From assembly GCA_963785725.1 (NCBI GenBank), contig CAWAWS010000039.1, positions 723,850 to 787,849 on the forward strand: a DNA stretch of 64,000 nucleotides, given 5' to 3'. The stretch comes from an uncultured delta proteobacterium. GTDB lineage: Bacteria; Myxococcota_A; Polyangia; Palsa-1104. Positions 1 to 64,000 of this stretch are shown here, piece after piece. Numbering within the stretch: position 1 is the stretch's first letter; each line of letters opens with the position of its first letter. Made by a program: the position numbers and the translations under genes. Below the pieces are notes generated by a model. It searched no databases. It was not told the DNA's origin and saw nothing but the letters and a program-made list of their open reading frames with translations.

Positions 1-364
1 GATCGTGCTCGACGCCGGCTTTCCCGGCGACGCGGTCAAGGCGGCCTACGACTCGCTGGCGCGTGCCGCGCGCGCGCTGTTGCCGGCGGGTGCAGCCGAC
101 GGTCACGCGGCGCTCGTGGCCGCGATCTATCGCGATCTGGTTCCGGCCGGCCGGGTTCCGGCGGCTTTTCACGCGGTATTGGCGCGTTCGCATGATCTGG
201 CGCAGCTCGAAGGACACGGCATCGAGGTCGAGCGTGAGCTGGCGGCCGAGGTCGTCGCCGAGGCCGGGCAATGGCTAGCGCGTCTGGAGCGCGAGCCCAA
301 CACGAGCAGCGCGCCCCCGCTTCGCGTGTCGGCCGCCGAGCCGCTCGCCGAGGGGCGGCGATGA
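1..364 (+). CDS. 3' end of a gene entering from the left; C-terminal HEPN-like helical domain
   Basis: Frame is open from the window start. LDAGFPGDAVKAAYDSLARAARALL...GHAALVAAIYRDLV...EVVAEAGQWL resembles the HEPN (UPF0332-type) pattern. The stop overlaps the next ATG (ATGA 361-364). Confidence 0.5.
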   Translation, partial: IVLDAGFPGDAVKAAYDSLARAARALLPAGAADGHAALVAAIYRDLVPAGRVPAAFHAVLARSHDLAQLEGHGIEVERELAAEVVAEAGQWLARLEREPNTSSAPPLRVSAAEPLAEGRR

Positions 365-1311
365 AGCGACCGAAGCGTCCGCCGCCGCCCAAGCCCACGC
401 CGTCACGAGCCGCGACGGCGAAGACCCCAGCGGCGCAGCCGCCAACGGCGAAGGCGGCGAAGAAGCGAGCCGCGAAGAGGCCCGTGGCCGCGCGCGTGAA
501 GCAGCCGGTGGCCACGCGGGCGAAGCAGCGAGCGGCGCAATCCGGCGCGGCGGCGCGCGGCCGTCGGTCGGCGGCGCCCGTCGACGAGCCCGAATTCCGC
601 GCGCAACAGCTGATCTTCGATGCCTGGGAAACGCCGGATGCGGACCAGCGCGCCGAGCTCGCGCGCGAGGCGATCGGTCTGTGGCCCGACTGCGCCGACG
701 CCTATGGCCTGCTCGCGGCCGAATCGACGGAGCTTGGCGAGAAGATCGCCTTCTTTCATCAGGCGGTCGAGGCCGGCGCTCGCGCCATCGGCGAGCGTGC
801 CTTCGTCGAAGAGGCTGGCATGTTTTGGGGCGTCTTGGAGACGCGCCCGTATATGCGCGCCCGCGCCGGCTTGGCCGGCTGCCTGCGCGAGCGCGGCGAT
901 TCGGCGGCGGCCGCCGACCACTACCAGGCCTTGCTGCAGCTCAACCCCGACGATAACCAGGGCCTACGCTATCTGCTCGCGTCGTGCCTGCTCGAGATCG
1001 AGCGTCACGATGCGCTGTCGGCGCTGCTCGCGCGCTATCGCGACGAGGCGTCGGCCGCGTGGGCGTATACGCGCGCGCTGCTCGGCTTTCGTCTACTGGG
1101 CGACTCCGCGCGCACCCAGCGCGCGCTGCGCGACGCGGTGGCCGTCAACCGGCACGTGCCGGCGCTGCTGCTGGCGAAGAAGCGGCCGCGCCATCTGCCC
1201 GATTGGGTCGGCTTCGGCGACGAGAACGAGGCGCTCGTGTACGTCGACGACAGCTTGCGCGCGTGGATGCGGACCGCGGGCGCGCTCGAGTGGCTGCGGC
1301 GACGGGCCTGA
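361..1311 (+). CDS. ST7-like / TPR-type protein with basic low-complexity N-terminus
   Basis: AQQLIFDAWE...PDCADAY...FWGVLETRPYMRAR...LLQLNPDDNQGLRYLL motifs. ATG at 361 is coupled to the upstream stop. Confidence 0.7.
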   Translation: MKRPKRPPPPKPTPSRAATAKTPAAQPPTAKAAKKRAAKRPVAARVKQPVATRAKQRAAQSGAAARGRRSAAPVDEPEFRAQQLIFDAWETPDADQRAELAREAIGLWPDCADAYGLLAAESTELGEKIAFFHQAVEAGARAIGERAFVEEAGMFWGVLETRPYMRARAGLAGCLRERGDSAAAADHYQALLQLNPDDNQGLRYLLASCLLEIERHDALSALLARYRDEASAAWAYTRALLGFRLLGDSARTQRALRDAVAVNRHVPALLLAKKRPRHLPDWVGFGDENEALVYVDDSLRAWMRTAGALEWLRRRA

Positions 1312-1439
1312 CGCTCGGCGTGTGCGCGCGTCGTCGTGGTGCCGGCCACCGCGCGTGAAGATCGTGCCTAGCCGGCGCCCGCTTCGTGCACATAATCGTT
1401 CGGCTGTCGGCGGCTCGCCGCGGCACACAGGAGAACAGG

Positions 1440-1664
1440 ATGGCCAACCAGACCTGGTCGAAGGACATCGACGACCGGCACTACGACCTCGAGCTCAAAG
1501 ACGGCTACGCGACCGTCAGCAGCGTCGCGCCGCCGGAATACCACACGATGCAGTCGGCGCGCTGCACGCTGGCGGAGTTCGTCGCCGGGCAGATCAGCTC
1601 CGACGTGCGCCAGATCTTCGGCGACGGCGTGCTCGCCGAGGCGCTCTCCGTCGCCAAAGGCTGA
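1440..1664 (+). CDS. small hypothetical protein (74 aa)
   Basis: AGGAG RBS before ATG 1440. Typical GC3-rich codons and a globular-looking sequence (MANQTWSKDIDDRHYDLELK). Confidence 0.65.
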   Translation: MANQTWSKDIDDRHYDLELKDGYATVSSVAPPEYHTMQSARCTLAEFVAGQISSDVRQIFGDGVLAEALSVAKG

Positions 1665-1706
1665 AGTCGCCGGAGCGCGCGGCGCGTCGTGCTCGTCGTG
1701 ACCTGA

Positions 1707-2471
1707 TTACGGCGTGAGGCCGAGCGCCGGCGCGTAGCGCAGCCAGCGGTCGGCGCCGCTCTCGCGCGGCGGCGGCGTCAGCCCCATCGCGACGAGCTGC
1801 CGCCGATGTTCGTCGAATTCCGCCAGCTGCCGCTGCAACCCGGCGCCGACGTGCGCGCACACCGCCGCCGACGCCTCCTGCCCAATCCGCCGCATCGTCG
1901 CCGCCTGCGTCGGCTCGTCGGCGAGCGCCACCAGCTCGAACGTGAAGCGCCGCACGTCGTCGTCGTTCATGCGCGCCGCCGCCGGCGCCACCAGATCGAG
2001 CGCGGCGTTCGCGTCGCCGATGAGCGCGATCGCCAGCGACAGCGGCCAGCCGTCCTCGCGCCGGTCGATCGCGCGCAGCGTCGCCAGCGCGTCGGGCGGC
2101 AGCGGCTCGGCCAAGCTCGACGTCACCGACAGCGCCTCCACCGCCGGCCGCAAGAGCGTGCGATCGCCGTCCTGCAGCTGCGCCAGCGTCGGCGCGACGG
2201 CCGCCAGCACGCGCGCCACGGCCGAGCCCAGCTGCGGGCCGGCGGCGGCCAGCGTCGCCAGCTTCAAGAGGCGCTCGCAGACGAGATAATCGCCCTCGCG
2301 CAGCAGCTCACCGATGGCGAACGGCAGCCGCGAATCCTGCTCGACGAGCGGCACCAGCCACTGCAGCGCCACCTGATCGCCGACGTCGCCGCGCGGCTGC
2401 TCGAACGGCTCCTTGGCTTCGGCGCGCAGCCAATCGATGAGCGGCCCTTTGGCGGGCATCGGCGTTCGCAT
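1707..2471 (-). CDS. alpha-helical hypothetical protein, candidate immunity protein for the upstream DUF4157 toxin
   Basis: Starts 12 nt after the stop of the DUF4157 gene on the same strand. Leu/Ala-rich helical sequence, no signal peptide. Confidence 0.65.
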   Translation of the reverse strand: MRTPMPAKGPLIDWLRAEAKEPFEQPRGDVGDQVALQWLVPLVEQDSRLPFAIGELLREGDYLVCERLLKLATLAAAGPQLGSAVARVLAAVAPTLAQLQDGDRTLLRPAVEALSVTSSLAEPLPPDALATLRAIDRREDGWPLSLAIALIGDANAALDLVAPAAARMNDDDVRRFTFELVALADEPTQAATMRRIGQEASAAVCAHVGAGLQRQLAEFDEHRRQLVAMGLTPPPRESGADRWLRYAPALGLTP

Positions 2472-2483
2472 CGCTTAGCCTAA

Positions 2484-4655
2484 CTAGCCTTTGGCGGTCT
2501 TCGGCGTCGTCGCGGTGCCGGTCGTCGTGCCGGTTGCCGCGGTCGCCGCAGCGCCGGGCGGCGCGCTTCCCGGCGTGGCCGCGGTCGCGGTCGCGGTCGT
2601 CGTCGTCGTGGCTGCCGGCGCGCCGGCGACGGGAGGCTTCTTGTCCGACGGCGCCGTAATCTCGCCCGGCGCACGCGTCGGCGACGGTGCCCCGCGCTCG
2701 TTGTTCGTCGACGTCTTGATGGCGGCGAGCATCTCCTTGATCTTGTCGCCCATCGGGATGGTCATCCCGCCGCGCAGGTACATGTCCGTCAAGTTCGGAA
2801 TCATGCCCTCGAGCGCCTGCTTCGCCTTCGGATCGGTCTCCTTGTCGATGCGCGCTTTGAGCTCGGGATCCTGCTTGAGCGCCTCGTCGCGCGCCTTCTG
2901 GATCGCGTTGCGAATCTCCGTCTCGGTGTCGGCCGTGGGAATGACCGCCTTGGCGTTCTTGACCGCGGAGACCGGCACTTTGCCGGCGAGGAACTCGTTG
3001 GCGCCGCCGCCGGTGACGCCGTACGCCTCGCCCGTCGGCCGCGAGACCCACAGCGAAGACTGCATGCCGTCGTAAGCCGTCGGACGACGCGCCTCCATCG
3101 TGCCCGCGGCCTTGGTCACGTCGACCTCGAACACGATGTTACCGTCGGGGAACCACTCCGGCTGCAGCGCCGCCAGCTCCAAGAGCTGCCCATAGCCCGC
3201 GTCGCTGGCGTTCTTGAGCTTGTAGGAATCGGGCGTAAACCACGTGCCCTTGTCGGGCATGATCGTGCCGCTGCCCTGATGCAGCAGCGGAGTGCCTTTC
3301 TTGGCGTCGTTCTTCCACAGATCGTAGGCGACCTGATCGACGTTGGGCATTCCCGCCGCCAGCGCCTTGTACGCGCCCTGATCGACCGCCGTATACCAAA
3401 AGCCCTTGAGCCCTTGCGTACGCTGCAACGCGTTGGGCAGCTTGCCGACGTCGAGCTTCTTGCCCTTGAAGCGCCAGTCCGCCGCCAGCGTATTCATGCA
3501 CTGGTTGTAGATGGTCTTCGGATTGACGGTCTCGGCGTTCGACTGAATCCACGTCGCCAGCTTGCCGTAAAAGGCCGCGCGCGCCGCCGCATGCCCGCCG
3601 TCTTCCATGTTCACTTCGGCTTTGACGTCGGCCAGCTTCTGCGTCGCCACCGGATCGGCCGCGCAGAACGCGTCGACGTCCGCTTCGCTCTTACACGCCT
3701 TGGCTTTTTCGATCTGCGCTTGCTTGGGATCGGCCGGCGCCGCGCCCGCCGGACCTTTGGCCGCCGGCGCCGCACCGGCCGGAGCGGCCGCCGCCGGACC
3801 TTTGGCTGGCGCGCGATGAATGCGCGTGCCGGCGCCGTAAAATTTGGCCGCGATCGCTGCCGGCTGGGCCGACGGCTTGGCCGCGCCCGCAGCGGCACCG
3901 GCCGCGTGAGCCGCGCCCGCGCCACCTTTGTGCTCGCCACCGGCGCCGCCTTTGTGCTCGCCGCCGGCCGCGTCGCCACCGGCTTTGTCGCCGCCAGCCG
4001 CGCCACCATCCGCTGCGCCGGCTTTGTCGCCGCCCTTTTTGTCGCCGTGCAGATCGCCGGCGACTTTCTCCGACACCGCGTCGGCCTCGACTTCAGCCGG
4101 CTCGTCGGGATTCGAGACTTCGCCGGCGCCGTGCGCGTGCTCGCCCTCGGCGCCTTCGCCGCCGGCCTCGGGCTTGCGCTGAATGCCCGACTTCTGCCCT
4201 TGCACGACGTGCGTCAGCTCGTGCGCGAGCAGCTTGTCGCCCTCTTTCGAGCCGGGCGCGAACTCGCCGCTGTTGAAGTGCACGTCGTTGCCGACGGTGA
4301 ATGCGCGCGCGCCGAGCTGCCCGGCCGCCTCCGCCGAAGACCCCGACGTATGCACGCGCACGCCCGACAGATCGGCGCCGAGTCGCGGCTCCATGCGCGC
4401 GCGCACGCCCTCGGGCAGCGACGAGCCGGCGGCTTGCGGAATCTTGGCCTCACCGGCCGCGCCGCTGGCTTTGCGCATCGCCGCCAGTCGCCGATCCAAG
4501 CTGGCCGCGACCTCTTGCCGCTCGGCGTTCACGGCGTCCATGCGCGACGCGCCGAACAGGCCCGTTTTACGCGGGAGCAGCGACGGCTGTGGATCGGCCG
4601 TGGTGCTCGACTGTCCTGCTTCCGGCGGCTTGTTCGCGCGTCCGCTGTCGCTCAT
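2484..4655 (-). CDS. DUF4157 (eCIS core domain) protein with Gly/Ala linker and putative C-terminal toxin domain
   Basis: LPEGVRARMEPRLGADLSGVRVHT...ARAFTVGNDVHF...LLAHELTHVVQ...IQRK...PAEVEADAV is the DUF4157 signature. C-terminal globular region with RRPTAYDG...GVTGGGANEF. Confidence 0.9.
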   Translation of the reverse strand: MSDSGRANKPPEAGQSSTTADPQPSLLPRKTGLFGASRMDAVNAERQEVAASLDRRLAAMRKASGAAGEAKIPQAAGSSLPEGVRARMEPRLGADLSGVRVHTSGSSAEAAGQLGARAFTVGNDVHFNSGEFAPGSKEGDKLLAHELTHVVQGQKSGIQRKPEAGGEGAEGEHAHGAGEVSNPDEPAEVEADAVSEKVAGDLHGDKKGGDKAGAADGGAAGGDKAGGDAAGGEHKGGAGGEHKGGAGAAHAAGAAAGAAKPSAQPAAIAAKFYGAGTRIHRAPAKGPAAAAPAGAAPAAKGPAGAAPADPKQAQIEKAKACKSEADVDAFCAADPVATQKLADVKAEVNMEDGGHAAARAAFYGKLATWIQSNAETVNPKTIYNQCMNTLAADWRFKGKKLDVGKLPNALQRTQGLKGFWYTAVDQGAYKALAAGMPNVDQVAYDLWKNDAKKGTPLLHQGSGTIMPDKGTWFTPDSYKLKNASDAGYGQLLELAALQPEWFPDGNIVFEVDVTKAAGTMEARRPTAYDGMQSSLWVSRPTGEAYGVTGGGANEFLAGKVPVSAVKNAKAVIPTADTETEIRNAIQKARDEALKQDPELKARIDKETDPKAKQALEGMIPNLTDMYLRGGMTIPMGDKIKEMLAAIKTSTNNERGAPSPTRAPGEITAPSDKKPPVAGAPAATTTTTATATAATPGSAPPGAAATAATGTTTGTATTPKTAKG

Positions 4656-4698
4656 TCCCCGACCCCCGAGTACGAACTATTACAAATTATCACTAGAG

Positions 4699-4725
4699 TT
4701 ATCGGCGGAACGTTCGAAAAGTTGC
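4699..4725 (-). promoter_or_regulatory. sigma28/FliA-like promoter, copy 1 (GCAACTTT-N11-GCCGATAA)
   Basis: Minus strand reads gcaacttt tcgaacgttcc gccgataa, ~44 nt upstream of the DUF4157 ATG. The same motif precedes the two other toxin genes. Confidence 0.75.
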
Positions 4726-4892
4726 TTCCTATTTGGCGCTGCCGCTCGCTGTGATCTCGGTTTCAGCGCGCGGCCGTGTCGCGCCACGGCCGTGGCCGAA
4801 CGCGCGATAGATTCGTGAGCTATTACGATGGCTTGCTTGGGTGTCGCGGAGGCTGTCGAGCGGCGGTGACGAGCGCCGCCGGAGCGGCGTGG

Positions 4893-5588
4893 CTAGATGC
4901 CGACGCTGCCGATCTGCTCGTAGGCCGAGCGCAGCCAGATCTTGACGCGCTGACGCTCGAGGAGGCTGAGGCTCTTGGTGTCGCTGTCGCTCTTGTGCTT
5001 GGCGGCCCAGAAGCTGGTGCTGGCGGCGTCGATCTTGGCGATGACGACCTCGTGCAGCCGCTTGAGCACGATGATCTTGGCGCCCAGCTCGAGCGCGCGT
5101 TCGCGCAGACCCGAGTCCTCGAAGACGTCGAAGTTGTCGCCGCGCAGCTGGTTGAGGACGATCGTGTATTGCAGGCGCGCGCCGAAGCGATCGAACAGCT
5201 TCTTCAGCAGCTCCACCGAATCGCGACCCGAGTCCATGACGTGCCAGTAACGGACGGTGAAGTCGTGGTCGCCGGCGAGCTCGAGCACGCCCGAGTCGTC
5301 CATCCAGCGCGCCAGCGCGTCCTGTGTCTGCGCGGCCAGGTCGACGAGGATGCGCTTGTCGCGATCGGCGGTCGCGGCTTCGACGATCGCGTCCAAGCTC
5401 TCGTAGCGATCGACCACGATCGGCGAGGCGTAGTCGGCGTAGAAGCGCAGCAAGGAGCCGTGCGAGCGATCGGTGTCGAAGCCCAAGAACGGAATGCTCT
5501 CGTCGATGAGGTACTGCGCGACGACCCGCGCCATGACCGACTTGCCGACTCCGCCCTTCTCGCCGCCGATGAGATGAATGTGGCCCAT
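4893..5588 (-). CDS. MinD/ParA-family P-loop protein (MobD-like mobilization protein family)
   Basis: IHLIGGEKGGVGKS deviant Walker A, FDTDRSH, ILVDLAAQ. Confidence 0.8.
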   Translation of the reverse strand: MGHIHLIGGEKGGVGKSVMARVVAQYLIDESIPFLGFDTDRSHGSLLRFYADYASPIVVDRYESLDAIVEAATADRDKRILVDLAAQTQDALARWMDDSGVLELAGDHDFTVRYWHVMDSGRDSVELLKKLFDRFGARLQYTIVLNQLRGDNFDVFEDSGLRERALELGAKIIVLKRLHEVVIAKIDAASTSFWAAKHKSDSDTKSLSLLERQRVKIWLRSAYEQIGSVGI

Positions 5589-5730
5589 GTGCGGCACATT
5601 TAGGGGGCAGGCCGAGAAAAAACGCTAGGAAAAGCTGCGCGCTGTTGCCGAGAATTCGCCGGAAGTTTCAAGCGTGTATCGCGATGATTCGGCGCCGCGC
5701 CGTCGACCCGATGCAGTCGCGCCCGCGAAG

Positions 5731-6627
5731 TCAGCGCGTCAGCGCGACGACGAACTCGAGGAAGGCGCGCAGCTTGGCCGAGTCGCGCTGCGGCGCGTGG
5801 TACGCGTACAGCGGATAGGTCTCGTCGGACCATTCGGGCAACACTTGCACGAGCCGGCCGTCGGCGAGCAGCGTGCGCGCATAAGGCTCGATGAGCTGCG
5901 TCACGCCCTGTCCGCCGAGGCAGGCGGCGAGCAGCGAGCCGGAGTCGCTCACCTGCAAGCGGCCGGCGGCGTTGACCGCGACCACCTTCTTGCCGCGCAC
6001 GAACTCCCAGGCGAAGGCGCTGCCCGTCGCCGGATTGCGCATGAGGACGCACTCGTGCTGCTCGATGTCGCGCGGCTTGCGCGGCGTTCCATGGCGCGCG
6101 AGGTAGTCGGGCGCGGCGCAGGTGATGATGCGCGTGCGCAAGAGCAGCCGCGCCTTGAGCGACGACGGCTCGGGGAAGCCGAAGCGGACGGCGGCGTCAA
6201 AGCCGTCGCTGACGAGGTCGCCCAGCCGATCGCGGACCGCAATGTCGACGAACAGCTGCGGATGGCGCGCCAAGAACGGCTGAATGCGCGGCGTGAGCAC
6301 GAACTGCCCGATGCCGGCGTCGACGTTGACGCGCAGCCGGCCGCGAATCTGCGTCGACGCGTCGGCGGCCTCGCTGGTGGCGTCGGCGATCGCGGCCAGG
6401 TGCGGCGCGATGGCGGTGTAGAAGCGGCGGCCTTCGTCGGTGAGCACGATGGCGCGGACGGTGCGATGGAAGATGCGCACGCCGACGCGCTCCTCGAGGC
6501 GGGCGATGGCGCGGCTGACGGCCGATTGCGTGAGCCCGAGCGCCTCGCCGGCGCGCACGAAGCTGCCGGCCTCGACGACGGCGCCGAGGAGCGCGAGGCC
6601 TTCCAACGACCGCCTGTCAACGCTCAT
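5731..6627 (-). CDS. LysR-family transcriptional regulator
   Basis: VVEAGSFVRAGEALGLTQSAVSRAIARLEERVGVRIFHRT HTH. Divergent from the NmrA/SDR genes. The start may instead be at 6642. Confidence 0.95.
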   Translation of the reverse strand: MSVDRRSLEGLALLGAVVEAGSFVRAGEALGLTQSAVSRAIARLEERVGVRIFHRTVRAIVLTDEGRRFYTAIAPHLAAIADATSEAADASTQIRGRLRVNVDAGIGQFVLTPRIQPFLARHPQLFVDIAVRDRLGDLVSDGFDAAVRFGFPEPSSLKARLLLRTRIITCAAPDYLARHGTPRKPRDIEQHECVLMRNPATGSAFAWEFVRGKKVVAVNAAGRLQVSDSGSLLAACLGGQGVTQLIEPYARTLLADGRLVQVLPEWSDETYPLYAYHAPQRDSAKLRAFLEFVVALTR

Positions 6628-6735
6628 GAGACCTACTTTCATGCATGTCGAGGCTTCCGAGTATGCACGTGCGGCAGTCTCGGCGAGGCGGCAATCTCAC
6701 CTACCACTAGTCCAACCGAGCGAGGCTGAATACGC

Positions 6736-7620
6736 ATGATCGTCGTCACCGCACCCACCAGCAACATCGGCCGCCAGGTCCTCGAGAATGTTTTGCGCGG
6801 CAACGAAGCCGTCCGCGTCATCGCGCGCGATCCGGCGCGCTTGCCGGCGGCGACGCGGGCGCGCGTCGAGGTCGTGACCGGCTCGCACGGCGACGCCGAC
6901 GTCGTCGAGCGCGCGTTCGCCGGCGCGCAGTCGGTCTTCTGGCTGGTGCCGCCGAATCTGCGCGCGCCCAGCGTTTTGGCCGCGTATGTCGACTTCACGC
7001 GACCGGCGTGCGCCGCTTGGCGCCGCCACGGCGTCGCGCGCGTCGTCGGCGTGTCGGCGCTCGGGCGCGGCGTGGTCGAGCGCGCCGGGCTCGTCAGCGC
7101 GGCCTTGGCGATGGATGATCTCATCGCCGGCAGCGGCGTCGCTTATCGCGCGCTGACCCTGCCGTCGTTCATGGAGAATATCCTGCGCCAGGTGGAGCCG
7201 ATTCGCAGTCGCGGGCTGTTCTTCGGGCCGATCGCCAGCCAGCTGAAGGCGCCGACCTGCGCCACGCGCGACATCGCCGCGGTCGCCGCCAAGCTGCTGC
7301 TCGATCACACGTGGAGCGGCAACGGCAGCGCGCCCGTGCTCGGGCCCGAGGATCTGTCGTTCGACGAGATGGCGCAGATCATGTCGGAGGTGCTCGGCAA
7401 GACGGTGCGCTACGAGCAGCTCTCGAGCGCGGCGTTCGCGGCGCGGCTCGGCGAGCAGGGCGCCTCGCCGGCGATGATCGCGGGCATGGTCGACATGATG
7501 ACGGCCAAGAACGCCGGGCTCGACAACGCCGAGCCGCGCACCCGCGAAAACACGACGCCGACGAGCTTCCGGCAGTGGTGCACGGAGATCCTGAAGCCGG
7601 CCGTCGCCCTGAATCTTTAA
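6736..7620 (+). CDS. NmrA-like NAD(P)H-binding protein
   Basis: MIVVTAPTSNIGRQV Rossmann-like start, FMEN, ATRDIAAVAA, GPEDLS. Confidence 0.9.
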   Translation: MIVVTAPTSNIGRQVLENVLRGNEAVRVIARDPARLPAATRARVEVVTGSHGDADVVERAFAGAQSVFWLVPPNLRAPSVLAAYVDFTRPACAAWRRHGVARVVGVSALGRGVVERAGLVSAALAMDDLIAGSGVAYRALTLPSFMENILRQVEPIRSRGLFFGPIASQLKAPTCATRDIAAVAAKLLLDHTWSGNGSAPVLGPEDLSFDEMAQIMSEVLGKTVRYEQLSSAAFAARLGEQGASPAMIAGMVDMMTAKNAGLDNAEPRTRENTTPTSFRQWCTEILKPAVALNL

Positions 7621-7695
7621 CCAACCACGCTAAATATTAACCAATGGGTTAAGTGGTTGCGATGCGCCGGTCAATGAACGAATAGGAGACGAGAG

Positions 7696-8451
7696 ATGCA
7701 GCTCAGTGGCAATACGATCCTCATAACCGGCGGGACGAGCGGCATTGGACGGGCGCTCGCCGAGGCCTTTCATCAGCGCGGCAATCAGGTGATCATCGCC
7801 GGGCGGCGCCGCGCGCTGCTCGACGAGATCACGGCTGCGCACCCGGGGATGCACGGGCTGCAGGTCGACGTCGACGATCCGCGCGCGCTCGCGGTCTTCG
7901 CGGCGGAGCTTCGGCGGCAGTTTCCCACGCTGAACGTGCTCATCAACAATGCCGGGATCTCGCGACGCGAGGACCTTCGCAACGGTGAGCGTGACGTGGC
8001 CGCGGCGCTGGCGATGATCAACACCAATATCGTGAGCGTCTTGCAGTTGACGGCGGCGCTGTTGCCGCTGCTCGAGCGGCAGCCGCGCGCGACCGTGATG
8101 GCGACGACGTCGGGCTTGGCGTTTCTACCGCTCGCCGATTATCCGACGTACTGCGCGACCAAGGCGTTCCTGCATTCGTGGTTGCAGTCGCTGCGCTCGC
8201 AATTGCGCCAGACGTCGGTGGAGGTGCTCGAGCTCATTCCGCCTTATGTGCAGACCGAGCTGAGTGGGGCGAGCCAGGCGACGGATCCGAATGCCATGCC
8301 GCTGGCAGATTATGTCGCCGAAGTGATGCGGGCGCTGGCGGAGCCGCAGCCGGCGCGCGGGGAGATCCTCGTCGAGCGGGCGGCGGCGCTGCGCTGGGCG
8401 GAGCAGAACGGGCAGTACGATCGGCTGTTCAGCGCGCGCAACGAACGCTGA
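7696..8451 (+). CDS. short-chain dehydrogenase/reductase (DltE-like)
   Basis: TILITGGTSGIG, LINNAG, YCATKA catalytic YxxxK, GGAG RBS. Confidence 0.95.
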   Translation: MQLSGNTILITGGTSGIGRALAEAFHQRGNQVIIAGRRRALLDEITAAHPGMHGLQVDVDDPRALAVFAAELRRQFPTLNVLINNAGISRREDLRNGERDVAAALAMINTNIVSVLQLTAALLPLLERQPRATVMATTSGLAFLPLADYPTYCATKAFLHSWLQSLRSQLRQTSVEVLELIPPYVQTELSGASQATDPNAMPLADYVAEVMRALAEPQPARGEILVERAAALRWAEQNGQYDRLFSARNER

Positions 8452-8564
8452 TTTGAGCTTCGGTGGCGGCGTATCGGGCGTGGATTCGCCAGCTCGAGCG
8501 CGTGGCACAAAGCGTCCGGCCGACTCGATGCCCTCGATGCGCGGCTTCTAATCGTCCACGACGC

Positions 8565-9584
8565 TCAATGCCGGAGCGCGCGCGGCAATACGTACTGCGC
8601 GACATAGGTACGCAGCTTGGCGCGGGTGTCGTCGTCGAGCTGCAGCGTCACGTCGGGCATGATGCGCGAGGCGATCTCGTAAACGACGAAGAGATCGAGC
8701 TGGTGGTGAAAGGCCGAGTCGCTCAGTCGATCGAGCTGCGGCTCGGCCGCGACCTTACCTTTTTGCGTCTGATAGGCGGCGATGAGGTTGGCGAGGCATT
8801 CGTAATCCTGATTGTTGGTCCAGCCGGAGCTCCTCGGCATCTCGCCCAGCCAATAGGCCTTACACATGGCGAAGGCGATCCAGTGCGGCGTTTTGTCCGC
8901 CTCGAGGCGAATGTGCTCGGCGTCGACGCGATAGACGGCGGCGTGCGGCGCGAACGGCTGATCGTAGGGGACGATGCCGAGCCGCGCCGCCTCGCCGTGC
9001 GCGATGCTCAGCGCCGTCGGATTGCGCGGCCGCAACGTCAGCGTGTCGATGAGCGCCTCGCGCGCCTCGTCGAAGCGCATGAGCTTGATGAGCGCGTCCG
9101 CGCGATAGAGGTGGCCGCGATAGTGGTTGGGCGCGGCGGCGACCGCTCGATCGTAGGCCGCCAACGCCTCGGTCGGCTGCGCCGCGGCCAGGAAACAGTC
9201 GCCGATGTAGAGATCGAGGAACCAGGACGACGGCGAGAGGCGCTTGGATTCCTCGTATTTCTTGCGCGCGCCGTCCCAATCCTTGGCCTTGAACAGCCGT
9301 TCGGCGTCGGCGAGCGCCGGCTTGGCGGGCGCGGCCACCTCGCCGCAATCGACGAGCTGGCGCTTGCCGGCGACGACGCGGACGTCGGGGCAGTCGCGCG
9401 CGTGCCCTTCGGGCCACAGCGCCGCCGCGCTCTTGAGCTCGCCTCCGGCCGGCAGCTCCGCCACTTTATAGGTGATCTTCGAGCGCTCCATCGCCGCTTG
9501 ATAGTCGGCCAGCGTGTGACCGGGGCTCTCGGCCCAGGCGACGCTCGAGGTCAACAGAACGGCGATCGTCCACGGCGCATGCAT
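8565..9584 (-). CDS. secreted TPR-containing protein
   Basis: Signal peptide (TIAVLLTSSVAWA) and TPR-like helices (EALAAYDRAVAAAPNHYRGHLYRADAL). Confidence 0.8.
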   Translation of the reverse strand: MHAPWTIAVLLTSSVAWAESPGHTLADYQAAMERSKITYKVAELPAGGELKSAAALWPEGHARDCPDVRVVAGKRQLVDCGEVAAPAKPALADAERLFKAKDWDGARKKYEESKRLSPSSWFLDLYIGDCFLAAAQPTEALAAYDRAVAAAPNHYRGHLYRADALIKLMRFDEAREALIDTLTLRPRNPTALSIAHGEAARLGIVPYDQPFAPHAAVYRVDAEHIRLEADKTPHWIAFAMCKAYWLGEMPRSSGWTNNQDYECLANLIAAYQTQKGKVAAEPQLDRLSDSAFHHQLDLFVVYEIASRIMPDVTLQLDDDTRAKLRTYVAQYVLPRALRH

Positions 9585-9626
9585 GGGATGACTTTACCGC
9601 CGTTGGGTTAGAATTTTCGCCTCCGC

Positions 9627-9653
9627 TGTCGATTGGCGCGCGCCGCGTTCGTA
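9627..9653 (+). promoter_or_regulatory. ECF42-type promoter (TGTCGA-N17-CGTA)
   Basis: tgtcga ttggcgcgcgccgcgtt cgta directly upstream of a YciI/ECF42 remnant. Confidence 0.5.
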
Positions 9654-9680
9654 TAGAAGCCGAAAGAGAGGCGCTTCCCC

Positions 9681-9956
9681 ATGAAACTGTATCTATTGAG
9701 CGTGGTCGAGCCCGCTGGTCCGCTGCCGCCGCCAGAATTCCTGCAGAGCGTGATGCGCGACGTCGAAGTCTTCCGCGAAGCGCTGGACCTCGACGGCTAC
9801 TACCTGTTCCACGCCATTCGCGCCGACCTGTTGCGACGGCTGGGGCGCGATGTCGAGGCGGCGCGCGCGTACGAGGCGGCGCTGGCGCGCACCGACAACG
9901 CCGCCGAGCGCGACCTCTTGCGGCGTCGACGCGCGGCGCTCGATTCGCTATCGTGA
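9681..9956 (+). pseudogene. in-frame deletion fusion of a YciI/DGPF protein N-terminus to the C-terminal TPR tail of an ECF42-type sigma factor
   Basis: First ~33 aa (MKLYLLSVVEPAGPLPPPEFLQSVMRDVEVF) resemble YciI N-termini. The rest (LDLDGYYLFHAIRADLLRRLGRDVEAARAYEAALARTDNAAERDLLRRR) is the typical end of ECF42/DUF6596 sigma factors. Confidence 0.7.
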
Positions 9957-9960
9957 GCGC

Positions 9961-11592
9961 ATGATCCGCCTGCTCGTCGTCTTGCTCGCGCTCGTGCCGT
10001 CGCTGGCTGTGGCCGATCCGTCGTCGGTGCGGCTCGGCCGGATCGACTTCCCGGTCACCGGTCCCGAAGCGGCGCGCCAACACTTCGTTCGCGGCATGCT
10101 GGCCATGCACTCGTTCTGGTACGACGAGGCGCACGACGAGTTTCTGGCGGCGACCCGAGCCGCGCCCGCGTTCGCGATGGGCTATTGGGGCGACGCGCTC
10201 TCGTATTATCACCCGGTTTGGTCGCAGGAGAACCTCGTGGCGTCGCGCGCCATCATGGCGCAGCTGCCGCCCAATGCGCCGCTGACCGAGCGCGAGCGCG
10301 ACTTCATCGCGGCGGCGAAGATCCTGTTCGGCGAAGGCGATCGCGAGACGCGTTGGCGCGACTACGCCGCGGCGCTCGGCAAGCTGCACGCGAAGTTCCC
10401 CAAAGACGACGAAGCGGCCACGCTCTATTCGGTGGCGCTGCTCGGCACCGCCCGCCGAGACGGCAGCTTTCGCCCGTTCGCCGAGGCGGCGGCGCTGTCG
10501 CTCGACGTGCTCGCGCGCAATCCGAATCATCCCGGCGCCGCGCACTACGTCATTCATGCGTTCGACAATCCCGAGCATGCGATTCTGGCGCTGCCGGCGG
10601 CGCGTCGCTACGCGCAGATCGCGCCCGAGGCGTTCCACGCGCTGCATATGCCGTCGCATATCTTCGTGCAGCTCGGCATGTGGGAGGACGCGCAGTCGTC
10701 CAATGAAGCGTCATGGGCGGCCTCGATCGCGGCGGCCACGAAGAGGCACCTCGATACCAGCTATTACGACTTCCACAGTCTCGAGTGGCTGATGTCGATT
10801 ACGTTCGAGCGCGGTCAGCGGAGACATGCGGAAGAGGTGCTGCAGCGCGGGCGAGACGCGCTCGTGCGCTCACAGGATCCCGATCGCATGCCGCTCGTCG
10901 TCGGGCGGATGGCGGCGGAATATATGCTGACGACGGGCGATTGGACGCGCATGGACGAGCTCTTGGCGCCACTGTCGACCGTCGAGGCCTCGGTCGCGCG
11001 CTCGACGACGCAGGCCAATATGCCCGGCCCCGCCTGTCACGTCGCGGTCTCGGCGCGGCGCGCGGCGGCGGAAGCGCAGGCGCTGCTGGCGTTCGCGCAC
11101 GGCGAAGCGGCGGCGGCGCGGCAAGATGCCGCGCTCGTCGACAAGAGCCGGCAGGCGCTCGTCGCCGACGTGGCCAAGATGGACAAGGACGCGGCGGACG
11201 ACTGGCAGGTCTACGCGGTCATCCTCGAGGCGCGCTCGGCCGAGCTGCACGCGCGGCCCAAAGACGCGGTCGCGGCGCTGCGTCGGGCGATCGCGCTCGA
11301 GGAGCGCTGGCCGGCTTCGGGCCCGGCCGGCGCGATCACGGCGCGCGAACGGCTGGGCGAGCTGTTCTTACGACAAGGCCGCGCCGCCGACGCGCTCGCG
11401 GAATTCGCGCGTTCGCTCGAGATACATCCGCGACGAAGCCGTTCGCTGCTCGGCGCCGCGCGCGCGGCGGCGCTCGTCAAGCGCGAGTCGGCGCGCGACT
11501 ATTATCGGCAGCTGGCCGCCAATTGGTCGAACGCCGATCAGGATTATCCCGGGTTCCACGAAGCGTTCGACGGAGTTCCAGCGCTGGAATGA
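9961..11592 (+). CDS. secreted TPR-rich protein
   Basis: Signal peptide MIRLLVVLLALVPSLAVA. LGRIDFP...F.RG...HSFWY, NPNHPGAAHYVIHAFD and HALHMPSHIF family motifs. Confidence 0.85.
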   Translation: MIRLLVVLLALVPSLAVADPSSVRLGRIDFPVTGPEAARQHFVRGMLAMHSFWYDEAHDEFLAATRAAPAFAMGYWGDALSYYHPVWSQENLVASRAIMAQLPPNAPLTERERDFIAAAKILFGEGDRETRWRDYAAALGKLHAKFPKDDEAATLYSVALLGTARRDGSFRPFAEAAALSLDVLARNPNHPGAAHYVIHAFDNPEHAILALPAARRYAQIAPEAFHALHMPSHIFVQLGMWEDAQSSNEASWAASIAAATKRHLDTSYYDFHSLEWLMSITFERGQRRHAEEVLQRGRDALVRSQDPDRMPLVVGRMAAEYMLTTGDWTRMDELLAPLSTVEASVARSTTQANMPGPACHVAVSARRAAAEAQALLAFAHGEAAAARQDAALVDKSRQALVADVAKMDKDAADDWQVYAVILEARSAELHARPKDAVAALRRAIALEERWPASGPAGAITARERLGELFLRQGRAADALAEFARSLEIHPRRSRSLLGAARAAALVKRESARDYYRQLAANWSNADQDYPGFHEAFDGVPALE

Positions 11593-11638
11593 GTCGTTGG
11601 CGTTTACAGCGGACGCGCAAAATCTCCGCGTGAAAGCG

Positions 11639-11685
11639 CGCAATCGATATCGGCCGCGGACGATTCCGCTCCGATATCGATTGCG
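11639..11685. terminator. 15-bp perfect inverted repeat between convergent genes (probable bidirectional terminator)
   Basis: cgcaatcgatatcgg (11639-11653) / ccgatatcgattgcg (11671-11685). Confidence 0.6.
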
Positions 11686-11693
11686 GTGGCGAT

Positions 11694-12719
11694 TTAGTCG
11701 GACTCGGTGAACTGGATGAACGGCGACGAGCCGCCGCCGGTCGAGCAGCTGCCGAGCTTGAGGTTATTGGTTTCGCCCGTGGTGCCGTCATTCGCGACGC
11801 AGCTGGGGGCGCTCGTCGAGCCGTCCGTCAACGCGATCTTCACGGTGATCGAGGCGCCCTTGTTGAAGACGGCCTCGGAGCCGCCGCCGTCGCCGATGAT
11901 GTTGAACTCGGACGCATTCCACGCCGTCGCCAGGTTCGTGACGGTGTCCGGCTGGTTCGTGCTGAAGGCCTCGCCCTCTGCCGTGAACACGAGCGTGTCG
12001 TTGCCATTGGCTTTGGCCGATCCCGCCATCTTGAAGCCGGACAGATTGCCGATGGCAATGGCCGGGACCGACACGGCGGCGCTGTTCTTGTAGCAGTCGT
12101 TCTCGCCGTCGGAGATGAAGGTGCGGTCGGGGCACTTGCCGATCCCGATCAGCCAATCCTGAATGAAGGCCGACTTCTCATTCGTGGAATAGACGAACTG
12201 CGACCACGACTGGCAGCCGGAGACGCCCTTGCACGCGGCCGTGCCGCTCATGAAGTTCGAGTTGAGCTGGATCGAGTAAGAATTCTTTTCACCGTCGTTG
12301 GTCTCGCTCGTGACGCCGGTGACGGTCGGGAACGTGCCCGTCGATTGCGAGATCAGTCCCGAGGCTTTGGCGGCGAAGTCGTTTCCATTGCCGACGGTGA
12401 AGGGAACATTGGCCTCGTTGCGCGACGGCGCGGGATGGCTGTGGAAGCGGATCGGCGCCTCGCTGCAGCCGATCTTCTCCCACGTCATCGCCGGATAGGC
12501 GGCGTGAAAGCAGCCCTCTTCCGCGGCCGGTGCGCGCACGATGGCCTCGCGCCACACGGCGCGGGCCGACAGCTCTGCGTCGGCCGCCGGCTCGGCGGCC
12601 GCCGGCGAAGCCGAATCCAACGTGGACGATCCACATCCGACGCACGCCGCGCCAAACGCCATCGCGCAAATTGCATTGGGCAACCAGCTGGACCTGCGAA
12701 GGCCGAATTCGGTTTGCAT
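11694..12719 (-). CDS. secreted lipoprotein, beta-rich, possibly thermopsin/glutamic-peptidase-like
   Basis: Lipobox-like ACVGC and a pro-region. Mature part has YSIQLN, WSQFVY and SEFNIIGDGGG motifs. Confidence 0.65.
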   Translation of the reverse strand: MQTEFGLRRSSWLPNAICAMAFGAACVGCGSSTLDSASPAAAEPAADAELSARAVWREAIVRAPAAEEGCFHAAYPAMTWEKIGCSEAPIRFHSHPAPSRNEANVPFTVGNGNDFAAKASGLISQSTGTFPTVTGVTSETNDGEKNSYSIQLNSNFMSGTAACKGVSGCQSWSQFVYSTNEKSAFIQDWLIGIGKCPDRTFISDGENDCYKNSAAVSVPAIAIGNLSGFKMAGSAKANGNDTLVFTAEGEAFSTNQPDTVTNLATAWNASEFNIIGDGGGSEAVFNKGASITVKIALTDGSTSAPSCVANDGTTGETNNLKLGSCSTGGGSSPFIQFTESD

Positions 12720-13133
12720 GGCTTACCATCCTCTCGATCGAGCGAGACCGTGCCCTCAAGACGCGTCGTCACCCGCAGCGAGCGGGCGCCGGGCGCAGCA
12801 GAGAAACGGCGAGGGCGCGCACCGTTCGCCGCGAGCGCAGAGCAACGCGCGCGCCATCCCGACGAGGCGCGGTGAGCGCCGGCTAGGTGGGCGGAATCGA
12901 GACAGATTTCGCGGAGTCGGCGATCGTAGTCAAACCCACGAAGAAATTCGGAGTCGTGGCATTCCGCGCCTCTAGCGGCGGGAAAAAATCGACGCGCATG
13001 TAGACAACGGTGAACGCGTTCCCTGCAGTGCGCGTCTCGCGATCGTGGTCCGACGGCGCGCGCCGCTGAGCGAGTCTCCGTCGCTGAGCGCGCGCATTCG
13101 TCGGCTGCACACGATCGTGTGAGGTCGCTGCTC

Positions 13134-13177
13134 CCACGCGCGCGTCGCGATCGCGGCGATTTGGGACGCGCGCGTGG
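13134..13177. repeat. 13-bp perfect inverted repeat in a long intergenic region
   Basis: ccacgcgcgcgtc / gacgcgcgcgtgg. Confidence 0.5.
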
Positions 13178-13377
13178 CCGAGTTGGGTCGCGATGCAACG
13201 TCGCGCCGCGGAGCGGTTGATCGCGATCACTGACGAGGCGGACGCGCAATATTGAGCGGACGATCAAAACCTGTGAGCGGCTATACGAGTCGCTGCGCGA
13301 TAGGCGGCAAAGGCGCAAGCGGTGTGGACGAGGCGAGCGCGTGCGCGGGCCGCGTTCCCAGCCGATGCGCGCCGCGT

Positions 13378-14889
13378 TCAGCGCGAGCAGCAGAGGATCG
13401 CGTGCAGCTGGCCACTGCCATAGTGGCTCACGCCGGCGATGTAGCGACCGGGGCCGCATTCTTCCTTGGTGTTGCCGTAATCCCAATCGCCGGTGGCGGC
13501 TTGGGCGCCGGGCTCGCGGTCGTCTCCGTTGTCGTTGACGAGCGTCGCGCAGCTCGATTGCGTCACGGCTCCCGGGCAGCACAAGAGATCGCGTACGCCG
13601 CCGTTCGTCGGGTCGGCGGAGACCCCGGCCACGAATTCGTTGGCCGCGCACTGTCCCTTGTAGAATCCGACGTCCCAATCGCTGAGCACGCCGCTGTCGT
13701 TGTGCTCGAAGCTCACGTCGTGGCAGCCGGTCGTGCCGTCGTGCGCCAAGCCGGACCCGTCTTTGCTGCACAGTAAGCCGCGCACGTCGACTGTCGCGGG
13801 ATTATCTGACAGTCCAATCGCCGTTTGATTGGCGCCGCACTCGCCTTTGTACGCGCCCGGCGCCCAATCACCGGTGGTCGTCACGCGGCGCGCGTCGCCG
13901 GCGGCGAAGACGAGCGCGCCCGGATTGAGCGTCGCGCTGTTCTCGTTATAGATGAGCGACGCGATCCCCGAATCGACGAAATCCATGGCCACGACGCCGT
14001 ATCGACCCGCCGGGCTGCTCGTGAAGTAGCTCGACAGATCCGGATCGATCGTATCGGAGACGATCGGGATATTCGGGATGCTGAGGAAGCTCTCGTATCC
14101 GCTCGTGTAGTTTAGATAGAAGTTGGTCGAGCTTCCCGAATAGGCGCTATTGAAGAGCGTCGTAATCTGATTCCACTTGGTGCTGTCGCTGCTGACGACA
14201 TAGTCGTCTTGAACATCGAGGATGCCGCTGACGAAGCTGGCGTTGTCGGCCCAATTCGTCGCGTCGATGCCTTTCGGTAAGCTGCTCGCGCCGAAGCGGC
14301 GGAGGAGTGTAATCTTGCCTCTGCCCGTGCGGATCGTGGGAACGCTCGAGTCCAGGTTCCATAAGCCCGGATTCTGCGCGACATAAGAGTCGAAGGTCTG
14401 CTCGAACGTCTGCGTATCTCCGGAGGCGTTGTACTCCTCCTTTACGCTCATGACGATCGCTTCCGATGGATTGGCGGCCAAGAACGCGGTCACGGCATTG
14501 AGGACGTCATTGAAGTTGGCGTTCTGATAGACGCTGCCGTGATGCATCACGAACGCGTTATTGAGGTGGCGGCAGCGCATGTCCAGGTAACGAACACCGG
14601 CGGCGAGCTGGTCGGCGAGCGCCAAGTCTTGGCAGATCGCCGTGCCCCAAACCGGCTCGTAGCGCGCCATCGAGTCGTGGGTGCCGGGGATCGAAAGCTG
14701 CGTGAGCGAGAGATCGGGGTCGAGCGCGGACATCCAATTGCTTCCGCTGATGCCGCTCAGCTGCGCGGCGCTCTCGGACGCTTGATTGCCGGCCTGACTG
14801 ACGCATCCCAAGGTCCCGCAGCCGACGCTCAGGAGAAATGCCGTACCAATCGTCAGCGACGCAGTGGCCGTTCGTCGTTCGTTTGTCAT
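13378..14889 (-). CDS. phosphatidylinositol-specific phospholipase C (PI-PLC X domain) with C-terminal Cys-rich triple-repeat domain; probable lipoprotein
   Basis: LSIPGTHDS, QLAAGVRYLDMR, MHHG, IVMSVKEE, RGKITLLRRF, GVVAMDF. Three DWxxGxxK(G/E)xC repeats at the C-terminus. Confidence 0.9.
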   Translation of the reverse strand: MTNERRTATASLTIGTAFLLSVGCGTLGCVSQAGNQASESAAQLSGISGSNWMSALDPDLSLTQLSIPGTHDSMARYEPVWGTAICQDLALADQLAAGVRYLDMRCRHLNNAFVMHHGSVYQNANFNDVLNAVTAFLAANPSEAIVMSVKEEYNASGDTQTFEQTFDSYVAQNPGLWNLDSSVPTIRTGRGKITLLRRFGASSLPKGIDATNWADNASFVSGILDVQDDYVVSSDSTKWNQITTLFNSAYSGSSTNFYLNYTSGYESFLSIPNIPIVSDTIDPDLSSYFTSSPAGRYGVVAMDFVDSGIASLIYNENSATLNPGALVFAAGDARRVTTTGDWAPGAYKGECGANQTAIGLSDNPATVDVRGLLCSKDGSGLAHDGTTGCHDVSFEHNDSGVLSDWDVGFYKGQCAANEFVAGVSADPTNGGVRDLLCCPGAVTQSSCATLVNDNGDDREPGAQAATGDWDYGNTKEECGPGRYIAGVSHYGSGQLHAILCCSR

Positions 14890-15329
14890 TCGCTTCGAGC
14901 CCTTTTTACGTAGCGATACATTCAGGCGACGCGACTCCCACAATGGGAGTCGGAATCACGCATTGCTCGCGCGGTTACGCTGCCGCCGCGGCGAAGCCGA
15001 AAGTCGACTGCGCCGAATCGATTGCGCTGATGCTCCAGCCGCAAGAGGCGTTCGCGATAGTCTCGGCCTTCTATCGACAAATCATATGCACCATACGGTC
15101 ATCTTCGTTGGGCCGCAATAGGCGCTGTATCCGCAAATGATCAGTGCGGCAGAAAGTCGCATCGGTATTCCTAAGTGCTGTCTCATTTGCGAGACGAGTG
15201 CTTCGGTTGGGAGGCATGTACTGATTGGTGTGTGAGCACGAAGGGCGCTGCTTCCGGTCGGGCGGTGTTTCGGAGCGTGGCGCGCGTGGTTTTGAGAAAG
15301 CGCGTCACGTCGGTAAGCTCCTTCGCAGC

Positions 15330-15812
15330 ATGAGCATTCGAAACGGAGGCCTCATGGCGCTCGGCGTCGGGGCGATCGCGGCCGGTCAATGGTTCGGCGA
15401 GGCGCTCGACGTCTCTTTGGTCAGCCTCGGCGAGGCGGGCGCCTTGATGCTGATGGTCGCACTGGCGCTCGCGATCGCCCGCCGAGGGGCGACGCGCGTC
15501 GTTGCCGCCGCCGTCGCCGCCCTGCTTTTCATCGGCGCCGACGCTTGGGGAAGGCGGGACAGTCAGGCCGCGTTCAATCAGTGCGTGGCGAAGGGAGAGG
15601 ATGTTCGCCACGCATTGGCGCTCTATCGAACCGCGCACGGTCATTTCCCTGATGCGCTGTCATCGCTGCGCGACATTCGCGTGGGGAGACGCATGTTGCG
15701 CAGCGATCTACTCGGGTATCGGCGCGTCGGTGATGGATACGAGCTCTCTTTCGGCGATCCTCGGGTGACCTTCACGGCCTCCGCAGCGCGACCATTTTCC
15801 GCTCACAAGTAA
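15330..15812 (+). CDS. membrane protein, hypothetical
   Basis: Three hydrophobic segments followed by ALALYRTAHGHFPDALSSL (pilin/GspG-like C-terminal pattern). Confidence 0.6.
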   Translation: MSIRNGGLMALGVGAIAAGQWFGEALDVSLVSLGEAGALMLMVALALAIARRGATRVVAAAVAALLFIGADAWGRRDSQAAFNQCVAKGEDVRHALALYRTAHGHFPDALSSLRDIRVGRRMLRSDLLGYRRVGDGYELSFGDPRVTFTASAARPFSAHK

Positions 15813-15968
15813 GGAATGAGCCGCGCGGCTGACGAGTCGGTGGTCAGCGTCGCGCTCAGTCGGGAGTCGCTCGCCTCGGCTGCGAGCTGGATGGACCTGT
15901 CATGCGCCGTCGATCGACGCAGCTTCTCGGGTACGACGACATTGAGCTCGATCGCTGGGAGGTGACAG

Positions 15969-16985
15969 ATGGCGAAGATGAAAGTCGTGCAGGTCGTTCG
16001 ACCGGGCGCTCCGTTGCAGTTGGTGGAGCGCGAGATTCCGACGCCGGGACGCAACGCGGTCCGCATCAAGGTGCAAGCGTGCGGCGTCTGCCATAGCGAC
16101 TCGATCGTGTTCAGCGGCGGCCTCCCCGGCCTCGAATATCCGCGCGTGATGGGACACGAGGTCACCGGCGTCATCGACGCGCTGGGGCCGGGCGTGATGC
16201 GCTGGAAAGTGGGGCAGCGCGTCGGCGTCGGCTGGAACGGCGGCTACGACGGAACCTGCGATCACTGCCGGCGCGGCGACTTCTTCGCCTGCGCAGCGTC
16301 GCCGACGACCGGCGTCACCGTCGATGGCGGTTATGCCGAGTACATGATCGCCGCCGAGTCCGGGCTGGCCAGCGTGCCTGACGGGCTGACGCCGACGGAG
16401 GCCGCGCCGCTCATGTGCGCCGGCATCACCACTTACAACGCGCTGCGCGACGCCGGTTTGCGCGGCGGAGACTTGGTCGCGATCTTGGGCCTCGGCGGCT
16501 TGGGCCACCTCGGCGTCCAGTTCTCGTCGAAGATGGGCTTTCGCACCGTCGCCATCGCCCGCGGCAGCGACAAGGCGGCGCTGGCGCGCGAGCTGGGCGC
16601 GGCGGTCTACATCGACAGCACCGCGGTCGATCCCGCCAAGGAGCTGGCCAAAATCGGCGGCGCGCGCGCGATCTTGGCGACCGTCACCAACAGCAAGGTC
16701 ATGAGCGCGATGATCCCGGGCCTGTCGGTCAACGGCACGCTGCTCGTGCTCGGCGTATCGGCCGATCCGATCGAGGCCCTGCCGGTTCCGATGCTGATGG
16801 GCCGGCTGGCGATTCGCGGCTGGTACTGCGGCACCTCGATCGACTCGGAAGATACGCTGGCCTTCAGCGTGGCCTCGGGTGTGCGCTCGATGAACGAAGT
16901 GTTTCCGCTGGAGCGCGCCCAGGAGGCGTTCGATCGGATGATGAGCGGGGCGGCGCGCTTTCGCGTCGTGTTGCAGATGCCTTGA
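15969..16985 (+). CDS. zinc-dependent alcohol dehydrogenase (AdhP-like)
   Basis: CGVCHSD, GHEVTG, GLGGLGH, APLMCAGITTYNALR, GGAGG RBS. Confidence 0.95.
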   Translation: MAKMKVVQVVRPGAPLQLVEREIPTPGRNAVRIKVQACGVCHSDSIVFSGGLPGLEYPRVMGHEVTGVIDALGPGVMRWKVGQRVGVGWNGGYDGTCDHCRRGDFFACAASPTTGVTVDGGYAEYMIAAESGLASVPDGLTPTEAAPLMCAGITTYNALRDAGLRGGDLVAILGLGGLGHLGVQFSSKMGFRTVAIARGSDKAALARELGAAVYIDSTAVDPAKELAKIGGARAILATVTNSKVMSAMIPGLSVNGTLLVLGVSADPIEALPVPMLMGRLAIRGWYCGTSIDSEDTLAFSVASGVRSMNEVFPLERAQEAFDRMMSGAARFRVVLQMP

Positions 16986-17047
16986 GCGAATGCCCGAAAG
17001 CGCGCCTATGGCGCTATGACGACAATGCAGTCGGCTCTAAGCGAGAC

Positions 17048-17971
17048 TCAGCGCAAGAAGCGATAGCCGAGCGCCAGGCGCACGCCGACTTCGTGCCCGT
17101 GAGACGGCACCTGCGCCAGCACTGCGTCCTGCCGCACCCATTCTTTGAATTCGGGGCCGACCAGCGCGTAGATGGTGTGCTGTCCGTGCGTATACAGATC
17201 GACGGTCAGCTCGGCGTTGGCCGCCACCACCATGGCGCCGATCATCGTCGGGTTGGTCGCCACCCAGCCTGGGTCGGGCGTCGCCGCATACGGCAGCTGC
17301 GCGATGCCGAAGCCGAGGCCGGCGGCGAAGCCGAGGCGGATTCGCGGGCTCAGCTTGATGCCCAGGGCCGGGCCGAGCGAGGCGTCGACGACGAGCGGGC
17401 CGCCGCCGACCTCCATCGTGCCGCGGACCATGAGGCTCCAGCGTTCGAATTCGGCGCCGATCCCGACGGAGAGCGCGAACGCGCCGAAGTTGAAGCCCTC
17501 GAGGCTCAGATAGGTCGCGCCAGTATCAACGGTCAGTAAGAGCCGTCGCCGCGAGGGCGTGCGCGGCCGCGGCGCGGTCGACACGACCGACCATGGCGGC
17601 GCCGGCGACGCCTCCGGCCGCGGGTCGGCGACGGTGCAATCGGACGCGACCGGCGGCGCCAGCGTCATCGCCAGCGCCACCGCGACCATGCGCGCGCGTT
17701 CGCGGCAGTCGCGCGCCTCGTCGGGGAAACGCCGCCGCTCGCCGTTCAATTGCAGCGAAAAGCTGTCGCCATTGTCCTCGACGAGAATATCCAGGCAGCA
17801 CGCCGACGGCGGGGCGATGGGTAAGAGCCGTCCCAGCTCCGCTTCGACGGCGCGCTGGCTGGGACAACCATCGGGAGGCTCGACGTGCAGCCCCGGCAGC
17901 TGCGCCTGGGCCGGCAATGCAAACACCGCCAATACGCTAACGATGACGATAAAGCTAAGCTCGAGTCTCAT
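17048..17971 (-). CDS. secreted/outer-membrane hypothetical protein, third gene of the ECF cassette
   Basis: Signal peptide, CPS...DCRERARMVAVAL N-terminal domain, beta-strand-like C-terminus ending LALGYRFLR. Confidence 0.65.
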   Translation of the reverse strand: MRLELSFIVIVSVLAVFALPAQAQLPGLHVEPPDGCPSQRAVEAELGRLLPIAPPSACCLDILVEDNGDSFSLQLNGERRRFPDEARDCRERARMVAVALAMTLAPPVASDCTVADPRPEASPAPPWSVVSTAPRPRTPSRRRLLLTVDTGATYLSLEGFNFGAFALSVGIGAEFERWSLMVRGTMEVGGGPLVVDASLGPALGIKLSPRIRLGFAAGLGFGIAQLPYAATPDPGWVATNPTMIGAMVVAANAELTVDLYTHGQHTIYALVGPEFKEWVRQDAVLAQVPSHGHEVGVRLALGYRFLR

Positions 17972-17972
17972 A

Positions 17973-18956
17973 CTAAGGAATGCCGTTCGCGCCTCCAAAG
18001 CTTTCATGCTCGGAAGCGCGGACGACTGCGCGTGCCAGTGCGGCAAAATGCCCACCCGGAAAGCGCGTCAAATAAGCGGCGGCGAAGCGAGCGGCGCCAG
18101 CGTCGTCGGCGAGCCCATGCGCGGCTTCGATGCGCAGCGCGAGGGCCTCTTCGGTCAGCGGACCCAAAGCGTGCGCGGCCAGATAGCGGTCGAGGCGCGC
18201 CGCCGCCGCCGCATCGTCGTGGTCGCGGCGCAAGAGCACGAAGGCCTCGGCGACGAGCGTCGACTCTTGCGCCGGCTGCGGCGCGGCAGGGCTGGCGGCC
18301 GGCACCTTCGCCGGGTCCGCCGACGCGCGGCCAGCGCCCGTCGCACGCGCGGCTCGCGGCGCACGCGGCAACGACGGTGCAGTTGTCGCACGCGCAGCGG
18401 ATGACGTGGTCGATGACGACGTCGCGGTCGCGATCGACGACGGAAGCGCAGGCGATGACGCGTCTGCAGTCGCTCTCGCGATCGATGGCGGCGTCGTGTT
18501 CGCCTGCGCGGTCGATGACGGAATCGCCATCGCGACGGACGACTGCGCCGGCGCGGGCGGCGACGGAGCCGTCGCGGCGGACGACGGCGCCGCCGTCGTG
18601 AGCGATGAGGTCGTCGCGTCCGCCGTGGTCGCGGCGACTGCCGCCCGCCCATCGCGCCCGTGGGCGCGTCGTGGCGACAGCGAGCCGAGGGCGCGCTGCA
18701 GCGTCGCCGTCAAGCGCGCGCCCACGACATGCCCGAGACGCGCGCGCGCCACGCCGGACAGACACAGCAGGATCACGGCGGCGATGGCCCACGGTCGCAG
18801 GACCAGCCGCCCTTCGCGCCGCGCGCGTCGCACCGCCGCCAGCACGCGCGCCCGCGAGTCGACGGACGGCCGGCGCGCCGGGACGGCGGCGAGCAGGCGC
18901 GCCGCGGCCGCGACCTGCGGATCGGAATCGTCGAGCACTTCGCGCAACCGCTTCAT
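17973..18956 (-). CDS. putative anti-sigma factor (single TM, low-complexity linker, C-terminal TPR)
   Basis: ATGA-coupled to the ECF sigma gene. TM segment WAIAAVILLCLSG. C-terminal LDRYLAAHALGPLTEEALALRIEA...YLTRFPGG. Confidence 0.7.
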   Translation of the reverse strand: MKRLREVLDDSDPQVAAAARLLAAVPARRPSVDSRARVLAAVRRARREGRLVLRPWAIAAVILLCLSGVARARLGHVVGARLTATLQRALGSLSPRRAHGRDGRAAVAATTADATTSSLTTAAPSSAATAPSPPAPAQSSVAMAIPSSTAQANTTPPSIARATADASSPALPSSIATATSSSTTSSAARATTAPSLPRAPRAARATGAGRASADPAKVPAASPAAPQPAQESTLVAEAFVLLRRDHDDAAAAARLDRYLAAHALGPLTEEALALRIEAAHGLADDAGAARFAAAYLTRFPGGHFAALARAVVRASEHESFGGANGIP

Positions 18957-19528
18957 CGGCGCTGCTCCTCGTCGGCGAGAAGACTGACCAAGCGCACGAA
19001 GTCTTTGCGCGCGTGGTGCAGCCGCGTCCAGATCGTGTTGAGCTGCGTATTCTCCAGCGCCGCGATCTCCTCACCGGTATAGCCTTCGATTTCGAAGAGG
19101 ACGAACACCCGCCGCCGCTTGTCGCTCATGCTGCCGAGCGCGCGGGCAACGGTCTGCTGGCGCTCCTTTTGCTCGAGCAGCAGCGCCGGCGTCGGCGGAG
19201 ACGGGCCGCTCGGCTGGGCCTCGACGCGACGAACGAAGAGCCGCTTGACCCACGATCGGCGCCGCTGGCGCGCGGCCAAGTGCCGCGCGATGCCGTAGAT
19301 CCAGCCGGCCAAGTTGCGGCCGTCGAAGCGATCGAGCTTGCGGTCGACGATGACGAAGATCTCCTGCGTCACGTCGTCGATATCGGCCTCGGCGACGCCC
19401 ATGGCGGCGAGCCAGCGCTGCACGTCGTGGAACCAGCGCTCGTAGATGGCGGAAAAATCGCGGGCGCTCGGCTGCACGCGTGGCACGGTCGCCAACGAGC
19501 GCTCGAATGACCGCAGAGCTGGGCGCAT
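18953..19528 (-). CDS. ECF-type RNA polymerase sigma-70 factor
   Basis: DIDDVTQEIF, WIYGIA, RRVFVLFEIEGYTGEEIA...TIWTRLHHAR. Start uncertain. Confidence 0.9.
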   Translation of the reverse strand: MRPALRSFERSLATVPRVQPSARDFSAIYERWFHDVQRWLAAMGVAEADIDDVTQEIFVIVDRKLDRFDGRNLAGWIYGIARHLAARQRRRSWVKRLFVRRVEAQPSGPSPPTPALLLEQKERQQTVARALGSMSDKRRRVFVLFEIEGYTGEEIAALENTQLNTIWTRLHHARKDFVRLVSLLADEEQRR

Positions 19529-19869
19529 ACCATTCAATGCCTTGTTCGACGGCAAAGCTTCTATCGCCGACGAAAATACTATCACGGCCGCCGCGCCGGC
19601 TCCGATGTGCCGCCGGCGTGCGCGAAGCGCGCGCCGTCATTGACGGTTCCGCGCGCTGCCTCCGCGACGAGACAGTGTCTTCGTCACATCCCGCCTCGGA
19701 CAATCGGGCTAATCTGCGCTAAATTCGGCTCCCCAAAATGGCGCCAAGCGGGCTCGATCCTGACTGCGGAGCAATGACTCGATATGTTCAGCCGTCGACA
19801 GTCAGACGTTGCCTTGATCTTTAACGCGCGCACGCCGCCGACGGTCGCCAAAGCATCCGGCCTAGCGTC

Positions 19870-21168
19870 ATGAAGCCACTCGCTGCTTCGCCAGTCGCCG
19901 ATAGGCGAGCCCACTATTCGCTCGCGCAACGGGTCACGCTGCAGGTCTATCGCGTCGTCGCCCTGTCATTGGGAATCTGGCTACTCCTCGGACCGCTGCC
20001 GTCGATCGCACAAAAGCTTCCCGCGGCCGCGGCCGATGGTGGCGTCGGCTGGTATGCCGCGCGACAGCTGAAAGCCGGCCACGATCCCTGCGACCCGGTC
20101 GAGCTGCAAAAGGCCGGGATTACCGGGCTCGGCCAGCCACCGACGGTCGCCATCTGGTTTCTGCCGTTCGCCTCGCTCACCGCCGAGCAGATGGGAACGG
20201 ACCTCAGGCTGCTCGCCATCTTCGCGCTGATTGCTCATTTGACAGTGCTGGCATTCGAGCTCGGCGCGATCACGCCCATTGCATTGACGGTTCTCACGTT
20301 CGGCTTTTTATTCTCGCGGCAATTCTTCCTCTATCACCTCGACGTCGGTCAGATATCCGAGCTCATCGCCTGTTGGATCGTGGCGACCTGGCTCTTCTTG
20401 CGTCGCGATGAAGATATCGCGGCCGGCGTCTGCCTCGGCTTGGCCTGCACGATGAAGCTCTATCCCGCCGTGATCGCGCTCTTCTTCATCGCGAGCGGAC
20501 GATGGCGCGCGCTCGCCGCCAGTGTCGTCACTTACGCAGCCGTGATCTTGGCGGTCACCGTGCGCTGGGGATGGCGCTTATGGCCGCGCTTCATCGCCTC
20601 GGATAAGGACCTCGTCAACTTCTGGGTCTCGAGCGTCCACAATGGAAGTCTTTACGGAATACTGACGAGAGCATTGCAGCCACTCGGCGGGAGACAGCCG
20701 CCGAGCCACACTGCAACTGCCTTGTTCCTCGTCATTGCGTCATTACTCATCGCCTTCTTCTTCGTCTTTTCGCGCAGGACCGCCCGCGATCGCGACGACT
20801 GGGAGATCTCATTCGCGTTCGTGGCCGTCCTCGGCCCTTTTCTGCACCCGGTGGCGTGGGAGCACTACGCTGTCCTTTGGATCTTGCCGATCGGAATTGC
20901 AATCACGCGAATGGGTCGAATGGCTCGATGGCGCAATAGGCTCGTGACCGGCTTCGTCCTGTTCTTGGCCTGTTACGCGATGTCGCTGCCAATGCACTAT
21001 CGATCGCTGTTCATGCGGAGCTGGGTGCTGAGCCCAATGAATCGTTTCGGGCTGCGCTTCTATGATGTCGCTAATTGGCTTCCGGCCGTCTTGTTGCTGG
21101 CCCTATTCGCGGTGCTCCTGGTAAGCAGTGACAAGAGCTGGTGTAGAAGGACGCGCTCGCTCGCATGA
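19870..21168 (+). CDS. glycosyltransferase family 87 (DUF2029) integral membrane protein
   Basis: PPT...FLPF, GQIS, AGVCLGLACTMKLYP, NGSLYG and PVAWEHY motifs; multiple TM segments. Confidence 0.8.
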   Translation: MKPLAASPVADRRAHYSLAQRVTLQVYRVVALSLGIWLLLGPLPSIAQKLPAAAADGGVGWYAARQLKAGHDPCDPVELQKAGITGLGQPPTVAIWFLPFASLTAEQMGTDLRLLAIFALIAHLTVLAFELGAITPIALTVLTFGFLFSRQFFLYHLDVGQISELIACWIVATWLFLRRDEDIAAGVCLGLACTMKLYPAVIALFFIASGRWRALAASVVTYAAVILAVTVRWGWRLWPRFIASDKDLVNFWVSSVHNGSLYGILTRALQPLGGRQPPSHTATALFLVIASLLIAFFFVFSRRTARDRDDWEISFAFVAVLGPFLHPVAWEHYAVLWILPIGIAITRMGRMARWRNRLVTGFVLFLACYAMSLPMHYRSLFMRSWVLSPMNRFGLRFYDVANWLPAVLLLALFAVLLVSSDKSWCRRTRSLA

Positions 21169-21223
21169 AGCCGCTCGGCGAGCAATACGGCACGTCCAAA
21201 TAGACGTTGCGGGACGTCGTCGG

Positions 21224-22600
21224 CTAGGCCACCGCGACCTGCCGCGCCTGCACCGGCGCTTCACTCGGCCGCGACTCCGCCGCGCCTGCACCGGCCAAGC
21301 CGGCCACGCGCCACGCGACCGCGAGCCAGACGACGCTGAGCAGCGTGTTGACCACCGTGAGCGCGCCCGCGCCCAGGTGCAACACGCCGACGCCGCCCGC
21401 GACCACCGCCGTCGCCAGCACGTCGCCGGTGCGCACGACGAACGTGTCCATCGCCTGCTTGGCGCGATATTTCTCCTCGCGCGTCGTCGGCAGCCACAGC
21501 ATCGCGCGGCCGGTGTTCATGACCGAGTAGTCGCCGGCGTTCTCCGCCGTCTTGAGCCAGCGCACGACGCTGAAGCCGACGCCGAGCATCATCGTGCCGT
21601 AGACGCCGAACGCCACCAGCGGCAGGAACAGGAGCACGCCGCGCATGCCGAAGCGCTTGGCCAGCCGCGACACGATCAACGCCTGCATCAGCGCAGCGAC
21701 GACGTTGACCCAAAAGAAGAAGTCGCCGTAGAAGTGGCCGATGAACGCCGAGGCGCTCGTCGCGTGGCCGGCGGCGACGGCGACGGCGGCCGCGCGCACG
21801 ACGTTCTTGCTGAGGATGTACTCGCCGACGGTGTTGACGATGTTGAGCAGCACGAGCAGGAGCGCGACCAAGCGTAGATAGCGGCTGCGCGCGATGAGCT
21901 GGAAGCCGCCGGCGCCGTTTGCCAGCGGCGCTTCGTCGTCGCGCTTGGCGGCGCTCGCCGTCGCCGGCACGCGGCTGAGCGCGAGTACGCTGGCGCCATG
22001 CACGACCAAGAGCAGCGACGCCAGCTGCATCATCATCGCCGGCGAGACGCCGCGCGCGAACAGCGCTTCGGCGATGGCCGCGCCCACCGGGCTGCCGAGC
22101 GTCGCGCCGAAGGCGACGATGGGGAACAGCCGCTCGCCGGCGTCGCGCGCGTACAGATCGTTGGCCAGCGACCAAAACTGCGCGATGACCGACAGGCTGA
22201 AGATGCCGACCCAGACGAAGAAGGCGATGCCGACGTAGTGGACGCCAAAGTGCAGCGCCAGCGAGAACAGCTGCAAGTTGACGAAGAAGAAGCCGGTCAA
22301 GCCGAGGATCAAGCCACGCCGGCCGACCTGCTTGGTCAGCCAGCCGTACGCGGGCACGAAGCCGATGAGCAAGAGCGCCTGCAAACCGGCGGCGTAGCTC
22401 TTGACCTCGGCGCCGCCCGACGTGAGCACGAGCGGCTCGCGCACGGTCTTCAAGAGGTAATAAGCGACCATCAGCGTCAACAGGCTCACCATCATGCTGA
22501 CGACGCGTGCCCCTTCGCCGGCGCGCACCTCGCTGAAGAGCCGCAGCGTTCGGTCGAGCATCGTTCCCGGCATGGCTCGCGTCTCGATTTCGGTCTTCAT
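21224..22600 (-). CDS. Npt1/Npt2 (NTT/TLC) family nucleotide transporter, no HEAT/cNMP fusion
   Basis: AYYLLKTVRE, FFVWVGIFSL..IAQFWSLANDLY...GERLFP, KTAENAGDYS, EKYRAKQAMDTFVVRTGD. Confidence 0.9.
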   Translation of the reverse strand: MKTEIETRAMPGTMLDRTLRLFSEVRAGEGARVVSMMVSLLTLMVAYYLLKTVREPLVLTSGGAEVKSYAAGLQALLLIGFVPAYGWLTKQVGRRGLILGLTGFFFVNLQLFSLALHFGVHYVGIAFFVWVGIFSLSVIAQFWSLANDLYARDAGERLFPIVAFGATLGSPVGAAIAEALFARGVSPAMMMQLASLLLVVHGASVLALSRVPATASAAKRDDEAPLANGAGGFQLIARSRYLRLVALLLVLLNIVNTVGEYILSKNVVRAAAVAVAAGHATSASAFIGHFYGDFFFWVNVVAALMQALIVSRLAKRFGMRGVLLFLPLVAFGVYGTMMLGVGFSVVRWLKTAENAGDYSVMNTGRAMLWLPTTREEKYRAKQAMDTFVVRTGDVLATAVVAGGVGVLHLGAGALTVVNTLLSVVWLAVAWRVAGLAGAGAAESRPSEAPVQARQVAVA

Positions 22601-22612
22601 GACGATCGCTCC

Positions 22613-23320
22613 TTAGAACGTGACGGCCAGCGACGTCGCGCTGACGTGGACGGCGGGTGTGGTGGCGGCGAGCTGCCGCGCCGGCTGCGCGGCGGCGCCG
22701 AGCGCGCCGAAGCGGCGGCGGTATTCACGCAGGTCGCTCTTGGCCTGCCACGGCTGCGTCCAAATCTGCAGCTCACCGACGGCGACCGCGATGCCGGTCG
22801 ACTGCGCGGCGCGCTTCCAGTCGCCGGCGATCCAGATCGCCGCGCCGCCGACCAGGTTCATGAGCAGCGAGAAGACGTGCGGCTGCCAGGCGTAGCGGAG
22901 GTTGGCTTCGTCGGCGTTGCGGCGCAGCAGCGTCTCGGCCAGGTCGAGGCGCGCCAAGCTGCCGTCGGCTTCGCCGGCGCGGTCGAGCTCGTGCGCGCCG
23001 CGTGACGCCTTCAGCGGAAACAGGCCCATCGTGATGCCGCCGATGAGCGACTTGCCGATGCCGACGGCGGCCTCGGTGTCGGCGGCCTTGGTGCGCGCGT
23101 GCGCCAGCTGATAGCTGCCGTAGCCGAGCCCGCCGACGTAGACGATCGACCAGCCCGCTTCCCAGGTGCGCGCTTGCACGGCTTCGGCTTTGAGCCGCGC
23201 GGCGATGAAGCGCAGCCGTTCGTCGACGTGCAGGTCGTCCGCGGTCGCGGCTTCGTCTTGCGCCAACGCCGGCGCCGGCAGCGCCAACAAGAGCGACAGC
23301 GTGAGCAGGAGCCGTTTCAC
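22613..23320 (-). CDS. signal-peptide-bearing membrane protein
   Basis: GTG start overlaps the Omp85 stop (GTGA). VKRLLLTLSLLLALPAPALA signal peptide and further hydrophobic helices. Confidence 0.7.
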   Translation of the reverse strand: MKRLLLTLSLLLALPAPALAQDEAATADDLHVDERLRFIAARLKAEAVQARTWEAGWSIVYVGGLGYGSYQLAHARTKAADTEAAVGIGKSLIGGITMGLFPLKASRGAHELDRAGEADGSLARLDLAETLLRRNADEANLRYAWQPHVFSLLMNLVGGAAIWIAGDWKRAAQSTGIAVAVGELQIWTQPWQAKSDLREYRRRFGALGAAAQPARQLAATTPAVHVSATSLAVTF

Positions 23321-24702
23321 GACGGGTTCCCGTTGCCGGCGAAGACGAGCCGCACGCCGCCGCCGCCCGTGGCGCCGAAGCCGTAAGCGAACTGGATGCG
23401 CATCGTGTACTTGTTGGCCGAGTGCATGCGGAAGCCGAAGCCGACGTCGGGCTTCAAGTCGTGCACGGTGAAGTCGGCGAACTGCGGCTTGAAGACGCCG
23501 CCGTAATCGGCGAAGAGCGAGCCGTCCATCCACATCCAGATCGGCCAGCGGTACTCGATGGTACCAAGCAGCGACGAGTCGTCGCGGAAGCGGGCGCGCC
23601 GAAAGCCGCGCAGGTCGTCGATGCCGCCCAGCTGCACCAGCTCCGAGAACGGGATGGTCGAGCCGCCGAGCGCGATCTCGTCCTCGGCGGAGATGCCGAT
23701 GTAGAGGCTGCGATGGCGGAAGAGCTCGAACGAGCGGCCGATGTGACCGTGCAGGCGCAAGTAGCTCGAGTCGTCGCTGCCGATGCCGTGCGTGTAGTCG
23801 ACGCGCGCGCCCACGAGCAGTCCCGATGACAGCTCGTCGGCGCGGCTGTCGACGTTGATGGCGACGTGCTCGCGCACGAATTGCGTGCCGCTCGAGAAGC
23901 CGGGCACGAGCCAATCGTCGACCACGCCGACGCAGTGGCCAGCGGCGCGCAAGCAGTAGACCGAGCCGATCGACTGATCGCCGTCGTATTCGCTGCCGTT
24001 GTTGTAGCGCACGAAGTCGACGGCGACGCCGGCTTCGATCTGCAGCGCCTTGACCGGCTTCCACGTCAGCGCGACGTCCGAGTCGACGCGATCGAAGCCG
24101 TAGCGGCTGAAGGGCAGCGGCACGTGCATGCCGATGCCGGTGTAGAGCTCGTCGTTGCGGCGCAGGTAGTCGGCGTGCACGGTCAGCTGCAGCTGATGCG
24201 GCAGCGGGCGCGACAGGCGGGCGTCGTTGGCGAGCACGTGCGGGCCGCCGAACGCCGACGACAGCTGCGAGCGCATGCCCGCCGGCAGCCGATTGTCGAA
24301 CAGGAGGAGCCCGAAGGACGGCGTGAACGACGCCTCATAATTGACGACGGGACGAACGCCGATGAGCCCGTCATCCGAGGTCAGCGCCGCCGTGATGTGC
24401 TGCTGCACGTGATCGCGCTCGTTCCACTCCATCGCCGGCTTCGCCACCGCGCCCAGGCCGGCGATGAACAGCCTGGGCGGCGTCAACAGCGCGCGCGCGA
24501 GGGCGCGGCCCGGCTGTTTGCGCGGCGGCTGCGCCGGACGGCCGTCATAGCGCTCGCCGTGCAGGACGTCGGGCGCGGTCGGCGCGCTGGCCGCGTTGGG
24601 CGCGCCCGGTTCGGTCGACGCGTCGGGCGCACCGGGAGCGTCCGACTCGGTCGCCTGAGCGACTAACGGGAGCAGCCACACGGCCAGGATTGCGATACGC
24701 AT
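23317..24702 (-). CDS. Omp85 (BamA/TamA superfamily) outer-membrane beta-barrel, no obvious POTRA domains
   Basis: Signal peptide; LGGIDDLRGFRRARFRD (loop-6 motif), EYRWPI, FADYGGVF, DVGFGFR. Confidence 0.85.
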   Translation of the reverse strand: MRIAILAVWLLPLVAQATESDAPGAPDASTEPGAPNAASAPTAPDVLHGERYDGRPAQPPRKQPGRALARALLTPPRLFIAGLGAVAKPAMEWNERDHVQQHITAALTSDDGLIGVRPVVNYEASFTPSFGLLLFDNRLPAGMRSQLSSAFGGPHVLANDARLSRPLPHQLQLTVHADYLRRNDELYTGIGMHVPLPFSRYGFDRVDSDVALTWKPVKALQIEAGVAVDFVRYNNGSEYDGDQSIGSVYCLRAAGHCVGVVDDWLVPGFSSGTQFVREHVAINVDSRADELSSGLLVGARVDYTHGIGSDDSSYLRLHGHIGRSFELFRHRSLYIGISAEDEIALGGSTIPFSELVQLGGIDDLRGFRRARFRDDSSLLGTIEYRWPIWMWMDGSLFADYGGVFKPQFADFTVHDLKPDVGFGFRMHSANKYTMRIQFAYGFGATGGGGVRLVFAGNGNPS

Positions 24703-24714
24703 GAAACCGCACTC

Positions 24715-24730
24715 AGCACCTTCCATGCCG
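24715..24730 (-). promoter_or_regulatory. sigma54-like promoter for the Omp85 operon
   Basis: Minus strand cGGcatggaaggtGCt, GG-N10-GC spacing, just upstream of ATG 24702. Confidence 0.45.
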
Positions 24731-24860
24731 TTCGCGAAAACGCAGCGATTTACCGGCGATGCCGCTTTGACGAGGCTCGCCGGCGGCGCGTCTGCGCAAT
24801 TCGCCGACGCTGCGCTGTCGGTTTTGTCGACAGGTGCGCTCGAAGTCCGCGTCCCGCCGT

Positions 24861-24876
24861 TGGCGCGCCCGCTGCA
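24861..24876 (+). promoter_or_regulatory. sigma54-like promoter for the kinase-like lipoprotein
   Basis: tGGcgcgcccgctGCa, GG-N10-GC spacing, upstream of ATG 24891. Confidence 0.4.
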
Positions 24877-24890
24877 ATGACCGCCCAACC

Positions 24891-26543
24891 ATGCGAGCTC
24901 GAACGCCGATCGTGATGGTCCTCATTGCCGGCTGCGCGACGACGACTCCGCCGGCGGACAGCGTCCGCTTCGTCGACCGCCCGATCTTGTGGCGCGATCC
25001 CGACGGGCAGCCGTCAGGCGTGCCGGCGCAGCACCAGGCCGGCATTCAATGGACGGGCATGCGCGACGCCGCCATCCTGCCGGCGGAGCGCGCCTTATCG
25101 CTCGATTACGGCGTGGAGTCGGTGAACGTCAACGCGCTCGACGAGGTGCCCGACTCCAATTGGTACGTCGATCGGCGGCGCGCCGGCTTGGAAGGCGAGG
25201 ACCGCGTCCGCCCGCGCACCTTCAGCGCCGACGAGATGACGCGCGGCGACTTCGGCGACGATCCGGGCCCGCAATTGCCCATCACCATCATCAAAGGCAA
25301 GGCGATCGGCTCGACGCCCGGCCTCGTCGGCATCGACGCGCGCGGCAAGCGCTACATGTTGAAGCTCGATCCGCCGGGCTGGCTCGGCATGAACACGTCG
25401 ACCGAGGTCGTGGCGACGCGGCTGGCGTGGGCGGCCGGCTGGCTGGTGCCGGCCGAGATGATCATCGACGTTCGGCCCGAGGACCTGCGCCTCGATCCCA
25501 AGGCGAAGACCAAGGACGAGTGGGATCACGACATCCCGCTGACGGCGGAGATGCTGGCCAAGCTCATGGCGCGCACGCCGCGCGAGGCCGACGGCCGCGT
25601 GCGCATCTGCGCCAGCCGCTGGCTGGCCGGCCGCGCGCTCGGCTCGTGGGCCTATTACGGCAAGCGCAGCGACGACGCCAACGATCGCATCGCGCACGAG
25701 AACCGCCGCGACGTGCGCGGCTTCGGCGTGTTCGCCGCCTGGGTCAACGACATCGACACCATGGAGAACAACACCATGGACGCGTACATCGGCAAGGACG
25801 GCAGCGGCTACGTCGTCCATTATCAGCAGGACGTCGGCGGCTCGTTCGGCCAGTTCGCCGCCATTCCCCTCGAAGTGTGGATGGGCGACGAGACCTACTT
25901 CATGCCGGGCCGAATCTTCGAGTCCTTCTTGACGCTCGGCTTCATGCAGCGCCATTGGGAGGGCAGCGCGTTGGCGGCGCGGCGCGAGCAGCAGATGCGC
26001 GACTACCACGAGCTCGGCTACTTCGACGACGAGACCTTCGACGCGCGCTCGTGGCATCCGATCTTGGACAACCCGGCGTTCGTGCGGCAGACGGCGCGCG
26101 ACCGCTATTGGGGCGCGAAGGTCGTGGCGGCGTTCACGCAAGAGGAGGTGCGCGCGGCGGTGGCGCTCGGCCATTACCAGCCGGCGACGGAGCAGCGGCT
26201 GTTCCAGATCTTGTGGACGCGGCGCGAGCGCATCTTGCGCGCCTTCTTCAGCGACGTGGCGCCGCTCGACTATTTCCGCTTTGCCGGCCACACGCTCTGC
26301 TACGACGATCTGTGGCTGCAGTCGGCGCTCGGTCAGCCGGAGGCGACGCGCTACTTCGTGGTCGAGAACGGCGCGCGGCGGACGATCGCCGGCGGCTGCA
26401 TCGCCACCGACGCGCAGCCCGGCTACCACATCGTGCAGCTGGGCGCGCAGCGCGATGGCGTGAAGATCGAGCACGTGCCGACCGTGAAGGTGCACTTCGT
26501 GGCGACGGCAGACGGCGCGCACGTCATCGGCATCGAACGCTAA
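24891..26543 (+). CDS. lipoprotein with atypical protein-kinase-like (HipA/CotH-type) fold motifs
   Basis: Lipobox LIAGC; KGKAIGSTPG, YMLKLD, STEVVATRL, WVNDIDTMENNTMD and QDVGGSFG in kinase-like order. Confidence 0.7.
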   Translation: MRARTPIVMVLIAGCATTTPPADSVRFVDRPILWRDPDGQPSGVPAQHQAGIQWTGMRDAAILPAERALSLDYGVESVNVNALDEVPDSNWYVDRRRAGLEGEDRVRPRTFSADEMTRGDFGDDPGPQLPITIIKGKAIGSTPGLVGIDARGKRYMLKLDPPGWLGMNTSTEVVATRLAWAAGWLVPAEMIIDVRPEDLRLDPKAKTKDEWDHDIPLTAEMLAKLMARTPREADGRVRICASRWLAGRALGSWAYYGKRSDDANDRIAHENRRDVRGFGVFAAWVNDIDTMENNTMDAYIGKDGSGYVVHYQQDVGGSFGQFAAIPLEVWMGDETYFMPGRIFESFLTLGFMQRHWEGSALAARREQQMRDYHELGYFDDETFDARSWHPILDNPAFVRQTARDRYWGAKVVAAFTQEEVRAAVALGHYQPATEQRLFQILWTRRERILRAFFSDVAPLDYFRFAGHTLCYDDLWLQSALGQPEATRYFVVENGARRTIAGGCIATDAQPGYHIVQLGAQRDGVKIEHVPTVKVHFVATADGAHVIGIER

Positions 26544-26551
26544 ATGTAACG

Positions 26552-28321
26552 TCAGGTGCGCGGGGGCGGCAGCGGCGTCGGCGTCAGTGTCGGCCTAGAC
26601 CGCGCGTGCTCGGCCACCAGCGCCTCGATCGCGTCGGCGGTGTCGAGCGCCAAGGCGCGCTGGGCGAGCCGCTCCGCGTCGTCGAGGCGCGCGCTGCGGA
26701 TGGCGCTCTTGACCTCGAGCAGCTGGGTGGGCGCGACGCTGAAGCGGCGCAAGCCGAGCCCCAGCAAGAGCGCGACGTTCTCGGCGAGCCCGGCCATCTC
26801 GCCGCAGATGGTGAGCTCGCGCCGCGCCGTTCGCGCGGCGTCGGTGACGGTGTGAATGAGCTGCAGCACCGACGGATGGAGCGGCTGGTAATAGCCGGCG
26901 ACGCGCTCGTCTTCGCGGTCGATGGCCAGCAGATATTGCGTCAGATCGTTGGTGCCGAGGCTGAAGAAGTCGACCTCGCGGGCCAGCGCCGGCACCATCA
27001 ACGCCGCCGACGGCACCTCGATCATCGCGCCCACCGGCGTGTCGCCGTCGAAGCGGAGGCCGCGCGCACGCAGCTCCGACTGCACGTCGCGAATGACGGC
27101 GCGCGTCCGCCGAATGTCCTCGACCCCGCCGACGACCGGCACGAGGATCGACACCGGATGTTGCGCGCTGACGCGTAAGAAGGCGGCCAGCTGCGTGCGC
27201 AGAATCGCCGGATGCTCGAGCAGGAGCCGAATTCCGCGCTGCGACAGCGACGGATTGCGCGCGTAGGGCAGCGGCAAGGTCGGCAGCTCCTTGTCGCCGC
27301 CGACGTCGAGCAGCCGCAGCGTCAGCGGACGCGGCGCGAAGCGGGCCGCCGCCCGCTCGAGGAATTCGTACTGCTCGTCCTCGGTCGGCAGGCTCGGGCG
27401 GATGAAGAAGCCGAACTCGGTACGATAGAGGCCGATGCCCTCGGCGTGATAGCGGACGGCGGCCTCGGTGTCGGCGAAGGCGTTGACGTTGGCGAGCAAG
27501 GGCACGCGGACGCCGTCGGCAGTCACGCTCGGCAGGTCGAGGATCTGCTGCAGCTCGTGCTGATGGGCGCGAATGCTCGCTTCGACGCGTTCGTACTCGC
27601 GCGCGATCGTGGCGTCGGGGTTGACGACGACGAGGCCGGCGATGCCGTCGACGATCACCGAGTCGCCGGTCTTGATCTGCTCGGTGGCGCCGATGATGCC
27701 GGCGACGGCCGTGAGCCCGCGCGCGCGCGCCAGGATCGACGCGTGCGACGAGCGGCCGCCGCGCTCGGTGACCAGCCCGCGCACGCGGTCGAGCTCGAGG
27801 CGCGCGCTCACCGACGGCAGCAGCTCGTCGGCGATGAGCACCGCGCCTTCGGGGATGACCGACTCGCCGCTCGATTGGCCGACGACGAGCACCGTCAACA
27901 GCCGCTTGCCGATGTCGCGGATGTCGGCGGCGCGCTCGCGCAGCACCGGGTCGGCGAAGCCGGTGAACGTGAGCGTCAGCTCGTCGAGCGCCTCCGTCAG
28001 CGCGGCCTCGAGGTTCAGCCGCTGCTCGCGCACGCGGGCGCGCACCGGATCGACGAGCTGCGAGCTGCGCACGAGCAGCGCCTGCGCGGCGAAGATCTCC
28101 GCCTCCAACGGCAGCCGGTCGATCAGCGAGCGTCGTAGCTCCGCCAGCTCGGCCTCGGCGCGCTCCAACGCCGCGTCGAACCGCGCCAGCTCGCCCGCGA
28201 TCTCGTCGTCGCCGATCTCGCGACGCGGGACGGCGTGATGGTGCGACGCGACGAGCACGAACGCGGTGCCGCGCGCCACGCCCGGCGAAACAGCGACCCC
28301 TTTGAGCAGCAGACCGGGCAT
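26552..28321 (-). CDS. ptsI: phosphoenolpyruvate-protein phosphotransferase (PTS enzyme I)
   Basis: LKGVAVSPG start, GGRSSHASILAR phospho-His motif, GIGLYRTEF, MIEVPSAA, SLGTNDLTQY, ICGEMAG. Confidence 0.95.
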   Translation of the reverse strand: MPGLLLKGVAVSPGVARGTAFVLVASHHHAVPRREIGDDEIAGELARFDAALERAEAELAELRRSLIDRLPLEAEIFAAQALLVRSSQLVDPVRARVREQRLNLEAALTEALDELTLTFTGFADPVLRERAADIRDIGKRLLTVLVVGQSSGESVIPEGAVLIADELLPSVSARLELDRVRGLVTERGGRSSHASILARARGLTAVAGIIGATEQIKTGDSVIVDGIAGLVVVNPDATIAREYERVEASIRAHQHELQQILDLPSVTADGVRVPLLANVNAFADTEAAVRYHAEGIGLYRTEFGFFIRPSLPTEDEQYEFLERAAARFAPRPLTLRLLDVGGDKELPTLPLPYARNPSLSQRGIRLLLEHPAILRTQLAAFLRVSAQHPVSILVPVVGGVEDIRRTRAVIRDVQSELRARGLRFDGDTPVGAMIEVPSAALMVPALAREVDFFSLGTNDLTQYLLAIDREDERVAGYYQPLHPSVLQLIHTVTDAARTARRELTICGEMAGLAENVALLLGLGLRRFSVAPTQLLEVKSAIRSARLDDAERLAQRALALDTADAIEALVAEHARSRPTLTPTPLPPPRT

Positions 28322-28428
28322 GTCGACTGTCGATTGTCCCCGCTTTGGCGCGCTTGACAAGCCGCGCTCACCCGACCGTCGCGACGTCGCCGGCCGACGC
28401 GCCCGGCCGCGCGCGATGTTGGTTTCCT

Positions 28429-28455
28429 TTACAACGTACATCTTACGTCGTACAT
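28429..28455. promoter_or_regulatory. tandem TAC-N3-GTA palindromes (probable TetR operators)
   Basis: ttacaacgtacat and ttacgtcgtacat at a 14-bp period directly upstream of the TetR gene. Confidence 0.55.
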
Positions 28456-28465
28456 TTTTCGAGTC

Positions 28466-29125
28466 GTGCCCCGTCATGCCTTGGTCGATGAGGAGATCGC
28501 CGCGTTCCGGCGGCGCGCCGTCGAGGCGGCGATGCACCTGTTCGCCGAGCAGGGTTACGCCGCGGTGACGATGCGCAGCCTCGGCGCCGCCCTCGGCGTC
28601 AGCGCCATGACCACCTACCGCTACATCTCCAGCAAAGACGAGCTGTTCGTGCTGGTCCGCGCCGAGGCCTTCCGGCGCTTCGCCGACGCGCTGGTGGCCG
28701 CGCTCGCCGCCGCGCCCTCCGACGACGCGGTCGGCAGGCTGTTCGCGCTCAAGCGCGCCTACGTCGCGTTCGCCATCGCGCAGCCCGACGCCTACCGCAG
28801 CATGTTCGAGCTGCGCGGCGGCCAGCCGGCCAAGGGCCCGGCGCGCGACGAGCTGGCGGCGCAGAGTCGGCGCGCGTTCGCCTGCCTGCACGGCTGCGTC
28901 GTCGACGCCGTCGCGCGCGGCTATCTGCAGGGCGACCCGCTGACGCATGCGCACCTGTTCTGGGCCAGCACGCATGGGCTGGTGTCGCTGCATCTCGCCG
29001 GTCAGCTCTCGCGGGAGCGGCTGCAAGTCTTGGCGCGCGAGCTGTGGGAGCTCGGCGCCTCGCTCGCGACCCTGCCGCGCCAACGCCAGCGTCAGCCTCG
29101 GAAACGCCAGCGGAGGATACGATGA
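28466..29125 (+). CDS. TetR/AcrR-family regulator
   Basis: AAMHLFAEQGYAAVTMRSLGAALGVSAMTTYRYISSKDEL HTH; WASTHGLVSL C-terminal motif. Confidence 0.95.
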   Translation: MPRHALVDEEIAAFRRRAVEAAMHLFAEQGYAAVTMRSLGAALGVSAMTTYRYISSKDELFVLVRAEAFRRFADALVAALAAAPSDDAVGRLFALKRAYVAFAIAQPDAYRSMFELRGGQPAKGPARDELAAQSRRAFACLHGCVVDAVARGYLQGDPLTHAHLFWASTHGLVSLHLAGQLSRERLQVLARELWELGASLATLPRQRQRQPRKRQRRIR

Positions 29126-30738
29126 AGCTCGGACGCTCTTACAAGCAACACGGCATCCCCGATCCCGGCGCCGGCGGCTGGTACGCCATCGTCATCGGCT
29201 CGGGCATGGGCGGCCTCGCGTGCGCGGCGATGCTCGCGCGCCACGCCCGTCAGCGCGTCCTCGTGCTCGAGCGTCATTACACCGCCGGCGGCTTCACGCA
29301 CATGTTCCATCGCCCCGGCTACGAGTGGGACGTGGGCGTCCATTACATCGGCGAGGTGCATCGCCCCGGCTCGTTGCTGCGGCGCGTGTTCGATCACCTC
29401 AGCGACGGCGCGCTCGCCTGGGAAGATCTGGGCGAGGTCTACGATCAGATCATCATCGGCAACGACAGCTACGACTTCGTGCGCGGCCGCGAGGGCTTCC
29501 GCGCCGCCCTGAAGGCGCACTTCCCCGCGCAGCGCGACGCCATCGATCGCTATATCGATCTGGTGCGCGCCGCCGTCCGCTCGAGCCAGCGGTTCTTCGT
29601 CGAGAAGGCGCTGCCGCCGACGCTGGCACGCTTCGTCGGCGGCTACCTGCGCGGCGCGGCCGAGCCGTTTGCGCGCGCCACGGTGCGCGACGTGCTCACG
29701 CAGCTGACGCCCGACGCGCGGCTGCGCGGCGTGCTGGCCGGGCAGTGGGGCGACTACGGCCTGCCGCCGGCGCAGGCGAGCTTCTTCATGCACGCGCTGC
29801 TCGTGGGCCACTACTTCAACGGCGGCGCCTATCCGGTCGGTGGCTCGACGCAGATCGCGGCCACGATCTTGCCCGGCATCGAGCGGGCGGGCGGCGCCGT
29901 GGTCACGTCGGCCGAGGTCGCGCGCGTGCTCATCGAGCGCGGGCGCGCCGTCGGCGTGCGGCTCGCGTCGGGCGAGGAGATCCGCGCGCGCCGTGTGATC
30001 AGCGACGCCGGCCGCGCGCTCACGTTCGGCCGCCTGCTCGCGCCCGAAGAGGCGCGCGCGGCCGGTCAGCCGCCGACGCTGCTCGGCGTGGCGCCGTCGG
30101 GCGGCCATCTGTCGCTCTACGTCGGGCTGAAGCAGAGCGCGGCGGCGCTGGGGCTGAAGCGGCCGAACCAGTGGGTCTATCCCGATCACGATCACGACCT
30201 CAACGTCGCGCGCTACCTCGCCGATCCGGAGGCGCCGCTGCCGGTCGCCTACCTCTCGTTCCCGTCGGCCAAAGATCCCGACTTCGAGCGGCGCCATCCC
30301 GGTCGCGCCACCATCGACGTCATCGGCCTCGTTCCCTGGCAGCGGTTCGCGCAGTGGGATGGCTCGTCGTGGAAGCGGCGCGGCGCCGACTACGAGTCGC
30401 TGAAGGCGCAGCTGTCGACGCGGCTGATGGACGCGCTCCTGTCGCGCTGCCCGCAGATCGCCGGCCACGTCGACCACGCGGAGCTGTCCACGCCGCTGTC
30501 CACCAAGCACTTCTCGGGACATCCCGAGGGCGAGCTTTACGGGCTGGCGCACTCGCCGGCGCGCTTCGCCACGCGACAGCTGCGCGTCCACACCGGCGTC
30601 AAGGGCCTCTACCTCACGGGCGCCGACGTGTGCACCGCCGGCGTCGGCGGCGCGCTGATGGGCGGCCTCATCACCGCCAGCACCGTCGCCAAGCGCAACA
30701 TGGTGGGCGCGGTGCTGGCGCGGACCAACGCCGCTTGA
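29122..30738 (+). CDS. phytoene desaturase/retinol saturase-like FAD-dependent oxidoreductase
   Basis: IVIGSGMGGL, LERHYTAGG, WDVGVHYIG, YPVGGS, STPLS, GLYLTGAD. ATGA-coupled to tetR. Confidence 0.9.
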   Translation: MKLGRSYKQHGIPDPGAGGWYAIVIGSGMGGLACAAMLARHARQRVLVLERHYTAGGFTHMFHRPGYEWDVGVHYIGEVHRPGSLLRRVFDHLSDGALAWEDLGEVYDQIIIGNDSYDFVRGREGFRAALKAHFPAQRDAIDRYIDLVRAAVRSSQRFFVEKALPPTLARFVGGYLRGAAEPFARATVRDVLTQLTPDARLRGVLAGQWGDYGLPPAQASFFMHALLVGHYFNGGAYPVGGSTQIAATILPGIERAGGAVVTSAEVARVLIERGRAVGVRLASGEEIRARRVISDAGRALTFGRLLAPEEARAAGQPPTLLGVAPSGGHLSLYVGLKQSAAALGLKRPNQWVYPDHDHDLNVARYLADPEAPLPVAYLSFPSAKDPDFERRHPGRATIDVIGLVPWQRFAQWDGSSWKRRGADYESLKAQLSTRLMDALLSRCPQIAGHVDHAELSTPLSTKHFSGHPEGELYGLAHSPARFATRQLRVHTGVKGLYLTGADVCTAGVGGALMGGLITASTVAKRNMVGAVLARTNAA

Positions 30739-30794
30739 TCGTGCGAGCATGACGGCAAACGACCGGCTTACGAAACCTGCGGCGAGGCATCCAC

Positions 30795-31598
30795 ATGAGT
30801 GAACGAGTACGCGTCAGCAGCGAAGGCAACCTGGCCTATCTGACCCTCACGCGACCCGACAAGCACAACGGCATGGACGGCGAGATGCTGGCGGCGGTGG
30901 TGGCGGCGCAGGCCGACATCCGCAAGCTGCGCGACGTGCGCGCGCTCGTCATCCACGGCGACGGACCGTCGTTCTGCGCCGGGCTCGACTTCAAGAGCGT
31001 GCTCGCCGACAAGCTCACCTTCACGCGCATGTACATGGAGCTCTGGACGGGGCGCAAGAACCTGTTTCAGAAGTGGAGCATGGGCTTTCGCGACCTCGGC
31101 ATTCCGGTGATCGCCGCCGTGCACGGCAACTGCTTCGGCGCCGGCATTCAGCTCGCGCTCGGCGCCGACATCCGCGTGGCCACGCCCGACGCGCAGATCT
31201 CGGTCATGGAGTCGAAGTGGGGCCTCATCCCCGATATGGGCGGCATCACGCTCTTGCGCGAGCTGGTGCGCATCGACGTCGCCAAGGAGCTGGCCATGAC
31301 CGGACGCGTCTTGAGCGGCACCGAGGCGCACGCGCTCGGCCTGGTCACACACGTCAGCGCCGATCCGATGGCGCACGCGCGGGCGCTGGCGGCCGAGATC
31401 GTGGCGCGCTCGCCCGACGCCGTGGCCGCCGCCAAGCTGGCGCTGCAAGAGGCGTGGCTCGGCAGCGAGGACGACGCGCTGAGCTCGGAGCGACGCTGGC
31501 AGCGGCGCCTCATCGGCTTCAAGAACCAGCGCATCGCCGTCAAGCGCAACCAGAAGAAGCAGGATCTTCCTTACGTGTCGCGCCGGCTCGGCGACTGA
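30795..31598 (+). CDS. enoyl-CoA hydratase/isomerase (crotonase) family
   Basis: SFCAGLD, PVIAAVHGNCFGAGIQLALGADIR, ESKWGLIPDMGG. Confidence 0.95.
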   Translation: MSERVRVSSEGNLAYLTLTRPDKHNGMDGEMLAAVVAAQADIRKLRDVRALVIHGDGPSFCAGLDFKSVLADKLTFTRMYMELWTGRKNLFQKWSMGFRDLGIPVIAAVHGNCFGAGIQLALGADIRVATPDAQISVMESKWGLIPDMGGITLLRELVRIDVAKELAMTGRVLSGTEAHALGLVTHVSADPMAHARALAAEIVARSPDAVAAAKLALQEAWLGSEDDALSSERRWQRRLIGFKNQRIAVKRNQKKQDLPYVSRRLGD

Positions 31599-31695
31599 CG
31601 CTCGGCGCCGTCGCGGCGGCGCGGCTGTCCGCGCATTTCGGTAACAAGATCTTTCCCAGCCGCGGCGCCGCCGTCGTGTCCTGCGCCGACTGGCT

Positions 31696-32943
31696 CTAAT
31701 CCCGCCGCGACCAGCGCACGAAGACGACGCCGCCGAGCGCGCAGGCGACACCGCCGACGACGAGCGGAAGCCGCGGGTCGAAGGCGGTCGCGGCCCAGCC
31801 GGCGAGGATCGAGCCCAGCGGCGAGAAGCCCATCAGGATCATGACCCAGATCGCCATGACCCGACCGCGTAGGGCGTCGGGCGTCAGCGCTTGCAAGAGG
31901 GCGTTGGTGGCCGTGACGTGCACGAGCGTCGCCGCCCCCAGCGGCAGCGCGAGCGCGATCGAGAGCCACGGCGTGTGGCACAGCGCGAAGACGGCGAGCG
32001 TCACGCCGTTGATGGCGCAGGCGCCGCCGATCGCGACGTAGGTCTCGCGCGCGCCCCGGCTCTCGCGTCCGCCGAGCGCGCCTCGCTGCGCCGCGAAGAC
32101 GAGCCCTGCGACGAGCGCGCCGACGCCCTGCGCGCCCATGAGCCAGCCGAGCGTCTCGGCGTCGCCGTGCAGGATCGTCGCAGCGAAGACGGGCATCAGC
32201 GTCGCGGCCGGGAGGCTCATCGCGGCGACGAGCGCCAGCAGCGACAAGAGGGCGCGCACGCGCGGCTCGCCGGCCACGAACCGAAAGCCTTCGAGGAGGC
32301 GCGCGCGCATCGACTCTCGCGGCCGGCTGGCCGTCGGGGCGGGCAGGTCGCGCATGGCGAGCAGGCCGGCGATGACGGCCAGGAAGCTCACGCCGTTGAC
32401 GAGGAAGCACCAGCCTTCGCCGAGCGCCTTGATGGCCAGCCCAGCGATCGCCGGGCCGATGACGGCGGCGCCCGTCACCATCGACGAGTTGAGGCCGACG
32501 GCGCTGGCCAGGCTCTCGCGCCCGACCAGCTCGATGACGAACGATTGCCGCGTCGGGCTGTCGACGGCGTTGATGACGCCGAGCAGCGTCGCCAGCAGGA
32601 GGACGTGGGCGACCTCGACGCTTCCGCTCAGCGTGAGGGCGGCGAGCGCGAACGCCAGCGCCATCGCCGCCGACTGAGTGACGAGGAGGATGCTGCGTCG
32701 CCGATGGCGATCGGCGATCAAGCCGCCGAACGTGGCGAGAAAAAAGACCGGCGCTTGCTGGCAAAACGTCGCCACGCCGAGCCACAGCGCCGAGCCGGTG
32801 AGCCGGTAGACGAGCCAGGTCTGCGCCACCGACTGCGTCCAGGTGCCGAGGAGCGAGACGAGCTGGCCGGCGACGAACAGCCGATAATTTCGGCGCTCGA
32901 GCGCGCGCGACACGCCCGCCCATCTGCTGGTGGCTTCGTCCAT
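31696..32943 (-). CDS. MFS transporter (DUF894/H+ antiporter-like)
   Basis: RNYRLFVAGQLVSLLGTWTQ, GGLIADRHRRR, PDALRGRVM; about 12 TM segments; start uncertain. Confidence 0.9.
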   Translation of the reverse strand: MDEATSRWAGVSRALERRNYRLFVAGQLVSLLGTWTQSVAQTWLVYRLTGSALWLGVATFCQQAPVFFLATFGGLIADRHRRRSILLVTQSAAMALAFALAALTLSGSVEVAHVLLLATLLGVINAVDSPTRQSFVIELVGRESLASAVGLNSSMVTGAAVIGPAIAGLAIKALGEGWCFLVNGVSFLAVIAGLLAMRDLPAPTASRPRESMRARLLEGFRFVAGEPRVRALLSLLALVAAMSLPAATLMPVFAATILHGDAETLGWLMGAQGVGALVAGLVFAAQRGALGGRESRGARETYVAIGGACAINGVTLAVFALCHTPWLSIALALPLGAATLVHVTATNALLQALTPDALRGRVMAIWVMILMGFSPLGSILAGWAATAFDPRLPLVVGGVACALGGVVFVRWSRRD

Positions 32944-33181
32944 CTGCGCGGGCGCCGCAGCTACCTCTCGCGCGCCCCATGACAAACGTCAAGCACGAGC
33001 TGTCGGCCTGGTCGCGTTTGGCCGAAGCGCGCACCGCAGCGGAGGACCCGCAGGCTCACCGGCGGGCCAGGCCTCCGGGTTGGCGCATCACCGCGCCCGA
33101 TCACGCGCGTCGTCGCCGGCTCGAGTCTCGCCGCCGCGATCGCGACAAGCCCGCGACGCCGTCGTCCGCGCGTCGTCTCGC

Positions 33182-34193
33182 CTAGCTTCGGAACACGAGC
33201 AGCGGCTTGCCGCCATGCGCCGGCGCTTCGGCGAGCGCGATGGCATCGGCGAACTGCTCGACCGCGATCGGCTGCCCTTCGGGGACGTCGAGCGTGCCAC
33301 CGGCGACGAGATCGAAGGTCCGCTTGAGCGCCGCCTCGATCTGGTCCTGCGGCGTCGTCGCGAACCAGTGATAGAGCCAAAAGCCGCGAACGGTCTTGGT
33401 CTCGTAGATCAAGGACCGGGCGAACAGCGGGATCGTCAGCTTGTCGGCGTCGACCTGGCGATGCGTGGCCAGCGCGCCGTAGACGATCATCTCGCCGTCG
33501 GCGGTCAGCGAGCGGAACACATCGGCGCCCACCTGGCCGCTGACGGCGTCGATGGCCTTGGAAACGCCCTCCTTGCCGGTCAGCGCCGCCACGCGTTGGC
33601 GCAGATCCTCGTCCTCGGTGCAGATCACCGCCGTGCCGCCCAGCGCCAAGATCTCGGCGACCGCGGCACGACGGCGAACCACATTGAGCGTCTTGAAGCC
33701 GAAGTGGGAGCCGAGCTGAATGACCAGCTTTCCGACGGTCGAGCCGGCTGCCGTCTGCAACAGCCACTCGCCCGCGCGAACATCGAGCTCGTCCTTGACC
33801 AGGATGAGCGCGGTGAGCGGATTACTGACCAGCTGGGCGGCCGTCGATACGCTCATGGCCTCGGGCACGGCGAGCACGCGCGCGGCGTCCGCGATGATGT
33901 ATTCCTGCCACGTGCCGGTCACCCCGAGCGTGATCACGCGCTGCCCCAAGGCCACGCCCTGAACGTCGCTCGCCGACTGCGTCGACCACGCCGACGGACT
34001 CCAGCCCGAGCACCGTTGGCAAGGTCGGCGCGAAGCCGTATCGACCGCGCAGGATGTGCAGATCGCTGGCGTGGACCGGCGCGGCCTCCACGCGCAGCCG
34101 GACTTGGCCTCGACCGGGCTGCGGCGTTGGCCGCGTCTCCAAATGCAGCACCTCGACCGGTTCGCCGACCGCATGGGCAACGAGCGCTTGCAT
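33182..34193 (-). pseudogene. MDR-family (2-enoyl thioester reductase/quinone oxidoreductase-like) gene with one frameshift near 33970
   Basis: N-terminal ORF 33822-34193 (APVHASDL...LGLESVGVVDAVG) continues in the frame of 33182-34294 (DVQGVALGQRV...NPLTA...QTAAGSTVG). May be a sequencing indel. Confidence 0.8.
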
Positions 34194-34428
34194 GGTTGCA
34201 TCTCCTCCATCTGGCGCCGAGCGTTCCGATTGCCTTGGTCACGCCAGCGCGGGCTGATCGTCTCGTGCCTTTCGATCATGCAAGAAGCGCGCATCGCGCA
34301 GCTCGCAGCAGCCGCGACCAGTCGTCGTCGGTTCTCGATTCTTGGTCATCGCAAGAGATCGAGGCGTCCTCGCGTTAGAAGACGCGCCTGACCGCGGCTC
34401 GGTCACGACCTGCGCGATAGCTCGCGGC

Positions 34429-35010
34429 TTAGGACGCGTAGCCCGACAGGCAGTATTCGGACGCCTGCGCGCCGCAGGGCATCGTCACGCCGTCGACCTT
34501 GACGCGGTGGAAGCGCGTCTCGCCTTGCAGCGTGCCGTGCGCGGTCTCCACCTGCCAGCGGGTGGCGAAGCCGGGCAGCTGCCGCGCGTGCTGCTCGTCG
34601 GGCGACAGCGCGTAGTACAGCTGGATGGTGCGCGCGCTGCCGACCGGCACCGCGATGATCGGCCCGTTGGAGCCGAGCGCGCTCACCGTGAGCGCCGGCG
34701 CGCGCTCATCGCCGTCCGGCAGCACGATCGTCGTCTTGCGCGTGTCGACGAGCCAGGGAAGTATTCCGTCGTTCGCCACCGTCAGCGAGACTTGCAGCGC
34801 CTTGCCAGGCTGGTTGGCTTCCGCCGGGAGCGCGGTGATGCCCGACGAGCGCACGACCACCTGGCCGCGTGGCGCCTGGGCGGGAACGCGATAAGCAGCG
34901 ACCTGCGGGTTGGCCGTGGTCGCAGCGGCCGACCGATAGGCGTAGTCCGAGCAGCCAATTGTCGCCAGCGCGCCGAACGTGAGGGTGATGTGTACCAATG
35001 CTCGCCACAT
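34429..35010 (-). CDS. hypothetical lipoprotein
   Basis: Lipobox ATIGC and a beta-rich domain. sigma54-like tGGtcacgcgattGCa at 35037-35052 on the minus strand. Confidence 0.7.
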   Translation of the reverse strand: MWRALVHITLTFGALATIGCSDYAYRSAAATTANPQVAAYRVPAQAPRGQVVVRSSGITALPAEANQPGKALQVSLTVANDGILPWLVDTRKTTIVLPDGDERAPALTVSALGSNGPIIAVPVGSARTIQLYYALSPDEQHARQLPGFATRWQVETAHGTLQGETRFHRVKVDGVTMPCGAQASEYCLSGYAS

Positions 35011-35203
35011 GATCAGCCCCTTTCGCCTAGATCATATGCAATCGCGTGACCAAAACGTTGCTGCGTTGTTGCAAAGCAACGCGCTTTCGCGGACGGCGCA
35101 AACCGATCGCCCGCCCGTTCATGTCAGCGACGGCAGAGCGGCCGCCGGCGCCACGAATGTCCGAGGCCTTGCTCGCTGAACGTCTTTACGTCTGTTGCGA
35201 CGG

Positions 35204-36205
35204 CTAAGGGACGCGCGGCGACTGGGCGCTGACCACTTGTCGCAGCGGCGCCACCAGACCGCTTTGGCTGCCGTAGTCGCCGAAGCTGGCCACCAGCTCC
35301 TTGGCCTGCTGGACCGCGTCGGCGTGGGAATCGACGTCGCCGAGCGTGATGCGCGCATTACCGCCGAGAAGCTTGCTTTCGACGACGGGCGCCGAGGCGA
35401 CGAAGTCGTCGATGATGATCGCCAGCTTGTGGCCGGTGACGCGCTCGCTGACGTCAGCCAGCCGCTGGGCGCCGTCTTTGTCGAAGTGCACGCTCAGCTC
35501 GATCCGTCCGTCGCCGTCCACCGCCTCGACATCCGCGATCTGCGCCGCGCTCAGCTCCACGGTCCGAAAGACGTAATAGCTGCGCAGACCGCCACCCTGC
35601 ACGCGGGGGCGCGCGCCGATGACGAGCTCATGCTCGTCGTCGGGCCGCAGCGTCGCCAGCGCCGCCTCGAGCGGTTGGCGATCGGTCGCCCACAGATAAT
35701 CGTCGTGGTGCGGCAGTCCGCTGTCTCTCTCGGTCCACAGATCTTCGCCGGCGGCCACGCCCGGCTGCGGATGCCGGCCCAGCTCGACGCCGACGTACGC
35801 CATGAATCGCGTGCCGTCATCGACCACTTTGATGTCGAGGCGGCCGGGGCGTTGCAGCGCGGTCAGGATGCGCGGCAAGCCGGCCGCGGTCGTCGCCACG
35901 CGCACTCTCAGCTGCGCGCCCAACGTGTCGACGGTGGTTACTAACCCGAGATCGCGCAGGCGCTGCCGCACCGTCTCGGCGTCGCGTCGCACCAGCTCCG
36001 CCTCGGTCAGCCCCGCCTGATAGGGGTGCGCGACATCGACCTGGAAGGTGAGCTCGACCTCGGGCGCGTTGCGCAGCAGCTGGAAGGCGCGAGCACGCAC
36101 GTCGAAGCGCACCGCCAGAAACAGCAGCGTCGGGAAGATCAGCGCCATCGCCAGCCACAGCGGCCACAGCCGGCGCAGGTCGCTTCGCTTCTCGGGGGAC
36201 GACAT
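35204..36205 (-). CDS. membrane-anchored SecD P1/head-domain-like protein without the SecD TM core
   Basis: Single N-terminal TM; VRQRLRDLG, FDKDGAQRLADVSERVTGHKLAIIIDD..SAPVV..L.GGNARIT. Confidence 0.75.
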   Translation of the reverse strand: MSSPEKRSDLRRLWPLWLAMALIFPTLLFLAVRFDVRARAFQLLRNAPEVELTFQVDVAHPYQAGLTEAELVRRDAETVRQRLRDLGLVTTVDTLGAQLRVRVATTAAGLPRILTALQRPGRLDIKVVDDGTRFMAYVGVELGRHPQPGVAAGEDLWTERDSGLPHHDDYLWATDRQPLEAALATLRPDDEHELVIGARPRVQGGGLRSYYVFRTVELSAAQIADVEAVDGDGRIELSVHFDKDGAQRLADVSERVTGHKLAIIIDDFVASAPVVESKLLGGNARITLGDVDSHADAVQQAKELVASFGDYGSQSGLVAPLRQVVSAQSPRVP

Positions 36206-36263
36206 GGCGGCAACCTAACACGCGACGCCGCCGCGCCTTGGTGACGCGCGTGGCGGCGTGTTC

Positions 36264-36875
36264 CTACTGCGGGAGCCTGGCCTTTCCGTTGGCCATGGCC
36301 CGCGCGGCCGGCGCCCACTCCGACGTCGGCGCCAGCTCGACGAAGCGCTTGGCGTGTGGCCGCGCCTTCTGCGCGACGCCGGCGCGGTCCCACGCCAGCG
36401 CCGCTCCCCAATGCGCGTCGGCGTTGCGCTCGACGATCGCCAGCGCCTTCTCGTAGAGCTCCGCCGCTTCGCGATACCTCGCCTGGGTCATGGCCACCGA
36501 ACCGAGCCCGACGAACGCGGAGCTCGACTTCGGGTCGAGCTTCAGCGCCTCTTCGTACAGCTTGCGCGCCCCCGCGAGGTCGCCGACGCCGAACGCGCAG
36601 GCGGCGCGGCCGATTCGGCTGGCCGGGCTGTTGGGCTCGACCTTCTCCGCCTTCTGGTACAGCGCGAGGGCCCCGGCGAAGTCATGCTTGGCGAGGTGCT
36701 GCAAGGCCTCCTCGTAGAGCGCCTTGACCACCGTCGAATTTTCATTGTTGACCGCGGTGTAACCGAGGTTGTCGCCGACCCCGATCACGGTCTCGGGGCT
36801 GCGGCCGCCCGATTGCGCGTGGGCCGTCGAGGCGAGGAGGAGAACGGCAGCGGCGACGATCGTGGAACCCGACAT
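36264..36875 (-). CDS. secreted TPR protein
   Basis: Signal peptide and several TPR repeats (YEEALKLDPKSSSAFVGLG). Confidence 0.85.
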   Translation of the reverse strand: MSGSTIVAAAVLLLASTAHAQSGGRSPETVIGVGDNLGYTAVNNENSTVVKALYEEALQHLAKHDFAGALALYQKAEKVEPNSPASRIGRAACAFGVGDLAGARKLYEEALKLDPKSSSAFVGLGSVAMTQARYREAAELYEKALAIVERNADAHWGAALAWDRAGVAQKARPHAKRFVELAPTSEWAPAARAMANGKARLPQ

Positions 36876-37018
36876 GTCTCGGATGATATCGCATGGCGGT
36901 CGAAGGGCTGAATGGGATTCAGTCGGCCGCGTCGCCGCAGCCGCCGGCGGCGATGTCCGCTCACCAGACCGCCTAGCGGAGAAGATGAAAGCGCGTCACG
37001 TCGAAGGCTCCCGCGTCC

Positions 37019-38086
37019 TCATGACTTCGCCTGCGCGTCGATGTGCACCAGCAGATCCTTCCACGCGTCGTCGAACGACTTGGCGCCGTCGCTCTGCAGC
37101 TTGTCGGCGAGCGCGCCGACGTCGAGGCCGGCCGCCGCGTACTCGGCCAGCACCGCATCGCAATCGCCACCATCGGCCGGCATCTCCTCGCCGATCTCGC
37201 CGTGCTCGTAGAGCGCCACCAGCGTCTTGTCGGGCATGGTGTCGACGGTGAACGGGGCCGCGAGGCCGTGCACATAAAAGGTGTCGGGCTCGTTCGGATC
37301 TTTGGTGCTCGTGCTCGCCCACAACAGGCGCTGCATGCGCGCGCCGCTGTTCTGCAGGCGCTGCCAGCGCTCGCCGTCCATGAGCTGCCGATAGGCGCGA
37401 TAGATGCTGCGTCCGACCGCCAGCGCCAGCCGATCTTTGAGCGGCGCCGCCACGCGCGGGTTGGCCGCTTTGTCCCAGCGCGACATGAACACCGACGCCA
37501 CCGAGCCGACGCGCGGGCTCAGCCCGGCCTCGATGCGCCGCTCGATGCCGCGCAAGTAGGCCTCGGCTGCGCCGCGATATTGCTCGGTCGAGAAGAGCAG
37601 CGTCACGTTGACCGGTACGCCGGCGGCGATGCACTCCTCGATGGCCACGCGTCCTTCGACGGTGCCGGGGATCTTGACGAACAGGTTGGGCCGCGCGGCG
37701 CGCTCGTGCAGCTTCTTGGCCGCGGCGATGGTGCTCTTGGCGTCGTACGCCAGAAGTGGCGAGACCTCGAGCGACACCCAGCCGTCGACGCCGTCGGTGC
37801 GCTCGTGGATGGGCAGAAACAGATCGGCGGCGCGCCGCAGATCCTCGATCGCCAGGTCGAAGAACAGCTCCTCGCCGGTGAGGCCGCGCGCGGCCTTGTC
37901 GCGAATCGCCGCGTCGTAGTCACCCGACGCGATCGCCTTGTCGAAGATGGAGGGGTTCGAGGTCAGCCCCGTCACCGCGTACTGCTCGACGTAACGTGCG
38001 ATCTGTCCCGAGTCGAGCATCCTGCGCGTAATGTTGTCGAGCCAAAGACTTTGTCCCTCGCCATGCAGCCGCTCCGTCGCTCTCAT
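37019..38086 (-). CDS. tal: transaldolase (long type)
   Basis: GQSLWLDN, GLTSNPSIF, VSLEVSP, FVKIPGT, NVTLLFS, RLLWASTSTK; GGAGG RBS. Confidence 0.95.
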   Translation of the reverse strand: MRATERLHGEGQSLWLDNITRRMLDSGQIARYVEQYAVTGLTSNPSIFDKAIASGDYDAAIRDKAARGLTGEELFFDLAIEDLRRAADLFLPIHERTDGVDGWVSLEVSPLLAYDAKSTIAAAKKLHERAARPNLFVKIPGTVEGRVAIEECIAAGVPVNVTLLFSTEQYRGAAEAYLRGIERRIEAGLSPRVGSVASVFMSRWDKAANPRVAAPLKDRLALAVGRSIYRAYRQLMDGERWQRLQNSGARMQRLLWASTSTKDPNEPDTFYVHGLAAPFTVDTMPDKTLVALYEHGEIGEEMPADGGDCDAVLAEYAAAGLDVGALADKLQSDGAKSFDDAWKDLLVHIDAQAKS

Positions 38087-38123
38087 CGCGTCCTCCATCG
38101 CTTGAATGGTCGTTGCCTAACGA

Positions 38124-38139
38124 AGCAACTGGCATGCCT
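38124..38139 (-). promoter_or_regulatory. sigma54-like promoter of tal
   Basis: Minus strand aGGcatgccagttGCt. Confidence 0.55.
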
Positions 38140-38234
38140 TGGCGATGTCGCGCTCGGGCCTAACTTCGATTCTCGAGAGCATCTCGATGAACGTCGCGAA
38201 GGCCAACCGCGACAATGCCGAGCGCTGCCCGACC

Positions 38235-39146
38235 TCAGCCGATCCCCAGGCGCGCTGCCCAGCCGGCGATATAGGTCTTCAGGAACGCCATGAACTCGTC
38301 GGCGCCTTCGGGCAGCGAGCGGCCGCGCTGCGTGACCTGTTGGAACTCCATGTTCACCGTCGGTCCGACGAGCCGGCTCATGACGATCCCGCGATCCTTA
38401 CAGAGCGCCAGGCCGAACGACGGGATCACGGCGACGCCTTCGTCCGCCTCGACGAGCGCGACCTGCGTCTCCAGCAGATTCGCGACACAGCCGACCTCGC
38501 AGCGCACGCGCGACTTGGCCAGCTGCCGATCGATCACCTGCTGATGCGGGCTGGACGCGTCGAGCGCGATGAGCGTCTCGCCCGCGAGCGCCGACCACGG
38601 CACGTCGCTGCCCGTCACGGCGCCGCCGCGGCGCGCGCGGATGAGCGCCAGTGAAAAGCGAAACAGGGGCACGCGACGTAACCCGGGCACGCTCTTGAAG
38701 AGCCCGACGCCGATGTCGAGCTGCCCCGCCTGCAGCTGACGCAGCACCGTGTCCTGATCGGCGTCGCACAGGCGCACGCGCAGCTCGGGCCGATGACGAC
38801 GATATTCGCGCATCGCCTGCGGCAAAACATTGGCGGCGACGAGCGGCGTCGTCCCGAGCGCGACGATCTGACGCTTGCCGCGCGCGCTGCGGCCGACGCG
38901 CGCCATCGCCTCGTCGAGCTCGTCGAGATGGCGGCGCGTCGCGTCGAGCAGGTCGGCGCCGTGACGCGTCAACTGCACCTGCCGGGTCGTGCGATCGAAC
39001 AGGCGATAGCCGAGCTGCCGCTCGAGCTCGCGAATGAGCACGCTCAAGCCCGACGGCGTGATGAACAGCGCCTGCGCCGCGCGCGCGAAGCTGCGATGGT
39101 CGGCCACCAGATGGAAGGCGCGCAGCTGTCGCGAGGTGAATTCCAT
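38235..39146 (-). CDS. LysR-family transcriptional regulator
   Basis: RQLRAFHLVADHRSFARAAQALFITPSGLSVLIRELERQLGYRLFDRTTR. Confidence 0.95.
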   Translation of the reverse strand: MEFTSRQLRAFHLVADHRSFARAAQALFITPSGLSVLIRELERQLGYRLFDRTTRQVQLTRHGADLLDATRRHLDELDEAMARVGRSARGKRQIVALGTTPLVAANVLPQAMREYRRHRPELRVRLCDADQDTVLRQLQAGQLDIGVGLFKSVPGLRRVPLFRFSLALIRARRGGAVTGSDVPWSALAGETLIALDASSPHQQVIDRQLAKSRVRCEVGCVANLLETQVALVEADEGVAVIPSFGLALCKDRGIVMSRLVGPTVNMEFQQVTQRGRSLPEGADEFMAFLKTYIAGWAARLGIG

Positions 39147-39231
39147 TCATGAGTTTCTATCATCAATAGGCGATTATTCGGAACTGGTTGTTGACGACCG
39201 CCGGGACTAGGTTGGTTTCAAGGAGGCGGTC

Positions 39232-39948
39232 ATGGAAACCAAGAAGGTGGCGATCAAGAACGTGGTGCTGGTGCATGGTGGCTTCGTCGACGGCTCGGGT
39301 TGGCTGGGCGTGCACACGGAGCTGCGCCGGCGCGGGTACAAAGTCACCGTCGTGCAGAACCCGACGACCTCGCTCGCCGACGACGTCGCGGCGACCCAGC
39401 GCGCGCTGGCGGCGCAGGATGGTCCGGCGATGCTCGTCGGCCACTCGTACGGCGGCGTGGTCATCACGCAGGCCGGCCACGATCCCAAGGTGGCGGCGCT
39501 CGTCTACGTCGCCGCGTTCGCGCCGGACACGGGCGAGTCGGTGGCGTCGCTCATCAAAGATCCGCCGGCGGGCGCGCCGGTGCCGCCGATTCTCCCGCCG
39601 CAAGCTGGCCTGCTCTATCTCGACCGGGACAAGTTCGCCGCGTCGTTCGCGGCCGACGTCGCGCCGGACGTGGCCGCGTTCATGGCGGACTCGCAGGTGC
39701 CGTGGGGCGTCGATGCGCTGGCCGGCGCGGTGACCGGGACGCCGGCGTGGAAGGAGCAGCCGAGCTTGTACATCGTGGCCACCGACGACCGCATGATCCC
39801 GCCGCCGGCGCAGCGTGCGATGGCGACTCGCGCCGGCGCGACCGTCGTCGAGGTCAAGGGCAGCCACTCGGTGTACGTCTCGCAGCCGCTGGTGGTCGCC
39901 GGCGCGATCGCGCAAGCCGCGCAGGCGGCGCAGGCGGCGCGGCGCTGA
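39232..39948 (+). CDS. alpha/beta hydrolase
   Basis: VVLVHGGFVDGSGW, GHSYGG nucleophile motif, DRMIP, GSHS. Confidence 0.95.
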   Translation: METKKVAIKNVVLVHGGFVDGSGWLGVHTELRRRGYKVTVVQNPTTSLADDVAATQRALAAQDGPAMLVGHSYGGVVITQAGHDPKVAALVYVAAFAPDTGESVASLIKDPPAGAPVPPILPPQAGLLYLDRDKFAASFAADVAPDVAAFMADSQVPWGVDALAGAVTGTPAWKEQPSLYIVATDDRMIPPPAQRAMATRAGATVVEVKGSHSVYVSQPLVVAGAIAQAAQAAQAARR

Positions 39949-39957
39949 ACGCGATGA

Positions 39958-39998
39958 CGCGCGGACCGGTGGCGCGTGCGCGGCCACCGGTCCGCGCG
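39958..39998 (+). terminator. 16-bp perfect stem-loop after the hydrolase stop
   Basis: cgcgcggaccggtggc / gccaccggtccgcgcg, 9-nt loop, no poly-U tail. Confidence 0.6.
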
Positions 39999-40340
39999 CT
40001 GCGGATGCGTCATCACGAGCGCCGCCTTAGCTGGTGCGCTGTCTCGCATAGGTGACACTGTCTCTTGCGCGGGTCGATCGCGGCCGTAAAGCCAGCGCCG
40101 TCGGCGCTCCGCAGCGACGAGAAACGCGCTAGCGCCTTCTCGCGCCGACAACAGCGTGTTGTCATGACTGGGACAGTCGATAAGAACGAGATCTATATTC
40201 GTTTTCTCCCGCGCGCGCGCGTTTTGCTGCGGACTGGACTCCCACGTCGACCGGCCGCAGGTGCGCGATTTCACGCAGTCGCCGACGTGGCCCTCCGCTT
40301 GCGAAGGGGCGACGCAATGGACCCTCGCCAGGAGGAACTA

Positions 40341-41588
40341 ATGATTGTGACCCGTCGATTAGCTTTACGACTCTGTGCTCTATTCGTGTGTCCGTCGATT
40401 CTCATGACGGGTTGTGGAAGCGCCGCCGAGGGCACGGTGCAAGAAGCGTCGGTTGCTCTTTACGGCTACAGCACTGAAGGAGACGTGACCGCGGAGACCT
40501 CCGGCGACTTCTCGCGTCTCGCTTACAACGGCAATTATGCGGTCGAGAACAACGACTGGGGCGTCGGGCAAAACGGCCAGGGCGGCTCGACCAGCTTCAT
40601 CGAGACGAACAATACGATCGGCTGGGCCTGGAACGTTTATAACGGCACCAACGTCGTCATCTATCCCGAGGTCGGCTACGGCTGGAGCCCCAACGGCAAT
40701 TCGTCGTGGGGCGGCAATCCGACGATTCCACAGCTGAGCGCTAACCAGACGATTACCTCGAACTTCAATATCCGCGGGCAATACTCGCAGGGCGGCACGT
40801 GGGATATGGCCTACGACATCTGGATTACGTCGGCGCAGCATCCCGCGAATACAGTCGGCAGCTTCGAGCTCATGATCTGGCTCGACCACAATCAGAACGG
40901 TCCGTGGAGCACGCAAGGACCGCAAGGCGTCGTCAATATCGACGGCGTCAATTATCAGCGATATACCAACGCCGGCGCCGCGAATTGGACTTGCCTCACC
41001 TATATCAACCAAGGAGCGGGCATTTATAACGGGACGAGCTTCAATATCTCCGACGTCATCAAGGACGCGGCGGCCAAGTTCGGCATCCCGAATAGCTACT
41101 ACGTCTCGTCTATCGAGTTCGGCAATGAGGCCGTCAACGGCTCGGGCATGCTTGAGATCTCGAACTGGGCCATCAACATTGGGAATGCGCCGCCGCCCCC
41201 GCCGCCGCCGCCGGCGAACGCGGCCAACTTCCAGCTCAACGCGTGGCAGTACAACCAGGAGCAGGGTTTGACGGTGTGGAACGGCGGCATCGGCAACTTC
41301 AATGCCGGCAATTGGCTCGAATTCAACGCGGTCAATTTCTCGACCGGCTACGACAACTATGCCATTTGGTACGCGACGACGGAGCCGGGCACGTTCGACC
41401 TCCGCATCGACAGCCCGACCGGCGCGAAGCTGTGCACGGTGGCGACCAGCCCGACGGGCGGCTGGGCCGATTACGTCTGGGGCGGCTGCGCGCTGGATCC
41501 GTCGCTGGCGAATGGCGTTCACAATCTGTATCTCGTCGCCACCAGCGGCGCATCGAATCTCGGAACCATGTGGATCAAGAATCAGTAA
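40341..41588 (+). CDS. GH12 endoglucanase lipoprotein with poly-Pro linker and C-terminal CBM6-like module
   Basis: GGAGG RBS, lipobox LMTGC, YPEVGYG, DMAYDIW, ELMIWL, SSIEFGNE; CBM-like GNWLEF...RIDSPTG...TGGW...GVHNLYL. Confidence 0.9.
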   Translation: MIVTRRLALRLCALFVCPSILMTGCGSAAEGTVQEASVALYGYSTEGDVTAETSGDFSRLAYNGNYAVENNDWGVGQNGQGGSTSFIETNNTIGWAWNVYNGTNVVIYPEVGYGWSPNGNSSWGGNPTIPQLSANQTITSNFNIRGQYSQGGTWDMAYDIWITSAQHPANTVGSFELMIWLDHNQNGPWSTQGPQGVVNIDGVNYQRYTNAGAANWTCLTYINQGAGIYNGTSFNISDVIKDAAAKFGIPNSYYVSSIEFGNEAVNGSGMLEISNWAINIGNAPPPPPPPPANAANFQLNAWQYNQEQGLTVWNGGIGNFNAGNWLEFNAVNFSTGYDNYAIWYATTEPGTFDLRIDSPTGAKLCTVATSPTGGWADYVWGGCALDPSLANGVHNLYLVATSGASNLGTMWIKNQ

Positions 41589-41822
41589 CGCCGTAAGAGT
41601 AAGGGGTGGTGCCGCACTGCAATCGTCAGTCGAGCTGCAATACCAACAGTCGGAACGGAGCCGTCCGCGAGTCGTCGATGCGATGACCGGTCTTGCGCAG
41701 AGGTCACGCGTGCTCGGTTCGGCGTCTTGCCTATTGGCCTCCACCATTGAATGTCGCAGATGACGCAAGCGCGCCTATTCGAGTGCGTCTTCACCTCGCG
41801 ATTCCGAATCGAGGAGCCTGTG

Positions 41823-42979
41823 ATGTGGAACAATCGATCCATCTTTCGAGTTTCCGCGCCGGCAATCGTGTCAGCCCTGGTCGCCATGGGTTGTAGCGGC
41901 GGCGCCGACGTTGCGGTGCGGGCGGCGTCGATCAAGCCGGCGACGGTCAATTTTTATGGCTACGACACCGAAGGCGACGTCACCGCGCAGACCTCGGGGA
42001 ATTTTGCGCGTCTCGCATACAAGGGCGACTACGCAGTCGAGAACAACGACTGGGGCGTCGGACAGAACGGCCAGGGCGGCTCGACCAGCTTCTTGGAAAC
42101 GAACAACACCATTGGCTGGGCCTGGAATGTCTATAACGGCACCAACGTCGTCATCTATCCCGAAATCGGCTATGGCTGGAGCCCAACGGCAATGCTTCGT
42201 GGGGCGGCAATCCAATCATCCCGCAGCTGAGCGAGCACAAGACGATTACGTCGAGCTTCAACATTCGCGGCCAATACTCGCAGGGTGGCACGTGGGACAT
42301 GGCCTACGATATCTGGATCACGTCGGCGCAGTATCCCACCAACACCATCGGCAGCTTCGAGCTGATGATCTGGCTCGATCACAACCAGAACGCGGCGTGG
42401 AGCACGAAGGGACCGCAAGGGCTCGTCACGATCGGCGGCGTGAGCTATCAGCGCTACACCAATGCCGGAGCCGCCAATTGGACCTGCCTCTCGTACGTCA
42501 ATCAAGGCGCGGGCGTCTATGATGGAAGCAACTTCAACGTCTCCGATGTCATCGCCGATGCCGCGGCGACGTTCGGCATTCCAGCTGATTACTACGTCTC
42601 GTCGATCGAGTTCGGCAACGAGGCGGTCAACGGCTCGGGCATGCTCGAGATCGCAAACTGGGCCATCGACATCACCGATGGGCCGGCCGGCGGCAGCGAC
42701 GCCGGCGGTGTGGGCGGCAGCGTCGACCTGGGCGGCGTCGCCGATGACGCCGGCTCCGGTGACGCCGGCATGCGCGAAGCTGATATGAGCGGCTATCGTG
42801 AGGGCGGCGCGGGCGGCACCGGCAACTTGGGCGGGACGGCCGATGCCGGCAGCGGCGGCAATCACGCCCACGGTGGCTGCAGTGTGTCCGGCGCGTCGGA
42901 GCCCGGCAGTGCCGTGCTTTGGCTGCTCATCGTCGCGCTGGCCGTGCCGTATCGTCGTTCCCGTCGCTCGCGCCAATAG
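41823..42979 (+). pseudogene. second GH12 paralog with lipobox and MYXO-CTERM-like tail; -1 frameshift at 42182-42184
   Basis: Catalytic domain is highly similar to that of 40341-41588. AGCCCCAAC in copy 1 is AGCCCAAC here. C-terminus GGCSVSG...LWLLIVALAVPYRRSRRSRQ. Confidence 0.85.
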
Positions 42980-43000
42980 CTGCGCCCGCACGATTGCGAG

Positions 43001-43459
43001 TCACTCGCGTGAGTGGGTCTGCTGGTTCGGCTTGATGCCCAACAGTGGCAGGCCGGTCACCGGCTGCCCGTCGCGCGAGATCGCGTGGCTGAAGTCGAGC
43101 TGCACGACGTCGTCGTCGAGCACACCATCGAGGTTGAAGCGCAGGTTCACGGTGTGATCGCCGCCGCCGGGGATTCGGTAGGTCGACTGCAGCCCGCCCG
43201 GCACGCGGGTCCGCCGCTCGCCGAGCGGCGTCACCATCACGACCGCGTCGCGATCGACCACCAAGGGCTCGCGGCCGACGTTGACGACCTCGCACGTGAT
43301 GATGTCGCTGAAGATGCTGACGAGGCCGACGCGAACGTCGGCGCCTTCGACCTGGCGCGTCGCGCTCACGTTCGCCACCGGCACCATCGCGGTCGTCTGC
43401 GTGGTCGCGCATCCGCTCGTGAGCGCCATCACGAAGCACAACAAGGTCTTCATCGGCAT
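43001..43459 (-). CDS. hypothetical lipoprotein
   Basis: Lipobox LTSGC and an Ig-like beta-rich domain. Confidence 0.7.
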   Translation of the reverse strand: MPMKTLLCFVMALTSGCATTQTTAMVPVANVSATRQVEGADVRVGLVSIFSDIITCEVVNVGREPLVVDRDAVVMVTPLGERRTRVPGGLQSTYRIPGGGDHTVNLRFNLDGVLDDDVVQLDFSHAISRDGQPVTGLPLLGIKPNQQTHSRE

Positions 43460-43542
43460 GGCCTGCTGACGTCGAGCATGGCCAAATATTCACACACGAA
43501 TAGCGCTTGGTAAAACGATCCGAGCAGCTCGCTGTGCGGCGT

Positions 43543-44133
43543 TCAAAACGTGCCCGCCAGCCCGGTGGGCGACAGCGAGACGGAGGTGGCGGGCGCCTCA
43601 CGGACGCCCCGGGTCACACCGGCCGCGTAGGACCACAAGACCGAGCCGACCGACGAGACGGTGACGCCGACTGCGCTCAGCGCCACGCCGACGTCGAACG
43701 CGGGCTTGCTGGCGTCGGCGCTGAGGTTGAAGACGCACAGAAGTAGGCCGGACACCAGCGTGGCGACTCCGACAAATGTGGCCGTCGCGGGAGCCTTCTC
43801 GCGGTTCAGCGCCCGCGCTTCGGCGCTGTCGAGCAGCCCGACCTTCCAATTCGCGCGCAGCCCGCGCTGGTAGCCGATGCCGTACACCAGCTCGGACAGC
43901 GTGGAGGTCAGCGTCGTGAGCCCAGCCGTCGAGATGAGGCCGATACCTGCGAAGCGCCCGCTATTGCCGAGGTCGGCCGCGGCCAGCCCGGCGCCAAGCA
44001 TCGCAGCGACAACGCTCACGCCGACGACATGGCGGGCGCGCAGCTCCGGCCGGCGCAGCGGTGGCAACGACTCGGTCGCCGAGGACGAGCGCATGAGAGC
44101 CAATGTGAGCAGGAGCACGGTCGCTAGACGCAT
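43543..44133 (-). CDS. hypothetical membrane protein
   Basis: Signal peptide and hydrophobic segments. sigma54-like aGGcacggcaattGCt at 44147-44162 on the minus strand. Confidence 0.6.
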   Translation of the reverse strand: MRLATVLLLTLALMRSSSATESLPPLRRPELRARHVVGVSVVAAMLGAGLAAADLGNSGRFAGIGLISTAGLTTLTSTLSELVYGIGYQRGLRANWKVGLLDSAEARALNREKAPATATFVGVATLVSGLLLCVFNLSADASKPAFDVGVALSAVGVTVSSVGSVLWSYAAGVTRGVREAPATSVSLSPTGLAGTF

Positions 44134-44420
44134 GAGGCGGTGCGACAGCAATTGCCGTGCCTCGCGCATTCGCCACGAGCGGCGCGGCGTTCACGAACGC
44201 GCGGTCCGGCCGGTCCGACATTCCTGTCCGGCCCGAGCGCGCGCCGTGGCGAGCGCGACACACCGCGCGAGGCGACCGGTCATCCGCGAAGTCGGGCCGG
44301 CGGTGGCCGCGTTCACTCGACCCGTCGGTGATGCGAACGATGCCGGCCTACTGCCAACGCCTGCTCACGACGGTTGTCGCCCGCGCGCTCTCGCAGGATC
44401 CATTCGTGTTATGAGGGATC

Positions 44421-45506
44421 GTGGACGACCGAGACGACAAGTTGCTGACGCTGGCTGACTATCGGCGGGCGGCGCGTGGCGCGCTGTCGGCGACGGCGTG
44501 GCGCTACTTTCGCAGCGGCGCCGACGCCGAAGAGACGCTGCGCGAGAATGTGCGCGCGTACTCGCGCTGGCAGATCTGGCCGCGCGTGCTCGTCGACGTC
44601 GCCGAGCGCGATCTGTCGACGACACTCTTGGGCGCGGCATCGTCGATGCCGGTGATGATCGCGCCGACCGCGTATCACAAGCTGGCGCATCCCGACGGCG
44701 AGCTGGCGACGGCACGTGCGGCGGCGGCGGCCGGGGTCGTCATGTGCGCGGCGACGTTGGCGACGACGTCGCTCGAGGAGATCGCCGCGTCGACGGCGGC
44801 GCCCAAGTGGTTTCAGCTGTACGTGCATCGCGACGAGGGGCTGACGGCGGCGATAGTCGAACGAGCGGCGGCGGTAGGCTATCGCGCGCTCGTGATCACG
44901 GCCGACACCGCGGTGCTCGGCCGGCGGCTCGGCGACGAACGGTACGGCTTTTCGCTGCCGCCGTCGCTGTCGATGCCGAACCTCGAGGCGCACCTGCCGG
45001 CGACGGAAGATCGCAGCTCGGCGCTGGCGCGCTACTTTGCCGAGCGTCACTCGGCCGCGTTCGACTGGCGCGCGCTCGAGCGATTGACCGCGCAGGCGAA
45101 GATGCCGGTGGTCGTCAAGGGCGTCTTGCGCGGCGACGACGCGGCGCGCGCGGTCGATCACGGCTGCGCGGGGGTGATCGTGTCGAACCACGGCGGGCGG
45201 CAGCTCGACGGTGTGCCGGCGACGCTCGACGCGCTGCCCGAGGTCGTCAGCGCCGTCGCCGGGCGCGCCGAGGTGCTCGTCGACGGCGGCGTGCGCTGGG
45301 GCACGGACGTGCTCAAGGCGCTCGCGCTCGGGGCGCGCGCGGTGCTGCTTGGGCGGCCGATCTTGTGGGGGCTCGCGGTCGACGGCGAGGCGGGCGTGCG
45401 CGCGGTCCTCGAGCTCGTGCGCGCCGAGCTGTCGCGTGCGATGGCGCTGGCGGGCTGTCGAAGTCTGCGCGAAATCGGCGGCGACCTCGTGCGCCGTCGG
45501 CAATAG
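44421..45506 (+). CDS. FMN-dependent alpha-hydroxy acid oxidase/dehydrogenase
   Basis: PRVLVDV, APTA, WFQLY, VVKGV, IVSNHGGRQLDG, DGGVRWGTDVLKALALGA. Confidence 0.95.
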   Translation: MDDRDDKLLTLADYRRAARGALSATAWRYFRSGADAEETLRENVRAYSRWQIWPRVLVDVAERDLSTTLLGAASSMPVMIAPTAYHKLAHPDGELATARAAAAAGVVMCAATLATTSLEEIAASTAAPKWFQLYVHRDEGLTAAIVERAAAVGYRALVITADTAVLGRRLGDERYGFSLPPSLSMPNLEAHLPATEDRSSALARYFAERHSAAFDWRALERLTAQAKMPVVVKGVLRGDDAARAVDHGCAGVIVSNHGGRQLDGVPATLDALPEVVSAVAGRAEVLVDGGVRWGTDVLKALALGARAVLLGRPILWGLAVDGEAGVRAVLELVRAELSRAMALAGCRSLREIGGDLVRRRQ

Positions 45507-45822
45507 GCCGCCCTGGACGCGAAGTGAGCAAGCGCGACGTGGGCGCTAGCCGGATTACGCCACGCGTTAAAGGCAATAGCGACCAGCGACGAGTCACATC
45601 CCGTCGCGGCCCCGGTTCGCGTTAGCTTGCGAAGTCGCGCCAACTGCTCGCCTCGACCGTCGTCAGCGCGCCCGGTTCGTCTTGCCGCCGTCTACCCAGA
45701 TCCTGACGGGGCGCGCCGGCGATTCGGCGTCGGCCGCGCCGATCAGTTTCGGTTGACCAGCCACGGTGTTTCGCCTCCAGCGCTGACCGTTACACCGTCC
45801 TCCATATCTGGAGGCACAGTGG

Positions 45823-46699
45823 CGAATGCCCGTAATTAGAAAGCCCGAGAGGGCGAAGAAGAGGTCCTCATCGAGAGCCGGAAGGCTTCGAATTATTCGG
45901 CGCGTTCTACATGTGACGCGTCCTGCGAATCTTTCCTCTCTACTATTCATTTCTTCTGTTTTGGTTCGTGGCGGTCCGATTCTTCGTCGCCGCACGAGGC
46001 TGGAACGTCGAGGCGATTGGCGTCGATCGACAGGCCTGGTATTGGCTTTATGTCGCCAACTGGATCCCGCTCTTCGGCGACGGACCAGGCGCGCTCGGTC
46101 ACCTATGGTCGCTTGCGGTAGAAGAGCAATTCTACCTCGTCTGGCCACTCGTAGTTTGGCTCGTGCCGGGGCGGCGGCTCGGTAAGCTTTGCATTGCGAT
46201 CATCGTCATTGCGCCATTGCTTCGCGGAGTGATGGTCGCGTTTCATCTGCCGCCTCTGGCGATCTACGAGCTCACGCCTACGCGCGCCGATTCTCTGGCG
46301 TTCGGCGCGCTCGTCGCGGTCGCTTTGCGCGACGAGCGATGGCTCGAAATCGCCGCACGCGTCTGGCGAGTCGTACTCGTGCTCGCGCTCGCGGGTATGG
46401 CAGTGATTGTGGCGTACTCGAGAGGACTCCCTAACGATTCCCCGTTGACGCAGATATTGGGCTTTTCGTTGCTGGCGTGTGCCGCGTCGGCGGCAGTCGC
46501 AGGAACCGTGATTAGAAGCGCTGCAGTCTCGTCAGTGGGAATACTCGAGAGCAAGACTCTGCGAATATTCGGCAAGTACAGCTATGCGCTTTATGTGCTG
46601 CACCATCCGATCTACAGCAGTCTTTTGGGACGTCTAACGGTTTTCCGAGGTGGGGCACTCCTGCAATCTCGATCGTATGGAGAGGCGGAGGAAGACTGA
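45823..46699 (+). pseudogene. acyltransferase-3 (OafA-like) pseudogene: inverted 5' fragment, nonsense codon, truncated end
   Basis: Minus strand 45823-45890 reads LPALD-EDLFFALSGFLITGI. Plus strand reads FYM*RVLRIFPLYY (TGA 45914-45916), then HLWSLAVEEQFYLVWP and FGKYSYALYVLH. Confidence 0.85.
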
Positions 46700-46701
46700 C
46701 G

Positions 46702-46908
46702 GTGAGCGAGTGGAACCGCGGTAGGCAGGGCGGCCCAGGCGGACAGCGTGCTCTGCAAGTAGATGACGATGCGGCCCTGGAGTCGGCGCATCCGTTGCGG
46801 GCGCTGCATGCGGAGCCGCGCGTCGCTCGCATGCTCTATCGCCGCCGCGTGCAGCGCAAGGCGAACAACGCGGCGGGCAAAGGCGCAGCCAGGATCGCGC
46901 ACGGTTGA
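46702..46908 (+). pseudogene. short ORF resembling an effector N-terminus only
   Basis: GGAGG RBS; HPLRALHAEPRVARMLYRRRVQRKA resembles the N-terminal helices of the toxin genes. Confidence 0.35.
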
Positions 46909-47017
46909 GGGCGCGCTCGAAGGACAGGCACGCAGCCAAGGGATCACGGCCGCCGACCCGGCGCAAGATGTGTAGGATCGTGAGAGCGCTGGCTGCGCGC
47001 GGCGCGCAAGTGGCGCG

Positions 47018-47803
47018 TCAGCGACGCGCGGGCGGAGACGCCGAGACGTGACCGATGAAGATCGTGCCGTCCCAGATGTGGCCGGCAATGGGCGTCATGT
47101 CGACGTGCCACGTTTTGGATGCCGGGTGGCCACTGTCGAAGTCGTGCACTTTGCAGCCATCGCCGCAGCTCCAAACCGTGCCGCCGCCCGCGACGACGTC
47201 GAGCGACGTGAATGGGATGCCGTGCTGGCGCAAGATGCCGCCGGCAGCGGCGACGGTATCGACGCGCGTGTGGTTATTGCCGGCCGATACGATCACGACT
47301 GCGTCAGGATTGCGGCCGCGGATGCGCTCGACGCCGCGGGCGATGGCTGCGTCGTAGTCGCCGCCGGGCGTGTTGTCGGTGACGGCCTGGAAGTCGATGG
47401 GCACCCCGCTGCGTCGGGCAGCGCGGATATGCTCGATGAGCCCCAGGACGGCTTCGCTCGAGCGACCGTCTTTGAATTCGGCGTTCCAGAAGGTGCCAGC
47501 GAGTAGCTGGTTGCGATCGTTGGCTCTGCCGCTCGAGGCGAGGTAGGTGTCGATGCGGGGTTGCTCAGCGGACGGGATCTCCATGCCGACGATGGTGGGT
47601 GCGCCGGCGCGCGAGAAGTTGCACGCCATCGACCACAAGAGTTGCGGGATCTCGGCGCTGCCGTGCACCTCGCCGACGAGGATGGTGGTGCCCGAGACGA
47701 AGAACGGATCGAGGCCACGTACCGGCGTGAAGCTCTCGGCAGACCGAGCGCTGGCACAGGCAAAGATGGCGGCGGCGAATACGATCAGGCGTTCAGGTTT
47801 CAT
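47018..47803 (-). CDS. secreted EreA/ChaN/TIKI-superfamily-like protein
   Basis: Signal peptide; ILVGEVHG, VGMEIP, FW...DGRSS, AGNNH. Confidence 0.7.
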   Translation of the reverse strand: MKPERLIVFAAAIFACASARSAESFTPVRGLDPFFVSGTTILVGEVHGSAEIPQLLWSMACNFSRAGAPTIVGMEIPSAEQPRIDTYLASSGRANDRNQLLAGTFWNAEFKDGRSSEAVLGLIEHIRAARRSGVPIDFQAVTDNTPGGDYDAAIARGVERIRGRNPDAVVIVSAGNNHTRVDTVAAAGGILRQHGIPFTSLDVVAGGGTVWSCGDGCKVHDFDSGHPASKTWHVDMTPIAGHIWDGTIFIGHVSASPPARR

Positions 47804-48200
47804 GGCGAGTACCGATATACCATTCGACGTCGGCGTTACGGCGCTGCTCGGCCAGCCAGCGGTCGAACAGGCACTGTTCGATTACCTCGCGTGTCGCGGC
47901 ATCGAGCGTCGCCGTCGTCGTCTCGAGCACGAAGTGCAGCCGTACCTGATGCCCGCGCACGACCGGCCCGACGAGCTGCGCGCTACCGTCGAGCACGAGG
48001 CCGGTCTCGGTTTCGAAGTCGCCGCGGCGCTGGGTCTCGATCGTGAGCTCTGGTCCGCCCGATGCCAGCGCCGCCGTCAGTAAGCGCTCTGCATCGCTCG
48101 TCGTCGCATGTGCCGCGAGCCAGATTTCGGCGGCGTCGCGATCGCGAAATTCGAGTGTAAGGAAACGCAGCTCGTCGAGATCCCCGAACGTTCCGCGTGA
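47793..48200 (-). pseudogene. C-terminal fragment of a PpiC-like peptidylprolyl isomerase-related protein
   Basis: LVGPV...ATLDAATREVIEQCLFDRWLAEQRRNADVEWY. The 5' part of the ORF looks non-coding. Confidence 0.4.
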
Positions 48201-48463
48201 GGCCGTCAAGGCGCTGGACAGCGGCTGGCATCGACGTGGCACCGCCCTGGCAAGCTGGCAGACACGATGCCACAAGTATCCGTATTGAATTAGTAAGATA
48301 GAGTGTAGGCGCGGGAGTCGAACCTGTTCTAGTGACCTGACAAAAACACGAGGCACGACGCTGGCTTGCGGCGATTTCCTCATGATTTAGCGGCACTCGT
48401 ACCCGGCGCTTTCATTCCGCATCGTCCCGACCCACCCGAGCTTAGGCCGACCGATTCCCATTC

Positions 48464-48572
48464 GCCGTGGCACCCGGTGCCACGGCCCGAAAAGGCTCAT
48501 ATCCTTGCTTGGCGGGGGGCCTTTCCCGGCGCCGCAGGGTAACCCACCCGGCATGGCACCGGGTGTCACGCT
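48464..48572. repeat. pair of related palindromes TGGCACC-N-GGTGYCA, centres 86 bp apart
   Basis: Perfect 23-bp gccgtggcacc-c-ggtgccacggc (48464-48486) and imperfect ggcatggcacc-g-ggtgtcacgct (48550-48572). Confidence 0.7.
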
Positions 48573-49008
48573 ATCACTCGATCGCTGCCTGCCGGCCTTC
48601 GCGCCGCAAGGCGGGTGTCGCTGATGGGGTGGTGTTGAGGGATGATCGAGAAATCCCAGTTCGTGCCTTGAGAACGTAGTCACGCACTTTGAACTCTCCG
48701 TCTTGATGGTCATAGGTCGGCAGCGGCCAAGGCCACTCGGCGGGCGCAGGTTGTTATGCCAAGGCCGGCTCGAGCACGTGGAAATTCGCAGAAACAAGAC
48801 CTAGCCAGCCTGGCTTCGAGCCGGGGCTCGCGCAGGGCGGGGCGGTGCACGCATGAGTCGCGGTGCGGGAATCGGTCAGCCCTGAACGTCGAAGATGTGC
48901 GAACGTCCGCTAGCGCACAGCAATTTCGCGCCGTGCCGGTGTATCAGGTTGACAACGACTGGGAACCACGTGAGTTTGTGGCTTCTCTGGGTGGGGACTT
49001 TCGCACGG

Positions 49009-49803
49009 ATGACTCGAAGCGGATTCTGGGTGGTGTCGGTTCTGCTGGTGGCGGGAGTGGCGAGCGCGGACGGCAACAAGGAGTCCGCCAAGGAGCTGTT
49101 CGAGCGCGCGACCGTGCAGTTTCGCGTCGGACATTTCGACAGCGCAGCCGCAGACTATGCGCGCGCATACGAGCTGCACCACGATCCCGTGTTGCTCTAC
49201 AACGTGGCTCAGTCCTATCGCCTGGCGAACAATCCCGACAAGGCGCTCTTCTTCTACAAGAGCTATCTATCGACGGTTCCCGACGCGGCGAATCGCGAGG
49301 AGGTCGAGGGCCGGATCGCCGAGCTCGAAAAAGCGGCCGCCGAAAGAAAGCCGCCAGAGCCGCAGCCCACCGACCGCCCACCTGCGACGGGACTCGGCAC
49401 GCAGCCTGTTCCCACACCGCCGCAAGCGACGCCTGCAGACACGGCCAACGATCGGCCGAATGCCGGTCGTTCCAAGAAGCTCGCAGGATTGACGGTCGGC
49501 ATCGTCGGAGTGGCCGCACTCGGCGCTGGCATCGCCTTCGGCGTTCTGGCAAAGAACGCCGGCGACAGCGTTACAGCAGCCGCCCGCGAAAAACGTCCGT
49601 TCGACGCCAACCTATACAAGACCGGTCAGAACGATCAGATCGCCGAGGAAGTCTTGATCGGCGTGGGCGCCGCCGCTGTCGTGGCGGGCGTGGTCGTCGG
49701 TGTGCTGGGCGTTCGCGAGTCGCGACGCCATCGCTCTTTAGCCTTGGCGCCCATGCTCGGCCGCACGCTTGCCGGGGCCAGCCTGTCGATGGAGTTGTGG
49801 TGA
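49009..49803 (+). CDS. secreted TPR protein with C-terminal hydrophobic helices
   Basis: Signal peptide; AKELFERA...YARAYEL..DPVLLYNVAQSYR...ALFFYKSYL. Confidence 0.8.
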   Translation: MTRSGFWVVSVLLVAGVASADGNKESAKELFERATVQFRVGHFDSAAADYARAYELHHDPVLLYNVAQSYRLANNPDKALFFYKSYLSTVPDAANREEVEGRIAELEKAAAERKPPEPQPTDRPPATGLGTQPVPTPPQATPADTANDRPNAGRSKKLAGLTVGIVGVAALGAGIAFGVLAKNAGDSVTAAAREKRPFDANLYKTGQNDQIAEEVLIGVGAAAVVAGVVVGVLGVRESRRHRSLALAPMLGRTLAGASLSMELW

Positions 49804-50201
49804 AGAGACATTGGCTTCTGGCATCGCTGGCGCTCGTCGCAGGCTGCTTCTCGCCCAGCTTTCACGATGGTGATTTCCCGTGCAAGACGTCGAGTCAATG
49901 CCCGGCGGACTATCATTGCGCAGCGGACAACACCTGCTGGAGGAATGGGCACGACCCAAGCGGCAGCGACATGGGCATCGGGATGAACGATGGCGCCGTC
50001 GACATGGTCGTCGGAGCGGACCTGTTGCCGGTCTCCTATCCTCCCGCGGCCGTTTGGTCTTCCTGTGGCGGCGGGCCGGTCACCGCGGCTTCGAATAATC
50101 AACTGAACGTCAGCATTGGCAACACGCCGGTCATGGGCATTTCCACGGCCCCGAGTGGTGCAGCTGTGACGTTCGGTTACTTCACTGACGACGTGTACTA
50201 G
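49800..50201 (+). CDS. small Cys-rich lipoprotein
   Basis: GTGA overlap with the upstream stop; VKRHWLLASLALVAGC lipobox; CKTSSQCPADYHC...TC. Confidence 0.75.
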   Translation: MKRHWLLASLALVAGCFSPSFHDGDFPCKTSSQCPADYHCAADNTCWRNGHDPSGSDMGIGMNDGAVDMVVGADLLPVSYPPAAVWSSCGGGPVTAASNNQLNVSIGNTPVMGISTAPSGAAVTFGYFTDDVY

Positions 50202-50214
50202 GAGACGCTGGATC

Positions 50215-51036
50215 ATGCGCTCGATTCGTTTCGTACTGATTGTCGCCCTCATACTGCTTGGTAGTCGCGCCTACGCCACCACGCCGAGTCAGTTCTCGGT
50301 GCAGGGCGTGTTGCGTGACAGCGGCGGCAAGCTTCAGTCCATGATGGTCAACGTCACCGTCAACCTCTACTCCGCGTCGACGGGAGGAGCACCGCTCTCG
50401 ACCCCCGTCAATGCGCTGTCGGTCATGGCAGTCAACGGCTTGTTCACTGTTACCATCACCGCCGATCAAGCGCTTCAGACGGTCTTGGCGACACCGCCGA
50501 TCTGGCTGGAGCTAGTCGTCGGGAACGACACCTTTCCCAGGCAGTTGATCACCGCAGATGTTTACGCGCTTCAATGCGGAGCCGCCGACGTCGCCAATAG
50601 CCTTGCTCCGTCGGTGACCATCAACGCCGCGACCCAGATCACCGGTGTGCTCCCAGTGGCAAACGGTGGTACAGGTGCCGGCGGAGTCGAAGCATGGCAC
50701 GAGATTCCCGACTCGGCGCTCGCCTTCGGATGGGTTTGGTACAGCACTCCGACTGCTGATTTCACGACTCCCGCCTTTTACAAAAATCCATTTGGCGAGG
50801 TTCGCTTGAAGGGGCTGATCCGTAATGGAACAGCCGTCGGCACTATCTATCAGCTACCAGCCGGATACGCGCCCGCGCATACAACAATCATTTCGACTAC
50901 TGGCAATACGACGGCCCCAGCGCTTTGCACGATCTATATCTACAACACGGGCAACATACAGTTGCAGTCAAACTGCCCCACCGGGGCGGGCAACTGGGTT
51001 TCGCTCGACGGAATCACCTTCCGCGCCGGATCGTAA
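50215..51036 (+). CDS. secreted protein with C-terminal phage tail-fibre/receptor-binding-like domain
   Basis: Signal peptide; QGVLRD...NGLFTV...WLELVV...PRQ N-domain; GEVRLKGLIRNG...QLPAGYAP...WVSLDGITF C-domain. Confidence 0.7.
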   Translation: MRSIRFVLIVALILLGSRAYATTPSQFSVQGVLRDSGGKLQSMMVNVTVNLYSASTGGAPLSTPVNALSVMAVNGLFTVTITADQALQTVLATPPIWLELVVGNDTFPRQLITADVYALQCGAADVANSLAPSVTINAATQITGVLPVANGGTGAGGVEAWHEIPDSALAFGWVWYSTPTADFTTPAFYKNPFGEVRLKGLIRNGTAVGTIYQLPAGYAPAHTTIISTTGNTTAPALCTIYIYNTGNIQLQSNCPTGAGNWVSLDGITFRAGS

Positions 51037-51188
51037 TACTCGGCTGCGCGCCAGTTGCGGCGCCATTCCGCTGTTTGTTCAGAACGGCGGCGGCAAGGAA
51101 TCTGTCTCGACGTCGCCCGAAGCTCGGCCGCCGTAGTAGTCGAAGAACCGCCGCAACCGTGGTAAACGTGACCTCGAGAGAGGGAACG

Positions 51189-51980
51189 ATGGCGGGAACG
51201 ATCGAGGCGCAACTCGTGGCTGAATGGAACGCGGCTGGCATTCTGCCTGGCGACACGGTACTGATTCACAGCAGCATCAAGCGCACGCTCAAGCGGTTGT
51301 TGAAAGCCGGTTTTTCCGTGTCAGCCGACAGCGCCCTACTGTCTTTTCGCGAAGCGGTCGGACCGTCAGGGACGCTGCTGTTTCCTCTGTTCAATTTCGA
51401 CTTCACGAAGGGGACGCCCTTCGACAAGCGGAACACTCCTTCGCATATGGGTGCACTCACTGAGGCGGCGCGTCGAGCGCCCGACGCAGTACGCACCGGC
51501 CACCCCATCTACTCGTTCGCGGTGCTGGGTGCCAAGTCGTCGTGCTTTCGCGACGTCGAGAACTTCAGCGCTTACGGCGCTGACTCTCCGTTCGCACTGC
51601 TCCGCGAGATGGATGGCAAGATCGCCGTTCTCGATCTCCCGGATCAGGACAGCATGACTTTCTATCACCACGTAGAAGAGATGAACGAAGTCCCTTACCG
51701 CTTTCATAAAGTGTTCGAAGGCGATTATATCGATCTCGATGGCAATACGAGCCGTCGCCGCTTTGGTCTATTCGTGCGAAATCTCGAAATGGGCGTCGAG
51801 ACGGACGTGGATCGGATGGGCGAGCTGTTGTGGCAGCAGGGGCTCTATTCTGGCGAACGTCACGGTGTGGGATCCGGGCTACGCGTCATCTCTGCTCGCG
51901 CGATGTTCGACGCGGTCTCGGAAGTGATTCGCACCGGCCGGGCCAAGGACTTCCTGTACAGCATCAAGACCCCCAGTTGA
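51189..51980 (+). CDS. AAC(3)-family N-acetyltransferase
   Basis: GDTVLIHSS, GTLLFPLFN, MGALTE, RTGHPIYSFAVLG, SPFA, TFYHHVEE. Confidence 0.9.
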   Translation: MAGTIEAQLVAEWNAAGILPGDTVLIHSSIKRTLKRLLKAGFSVSADSALLSFREAVGPSGTLLFPLFNFDFTKGTPFDKRNTPSHMGALTEAARRAPDAVRTGHPIYSFAVLGAKSSCFRDVENFSAYGADSPFALLREMDGKIAVLDLPDQDSMTFYHHVEEMNEVPYRFHKVFEGDYIDLDGNTSRRRFGLFVRNLEMGVETDVDRMGELLWQQGLYSGERHGVGSGLRVISARAMFDAVSEVIRTGRAKDFLYSIKTPS

Positions 51981-52135
51981 AGGTTGGAAGTCGCGACGAA
52001 ACATCGATGAGCCGCGGGGCGAGCCAGCATCGCCACCAACCGCGCTTTCGCCGTCGCGACGGACATAGTCGGTGGGTACGGCACCGTTCGTCTCACGCGG
52101 TGCCTTCGTGAAACAGATCAATGCCCGGAGAGGCC

Positions 52136-53434
52136 ATGAGCGAGCACGCTGAAGATTCGACTATCGGACAACAGATGCATGACTTTGCAAAGCTGCTCTG
52201 GCCGATCTGTCGCAGTTTGTCCGGCGATGGCGTGCGGCAAACGCTGCAACTGATCCGAGAGCGATTGCCGGCACTTCAGATTCATGAAGTGCCATCTGGG
52301 ACGAAGTGTTTCGATTGGGAAGTCCCAGACGAATGGAACATCCGCGACGCTTATATCATTGCGCCCGACGGGCAGAAGATCGCCAACTTCAAGACTAATA
52401 ACCTGCACGTGGTTGGCTACTCCACGCCCATCAATGCGGAGATGCCCCTCGAGGAGCTGCGGCCGCACTTGTTCTCCTTGCCCGCGCAGCCGACCGCGAT
52501 TCCCTATATTACGTCCTATTACAAACGCTTTTGGGGATTCTGCATCTCGCACGAGCAACTGACTGCATTGAAGCCTGGCAACTACCGCGTTGTCATCGAC
52601 AGTGAGCACAAAGCCGGCTCGCTTACGTATGGCGATTTGGTCTTACCGGGCGAGACCGAAGACGAGATCTTACTGTCGACCTATGTTTGCCATCCTTCGA
52701 TGGCCAACAACGAGCTGTCCGGTCCCCTCGTGACGCTGGCTCTCGCGCAATGGCTCACGACGTTACCGCGACGCCGCTACACTTACCGCATCTATTTCGG
52801 CCCCGAGACGATCGGCGCCGTCGTCTACCTGAGTCGTCATTTGGAGGCGATGAAGCGAGTTACCCGGGCAGGGTGGGTAGTCACCTGCGTGGGCGATGAC
52901 CGAGCCTATTCGTTCTTGCCGAGCCGAGAAGGCAACACGTTCGCTGATCAGCTGAGCCGACACGTGCTCCGTCACTGCACCCCTGCGCCGAAGGAGTACT
53001 CGTTCCTCGACCGGGGCAGCGACGAGCGTCAGTACTGCAGCCCAGGGGCCGACTTGCCCGTATGTTCCATCATGCGCAGCAAGTATGGCGAGTATCCCGA
53101 GTACCATACTTCGCTCGATGACTTATCGCTGGTCACTCCGTCAGGACTCCTGGGCGGATATCGCATGATAAAGAAGTGCATCGAGTTGGCCGAAGCCAAC
53201 AGATCTTATCGAACGAAACTGCCGTGCGAGCCGCAGTTAGGTAAGCGCGGCCTCTATCCGTCGCTGAGCACCAAAGAGTCGGGCGCAATGGTCAAGACCA
53301 TGATGGATTTCCTGGCGCATTGTGATGGCCACCTCGATTTGCTCGCGATCGCCGAGCGGATTGGCGTCTACGCGCACGAGCTCGCTCCGTTGGCCGAGAA
53401 ACTCACCGGTGCGGGAGTGATCGAGCCGGTCTGA
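52136..53434 (+). CDS. DUF4910 (DUF2172 + peptidase M28-like + wHTH) protein
   Basis: RSLSGDGVRQTL, FDWEVPDEWNI, AIPYITSYY, CHPSMANNELSG, PETIG, GSDERQYCSPG, YPEYHTS. Confidence 0.95.
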   Translation: MSEHAEDSTIGQQMHDFAKLLWPICRSLSGDGVRQTLQLIRERLPALQIHEVPSGTKCFDWEVPDEWNIRDAYIIAPDGQKIANFKTNNLHVVGYSTPINAEMPLEELRPHLFSLPAQPTAIPYITSYYKRFWGFCISHEQLTALKPGNYRVVIDSEHKAGSLTYGDLVLPGETEDEILLSTYVCHPSMANNELSGPLVTLALAQWLTTLPRRRYTYRIYFGPETIGAVVYLSRHLEAMKRVTRAGWVVTCVGDDRAYSFLPSREGNTFADQLSRHVLRHCTPAPKEYSFLDRGSDERQYCSPGADLPVCSIMRSKYGEYPEYHTSLDDLSLVTPSGLLGGYRMIKKCIELAEANRSYRTKLPCEPQLGKRGLYPSLSTKESGAMVKTMMDFLAHCDGHLDLLAIAERIGVYAHELAPLAEKLTGAGVIEPV

Positions 53435-53783
53435 CGCTAGCTGCTGTCGCAGATCGCTCGCCGCGCGGTGGATGTGCTGGAGGATGCACAGTTCTGGGAA
53501 TCGCAGGACGGGAGCCGTGAAAACATCAGAAGGCTACTGGAAACCGATTTGTGATCTTGTGAAGCGGCTCAATTGATGGAGTCGGCTGGCCGCCAGCGAC
53601 GCCACGCAATCATCGCTGGCCTCGTACATGACGACGGCTGCGGCTGCGTCGACGTATGTTCCGCAATCGACGTTGGCCAAGCTTGAGAAGCAGCGCAGAG
53701 CGCCGTCTCGCGCCGTGCCGCGCCCTGCTCACAAATCTGTCGACGGACGGCGATAGGCGCCGGCGTCACACGAACCGCCCCGT

Positions 53784-54812
53784 TTATTTCGCCAGTCGCG
53801 TCTGCGCGCGCGCCGCGCCCGTCGCATCGTTACCGTGAAGATCCAAGTAGCGCTGATAGTGGAACAGCGCGTTAGCCTTATTGCCCTGGTCCCACCAATA
53901 GTCGGCAAAATACAGCTCGGCCGGCGGGTATTTTCCGCGTAGCGACTCGTTCATCGCTGCCAAGAAATCCGGCTGATGCGTCTTCCCCAGCTTATCGTGA
54001 GAAAGTGCTAACCAATAATACAGCTCGGGGATCCCGACAGTCCCCCGCTTTGCGGTCATGAGGCTGTCAACGGCCGCCGAATATTTCCCTACCTTATACA
54101 GACGAATGCCTTCCTGCATATCTAGTGCAATCTGCTCAGGCGTTTTGCTATCGCGCTCAGCACTTGTTCCGAGCCCCGGGATCGATTCAATGAACGCGGT
54201 CATGACCTGTGCGGCGAACACGGGCTTGACCGCGGGCTGTCCCGGCATCAGGAAGCAGAACGCGATCTTGCCATTGCCGCGCGAGCTCACGACAGCATCA
54301 GCCGGGGGCAACGCACTGGGATTTTGGCCCTCGACCGACTTTGCATCATCGAGTTGCATCTGAACTTCGACCCCGGCGCTGCTCGACCAAGCGACGCCCC
54401 AACCGGACGCACCGCAAATCGACGCCGTCCCGTTGCTAGCGCCACGCGAAATCGGCGCATTCTTCGTATGTGTATTCACCCAGCCCACGAGGGACTGGCG
54501 GCGCTTCCCTTCCGCCAGGCTCATCGTGAGGCTGACGGCAGCCACTCCGTCGCCACCATCGCGACGAACGAACGCGCGGTCGAACGGCGGGGGCAACTTC
54601 ACGGCCGCTCCCGGCACGTCGTCCGCGATCGGGATAGTCAGCTCGACATGAGCGCCGCGTAAACCAGTTGTGCACTGCGAAAAGCGAGCGCCTGGCACGC
54701 AACCTTCGAGTGCCTGCCCTAGCACGGAGCTCGCCTCGGCGCGCGCCAGCCTCGAAGTGCCATGCGCCGTGACCATCACAAGACCGCAAAACAAGAGTGC
54801 GCGTTTGCTCAT
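53784..54812 (-). CDS. secreted protein with C-terminal TPR, candidate second immunity/accessory protein
   Basis: Signal peptide, TPR-like end (ALFHYQRYLDL); third gene of the operon headed by the PG hydrolase. Confidence 0.7.
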   Translation of the reverse strand: MSKRALLFCGLVMVTAHGTSRLARAEASSVLGQALEGCVPGARFSQCTTGLRGAHVELTIPIADDVPGAAVKLPPPFDRAFVRRDGGDGVAAVSLTMSLAEGKRRQSLVGWVNTHTKNAPISRGASNGTASICGASGWGVAWSSSAGVEVQMQLDDAKSVEGQNPSALPPADAVVSSRGNGKIAFCFLMPGQPAVKPVFAAQVMTAFIESIPGLGTSAERDSKTPEQIALDMQEGIRLYKVGKYSAAVDSLMTAKRGTVGIPELYYWLALSHDKLGKTHQPDFLAAMNESLRGKYPPAELYFADYWWDQGNKANALFHYQRYLDLHGNDATGAARAQTRLAK

Positions 54813-54833
54813 CTCATTCTCACTTAATGAAGC

Positions 54834-55412
54834 CTAATGCTGGGCACTTGCGGATTTGCCAGCGAAGGTGACTGATTTAAGCATTTGCTCGAAGTCGCTC
54901 TTGGCGCCCGAATAGCTCTCCGCTTTGCAAAGCAAAATAGCGTCGACGATCGTTGTTTGATGTTTTCCCTGTTTGAACTGGAAGGACGCAACGTCTGCGA
55001 CCGCCTTTGGACTCGAGCACTGGGTGACGGTACGGGCGAGCTTGGCGGTTGGCGAACCGATCGGCTGCGCGTCTTCGCAGTCGTTGAATCGGACTGTAGC
55101 CGCACCAATCGCCGCGAATACGTTCTTTTCGCCAGCGGCTTGCTTCGTTCGATTCTGCAGACCAGTCGCGTCGACCGTAAGCTCGCTGCAGCCGTCGGCC
55201 GTGGTGCATTCCTCGCGATCGATTTGGACGACGCATCCGTTGGGGCCGCGAAAGCTGCCGACGCGAACGGCAGCAGCTTTGGGATCGACGGCAACTTTCG
55301 TCCACCCGGCGGGAGGATCGATCATCAGCTTCGGCGCCAGCTCGTCGGCGAGAGATTCCGTCGTCAGACTGACGCTAACGAAGCCGAGGACGAAGAATCC
55401 AAACGTTCTCAT
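54834..55412 (-). CDS. signal-peptide protein, candidate periplasmic immunity protein (PsbP/DcrB-like pattern)
   Basis: MRTFGFFVLGFVSVSL signal; IDPPAGW...DFEQMLKSVTF; overlaps the 3' end of the hydrolase gene. Confidence 0.7.
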   Translation of the reverse strand: MRTFGFFVLGFVSVSLTTESLADELAPKLMIDPPAGWTKVAVDPKAAAVRVGSFRGPNGCVVQIDREECTTADGCSELTVDATGLQNRTKQAAGEKNVFAAIGAATVRFNDCEDAQPIGSPTAKLARTVTQCSSPKAVADVASFQFKQGKHQTTIVDAILLCKAESYSGAKSDFEQMLKSVTFAGKSASAQH

Positions 55413-58398
55413 TGAAGACAAAATGCTTCTTCTCCATGTGGTTGAACGTCGTGCTCTTGGACATCTGATGCTCATGCGCCTTCTCGCTGCCTGCGCCAAT
55501 AGCGGTCACTTCTCGAAGCTGTCCCGTACCTTCGTCGCGGATGACGTCGCTGAGCAACTCGATGTGCCCATGGCCCTCTTCTTTCATGCCGGTCTTCGAG
55601 TTGACGTGCATTCCACCATGCCCATCTTGCCGGAACTTGCCGCGAACGATCACGACATCGCCTGACTGAGCGTTGTGCTCAGGATCCTGAACGACGTCGA
55701 ACCACTGTGCGCCATGCAGTGGCTTCGCGCCTTTGGCAACGGCTTCGATATCGTCGCACATACCATTCACGTCAGGATACTTCACTGTCGGCTCGTGGTT
55801 CTCATCGGAACCCGCCGTCATGAACCCCGATCGGTAAAGGAATTCACCGACGAAGATGTTGCACTTGAAATTGCCGGCGTAACCACCTTTCTTTTCGCCA
55901 CTCTGAAACGCCGGATGACTCAGCTTCTCGTCTTTGATCGAGCCAGCTTGGCCCCACGACGCGTCGCCATCCTTCAATCGCGCCGCCGACAACATCTCGT
56001 CGACATGTTTCTTGCGGTCGACGTCTTCGCCAGCAGGCGCCTCTTTGGATCCCCCAGCCGCTTGCTCCTTCGCTGCCGGTTCTTTGCTTTTCTCTTCTGC
56101 TACGTCGGCGGGCTTATTGACCTGCGCTCCGGCGAGAGCGGCAGCTGCCTTTTGGCCGAGGTCGGTAACCTCACCCTCCAAGCTTTTGTCGTACTCCTCG
56201 ATTTGCTTTTGCGCGTCCTCGACCTTGAGCTCGCCCTTGCCAACTCGACCTGCGAGCTCTACGCCACGCTCTCGCAATCGCTCCGCAACGATATCCCGAT
56301 CCGATTTCCAGAAGGTGACCGTCTCCCAAATCGTCCGCTCGACGTCGTGTTTCTCGTGATGCTCAGGCGGTCCCTTCGCGCTGCCAACGTTGCTCGGTGC
56401 CTTCTCTTTGGCGGGCCCAGCACCGGGCGCAATCTTGGTATTGTCGTGCTGTGCCACAGCCGAACCGGCGCCCTTTCCGCCCTTTGCCGGCGGAACATTG
56501 CCGCGGTAGATCGCCATCACCTTGCTAACGTACTCGTCGTGCTCGAGTAGCGACGGGTTCTCTATCTCCTCTTTCGAGAGACCTCCGTTATGCATTCGGG
56601 CGCATAACATGTACAGCTCGTCGTCCGACTTGGGCAGCTCGACCTTGAAGCGCTTGGCCTGCGCGACGACACGCTTGCGGACGTCTTCGACCTCTTTCTT
56701 GCCAAAGCCGACCGCGCCATCTGCATTGATGGCCTTCGACAGATGCCCTTGTCGACCGCCGGCCGCCTTCATCTGAAACCCGGCCAAGTTCTCGGCCATG
56801 ATTCCCTCGACGCTGCCTTGCTTGCCCTTGTTCATGTAGGCTGCGAGGTCGCCCGGTCCCAACTGAATCCGATCAAAGACGGCCTTGTTGTCGTCATAGA
56901 ACTTGTGCGCGGCTTCCATACGCGCCTTCTTATTCTTGTCGCCCACCAGCGCAGCATGGCTGGAGCGATATTCGCGGATCAGGCGACGGAACTCGATGCT
57001 GCCGATGAGACGATCGAGATCGCCTTCGCCTAGCCCGGTCGAAGTCGTCCAGGCATCGCGATGCTTGGCGATGAACCGCTCGGGATCGGTCTTGGCCAGC
57101 TCGACTTCGGCCGCATTCCACTGCAGCGCCTTCTGAGCGCGTCCCTGTTCCGCTTCACCCTTCGAACCTGACCGGCCCACCAACGCGGAATAGTACTGGG
57201 CGACAGCAGCGGTCTTCTGCTTCAAATCCGCGACTTCACTCTCGCTGAAGCCGTACTTTGCGCGCAGATCCGGATCATGCTCGAGCATGTCGATCGCACT
57301 GCTGGCGACCGTTTGGAATCGACCATACGACCCTTCGACCCCCGATGCGTTGCGAAGGTCGGTTCCGACGACACCGTCCTTATCAGGAGCCGCATTTCCG
57401 GATTCCTTGACGCCGATAGCGTAGACGAATCGATCCCAGCTGCTCCCTGACGCAGGCGGCGCCGCTGCAGAACCAGCGTTGGCGCGAGCATCGGCTGCTG
57501 GCTTCGCCGGGGCCGATGCCAACGACGACGCGTTCGCTGTGACGATAGCCTTGAGCTTGTGGCCCGCCGCGGCCTTGGACGCGGCGCCCTTGTGGCCGAG
57601 CGAATGCTTCTTCTCGTCGGACTTCGGTGGCGCGGAGTCCGCGGCAACAGCGGGCTTGGCCGCCGGTGCCGCGGCGTCTCCAGCGCTCTTTTCGTCGGCC
57701 TGTTCTGCGACAGGTTCCGCGGAGTGGTCAGCCGGCTGTTCGACGGCGGCTTCAGCTTTCTCGTTGCCGCTGTTTCCCGCATCGACTTTTAGGGCGCCAA
57801 ACAAGTCGTCGAGCTCCGCCGCTTGCGTAGGCTTCGGCTCGGAATCCGTGGCGCCTGCCCCCGAGTCAGAAGATTCGCCGGCTGTTGCCGCCGGAGCGCT
57901 GCTGACGTGCTCGGTGGTTTCGGCCTGCGCTAATGCAGCATCCGCCTTGCCAGCATCGCCTTCGGAGGAGGGGACCGCCTCTTTTTCTTCCTGTGCAGGC
58001 TTTCCCGTGTCGGAATCGACGGCTTCCACCGGCGCCGCCGCTGCGCTCTCAGGCTCCTTGGAGCTGGGAACCGTCGTGGGTGCGGCCGTCGCGCGATCCG
58101 TCGCAAATGCATCGTCGGTCTTCTGGTCCGGCTCCTGCGCCCATTCGGGCGTGAGGATACCGTCCGCCGACCCCGCTGCGGCTGGAGCCGAATCAGCGCT
58201 GCCAGCCTTTGCCTCGGCTTGGGCGCGACGGCGTTGCTGGAATTTCCGGTAGAGCGCGTTCGCGGCCGCGACGTTGCCCTTCGTGACGGAAAGGAACAGG
58301 GTCATCGGCGAATTCGTTGGCCCGGCGTCAACGTCAGCCGACGCGGGCTCGCGACCGCCGTCAATCGTACCCTTATTTTTCTGGTCGAGCTCGCCCAT
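55375..58398 (-). CDS. large putative peptidoglycan-hydrolase effector: disordered N-terminus, lysozyme-like domain, C-terminal NlpC/P60/CHAP-like domain
   Basis: AIGVKESG...YGRFQ...ARMHNGG...YVSKV; KCNIFV...SGDVVI...GHGHIE; no Sec signal; ATG 58398 lies below the shared promoter motif. Confidence 0.7.
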   Translation of the reverse strand: MGELDQKNKGTIDGGREPASADVDAGPTNSPMTLFLSVTKGNVAAANALYRKFQQRRRAQAEAKAGSADSAPAAAGSADGILTPEWAQEPDQKTDDAFATDRATAAPTTVPSSKEPESAAAAPVEAVDSDTGKPAQEEKEAVPSSEGDAGKADAALAQAETTEHVSSAPAATAGESSDSGAGATDSEPKPTQAAELDDLFGALKVDAGNSGNEKAEAAVEQPADHSAEPVAEQADEKSAGDAAAPAAKPAVAADSAPPKSDEKKHSLGHKGAASKAAAGHKLKAIVTANASSLASAPAKPAADARANAGSAAAPPASGSSWDRFVYAIGVKESGNAAPDKDGVVGTDLRNASGVEGSYGRFQTVASSAIDMLEHDPDLRAKYGFSESEVADLKQKTAAVAQYYSALVGRSGSKGEAEQGRAQKALQWNAAEVELAKTDPERFIAKHRDAWTTSTGLGEGDLDRLIGSIEFRRLIREYRSSHAALVGDKNKKARMEAAHKFYDDNKAVFDRIQLGPGDLAAYMNKGKQGSVEGIMAENLAGFQMKAAGGRQGHLSKAINADGAVGFGKKEVEDVRKRVVAQAKRFKVELPKSDDELYMLCARMHNGGLSKEEIENPSLLEHDEYVSKVMAIYRGNVPPAKGGKGAGSAVAQHDNTKIAPGAGPAKEKAPSNVGSAKGPPEHHEKHDVERTIWETVTFWKSDRDIVAERLRERGVELAGRVGKGELKVEDAQKQIEEYDKSLEGEVTDLGQKAAAALAGAQVNKPADVAEEKSKEPAAKEQAAGGSKEAPAGEDVDRKKHVDEMLSAARLKDGDASWGQAGSIKDEKLSHPAFQSGEKKGGYAGNFKCNIFVGEFLYRSGFMTAGSDENHEPTVKYPDVNGMCDDIEAVAKGAKPLHGAQWFDVVQDPEHNAQSGDVVIVRGKFRQDGHGGMHVNSKTGMKEEGHGHIELLSDVIRDEGTGQLREVTAIGAGSEKAHEHQMSKSTTFNHMEKKHFVFNENVWILRPRLR

Positions 58399-58449
58399 CA
58401 CAATCCCTAGCTCTTTAGAGTATATAAACGGCGCACGCCGCCATATAGG

Positions 58450-58476
58450 TTTTCGGCACGACCTCGAAAAAGTTGC
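58450..58476 (-). promoter_or_regulatory. sigma28/FliA-like promoter, copy 2 (GCAACTTT-N11-GCCGAAAA)
   Basis: Minus strand gcaacttt ttcgaggtcgt gccgaaaa. Confidence 0.7.
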
Positions 58477-58694
58477 TTCCAACAGAGGCGCGAAAGTTCG
58501 ACTTCCGCCGGAGCCGCATGCCGCAGTGGAGTGAGGTGAGGTGACCGCCATCACCGCGCCGGGAACAAAGCTCCGTTGACGAACCCGGTCGCCATGACTC
58601 AGGACAGCTGATTGCGATGTGTCAGCACGGTCGGTCGAATTGTAACGCTCGATTCCGTTTCCCCCGAGCCCCACTGATTTCTTGCGGGTACATG

Positions 58695-58721
58695 GCAACT
58701 TTTCTTCAGTTTCGCCGATAA
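58695..58721 (+). promoter_or_regulatory. sigma28/FliA-like promoter, copy 3 (GCAACTTT-N11-GCCGATAA)
   Basis: gcaacttt tcttcagtttc gccgataa, 17 nt before ATG 58739. Confidence 0.75.
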
Positions 58722-58738
58722 TCTGAAGAAGGACGCAG

Positions 58739-60480
58739 ATGAGCGACTCCGGCAAACTCCCTCGACCCGAAACAACGGCCGAAACGCGATCGTCGAGCGA
58801 CGGCGAGCGCCGCCCCGTGCTCGAAGGCGCGGAAGTGACCCGCCGGCGAACCGCTGACGAGCTCGCCTATCGCACGTCAGGGGGCACAGCGGGCGTGGCG
58901 CCGATGCAGCGTCTCATGGACGAGCGCACGGCGATGGGAGCGCAATTGGCCGGACGCATTCAGCGCAAGGCCGAGGGGCAGCCTCGCGGCGGTGTGGCGA
59001 TGCCGGAAGGTGGCGGCTCGGGGTTGACGTCGCAGCAGCGCCAGCGATTCGAGCCCAAGCTCGGTGCAGATCTGTCGGATGTTCGGGTCCATACAGGCGG
59101 CGCGTCGGCACATGCTGCGGCGGGGCTGAGCGCGCGCGCGTTCACCGTCGGCAACGACATCCATTTCAATTCTGGCGAGTTTGCTCCGGGCGCGAAGGAG
59201 GGGGATCGCCTTCTCGCCCACGAGCTCACGCATGTCGTGCAGGGCAAGAAGACCGGCGTGCAACGTAAGGCAGACGAGCATTCCGCTGCCGGCGATGAGT
59301 CACACGGCGCCGCCGGTCAGACGGACGTTTCGCATCCGGATGAGCCGGCCGAGAAAGAGGCCGATGCTGTTGCCGATGGCGTGACGAAGTCGCTGCACGA
59401 AAAGTCGTCGGCCGGCGGCGAGCATGCCAAGGCGACGGGAGCTGACGCAGCCAAGGGTCCGAAAGAGGCGCCTGCTCCCATCGCTGCAAAATTCATCGGA
59501 GTCGGGACCAAGATTTTTCGTGCGAAGGACCAGGGCGCGCCAGCCGCAGGCGGCCCGAACGCGGCGGCGCCGGACAAAGCGAGCCTCAAAGTCGACGCCA
59601 AAGCGGAGCCCAAAGCCGATCCGCCATTGCCGACCGCAGCATCGCGGGATGCGGGCGCGTGGGGCGCGTACGGCGCGAATTGGAGCGGCCTCTTCCTTCC
59701 GAAGCTCAAGGAGAACGGCATCTCGGAAGCCACCATCGCTTCGCTCGCCGCCAAGAAGAGCGCTTGGTTCGAAGACGCATACAGCTGCGTCGAGATGGGC
59801 AAGGATCATCATCCGTCGTCAATCGAATCTTCGCTGAGATTCCCAAGGAGCCGGAAGGGCAAGAGCGGCACTTTTGGTCGGGCGGCGGACCAGCGCAGGG
59901 CATGGCCGACCAAGCGATCGCGAACAAAGGCAAGATGGCCACGCCTGCGGGTGCAGGTCCAGGTCCAGGTGCACCTGCACCTGCAGGCGCAGGTCCGGCG
60001 AATGCCGGTGGGGGAACGCCGCAGAAGGCGATGCGGCTCGAGACGAGCCACGTCGGAATCCTGTTCAATGGCGTCTTCAATCAACCGCCCTCGCGACTCG
60101 ACTGGTCGAAACAGGCCATTCGGTTCTGGCAGCGCGCGTCGACGAACTATGCCAAGGCGACGACCGGAAACGTGACCGCGCACCTCAATGTCGATTTCAA
60201 GTACGCCAAGGATCAGAAAGTAAATCGCGGCGCGATCTTCGGGGCGCTCGAATTGCCGGAAATCGTCACCAACATGAAGTTGCGTTCGCCCGCCGGTGAA
60301 ACCGTCGTCAAGTCGCTCGTGCTCGATTTGTGGGTTCACGGCGCGACGAAAGACGCGAAAGGCAAAGACAAGGAAATCGACAAGAAGTTGGGCTTTACAG
60401 TCATCGCCGATCCTGCCGTGAACGAGGCGCAGATTCTCGACTCGATCGATGCGCAGATTCAACTCGCAGTGAATTCGTAA
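58739..60480 (+). CDS. DUF4157 protein with C-terminal ADP-ribosyl-cyclase (CD38-like) toxin domain; frameshift near 59810
   Basis: DUF4157 LLAHELTHVVQ. After a 1-nt shift the frame gives HFWSG...RLETSHVG...FWQRASTNYAKATTGNVTAHL...IFGALELPEI. Confidence 0.8.
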
Positions 60481-60489
60481 AGGCTGAAC

Positions 60490-61145
60490 ATGGCTGGACA
60501 CACGGCTGCATACGACGAGTTCTTGTTTAGCTTCAATGGCGGGCTCGAGTTCAAAGACGACCTCGACCTCGATGCGTACGGTCGCGCGACGTCGGCGGAG
60601 CGTGCCGAGCTCGATCGCATTCTCGAGCAGAAGTTACCGGACGGGGACCCGCGCGTGGCACGCGCGATCAGGGCGCTTTGGCCGGCGGACAAGGCGACGG
60701 CACTTTTGACGCGCGCGCTTGCGTCGACATCACCCGCCGACCGCGTGGGAATCGCTCGCGCGCTGCGCTCGGTGGCGGAATCGAGTCATCGTTGGATGCG
60801 TTGCGCACGGCGCTGTTCGACGAGCGTGCGTCGACCGACGCGCGCTTGGCGGCCGCGGACGCTTTGGGCGAAATCGAAGGCGCGCCGGCAAACTTCTCGC
60901 TGAAGGCGGCGCTCGACGAGCCGTTGCCCGAGCTGCAGAAGCGCGTCGCCGAGCTGCTGTTCCGGCGTACTGGGCTCGAACGCTTGGCCGGCGACAGTGC
61001 GAGTGGCGCGGCTTTACTAGGCCGCTTGCTGCATGATTCCGACGAGGCAACACGCCGCGGCGCGATCGCCGAGCTGAAGCGAGTCGTTGACAGCGGATCG
61101 GCCGAGATGGCGGATCAGAAACGGGGCGACGCCCGAACCACTTAG
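60490..61145 (+). CDS. HEAT-repeat protein, candidate immunity; frameshift near 60770
   Basis: Starts 9 nt after the toxin stop. ORFs 60490-60903 and 60678-61145 join into HEAT-like repeats (ARLAAADALGEI, LHDSDEATRRGAIAEL). Confidence 0.7.
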
Positions 61146-61200
61146 TGCAATCACGAAATCTGCTTAACGGTTAGTCCTGCAGTGGGCGATATATTTAGCC

Positions 61201-61389
61201 GAGAAGATTTTCGAAAAGTAACGCGTGGACGAGATCCAAAGGACGGCAAGGATCTTGTACTGCCACTGGCACTAGAAGTTCGAAGGACACATCAATCGCG
61301 CTCATATCCATTTGCCGGTTCCTGAGTCCAAAGGGCGGCTGGTCGTCGCAATCTTTCGCGATCACCTGCCGCTTCCGGGCGATGGCTAG
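61201..61389 (+). pseudogene. decayed C-terminal gene fragment with in-frame stops, RelE-like pattern
   Basis: Reads ...LYCHWH*KFEGHINRAHIHLPVPESKGRLVVAIFRDHLPLPGDG*. Confidence 0.3.
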
Positions 61390-61607
61390 TTGTGATGATC
61401 TAGACACGTTGTTCATCCTGCCCGGCTCAGTCTGGCGGATGGTGGCTAGCTGTCGAGGCTGCCATGAGGACAGTGCCGAATCGAGCAACGGGCAAAGGCC
61501 CGATGCGGCGTAGCAGGACGTGTTGAAGCCGATGTCATTTTCACTCTCTTGACGCTGCTGTTGTAGAATTTGCTGCAGAGGCCTCTCTTAAATCCAAGGA
61601 GCTTCTT

Positions 61608-62117
61608 TCAGCCAGACGGTTCAAGAGTTTTGGCGACGGCAAGGGAAGGCTCCTCCGGCTCCGTCAACGCCTCGTTGTTCAAGCTCGCGACGTACCCGAT
61701 CGCTCTCTGAATGCGTTCCGCTTTCGAGCCCGCTGTCTTGAGGGTTAGCCGGCGCAGTAGCCCCTCGATATCGCTGCTCGAAAGAGCATTCAGAAGGGTT
61801 TCCTCGGCCCGGTGCGCCTCCCACAGGGCGCGAACCTGAGTGTCCTTTGCGCCGGATTCGACGGAGCTCGAATTGGGCCAGGATGGTACCGAGCTCGTGA
61901 CCTCGGAGACGCGAGAAGAGAAAGCCGAAACGCTCTTGATCGAGAACCCTTGCCTCCTTGGGAGGTGGGGGCGGTTCCGGCTCCCGGAGAACGTCCCGTC
62001 CAGCAGCGACGTGTGCAACAATACAATTGACGAGATTATTCTCTTTAGAACCCGAGATCGTTGCACCTATGTCTTTGCAGATTTCGCGCAGTCGGTCGAG
62101 TCCGATGCTCTTCAATC
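61608..62117 (-). pseudogene. 3' part of a SAP-like repeat protein, cut by IS66 insertion and frameshifted
   Basis: LREICKDIGATISGSK and LLRRLTLKTAGSKAERIQR repeats. The coding pattern begins exactly at the IS left end. Confidence 0.55.
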
Positions 62118-62177
62118 GTACGCGTTCGATGAACAGCGTCGTGACGGCAGTGGAACGAGCGGATATCAACTCGCTGC

Positions 62178-62514
62178 ATGGGGCGAGCGTCACGAGAAGT
62201 GTGGATCAAGCGGGTCAAGCGCTGGCGTGACAGCGGCCTCAGCGCGAAGGAATTCGCGGAGCAGGTCGGCGTCGGAGTAGACCGGCTGCGCCATTGGAAG
62301 TGGCGGCTGGCGAAGGAGAACAGGGCGACGAACGCTGCGTCTGGGGCGTCGCCGAGGGTCCGTCGTCGTTTCCGTTCGTCGAGGTGACGCCGGCGCCGGC
62401 CCCGGAGCTCGAGGACCCGATCATCGAGGTCTTGGCTCCGAGCGGCTTCTGCATTCGCGTCCCCGCACGCTTCGACGCCGAACGCTTCGGCGCGTGCTCG
62501 CCGTGGTCCGCTGA
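62178..62514 (+). pseudogene. tnpA: IS66 TnpA, frameshifted
   Basis: WIKRVKRWRDSGLSAKEFA...LRHWK, then FVEV...IEV...IRVPARFD in another frame. Confidence 0.8.
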
Positions 62515-62850
62515 TGCTGCCGGCGTCGGTCCGCATCTTCGTCTGCACCGAGCCGCAGGACATGCGGCGCTCGTTCGATGGGCTGGCGCTGGCGACGACG
62601 CAGCTTCTCGGCAAGGACCCGCGTTCGGGCGCACTGTTCGTCTTCCTCAACAAGCGGTCCACGCGGGCAAAGGTGTTGTGGTGGGACACGAACGGTTATT
62701 GCCTGCTCTGCAAGCGCCTGCATCAGGCGCTCTTCATCATGCCGTCGACGCGGACTGGTGATTCGCGCGCCGTAAGCATCGATGCCGCGCGCTGGCGACG
62801 TTGCTGGCAGGCGTCGAGAAATGTCGACGAGGACTTGACGGATGATCGGC
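62514..62850 (+). CDS. tnpB: IS66 accessory protein TnpB (3' end frameshifted, end approximate)
   Basis: DMRRSFDGL, DPRSGALFVFLNKR...KVLWWD..GYCLLCKRL. Confidence 0.9.
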
Positions 62851-62868
62851 GATGGCTATCGTGCCGGC

Positions 62869-64000
62869 GTGTCCGCGTCGCCGCCCACCGTCGAAGAGCT
62901 GACCGCATTGCGCGCCGACAACGAGCGACTCGCTGCCGAGCGCGAGCACTATCGCGAGCTGTATCTGCGGATGCTTGAGCAGTGCCGCAAGCTCGAGCTC
63001 GGGCTGCTCGGGCAGAAGGCCGAACGGCTCGTCGCCAACGACGCGCAGCTCACGATGCGCGTGCTTGCGACGCTGCTCGGCGAACGACCGGCAGTGGACG
63101 AAGCCCCGCCGACGCAGACGGTCCGCGAGCACAAGCGGCAAAAGCCGACCGGCCGCAAGCCGCTGCCCGAGTCGCTGCCGCGCGTCGAGATCGAGATGCT
63201 TCCCGACGAGGTCCAGCGCGAAGGGCTCGATGCGTTCGAGCGCATCGGCGAAGACGCCCGCGAGATCATCGAGCGCCGCCCCGCGTCGATCGTCGTCGTG
63301 CGCCTCATCTATCCGAAGTTCGTGCGCAAGGACCGTGAGGGCGATGGCCGAGACGCGTGTCGTCGCCGAGCCGGCCGAGCTGCCCATCGCGCGCGGACGG
63401 CAGGACCGGGATGCTCGCCGACACAATCGTGCGACGCTGGCAGATCACCAGCCGCTCAACCGGCTCGAGGCATCTATGCCCGCGATGGGCTGGAGCTGGC
63501 CAGAGCACGCTCTGCACCTGGCACGACCAGCTGCGCGAGCTGATCCGCCGCTCGTCGAGGCGATGTGGCAGGACGCCACGGCGCGCCCTACCTTTGCGTC
63601 GATGCCACCGGCGTCCTGGTGCAGGCCAAGGAGCGGTGCCGCACGGCCACTTCTGGGTGATGGTCGCGCCGGACAAGCACGTCCTCTACGCGTACTCGCC
63701 AAGCATGACAGCGCGGCCGTCGACCGCTGCTCGCCGGCTACACCGGCTACCTCGTCGCCGACGCCCACGCCGTCTACGATCATCTCTACGCGGCGGCGAC
63801 GTCGTCGAAGTGGCCTGTTGGGCCATTCGCGGAGGTACTTCTTCAAGGCGCTCGAATCCGACCCCGAGCGGGCGCGCGAGGCGCTGGCACTGATCGGCGC
63901 GCTGTTCCGAATCGAGCGGCAGATAGTCGAGGCGCCCACGCGCAAGCGCGAGGTCGTGCGCCAGCGCGAGTCCAAGCCGGTGGTCGAGCGCTTCTTCGCC
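62869..64000 (+). pseudogene. tnpC: IS66 transposase TnpC with multiple frameshifts, truncated by the window end
   Basis: GQKAERL, GRKPLPESLPRVE, RIGEDAREIIE; later fragments VDATGV, GYLVADAHAVYD, ACW, ALALIGALFRIER. Confidence 0.85.

Follow-up and report, generated by a model that had tools for sequence, protein, structure and literature searches.

Two DUF4157 toxin–partner cassettes, likely eCIS cargo, with predicted NAD+-acting tips in a myxobacterial genome

Two gene pairs in a 64,000-nucleotide stretch of DNA from an uncultured delta proteobacterium (the window) encode DUF4157 polymorphic toxins, each with an adjacent partner. We consider it probable that these cassettes are loaded into an eCIS particle and injected into rival bacteria, that both tips act on NAD+, as predicted, and that the partners protect the producer. 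By analogy with Algoriphagus cargo, the disordered leader would direct loading via the eCIS AAA+ ATPase; once the eCIS has injected the loaded toxins into rival bacteria, tip B would hydrolyse NAD(P)+ in the target, like Tac1 and ARCtox, tip A would act as an ART-fold NAD+-using enzyme, and each partner would bind and block its own tip.

The first-pass annotation had described two genes about 54 kb apart that both open with MSDSG, share a DUF4157 core and two motifs, then diverge completely and are each followed within 9–12 nt by a different gene, and all of these observations hold (Table 1). The toxin genes are 54,084 nt apart, and PF13699 exceeds its cut-off in both toxin A (E 9.5e-31) and toxin B (E 7.5e-30), each with HExxH in its N-terminal DUF4157. 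The two share VS(N/H)PDEPAExEADAV and IAAKF(Y/I)G(A/V)GT(R/K)I(H/F)RA, and 311 aligned columns of their N-terminal parts show 44% identity; no similarity between them was found past the junction. The gaps to the partner genes are 12 nt (A) and 9 nt (B), and the partners have no mutual BLAST similarity. Toxin A runs from a low-complexity leader through DUF4157, the VSxPxEPAExEAD motif, a Gly/Ala linker and the junction motif to an ART-fold tip.

Table 1. Features of the two cassettes, in coordinates of the whole window
Feature	Position	Strand	Remarks
Toxin A	2484..4655	-	723 aa
DUF4157/eCIS_core, toxin A	4191..4418	-	residues 80–155, HELTH
VSNPDEPAEVEADAV motif, toxin A	4074..4118	-	
Junction motif IAAKFYGAGTRIHR, toxin A	3813..3854	-	
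Tip A core	2925..3485	-	residues 391–577; predicted ADP-ribosyltransferase fold; no Pfam match
Partner A	1707..2471	-	254 aa; likely immunity protein; no Pfam match
Toxin B	58739..60480	+	same carrier, ADP-ribosyl-cyclase-like tip; frame change near 59,810
DUF4157/eCIS_core, toxin B	59024..59251	+	residues 96–171
VSHPDEPAEKEADAV motif, toxin B	59327..59371	+	
Junction motif IAAKFIGVGTKIFR, toxin B	59480..59521	+	
ARC/CD38-like domain	59800..60480	+	FWSG, LETS, WxxxSxxYA, ELP; frame of ORF 59659-60480
Partner B	60490..61145	+	HEAT-like; likely immunity protein; frame change near 60,785

Carrier HMMs, trained on 22 relatives only, identify exactly five carrier genes in this genome, and the carrier profile had no match in 300 genomes sampled across the phylum, with up to 20 candidates scored per genome. 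In three genomes, carriers free of DUF4157 keep the junction motif. MSDSG was rejected as an invariant signal, since family members also start with MGDSG, MSDGG, MSDVG or MSERP. A VSNPDEPAEVEADAV-type motif also follows DUF4157 in other families of the same order. No tRNA was found within the 64-kb window.

Predicted activities of the tips and the broken frames of cassette B

Tip A is predicted by its fold to be a member of the ART superfamily. The model of its core (pLDDT 91) has an ART-type layout, with a basic residue on the first strand and an acidic residue on a late strand, and R412, W472, ALQPEW, RxPTxxDG and GxTGGGxxE554 are conserved; the family comprises 76 representatives at 50% identity, mostly from genomes labelled Myxococcota. 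Fold scores are middling, with no VIA match reaching Z 8: Tpt1 takes the first two rows (Z 6.7 and 6.5), Tne2 reaches Z 6.0 (104 of 119 residues aligned, rmsd 3.6), and SPN, at Z 5.0, has the most residues aligned (131–155). Nearly all of the best 50 VIA rows are ART-fold proteins, and it is the consistency of this match list that points to an ART fold despite Z values of at most 6.7. Foldseek returned no match at E ≤0.001 (top row SPN, E 0.058), sequence searches of PDB, Pfam and NCBIfam gave no relevant match, and the atlas leads all scored below 0.9, including a TNT row at 0.86; TNT was not among the best 50 VIA rows.

As to activity, we lean towards a Tne2/SPN-like glycohydrolase over a transferase. 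The ART fold itself does not predict transfer versus hydrolysis, according to the part of PMC13285283 considered here. With lower probability, tip A could be no NADase but an enzyme of the ADP-ribosyltransferase or Tpt1-like kind, with RNA, DNA or a protein as the molecule modified: the best VIA rows, Tpt1/KptA, are both RNA 2'-phosphotransferases and not NADases, DarT, Scabin, TreX and TreTu come next, and two residues are conserved, an Arg in the first strand of the core and a Glu in a late one. However, Tne2 lies within one Z unit of the top and is almost wholly covered, and SPN both aligns over the most residues and heads the Foldseek rows.

Tip B very probably hydrolyses NAD(P)+ as Tac1 and ARCtox do, as judged from its sequence. 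Its profile matches ARCtox 9ro8 (E 0.0012) and Tac1 9ouf (E 0.021), as well as Aplysia cyclase and CD38; PF02267 stays below its cut-off (E 6.3e-5), and the single-sequence match to ARC toxins has E 0.36. By alignment, W26, E81, W110 and E151 of the piece 59800–60477 would be equivalent to the two Trp and two Glu of the active site. As a single query, tip B retrieved one longer protein and two matches in one other genome of 41.

Gene B had been read as one whole ORF, and this does not hold for the assembly: near 59,810, within the toxin domain, the sequence shifts to another frame, leaving tip B as assembled without an intact reading frame, and partner B is frameshifted near 60,785; both changes were absent from the earlier reading. 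An intact natural relative (P0096, 593 aa) matches the first toxin B piece at 56% and the second at 75%. We regard assembly error as the probable cause, rather than decay. Cassette B could instead consist of two pseudogenes decaying within a mobile island, which we rate as the lesser possibility: toxin and partner are both frameshifted, the cassette lies in a stretch of lower GC (57–64%, against 68% genome-wide) with IS66 directly downstream, and contig C14 has a related decayed cassette. However, the breaks lie 3–4 kb from the contig end, and split genes were found in 7 of the 140 gene pairs that could be tested no more than 8 kb from a contig end but in none of 141 in contig interiors. Moreover, the overlapping ends of contigs C13 and C9, which represent one locus, differ by 2 gaps in 758 nt, and all ARC-domain motif residues are kept in tip B.

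Partner genes and the delivery machine

The adjacent partners A and B are likely immunity proteins, an assignment made at the sequence level. Toxin and partner are paired in that the downstream gene covaries with the tip: where tips are related, 8 of 12 pairs also have related partners, compared with 3 of 312 pairs whose tips are unrelated, and a gene of the partner A family is present at 14 of 24 held-out tip A loci (4 of these 14 being near-copies of training loci) and at none of 40 control loci. A single protein at L099 combines the two tips, and the genes flanking it include both partner families; an ARC relative (L051) has an unrelated 97-aa gene downstream. Partner A is weakly linked to the distant partner family: a leave-out HMM ranks it first in the genome, albeit with E 0.048–0.29, and hhalign gave a probability of 2%, which is not significant. 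Both partners had been called alpha-helical and cytoplasmic; the former is backed for partner B by HEAT_2 (E 1.4e-5, below the cut-off) and for partner A by eye only, and the latter is by eye only for both. The partner of a cassette on C7 has, by eye, a signal peptide and a lipobox.

Four observations support reading the pairs as orphan toxin–immunity cassettes of a single eCIS-type system: an eCIS operon at another place in the genome, known toxins behind the junction, incongruence between carriers and tips, and the covariation of tips and partners. The full operon lies on contigs other than that of the cassettes: C13:1-11,398 has Pvc16, two sheaths, two gp19 tubes, CIS_tube and the GPD hub, C9 (overlapping C13 at its end by the 758 nt noted above) has gp25, baseplate J, an AAA ATPase and a short DUF4157 gene, and a gp5-OB gene is on C7. 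Among 14 genomes of the same family, the carrier occurs in 8, all of which have sheath genes and one of which has the T6SS protein VipB, two of the eight relatives, without VipB evidence, being only about 50% complete.

It is unlikely that particle and cargo act inside the producer, in programmed lysis or a stress response, with the pairs as toxin–antitoxin modules. Intracellular CIS roles have been reported for Streptomyces, and self-intoxication has been raised for eCIS toxins (in part of PMC8213781), but the high turnover of tips and the tip-specific partners, including that with the putative signal peptide and lipobox, fit competition between cells. Less probable still is delivery of the cassettes by the T6SS on C22 in place of the eCIS. 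The TssB/TssC, Hcp-like, TssE and ClpV-like genes of this genome count against an eCIS-only reading, and DUF4157 is sometimes found in T6SS effectors (in part of PMC11297309); however, VipB is present in none of four same-genus genomes and is as rare among carrier-bearing family genomes as stated above, and C22 has no DUF4157 match. With neither co-occurrence nor linkage with the carrier, the T6SS was rejected as the main carrier.

Tip exchange and the junction motif

Tips have been swapped between carriers, as the branching of the carrier tree does not follow toxin type and one junction precedes several known toxin domains. Carrier A clusters with an ARC-bearing carrier (98/92), carrier B clusters with three ARC and three ART carriers (96/80), and at least four changes are needed on the starred branches for ART tips. 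Colicin-E3, EndoU, Ntox15 and Tox-GHH domains occur behind the same junction. Pfam cut-offs were passed by 7 of the 32 C-termini scanned (colicin E3-type Cytotoxic, EndoU, Ntox15, DUF2380 twice, DUF6883 and barnase), and the other 25 had no toxin-family match; the barnase tip is in this genome, with barstar adjoining. The search of homologues proposed in the first-pass annotation thus returned varied C-termini, including known toxin domains, on a constant carrier, and invariant C-termini were rejected.

The junction motif, confined to one family, is conserved at the protein level and not at the DNA level. It had been suggested to mark a recombination, processing or chaperone-binding boundary. 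A role in processing or loading may apply; a DNA recombination site is disfavoured because synonymous codons vary freely, as much as those around HExxH (Ser TCN 6 and AGC 4, from both codon families; Ala GCC 13, GCG 10 and GCA 3). A site for site-specific recombination is most improbable: carrier similarity does stop right after the motif, and a few of the signs would fit, with tRNAs or a serine recombinase next to some cassettes, but besides this codon freedom the spacing between IxAK and RKIxR differs by two or more residues. The junction would rather be a boundary at the level of the protein, with a (K/R)I(F/Y/H/Q)R element at its end; past this boundary, tips would be exchanged through ordinary recombination in the conserved carrier.

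A more speculative reading, which we put forward with considerable doubt, is that the cargo tag in this myxobacterial family is not DUF4157 but a short leader with VSxPxEPAExEAD and PxIxAK...RKIxR, and that DUF4157 is optional, a stretch of 100 residues inserted between two xxRK motifs. At the junction, the DUF4157 peptidase would then release the tip, in cis or in trans, or the loading ATPase would take hold, and tip A would be the founder of a new NAD-destroying antibacterial toxin family with its own immunity family. If this is true, the natural DUF4157-free carriers would define, in about 125 residues, a minimal signal for loading into the eCIS and for processing.

Relation to known toxin systems

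Toxins A and B belong to the known class of DUF4157/PF13699 (PVC-metallopeptidase) polymorphic toxins, described in 2012 by Zhang et al. (PMC3482391). As far as the part of that paper considered here extends, they share with its toxins a constant N-terminal DUF4157 with HExxH, variable C-terminal toxins, several copies per genome and an eCIS/PVC machine in the genome. In the same part, many PVC toxins lack adjacent immunity genes and Tox-ARC is listed only with T2SS/T5SS/T6SS/T7SS and Imm74/Imm63, whereas here partners are the rule, ARC is joined to a DUF4157 carrier and accompanied by a HEAT-like partner, and the HExxHxxQ-E signature reads HELTHVVQG.

It has been demonstrated that ARCtox (9ro8, PMC12605009) and Tac1 (9ouf, PMC12356396) deplete NAD(P)+ and have immunity encoded downstream; their WSG, LE(S/T), WxxxSxxYA and ExP motifs align with tip B. 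In contrast to these, tip B is highly divergent and has an eCIS carrier and a HEAT-like partner; neither 'eCIS' nor 'DUF4157' appears in the main text of either paper. Cassette B would thereby extend ADP-ribosyl cyclase toxins to eCIS carriers. With Tne2 (6b12), SPN (3pnt) and Tpt1/KptA, tip A shares a predicted split-sheet ART core, and it differs from them in its lack of a match in the sequence searches, in its motif set (R, WFTP, ALQPEW, RKPTAxDG, GVTGGGxxE) and in its helical N- and C-terminal additions; it would add a toxin family that has no Pfam model.

Published work describes as open both what DUF4157 does in eCIS cargo and the rarity of immunity genes next to antibacterial eCIS toxins, and this lineage offers natural paired carriers that have or lack DUF4157, a conserved and sharply defined boundary and many tip–partner pairs. 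The AlgoCIS cargo Cgo1/Cgo2 (bioRxiv 10.64898/2026.05.27.728243) likewise has a disordered N-terminus, DUF4157 and a variable C-terminus, and its DUF4157 is dispensable for loading, which agrees with the natural DUF4157-free carriers found here. Unlike the AlgoCIS cargo, the cassettes of this genome lie scattered, at a great distance from the eCIS operon, and their carriers end in a family-specific junction motif.

Carrier family and exchange of tips

As the first-pass annotation had described, genes A and B both start with MSDSG and have PF13699 (DUF4157), VSxPDEPAExEADAV and the junction motif in common, with no relation beyond that point; each is followed by an adjacent partner gene (gaps of 12 nt for A and 9 nt for B). 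The junction motif proposed there recurs in the family, but its real consensus, PAxI(A/S/G)AK(L/F/Y)xGxGRKI(F/Y)R with variable spacing, is broader: the pattern was present in 28 of 45 HExxH-bearing ORFs (one doubtful) in 40 regions sampled round selected PF13699 matches, among those listed, in ten relatives. When the genome's 107,847 six-frame segments were searched with HMMs trained on 22 relatives only, five carriers were recovered (see table), and a sixth, more distant DUF4157 gene encodes a barnase domain and has barstar next to it. The expected variability of the C-termini was also seen. Of 32 C-termini scanned, 7 exceeded Pfam cut-offs, matching Cytotoxic, EndoU, Ntox15, DUF2380 (twice), DUF6883 and Ribonuclease; we take DUF2380 and DUF6883 to be toxin nucleases.

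In a tree of 38 carriers, with linkers and tips excluded and 15 of 35 inner branches unresolved, the carrier of A lies beside one bearing an ADP-ribosyl cyclase (ARC) tip (98/92), and that of B groups with three ARC carriers and three whose tips have a predicted ADP-ribosyltransferase (ART) fold (96/80). Because of these groupings, we conclude that tips have been exchanged between carriers. The junction is conserved at the protein level, since synonymous variation in its codons is as free as round HExxH, which argues against the earlier option of a recombination boundary. Other families likewise have the VSxP motif after DUF4157, there with a simpler RKIQR element, and we infer that the junction is the form which this carrier end takes in the present lineage.

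Predicted tips and their partners

One search returned 28 relatives of tip A and another 76 representatives; family-profile searches found no family match. DUF4157 is present in 22 of 69 aligned members, and the remainder have disordered leaders, some with a second toxin-like domain. The core model (pLDDT 91) was matched by VIA to Tpt1 9ld3 (Z 6.7, rmsd 2.7, 94 aligned), 7yw4 (Z 6.5), Tne2 (Z 6.0, rmsd 3.6, 104 of 119 aligned) and SPN (Z 5.0, rmsd 4.9, 131 aligned), and nearly all rows were ART-fold proteins, some of these labels being presumed. Because the VIA scores are middling and Foldseek gave no match for the core at E 0.001 or better, an ART fold is only likely for tip A. R412, W472 and E554 are conserved and lie on core strands of the model. 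ART-fold NADases have been described (PMC13285283). The more distant tips of L048, L057 and L059, with (R/K)PTAxD...GxTxxG..E motifs, probably belong to the same ART-like superfamily; the tip A profile scored L059 alone (E 2.5e-8). A frameshifted, carrier-less tip-A-like remnant (E 5e-7), with a partner remnant, directly adjoins tRNA-Pro on C14.

Tip B matched PF02267 at E 6.3e-5, under the cut-off, and a profile built from seven sequences matched ARCtox 9ro8 (E 0.0012), Tac1 9ouf (0.021), Aplysia cyclase (0.049) and CD38 (0.14). In the alignment its Trp and Glu residues correspond to the ARCtox motifs, and ARCtox needs two residues of each kind (two Trp, two Glu) to be toxic (PMC12605009). 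Partner B resembles genes downstream of the ARC tips of L049 (36%), L118 (28%) and L099 (24%), and the ARC tip of L051 has a different partner.

That partners are linked to tips was borne out: among 26 tip-partner entries (the two pieces of B entered separately), 8 of 12 pairs with related tips also had related partners, versus 3 of 312 pairs with unrelated tips. A partner-A-like profile matched 14 of 24 held-out tip-A loci (four positives are near-copies of training loci, and three of the ten misses end at the toxin) versus 0 of 40 control loci. A point against is that partner A has only a weak profile link to its distant family. In loci with an internal tip A, the partner shifts to second place, or upstream on the opposite strand, and the single L099 protein with both tips is flanked by both partner families.

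Cassette B and other loci

The window forms the final 64 kb of contig C39 in a genome of 8.9 Mb (88%-complete, 68% GC), and the nearest named relatives of its proteins are labelled Myxococcales or Polyangia. An intact 593-aa natural relative aligns with both pieces of B (56% and 75% identity). Assembly error is likelier than decay for the broken frames of B and its partner, because, with 198 pairs sampled per class, split genes turned up in 7 of 140 pairs that could be tested near contig ends (within 8 kb) and in 0 of 141 from contig interiors. Decay of the cassette, which would fit two broken genes beside IS66 in a lower-GC stretch, is the less likely of the two.

Locations of features (window coordinates lie on C39)
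Feature	Location	Strand	Remark
Gene A	2484-4655	minus	723 aa; HMM-found carrier
Gene B	start 58739	plus	frame change near 59,810; HMM-found carrier
Partner B			frame change near 60,785
Locus opposite B	53784-58398	minus	ORFs 55375-58755, 54834-55499, 53784-54812
IS66-type element	62045-64000		frameshifted, at contig end
HMM-found carrier	C7:7187-9496
HMM-found carrier	C3:531015-532847
HMM-found carrier	C3:534748-535467
eCIS operon, part 1	C13:11,398 to contig start		Pvc16, sheath, gp19 tube, sheath, gp19 tube, CIS_tube, GPD hub
eCIS operon, part 2	C9		gp25, baseplate J, FHA proteins, AAA ATPases, short DUF4157 gene
gp5-OB gene	C7
T6SS	C22
Tip-A-like remnant	C14:405,358-406,630	minus
L012	C3:530,590-536,143
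L013	C7:5,860-9,496
L015	C33:170,037-181,994		3985 aa
tRNA array	C3:124,966-129,345		20 genes in 4.4 kb, one strand

Kin copies of the IS66-type element occur on C33, C22, C5, C3 and C14. A 1007-aa gene lies head-to-head with gene B; its product combines a disordered leader with a middle part resembling lysozyme/SLT (atlas 0.91-0.92) and an end that, by eye, looks like a Cys/His amidase. After it come two genes whose N-termini resemble signal peptides, and the set may represent a toxin against the cell wall, lacking DUF4157, together with periplasmic immunity. A search of 41 further genomes from the order found no homologue.

Elsewhere in the genome, the two divergent cassettes of L012 lie in an island that also contains IS elements and a serine recombinase-like gene; by eye, a GS...DxD motif like that of nucleotidyltransferases is visible in one tip, the second tip is borne by the DUF4157-free carrier, and neither gave a Pfam match. 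At L013, near tRNA-Arg, the tip is a second HExxH metallopeptidase-like domain, and next come a partner resembling a lipoprotein and a CpXC protein. In the protein encoded by L015, DUF4157 occurs twice and the C-terminal domain is a histidine-kinase ATPase; signalling instead of toxicity is possible for it; DUF4157 frames of 2,200-4,600 aa recur in relatives.

Another recurrent unannotated tip with AxGPSGTT...GYLLPIxAH (L066, L068, L079, L100, L104, L106, L107; no Pfam match in the three scanned) is followed in every case by a Cys-rich partner (GCNxLxC...C.GHP).

Injection machinery and likeness to known systems

PF13699 has 8 matches in 7 genes genome-wide. The ends of C13 and C9, which carry the two parts of the eCIS (extracellular contractile injection system) operon, overlap by 758 nt at 98.5%. 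Of the 14 genomes from the same family, 8 were matched by the carrier profile; in the order's two other families, 6 of 27 genomes gave matches, all of them weak. Sheath genes are present in all eight carrier-bearing same-family genomes and VipB in one, two of the eight being only about half complete.

The kind of system is already known, as DUF4157 proteins are described as polymorphic eCIS toxins in PMC3482391, PMC8213781 and PMC11297309. Literature searches, mostly outside subscription journals, yielded nothing on the junction motif, ARC-tipped eCIS cargo or a family with the tip A motifs, and tip A may appear under another name in the supplement of PMC3482391. Added here are a predicted, uncatalogued ART-fold toxin and partner family, a predicted ARC toxin borne by an eCIS carrier, and carriers naturally free of DUF4157. 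In the last (C3:534748, L135 of G002 and L136 of G010), the leader, a single xxRK, the VSxP motif and IxAKL are present without DUF4157; the tip of L136 is Tox-GHH. Full carriers usually have two xxRK motifs ~100 residues apart, with DUF4157 between them. These natural carriers allow the junction's role to be put to the test and agree with AlgoCIS, in which loading is reported to need a disordered N-terminus and not DUF4157 (bioRxiv 10.64898/2026.05.27.728243).

Follow-up and report, generated by a model that had tools for sequence, protein, structure and literature searches.

A putative sigma-28-type promoter with an altered -35 element precedes eCIS, DUF4157 and DNA-uptake genes in an uncultured myxobacterium and is probably read by a non-flagellar FliA relative

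The streptococcal ComX is a competence sigma factor. For the sigma-28 family, the P. aeruginosa sigma28 open complex provides a structural reference: the -10 element GCCGATAA covers positions -15 to -8, residues D66, Y76, R82 and R97 contact the -10, and Q228 reads the -35 (PMC12784957). Lysis of prey by M. xanthus requires T3SS*, whose effectors are treated as hypothetical (PMC12075869, PMC10849154), and the regulation of eCIS loci without local regulatory genes is called unclear in a review (PMC10598620).

We analyzed a 64,000-nt stretch of DNA (the window) from the genome of an uncultured myxobacterium (G000; 8.9 Mb in 47 contigs, 88% complete). An earlier note on this DNA had reported three copies of a sigma-28/FliA-type promoter motif, each upstream of a toxin-like gene. 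We recovered all three, and their coordinates, strands, 11-nt spacer and placement upstream of the three genes were borne out (bit scores are from a genome-trained matrix):

4699..4725 (-), site 1, GCAACTTT-N11-GCCGATAA, 43 nt to the start codon of DUF4157 gene 1, 36.3 bits
58450..58476 (-), site 2, GCAACTTT-N11-GCCGAAAA, 48 nt to the GTG start of the 1008-aa gene and 51 nt to its next ATG, 31.9 bits
58695..58721 (+), site 3, divergent from site 2, GCAACTTT-N11-GCCGATAA, 17 nt to DUF4157 gene 2, 32.7 bits

These are the sole exact matches in the window, and 100 dinucleotide shuffles gave none. The genes that adjoin them are:

1707..2471 (-), gene downstream of DUF4157 gene 1, no known family in the profile search
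2484..4655 (-), DUF4157 gene 1, an eCIS core protein of 723 aa
55375..58401 (-), 1008-aa protein with a low-complexity N-terminus, adjoining site 2
58739..60480 (+), DUF4157 gene 2, in two overlapping frames (58739-60175 and 59659-60480)
60490..61145 (+), HEAT-repeat gene (profile search) in two frames, 3' of DUF4157 gene 2

The DUF4157 assignment held for both toxin-like genes, with PF13699 matches above the Pfam cut-off (E 9.5e-31 for gene 1 and 7.5e-30 for gene 2). The C-terminal 418 aa of gene 1 had no Pfam or family match, and its putative toxin role is taken from family membership; a homologue in a related genome (G003) is preceded by the same site. The second frame of gene 2 matched ADP-ribosyl cyclase (PF02267) at E 6.3e-5, below the cut-off. 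By position only, the 1707..2471 (-) gene and the HEAT-repeat gene are candidate immunity genes. The label of PG hydrolase, which the earlier note had given to the 1008-aa protein, found no support in Pfam or NCBIfam; Atlas feature matches to SLT-like and CHAP/amidase-like clusters (0.92) are leads only, and a lysozyme-like middle domain followed by a CHAP-like C-terminal domain is possible and unconfirmed.

The earlier note, by eye, had noticed the motif before no other genes. The exact pattern with its 11-nt spacer occurred 14 times genome-wide, compared with 0, 0, 1 and 0 times at spacers of 9, 10, 12 and 13 nt, and the motif thus extends beyond toxin genes. A whole-genome scan with an iterated matrix found 65 sites of at least 24 bits, as opposed to 0-3 at seven wrong spacings, and adding two sites that are 1 base longer gave 67 sites at 25 bits. 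There were no sites at 20 bits in a 3-Mb Markov-2 control. Nearly all sites (63/65) lay outside predicted genes, and a matrix built from 64 sites of other genomes, themselves picked with a pattern derived from G000, recovered 64 of the 65.

AAC and CGA stand 16 nt apart in the consensus, GCAACTT(T/C)T ... (G)(C)CGAT(A/G)A, whose core is GCAACT-N15-CGAT(A/G)A. Its -10 is of the sigma-28 type GCCGATAA, with a near-invariant CGATAA core and a weak extended -10 GC (G 0.68 and C 0.81 in sites away from the hairpin repeat described below; 0.59 and 0.33 in repeat sites). The -35, GCAACT, is not of the sigma-28 TAAAG/TCAAG type; the motif shares an AA[C/G]-N16-CGA register with the flagellar motif of the same genome, CTCAAGT-N13-GYCGATG. 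Positions -15 to -8 for GCCGATAA put +1 seven bases downstream. At comEC and comF, coding sequences begin 6-9 nt past the -10, where the predicted +1 falls, a geometry consistent with leaderless transcripts. The motif is very likely a promoter; its +1 would fall ~7 nt after CGATAA, and many of its targets would be leaderless. In line with the earlier proposal, the motif behaves like a promoter of the sigma-28 type whose -35 has changed; the flagellar FliA does not fit as its reader (see below).

The 67 strong sites comprise 36 non-repeat sites and 31 that precede a hairpin repeat. Based on Pfam and NCBIfam, 12 of the 36 precede genes for eCIS structure, for DUF4157 proteins or for other effector-like products: four eCIS structure targets (the sheath-tube operon, a separate tube gene, a VgrG-type OB gene and PAAR), four DUF4157 genes, two other effector-like genes and two genes without a known family, whose neighbour is either a DUF4157 gene or the gene of an eCIS-type ATPase. 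A further eight precede comEC, comF, a comEA-like gene, radA, recN, recD2, recQ and a dGTPase, so that the three com genes share a common site, and 16 targets belong to neither class. One non-repeat site falls within a HAD gene, and another is followed by no gene on its strand. Genes were labelled argH, acetolactate synthase, yggS, HAD, cdnL, flgM, motA, cheA and integron integrase by inspection.

The enrichment of effector-like genes upholds the idea of an effector regulon in part, but DNA-uptake and recombination genes and the 31-copy repeat carry the site as well. Nor does the motif mark every DUF4157 gene: with the eCIS genes named above, 4/7 DUF4157 genes of G000 have the site and 3/7 are without it. 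The earlier note had envisaged export by a T3SS-like or eCIS-like machine. The eCIS genes carry the site (we did not locate eCIS baseplate genes in G000), whereas the T3SS export genes of G000, which are dispersed, have none; the linked machine in G000 is therefore the eCIS rather than a T3SS.

The strict pattern was present in 22/41 related genomes, with 1 match in reversed controls. We then read single loci, using for each search the top 26-30 matches rather than all of them and leaving out of the counts comEC L040 (cut at the contig start), dprA L401 (cut) and FliA2 L121 (split match). Across the order, no target tested was better conserved than comEC and comF: among these best matches, a site with an in-frame start 6-9 nt on was found in 28/29 comEC loci and 24/26 comF loci (26/26 for comF if frame is ignored), compared with 8/29 and 3/26 in wrong-spacing controls that lacked the start condition. 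We rejected dprA as a regulon member, with a site in 1/29 of its best-match loci. Ahead of the sheath operon, the site was seen in G003, G021, G022 and G024, which cover all three families, and among 40 G003/G004 regions and 11 other loci that we read there are also homologues of tube, PAAR, VgrG-type and DUF4157 genes and of recN, recQ, recD2 and radA preceded by the site.

The best candidate for the motif's reader, and in our view a likely one on sequence grounds, is the second FliA-like gene of G000:

C15:309600-310355, FliA2, two genes from sctJ

FliA2 was found in 40/42 genomes, and its closest relatives are labelled Polyangia or Myxococcales. It scores 153.8 bits against TIGR02479, below the cut-off of 189.6, which is still its best family, and its best PDB matches are FliA and WhiG-type. 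FliA2 residues D58, F68, R74 and R89 align with the -10 contacts D66, Y76, R82 and R97 of P. aeruginosa sigma28, although the R97-equivalent position is not kept in two Myxococcaceae FliA2 sequences compared. By contrast, Q228, the -35 reader, aligns with an invariant R221, and the region 4.2 helix reads SKSWxSR versus SESRVSQ. The earlier note had predicted a FliA/WhiG-like sigma with altered -35 specificity; FliA2, with its changed region 4.2 and its place near the T3SS gene sctJ, is a candidate for it. A third FliA-like gene (C17:120437) was set aside; its helix is still of the flagellar type, and it falls among the canonical FliA proteins.

The motif lay on the same strand within 4 kb of FliA2 in 25/80 named loci, compared with 2/80 and 2/80 at wrong spacings, and was placed ahead of two genes, the first one of the FliA2 operon and the SctI-like one that follows the operon. 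In the window's order, the FliA2 gene has no upstream site (0/29 at 12 bits), and none of the 24 FliA2 loci closest to the window's sigma carries the motif, arguing that FliA2 is not autoregulated in the window's lineage. The single comEC locus without a site belongs to G018 (97% complete), in which FliA2 was not found. In G037 (73% complete), the comF site is present and FliA2 was not found. G104 (99% complete) has sites before comEC and comF and 10 in all, with a TGTCCGATAA variant, yet no FliA2-clade sigma was found in it. In a phylum sample, 4/7 genomes with a FliA2-clade sigma had a comEC site versus 1/20 without (L246 and L253, both cut, and L233, the own genome, were left out). This contrast (Fisher p 0.009) is uncorrected for kinship and partly circular: the search alignment had already contained 4/7 of the FliA2 sequences, and related genomes do not count as independent. 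A comF site at 12 bits was seen in 2/10 FliA2-bearing genomes, 0/2 with a divergent sigma and 0/11 without such a sigma.

We consider it probable that the motif is a promoter read by FliA2, a non-flagellar member of the sigma-28 family, which in the window's lineage would switch on together the eCIS, its DUF4157 cargo and genes for DNA uptake and recombination. In the proposed mechanism, the altered 4.2 helix of FliA2 would leave the -10 contacts as they are and shift the -35 from TCAAG to GCAAC. FliA2 may once have served the myxobacterial T3SS as its late-substrate sigma and, in lineages with dispersed T3SS genes, have gained eCIS and competence genes as targets; the output would be killing, then DNA uptake.

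We also scanned five Myxococcaceae genomes and found 43 motif matches versus 2 in controls. Most of the 32 sites that we read precede proteins with Ser/Thr/Pro-rich N-termini, and in 8/23 scanned targets there are domains that bind the wall or belong to lytic enzymes, proteases or nucleases (amidase, NlpC/P60, muramidase-like, wall-binding, M91, calpain and endonuclease). No site was found at Myxococcaceae comF (0/4) and no clear site at comEC (0/5), suggesting that the competence link is lineage-restricted. The FliA2 operon of M. eversor, which has the motif before its first gene, corresponds to MXAN_2434-2439 in gene order, lengths and domains, as compared without alignment to DK1622; the lengths in M. 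xanthus are 567/432/396/837/417/819 bp (PMC9548883 Table S1B). This match makes FliA2 the MXAN_2437 type and not SigF (MXAN_0785). After 2 h of predation on S. meliloti, MXAN_2434, 2435 and 2438 were up (log2 1.16, 0.69 and 0.67), and MXAN_2437 was not among the rows of the table available to us (PMC9548883 Table S2A). In the literature covered, which included few subscription papers, we found no main-text mention of MXAN_2437 and no description of this promoter or of any promoter, regulon or function of MXAN_2437.

Sorted by lineage, the T3SS*/lytic set of targets occurs in Myxococcaceae and other cluster-bearing lineages, and the eCIS/DNA-uptake set in the window's order.

Could another sigma factor read the motif? 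The flagellar FliA, acting within an enlarged flagellar late regulon, has the sigma-28 consensus -10 in its favor, and G000 does have a flagellar FliA above the TIGR02479 cut-off. However, the motif does not mark the flagellar late genes: on the flagellar contig (C29) no site with the right spacing reached 20 bits, and the motif at flgM, motA and chemotaxis genes is instead CTCAAGT-N13-GYCGATG. Only 9/42 genomes had a flagellar FliA above the cut-off; none was found in G001, G003 and G004, which have 15, 25 and 27 sites, and 0/24 canonical FliA loci had a site, here in shorter, 1.5-kb flanks. The different motif at flagellar genes, together with sites in congeners without the flagellar FliA, excludes it as the reader, and we regard this reading as extremely improbable. 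An ECF sigma, for example that at C15:72312-72944 of G000 or another conserved ECF, is quite unlikely. AAC-N16-CG resembles the usual ECF promoter layout, the C15 gene is the sole one of 84 sigma genes in G000 with a site within 500 nt upstream, and G104 carries the motif with no FliA2 found. Autoregulation is frequent among ECFs (10.1101/2019.12.11.873521), but a site upstream of the cognate gene was not kept across orthologues: 30 fetched loci of the C15 clade gave 1 imperfect upstream site, and several had a different motif, GAACTT...GCGT. The clade occurs in only 2/23 genomes of family f3, where the comEC site persists, and the motif clusters around the FliA2 gene (25/80 loci). Given this patchy distribution and the missing autoregulation across orthologues, we rejected the C15:72312 ECF and its two paralogues as readers; a contig scan with this ECF found no relative.

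A further alternative keeps FliA2 as the reader and changes the programme, from predation-linked competence to a DNA-damage or stress response that joins repair genes to tailocin-like particles. We hold this unlikely. recN, radA, recQ and recD2 are indeed repair genes, dprA is mostly without a site, and in relatives the site is found at an integron-integrase-like gene and two Y1-transposase-like genes; moreover, Pseudomonas tailocins are SOS-induced (PMC10598620). The most conserved targets tested, however, are the uptake genes comEC and comF, the site lacks a palindrome and has the placement of a promoter, unlike a LexA operator, and in Myxococcaceae the targets seen are T3SS and lytic genes, with MXAN_2434, 2435 and 2438 up in predation (PMC9548883 Table S2A).

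A profile trained on promoter-linked copies of the hairpin repeat found 31 copies, each with its site intact. The spacers of repeat-linked sites are about as dissimilar as unrelated spacers (0.36 vs 0.31), suggesting that the promoter is under selection. Four congeners have neither the site nor the element at one orthologous gap, and the 18-mer core of the repeat gave only five single two-mismatch matches in 41 other genomes. We read the repeat as a genome-specific, young element transcribed as a short RNA. No Rfam family rose above chance in the 20-kb repeat locus searched, and no Y1 transposase was found in G000. Three folded copies gave z-scores of -0.92, -1.41 and +1.04, the latter two on imprecise boundaries, and the invariant strand of the repeat matched 5/7730 start regions at 2 mismatches, with no pattern.

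Taken together, sequence comparisons suggest that FliA2 is a phylum-level offshoot of sigma-28 with two target sets that differ by lineage, T3SS*/lytic versus eCIS/DNA uptake. A wider reading, to which we give an even chance, is that the MXAN_2437-type sigma is a master switch for contact weapons: it would mark T3SS* effectors in Myxococcus and have been rewired in the window's order to eCIS and DNA uptake, as a Gram-negative predator's competence sigma, with mobile elements, including the 31-copy hairpin RNA, having taken over the promoter. Whether cells live by a kill-and-transform physiology we judge to be about evenly balanced. With its sites at the T3SS* operon and at scattered lytic genes, the promoter would yield a finite list of effector candidates, and MXAN_2437 offers a single-gene test in the tractable M. 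xanthus. For eCIS loci without local regulatory genes, the motif offers a candidate regulator, and it points to killing-coupled competence in uncultured myxobacteria via a sigma factor rather than activators.

Compared with known systems, the putative promoter resembles flagellar sigma-28 class 3 promoters in its -10, (GC)CGATAA, its spacing and its predicted +1 (PMC12784957). FliA2 likewise resembles flagellar sigma-28 in its region 2.3-3.0 contact residues and, in lineages with an intact cluster, in its proposed control of secreted type III substrates. It departs from flagellar sigma-28 in the -35 (GCAACT here, TCTAAAG/CTCAAGT there), in the helix (SKSWxSR versus SESRVSQ) and in its targets, which in G000 are eCIS and com genes with no flagellar gene among them. 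The needleless T3SS* cluster of M. xanthus (MXAN_2434-2464) includes the sigma gene MXAN_2437, whereas the T3SS genes of G000 are dispersed and without the site. As with streptococcal ComX or Firmicute SigH, an alternative sigma would act before comEC, comF, comEA, radA and lytic genes, but the sigma family and the motif are different, the host is Gram-negative, and the origin is apparently in a T3SS cluster. Vibrio cholerae TfoX/QstR similarly joins a contractile killing machine and DNA uptake in one programme (PMC6237807); there the programme runs through activators and a T6SS, whereas here, as known from sequence, it would run through a predicted sigma-28-family promoter and an eCIS, with dprA mostly outside.

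G000, the genome containing the window, is that of a myxobacterium with a complete flagellar gene cluster (loci L001 and L005):

C29:36347-67524, flagellar gene cluster

We found that this cluster has its own sigma-28 motif, CTCAAGT-N13-GYCGATG, which also lies upstream of chemotaxis and response-regulator genes. The FliA of the cluster was not found in the congeners G001, G003 and G004. The T3SS export genes of G000 were singletons amid housekeeping genes and formed no cluster:

C7:204881, SctV-like
C6:213232-216523, SctR/S-like
C7:479758, SctN-like
C15:308370, SctJ-like

The first eCIS sheath gene lies in several frames in the G000 assembly:

L012:9414-10655 (C13), first eCIS sheath gene

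Because this gene is unbroken in G003, G021, G022 and G024, the frame breaks may be assembly errors.

The promoter-like motif GCAACT-N15-CGAT(A/G)A (the motif) also preceded a gene whose 3985-aa product contains DUF4157 twice and has a HATPase_c domain at its C-terminal end; G003 encodes two homologues, both with the motif.

L026:6037-17994 (C33), gene for the 3985-aa protein

In relatives, we observed the motif upstream of mobile-element-type genes (L377 in G021, L284 in G104, L373 in G010 and L370 in G004): integron-integrase-like, as we take that gene to be, Y1-transposase-like, with a Pfam match at L284 only, and GxxExxY-like. Other genes flank the toxin-like pair in the window:

50925-53434, left, aminoglycoside 3-N-acetyltransferase-family gene, then DUF4910/DUF2172 gene
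62294-64000, right, IS66-type transposase remnants (PF13007 match, 62842-63543)

A 60-nt hairpin repeat, specific to G000, occurred at 31 motif sites, with an intact motif in front of every copy and tandem copies at two places. Examples are:

C4:57784-58129 and 71935-72260 (L009)
C7:212114-212200 (L325)

Its 3' strand was invariant and its 5' strand varied without compensation; an Rfam search of the repeat (20-kb locus) gave no match above chance.

One ECF subclade was preceded by a further bipartite motif that is likewise conserved, GAACTTT-N14-TTGCGT. This is probably another ECF's promoter:

L102 (G000 C14:148812), L089, L094, L100, L101 and L103

G104 carried a motif variant with an invariant TGTC ahead of CGA(T/A)AA at all 10 sites (loci L269-L284), and no FliA2-clade sigma was found in that genome. 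In five Myxococcaceae (L214-L218), comEC is divergently oriented from a carD/cdnL-like gene; the gap holds a conserved CACAAA-N16-CGATA ~130 nt upstream of comEC, which differs from the motif by one base.
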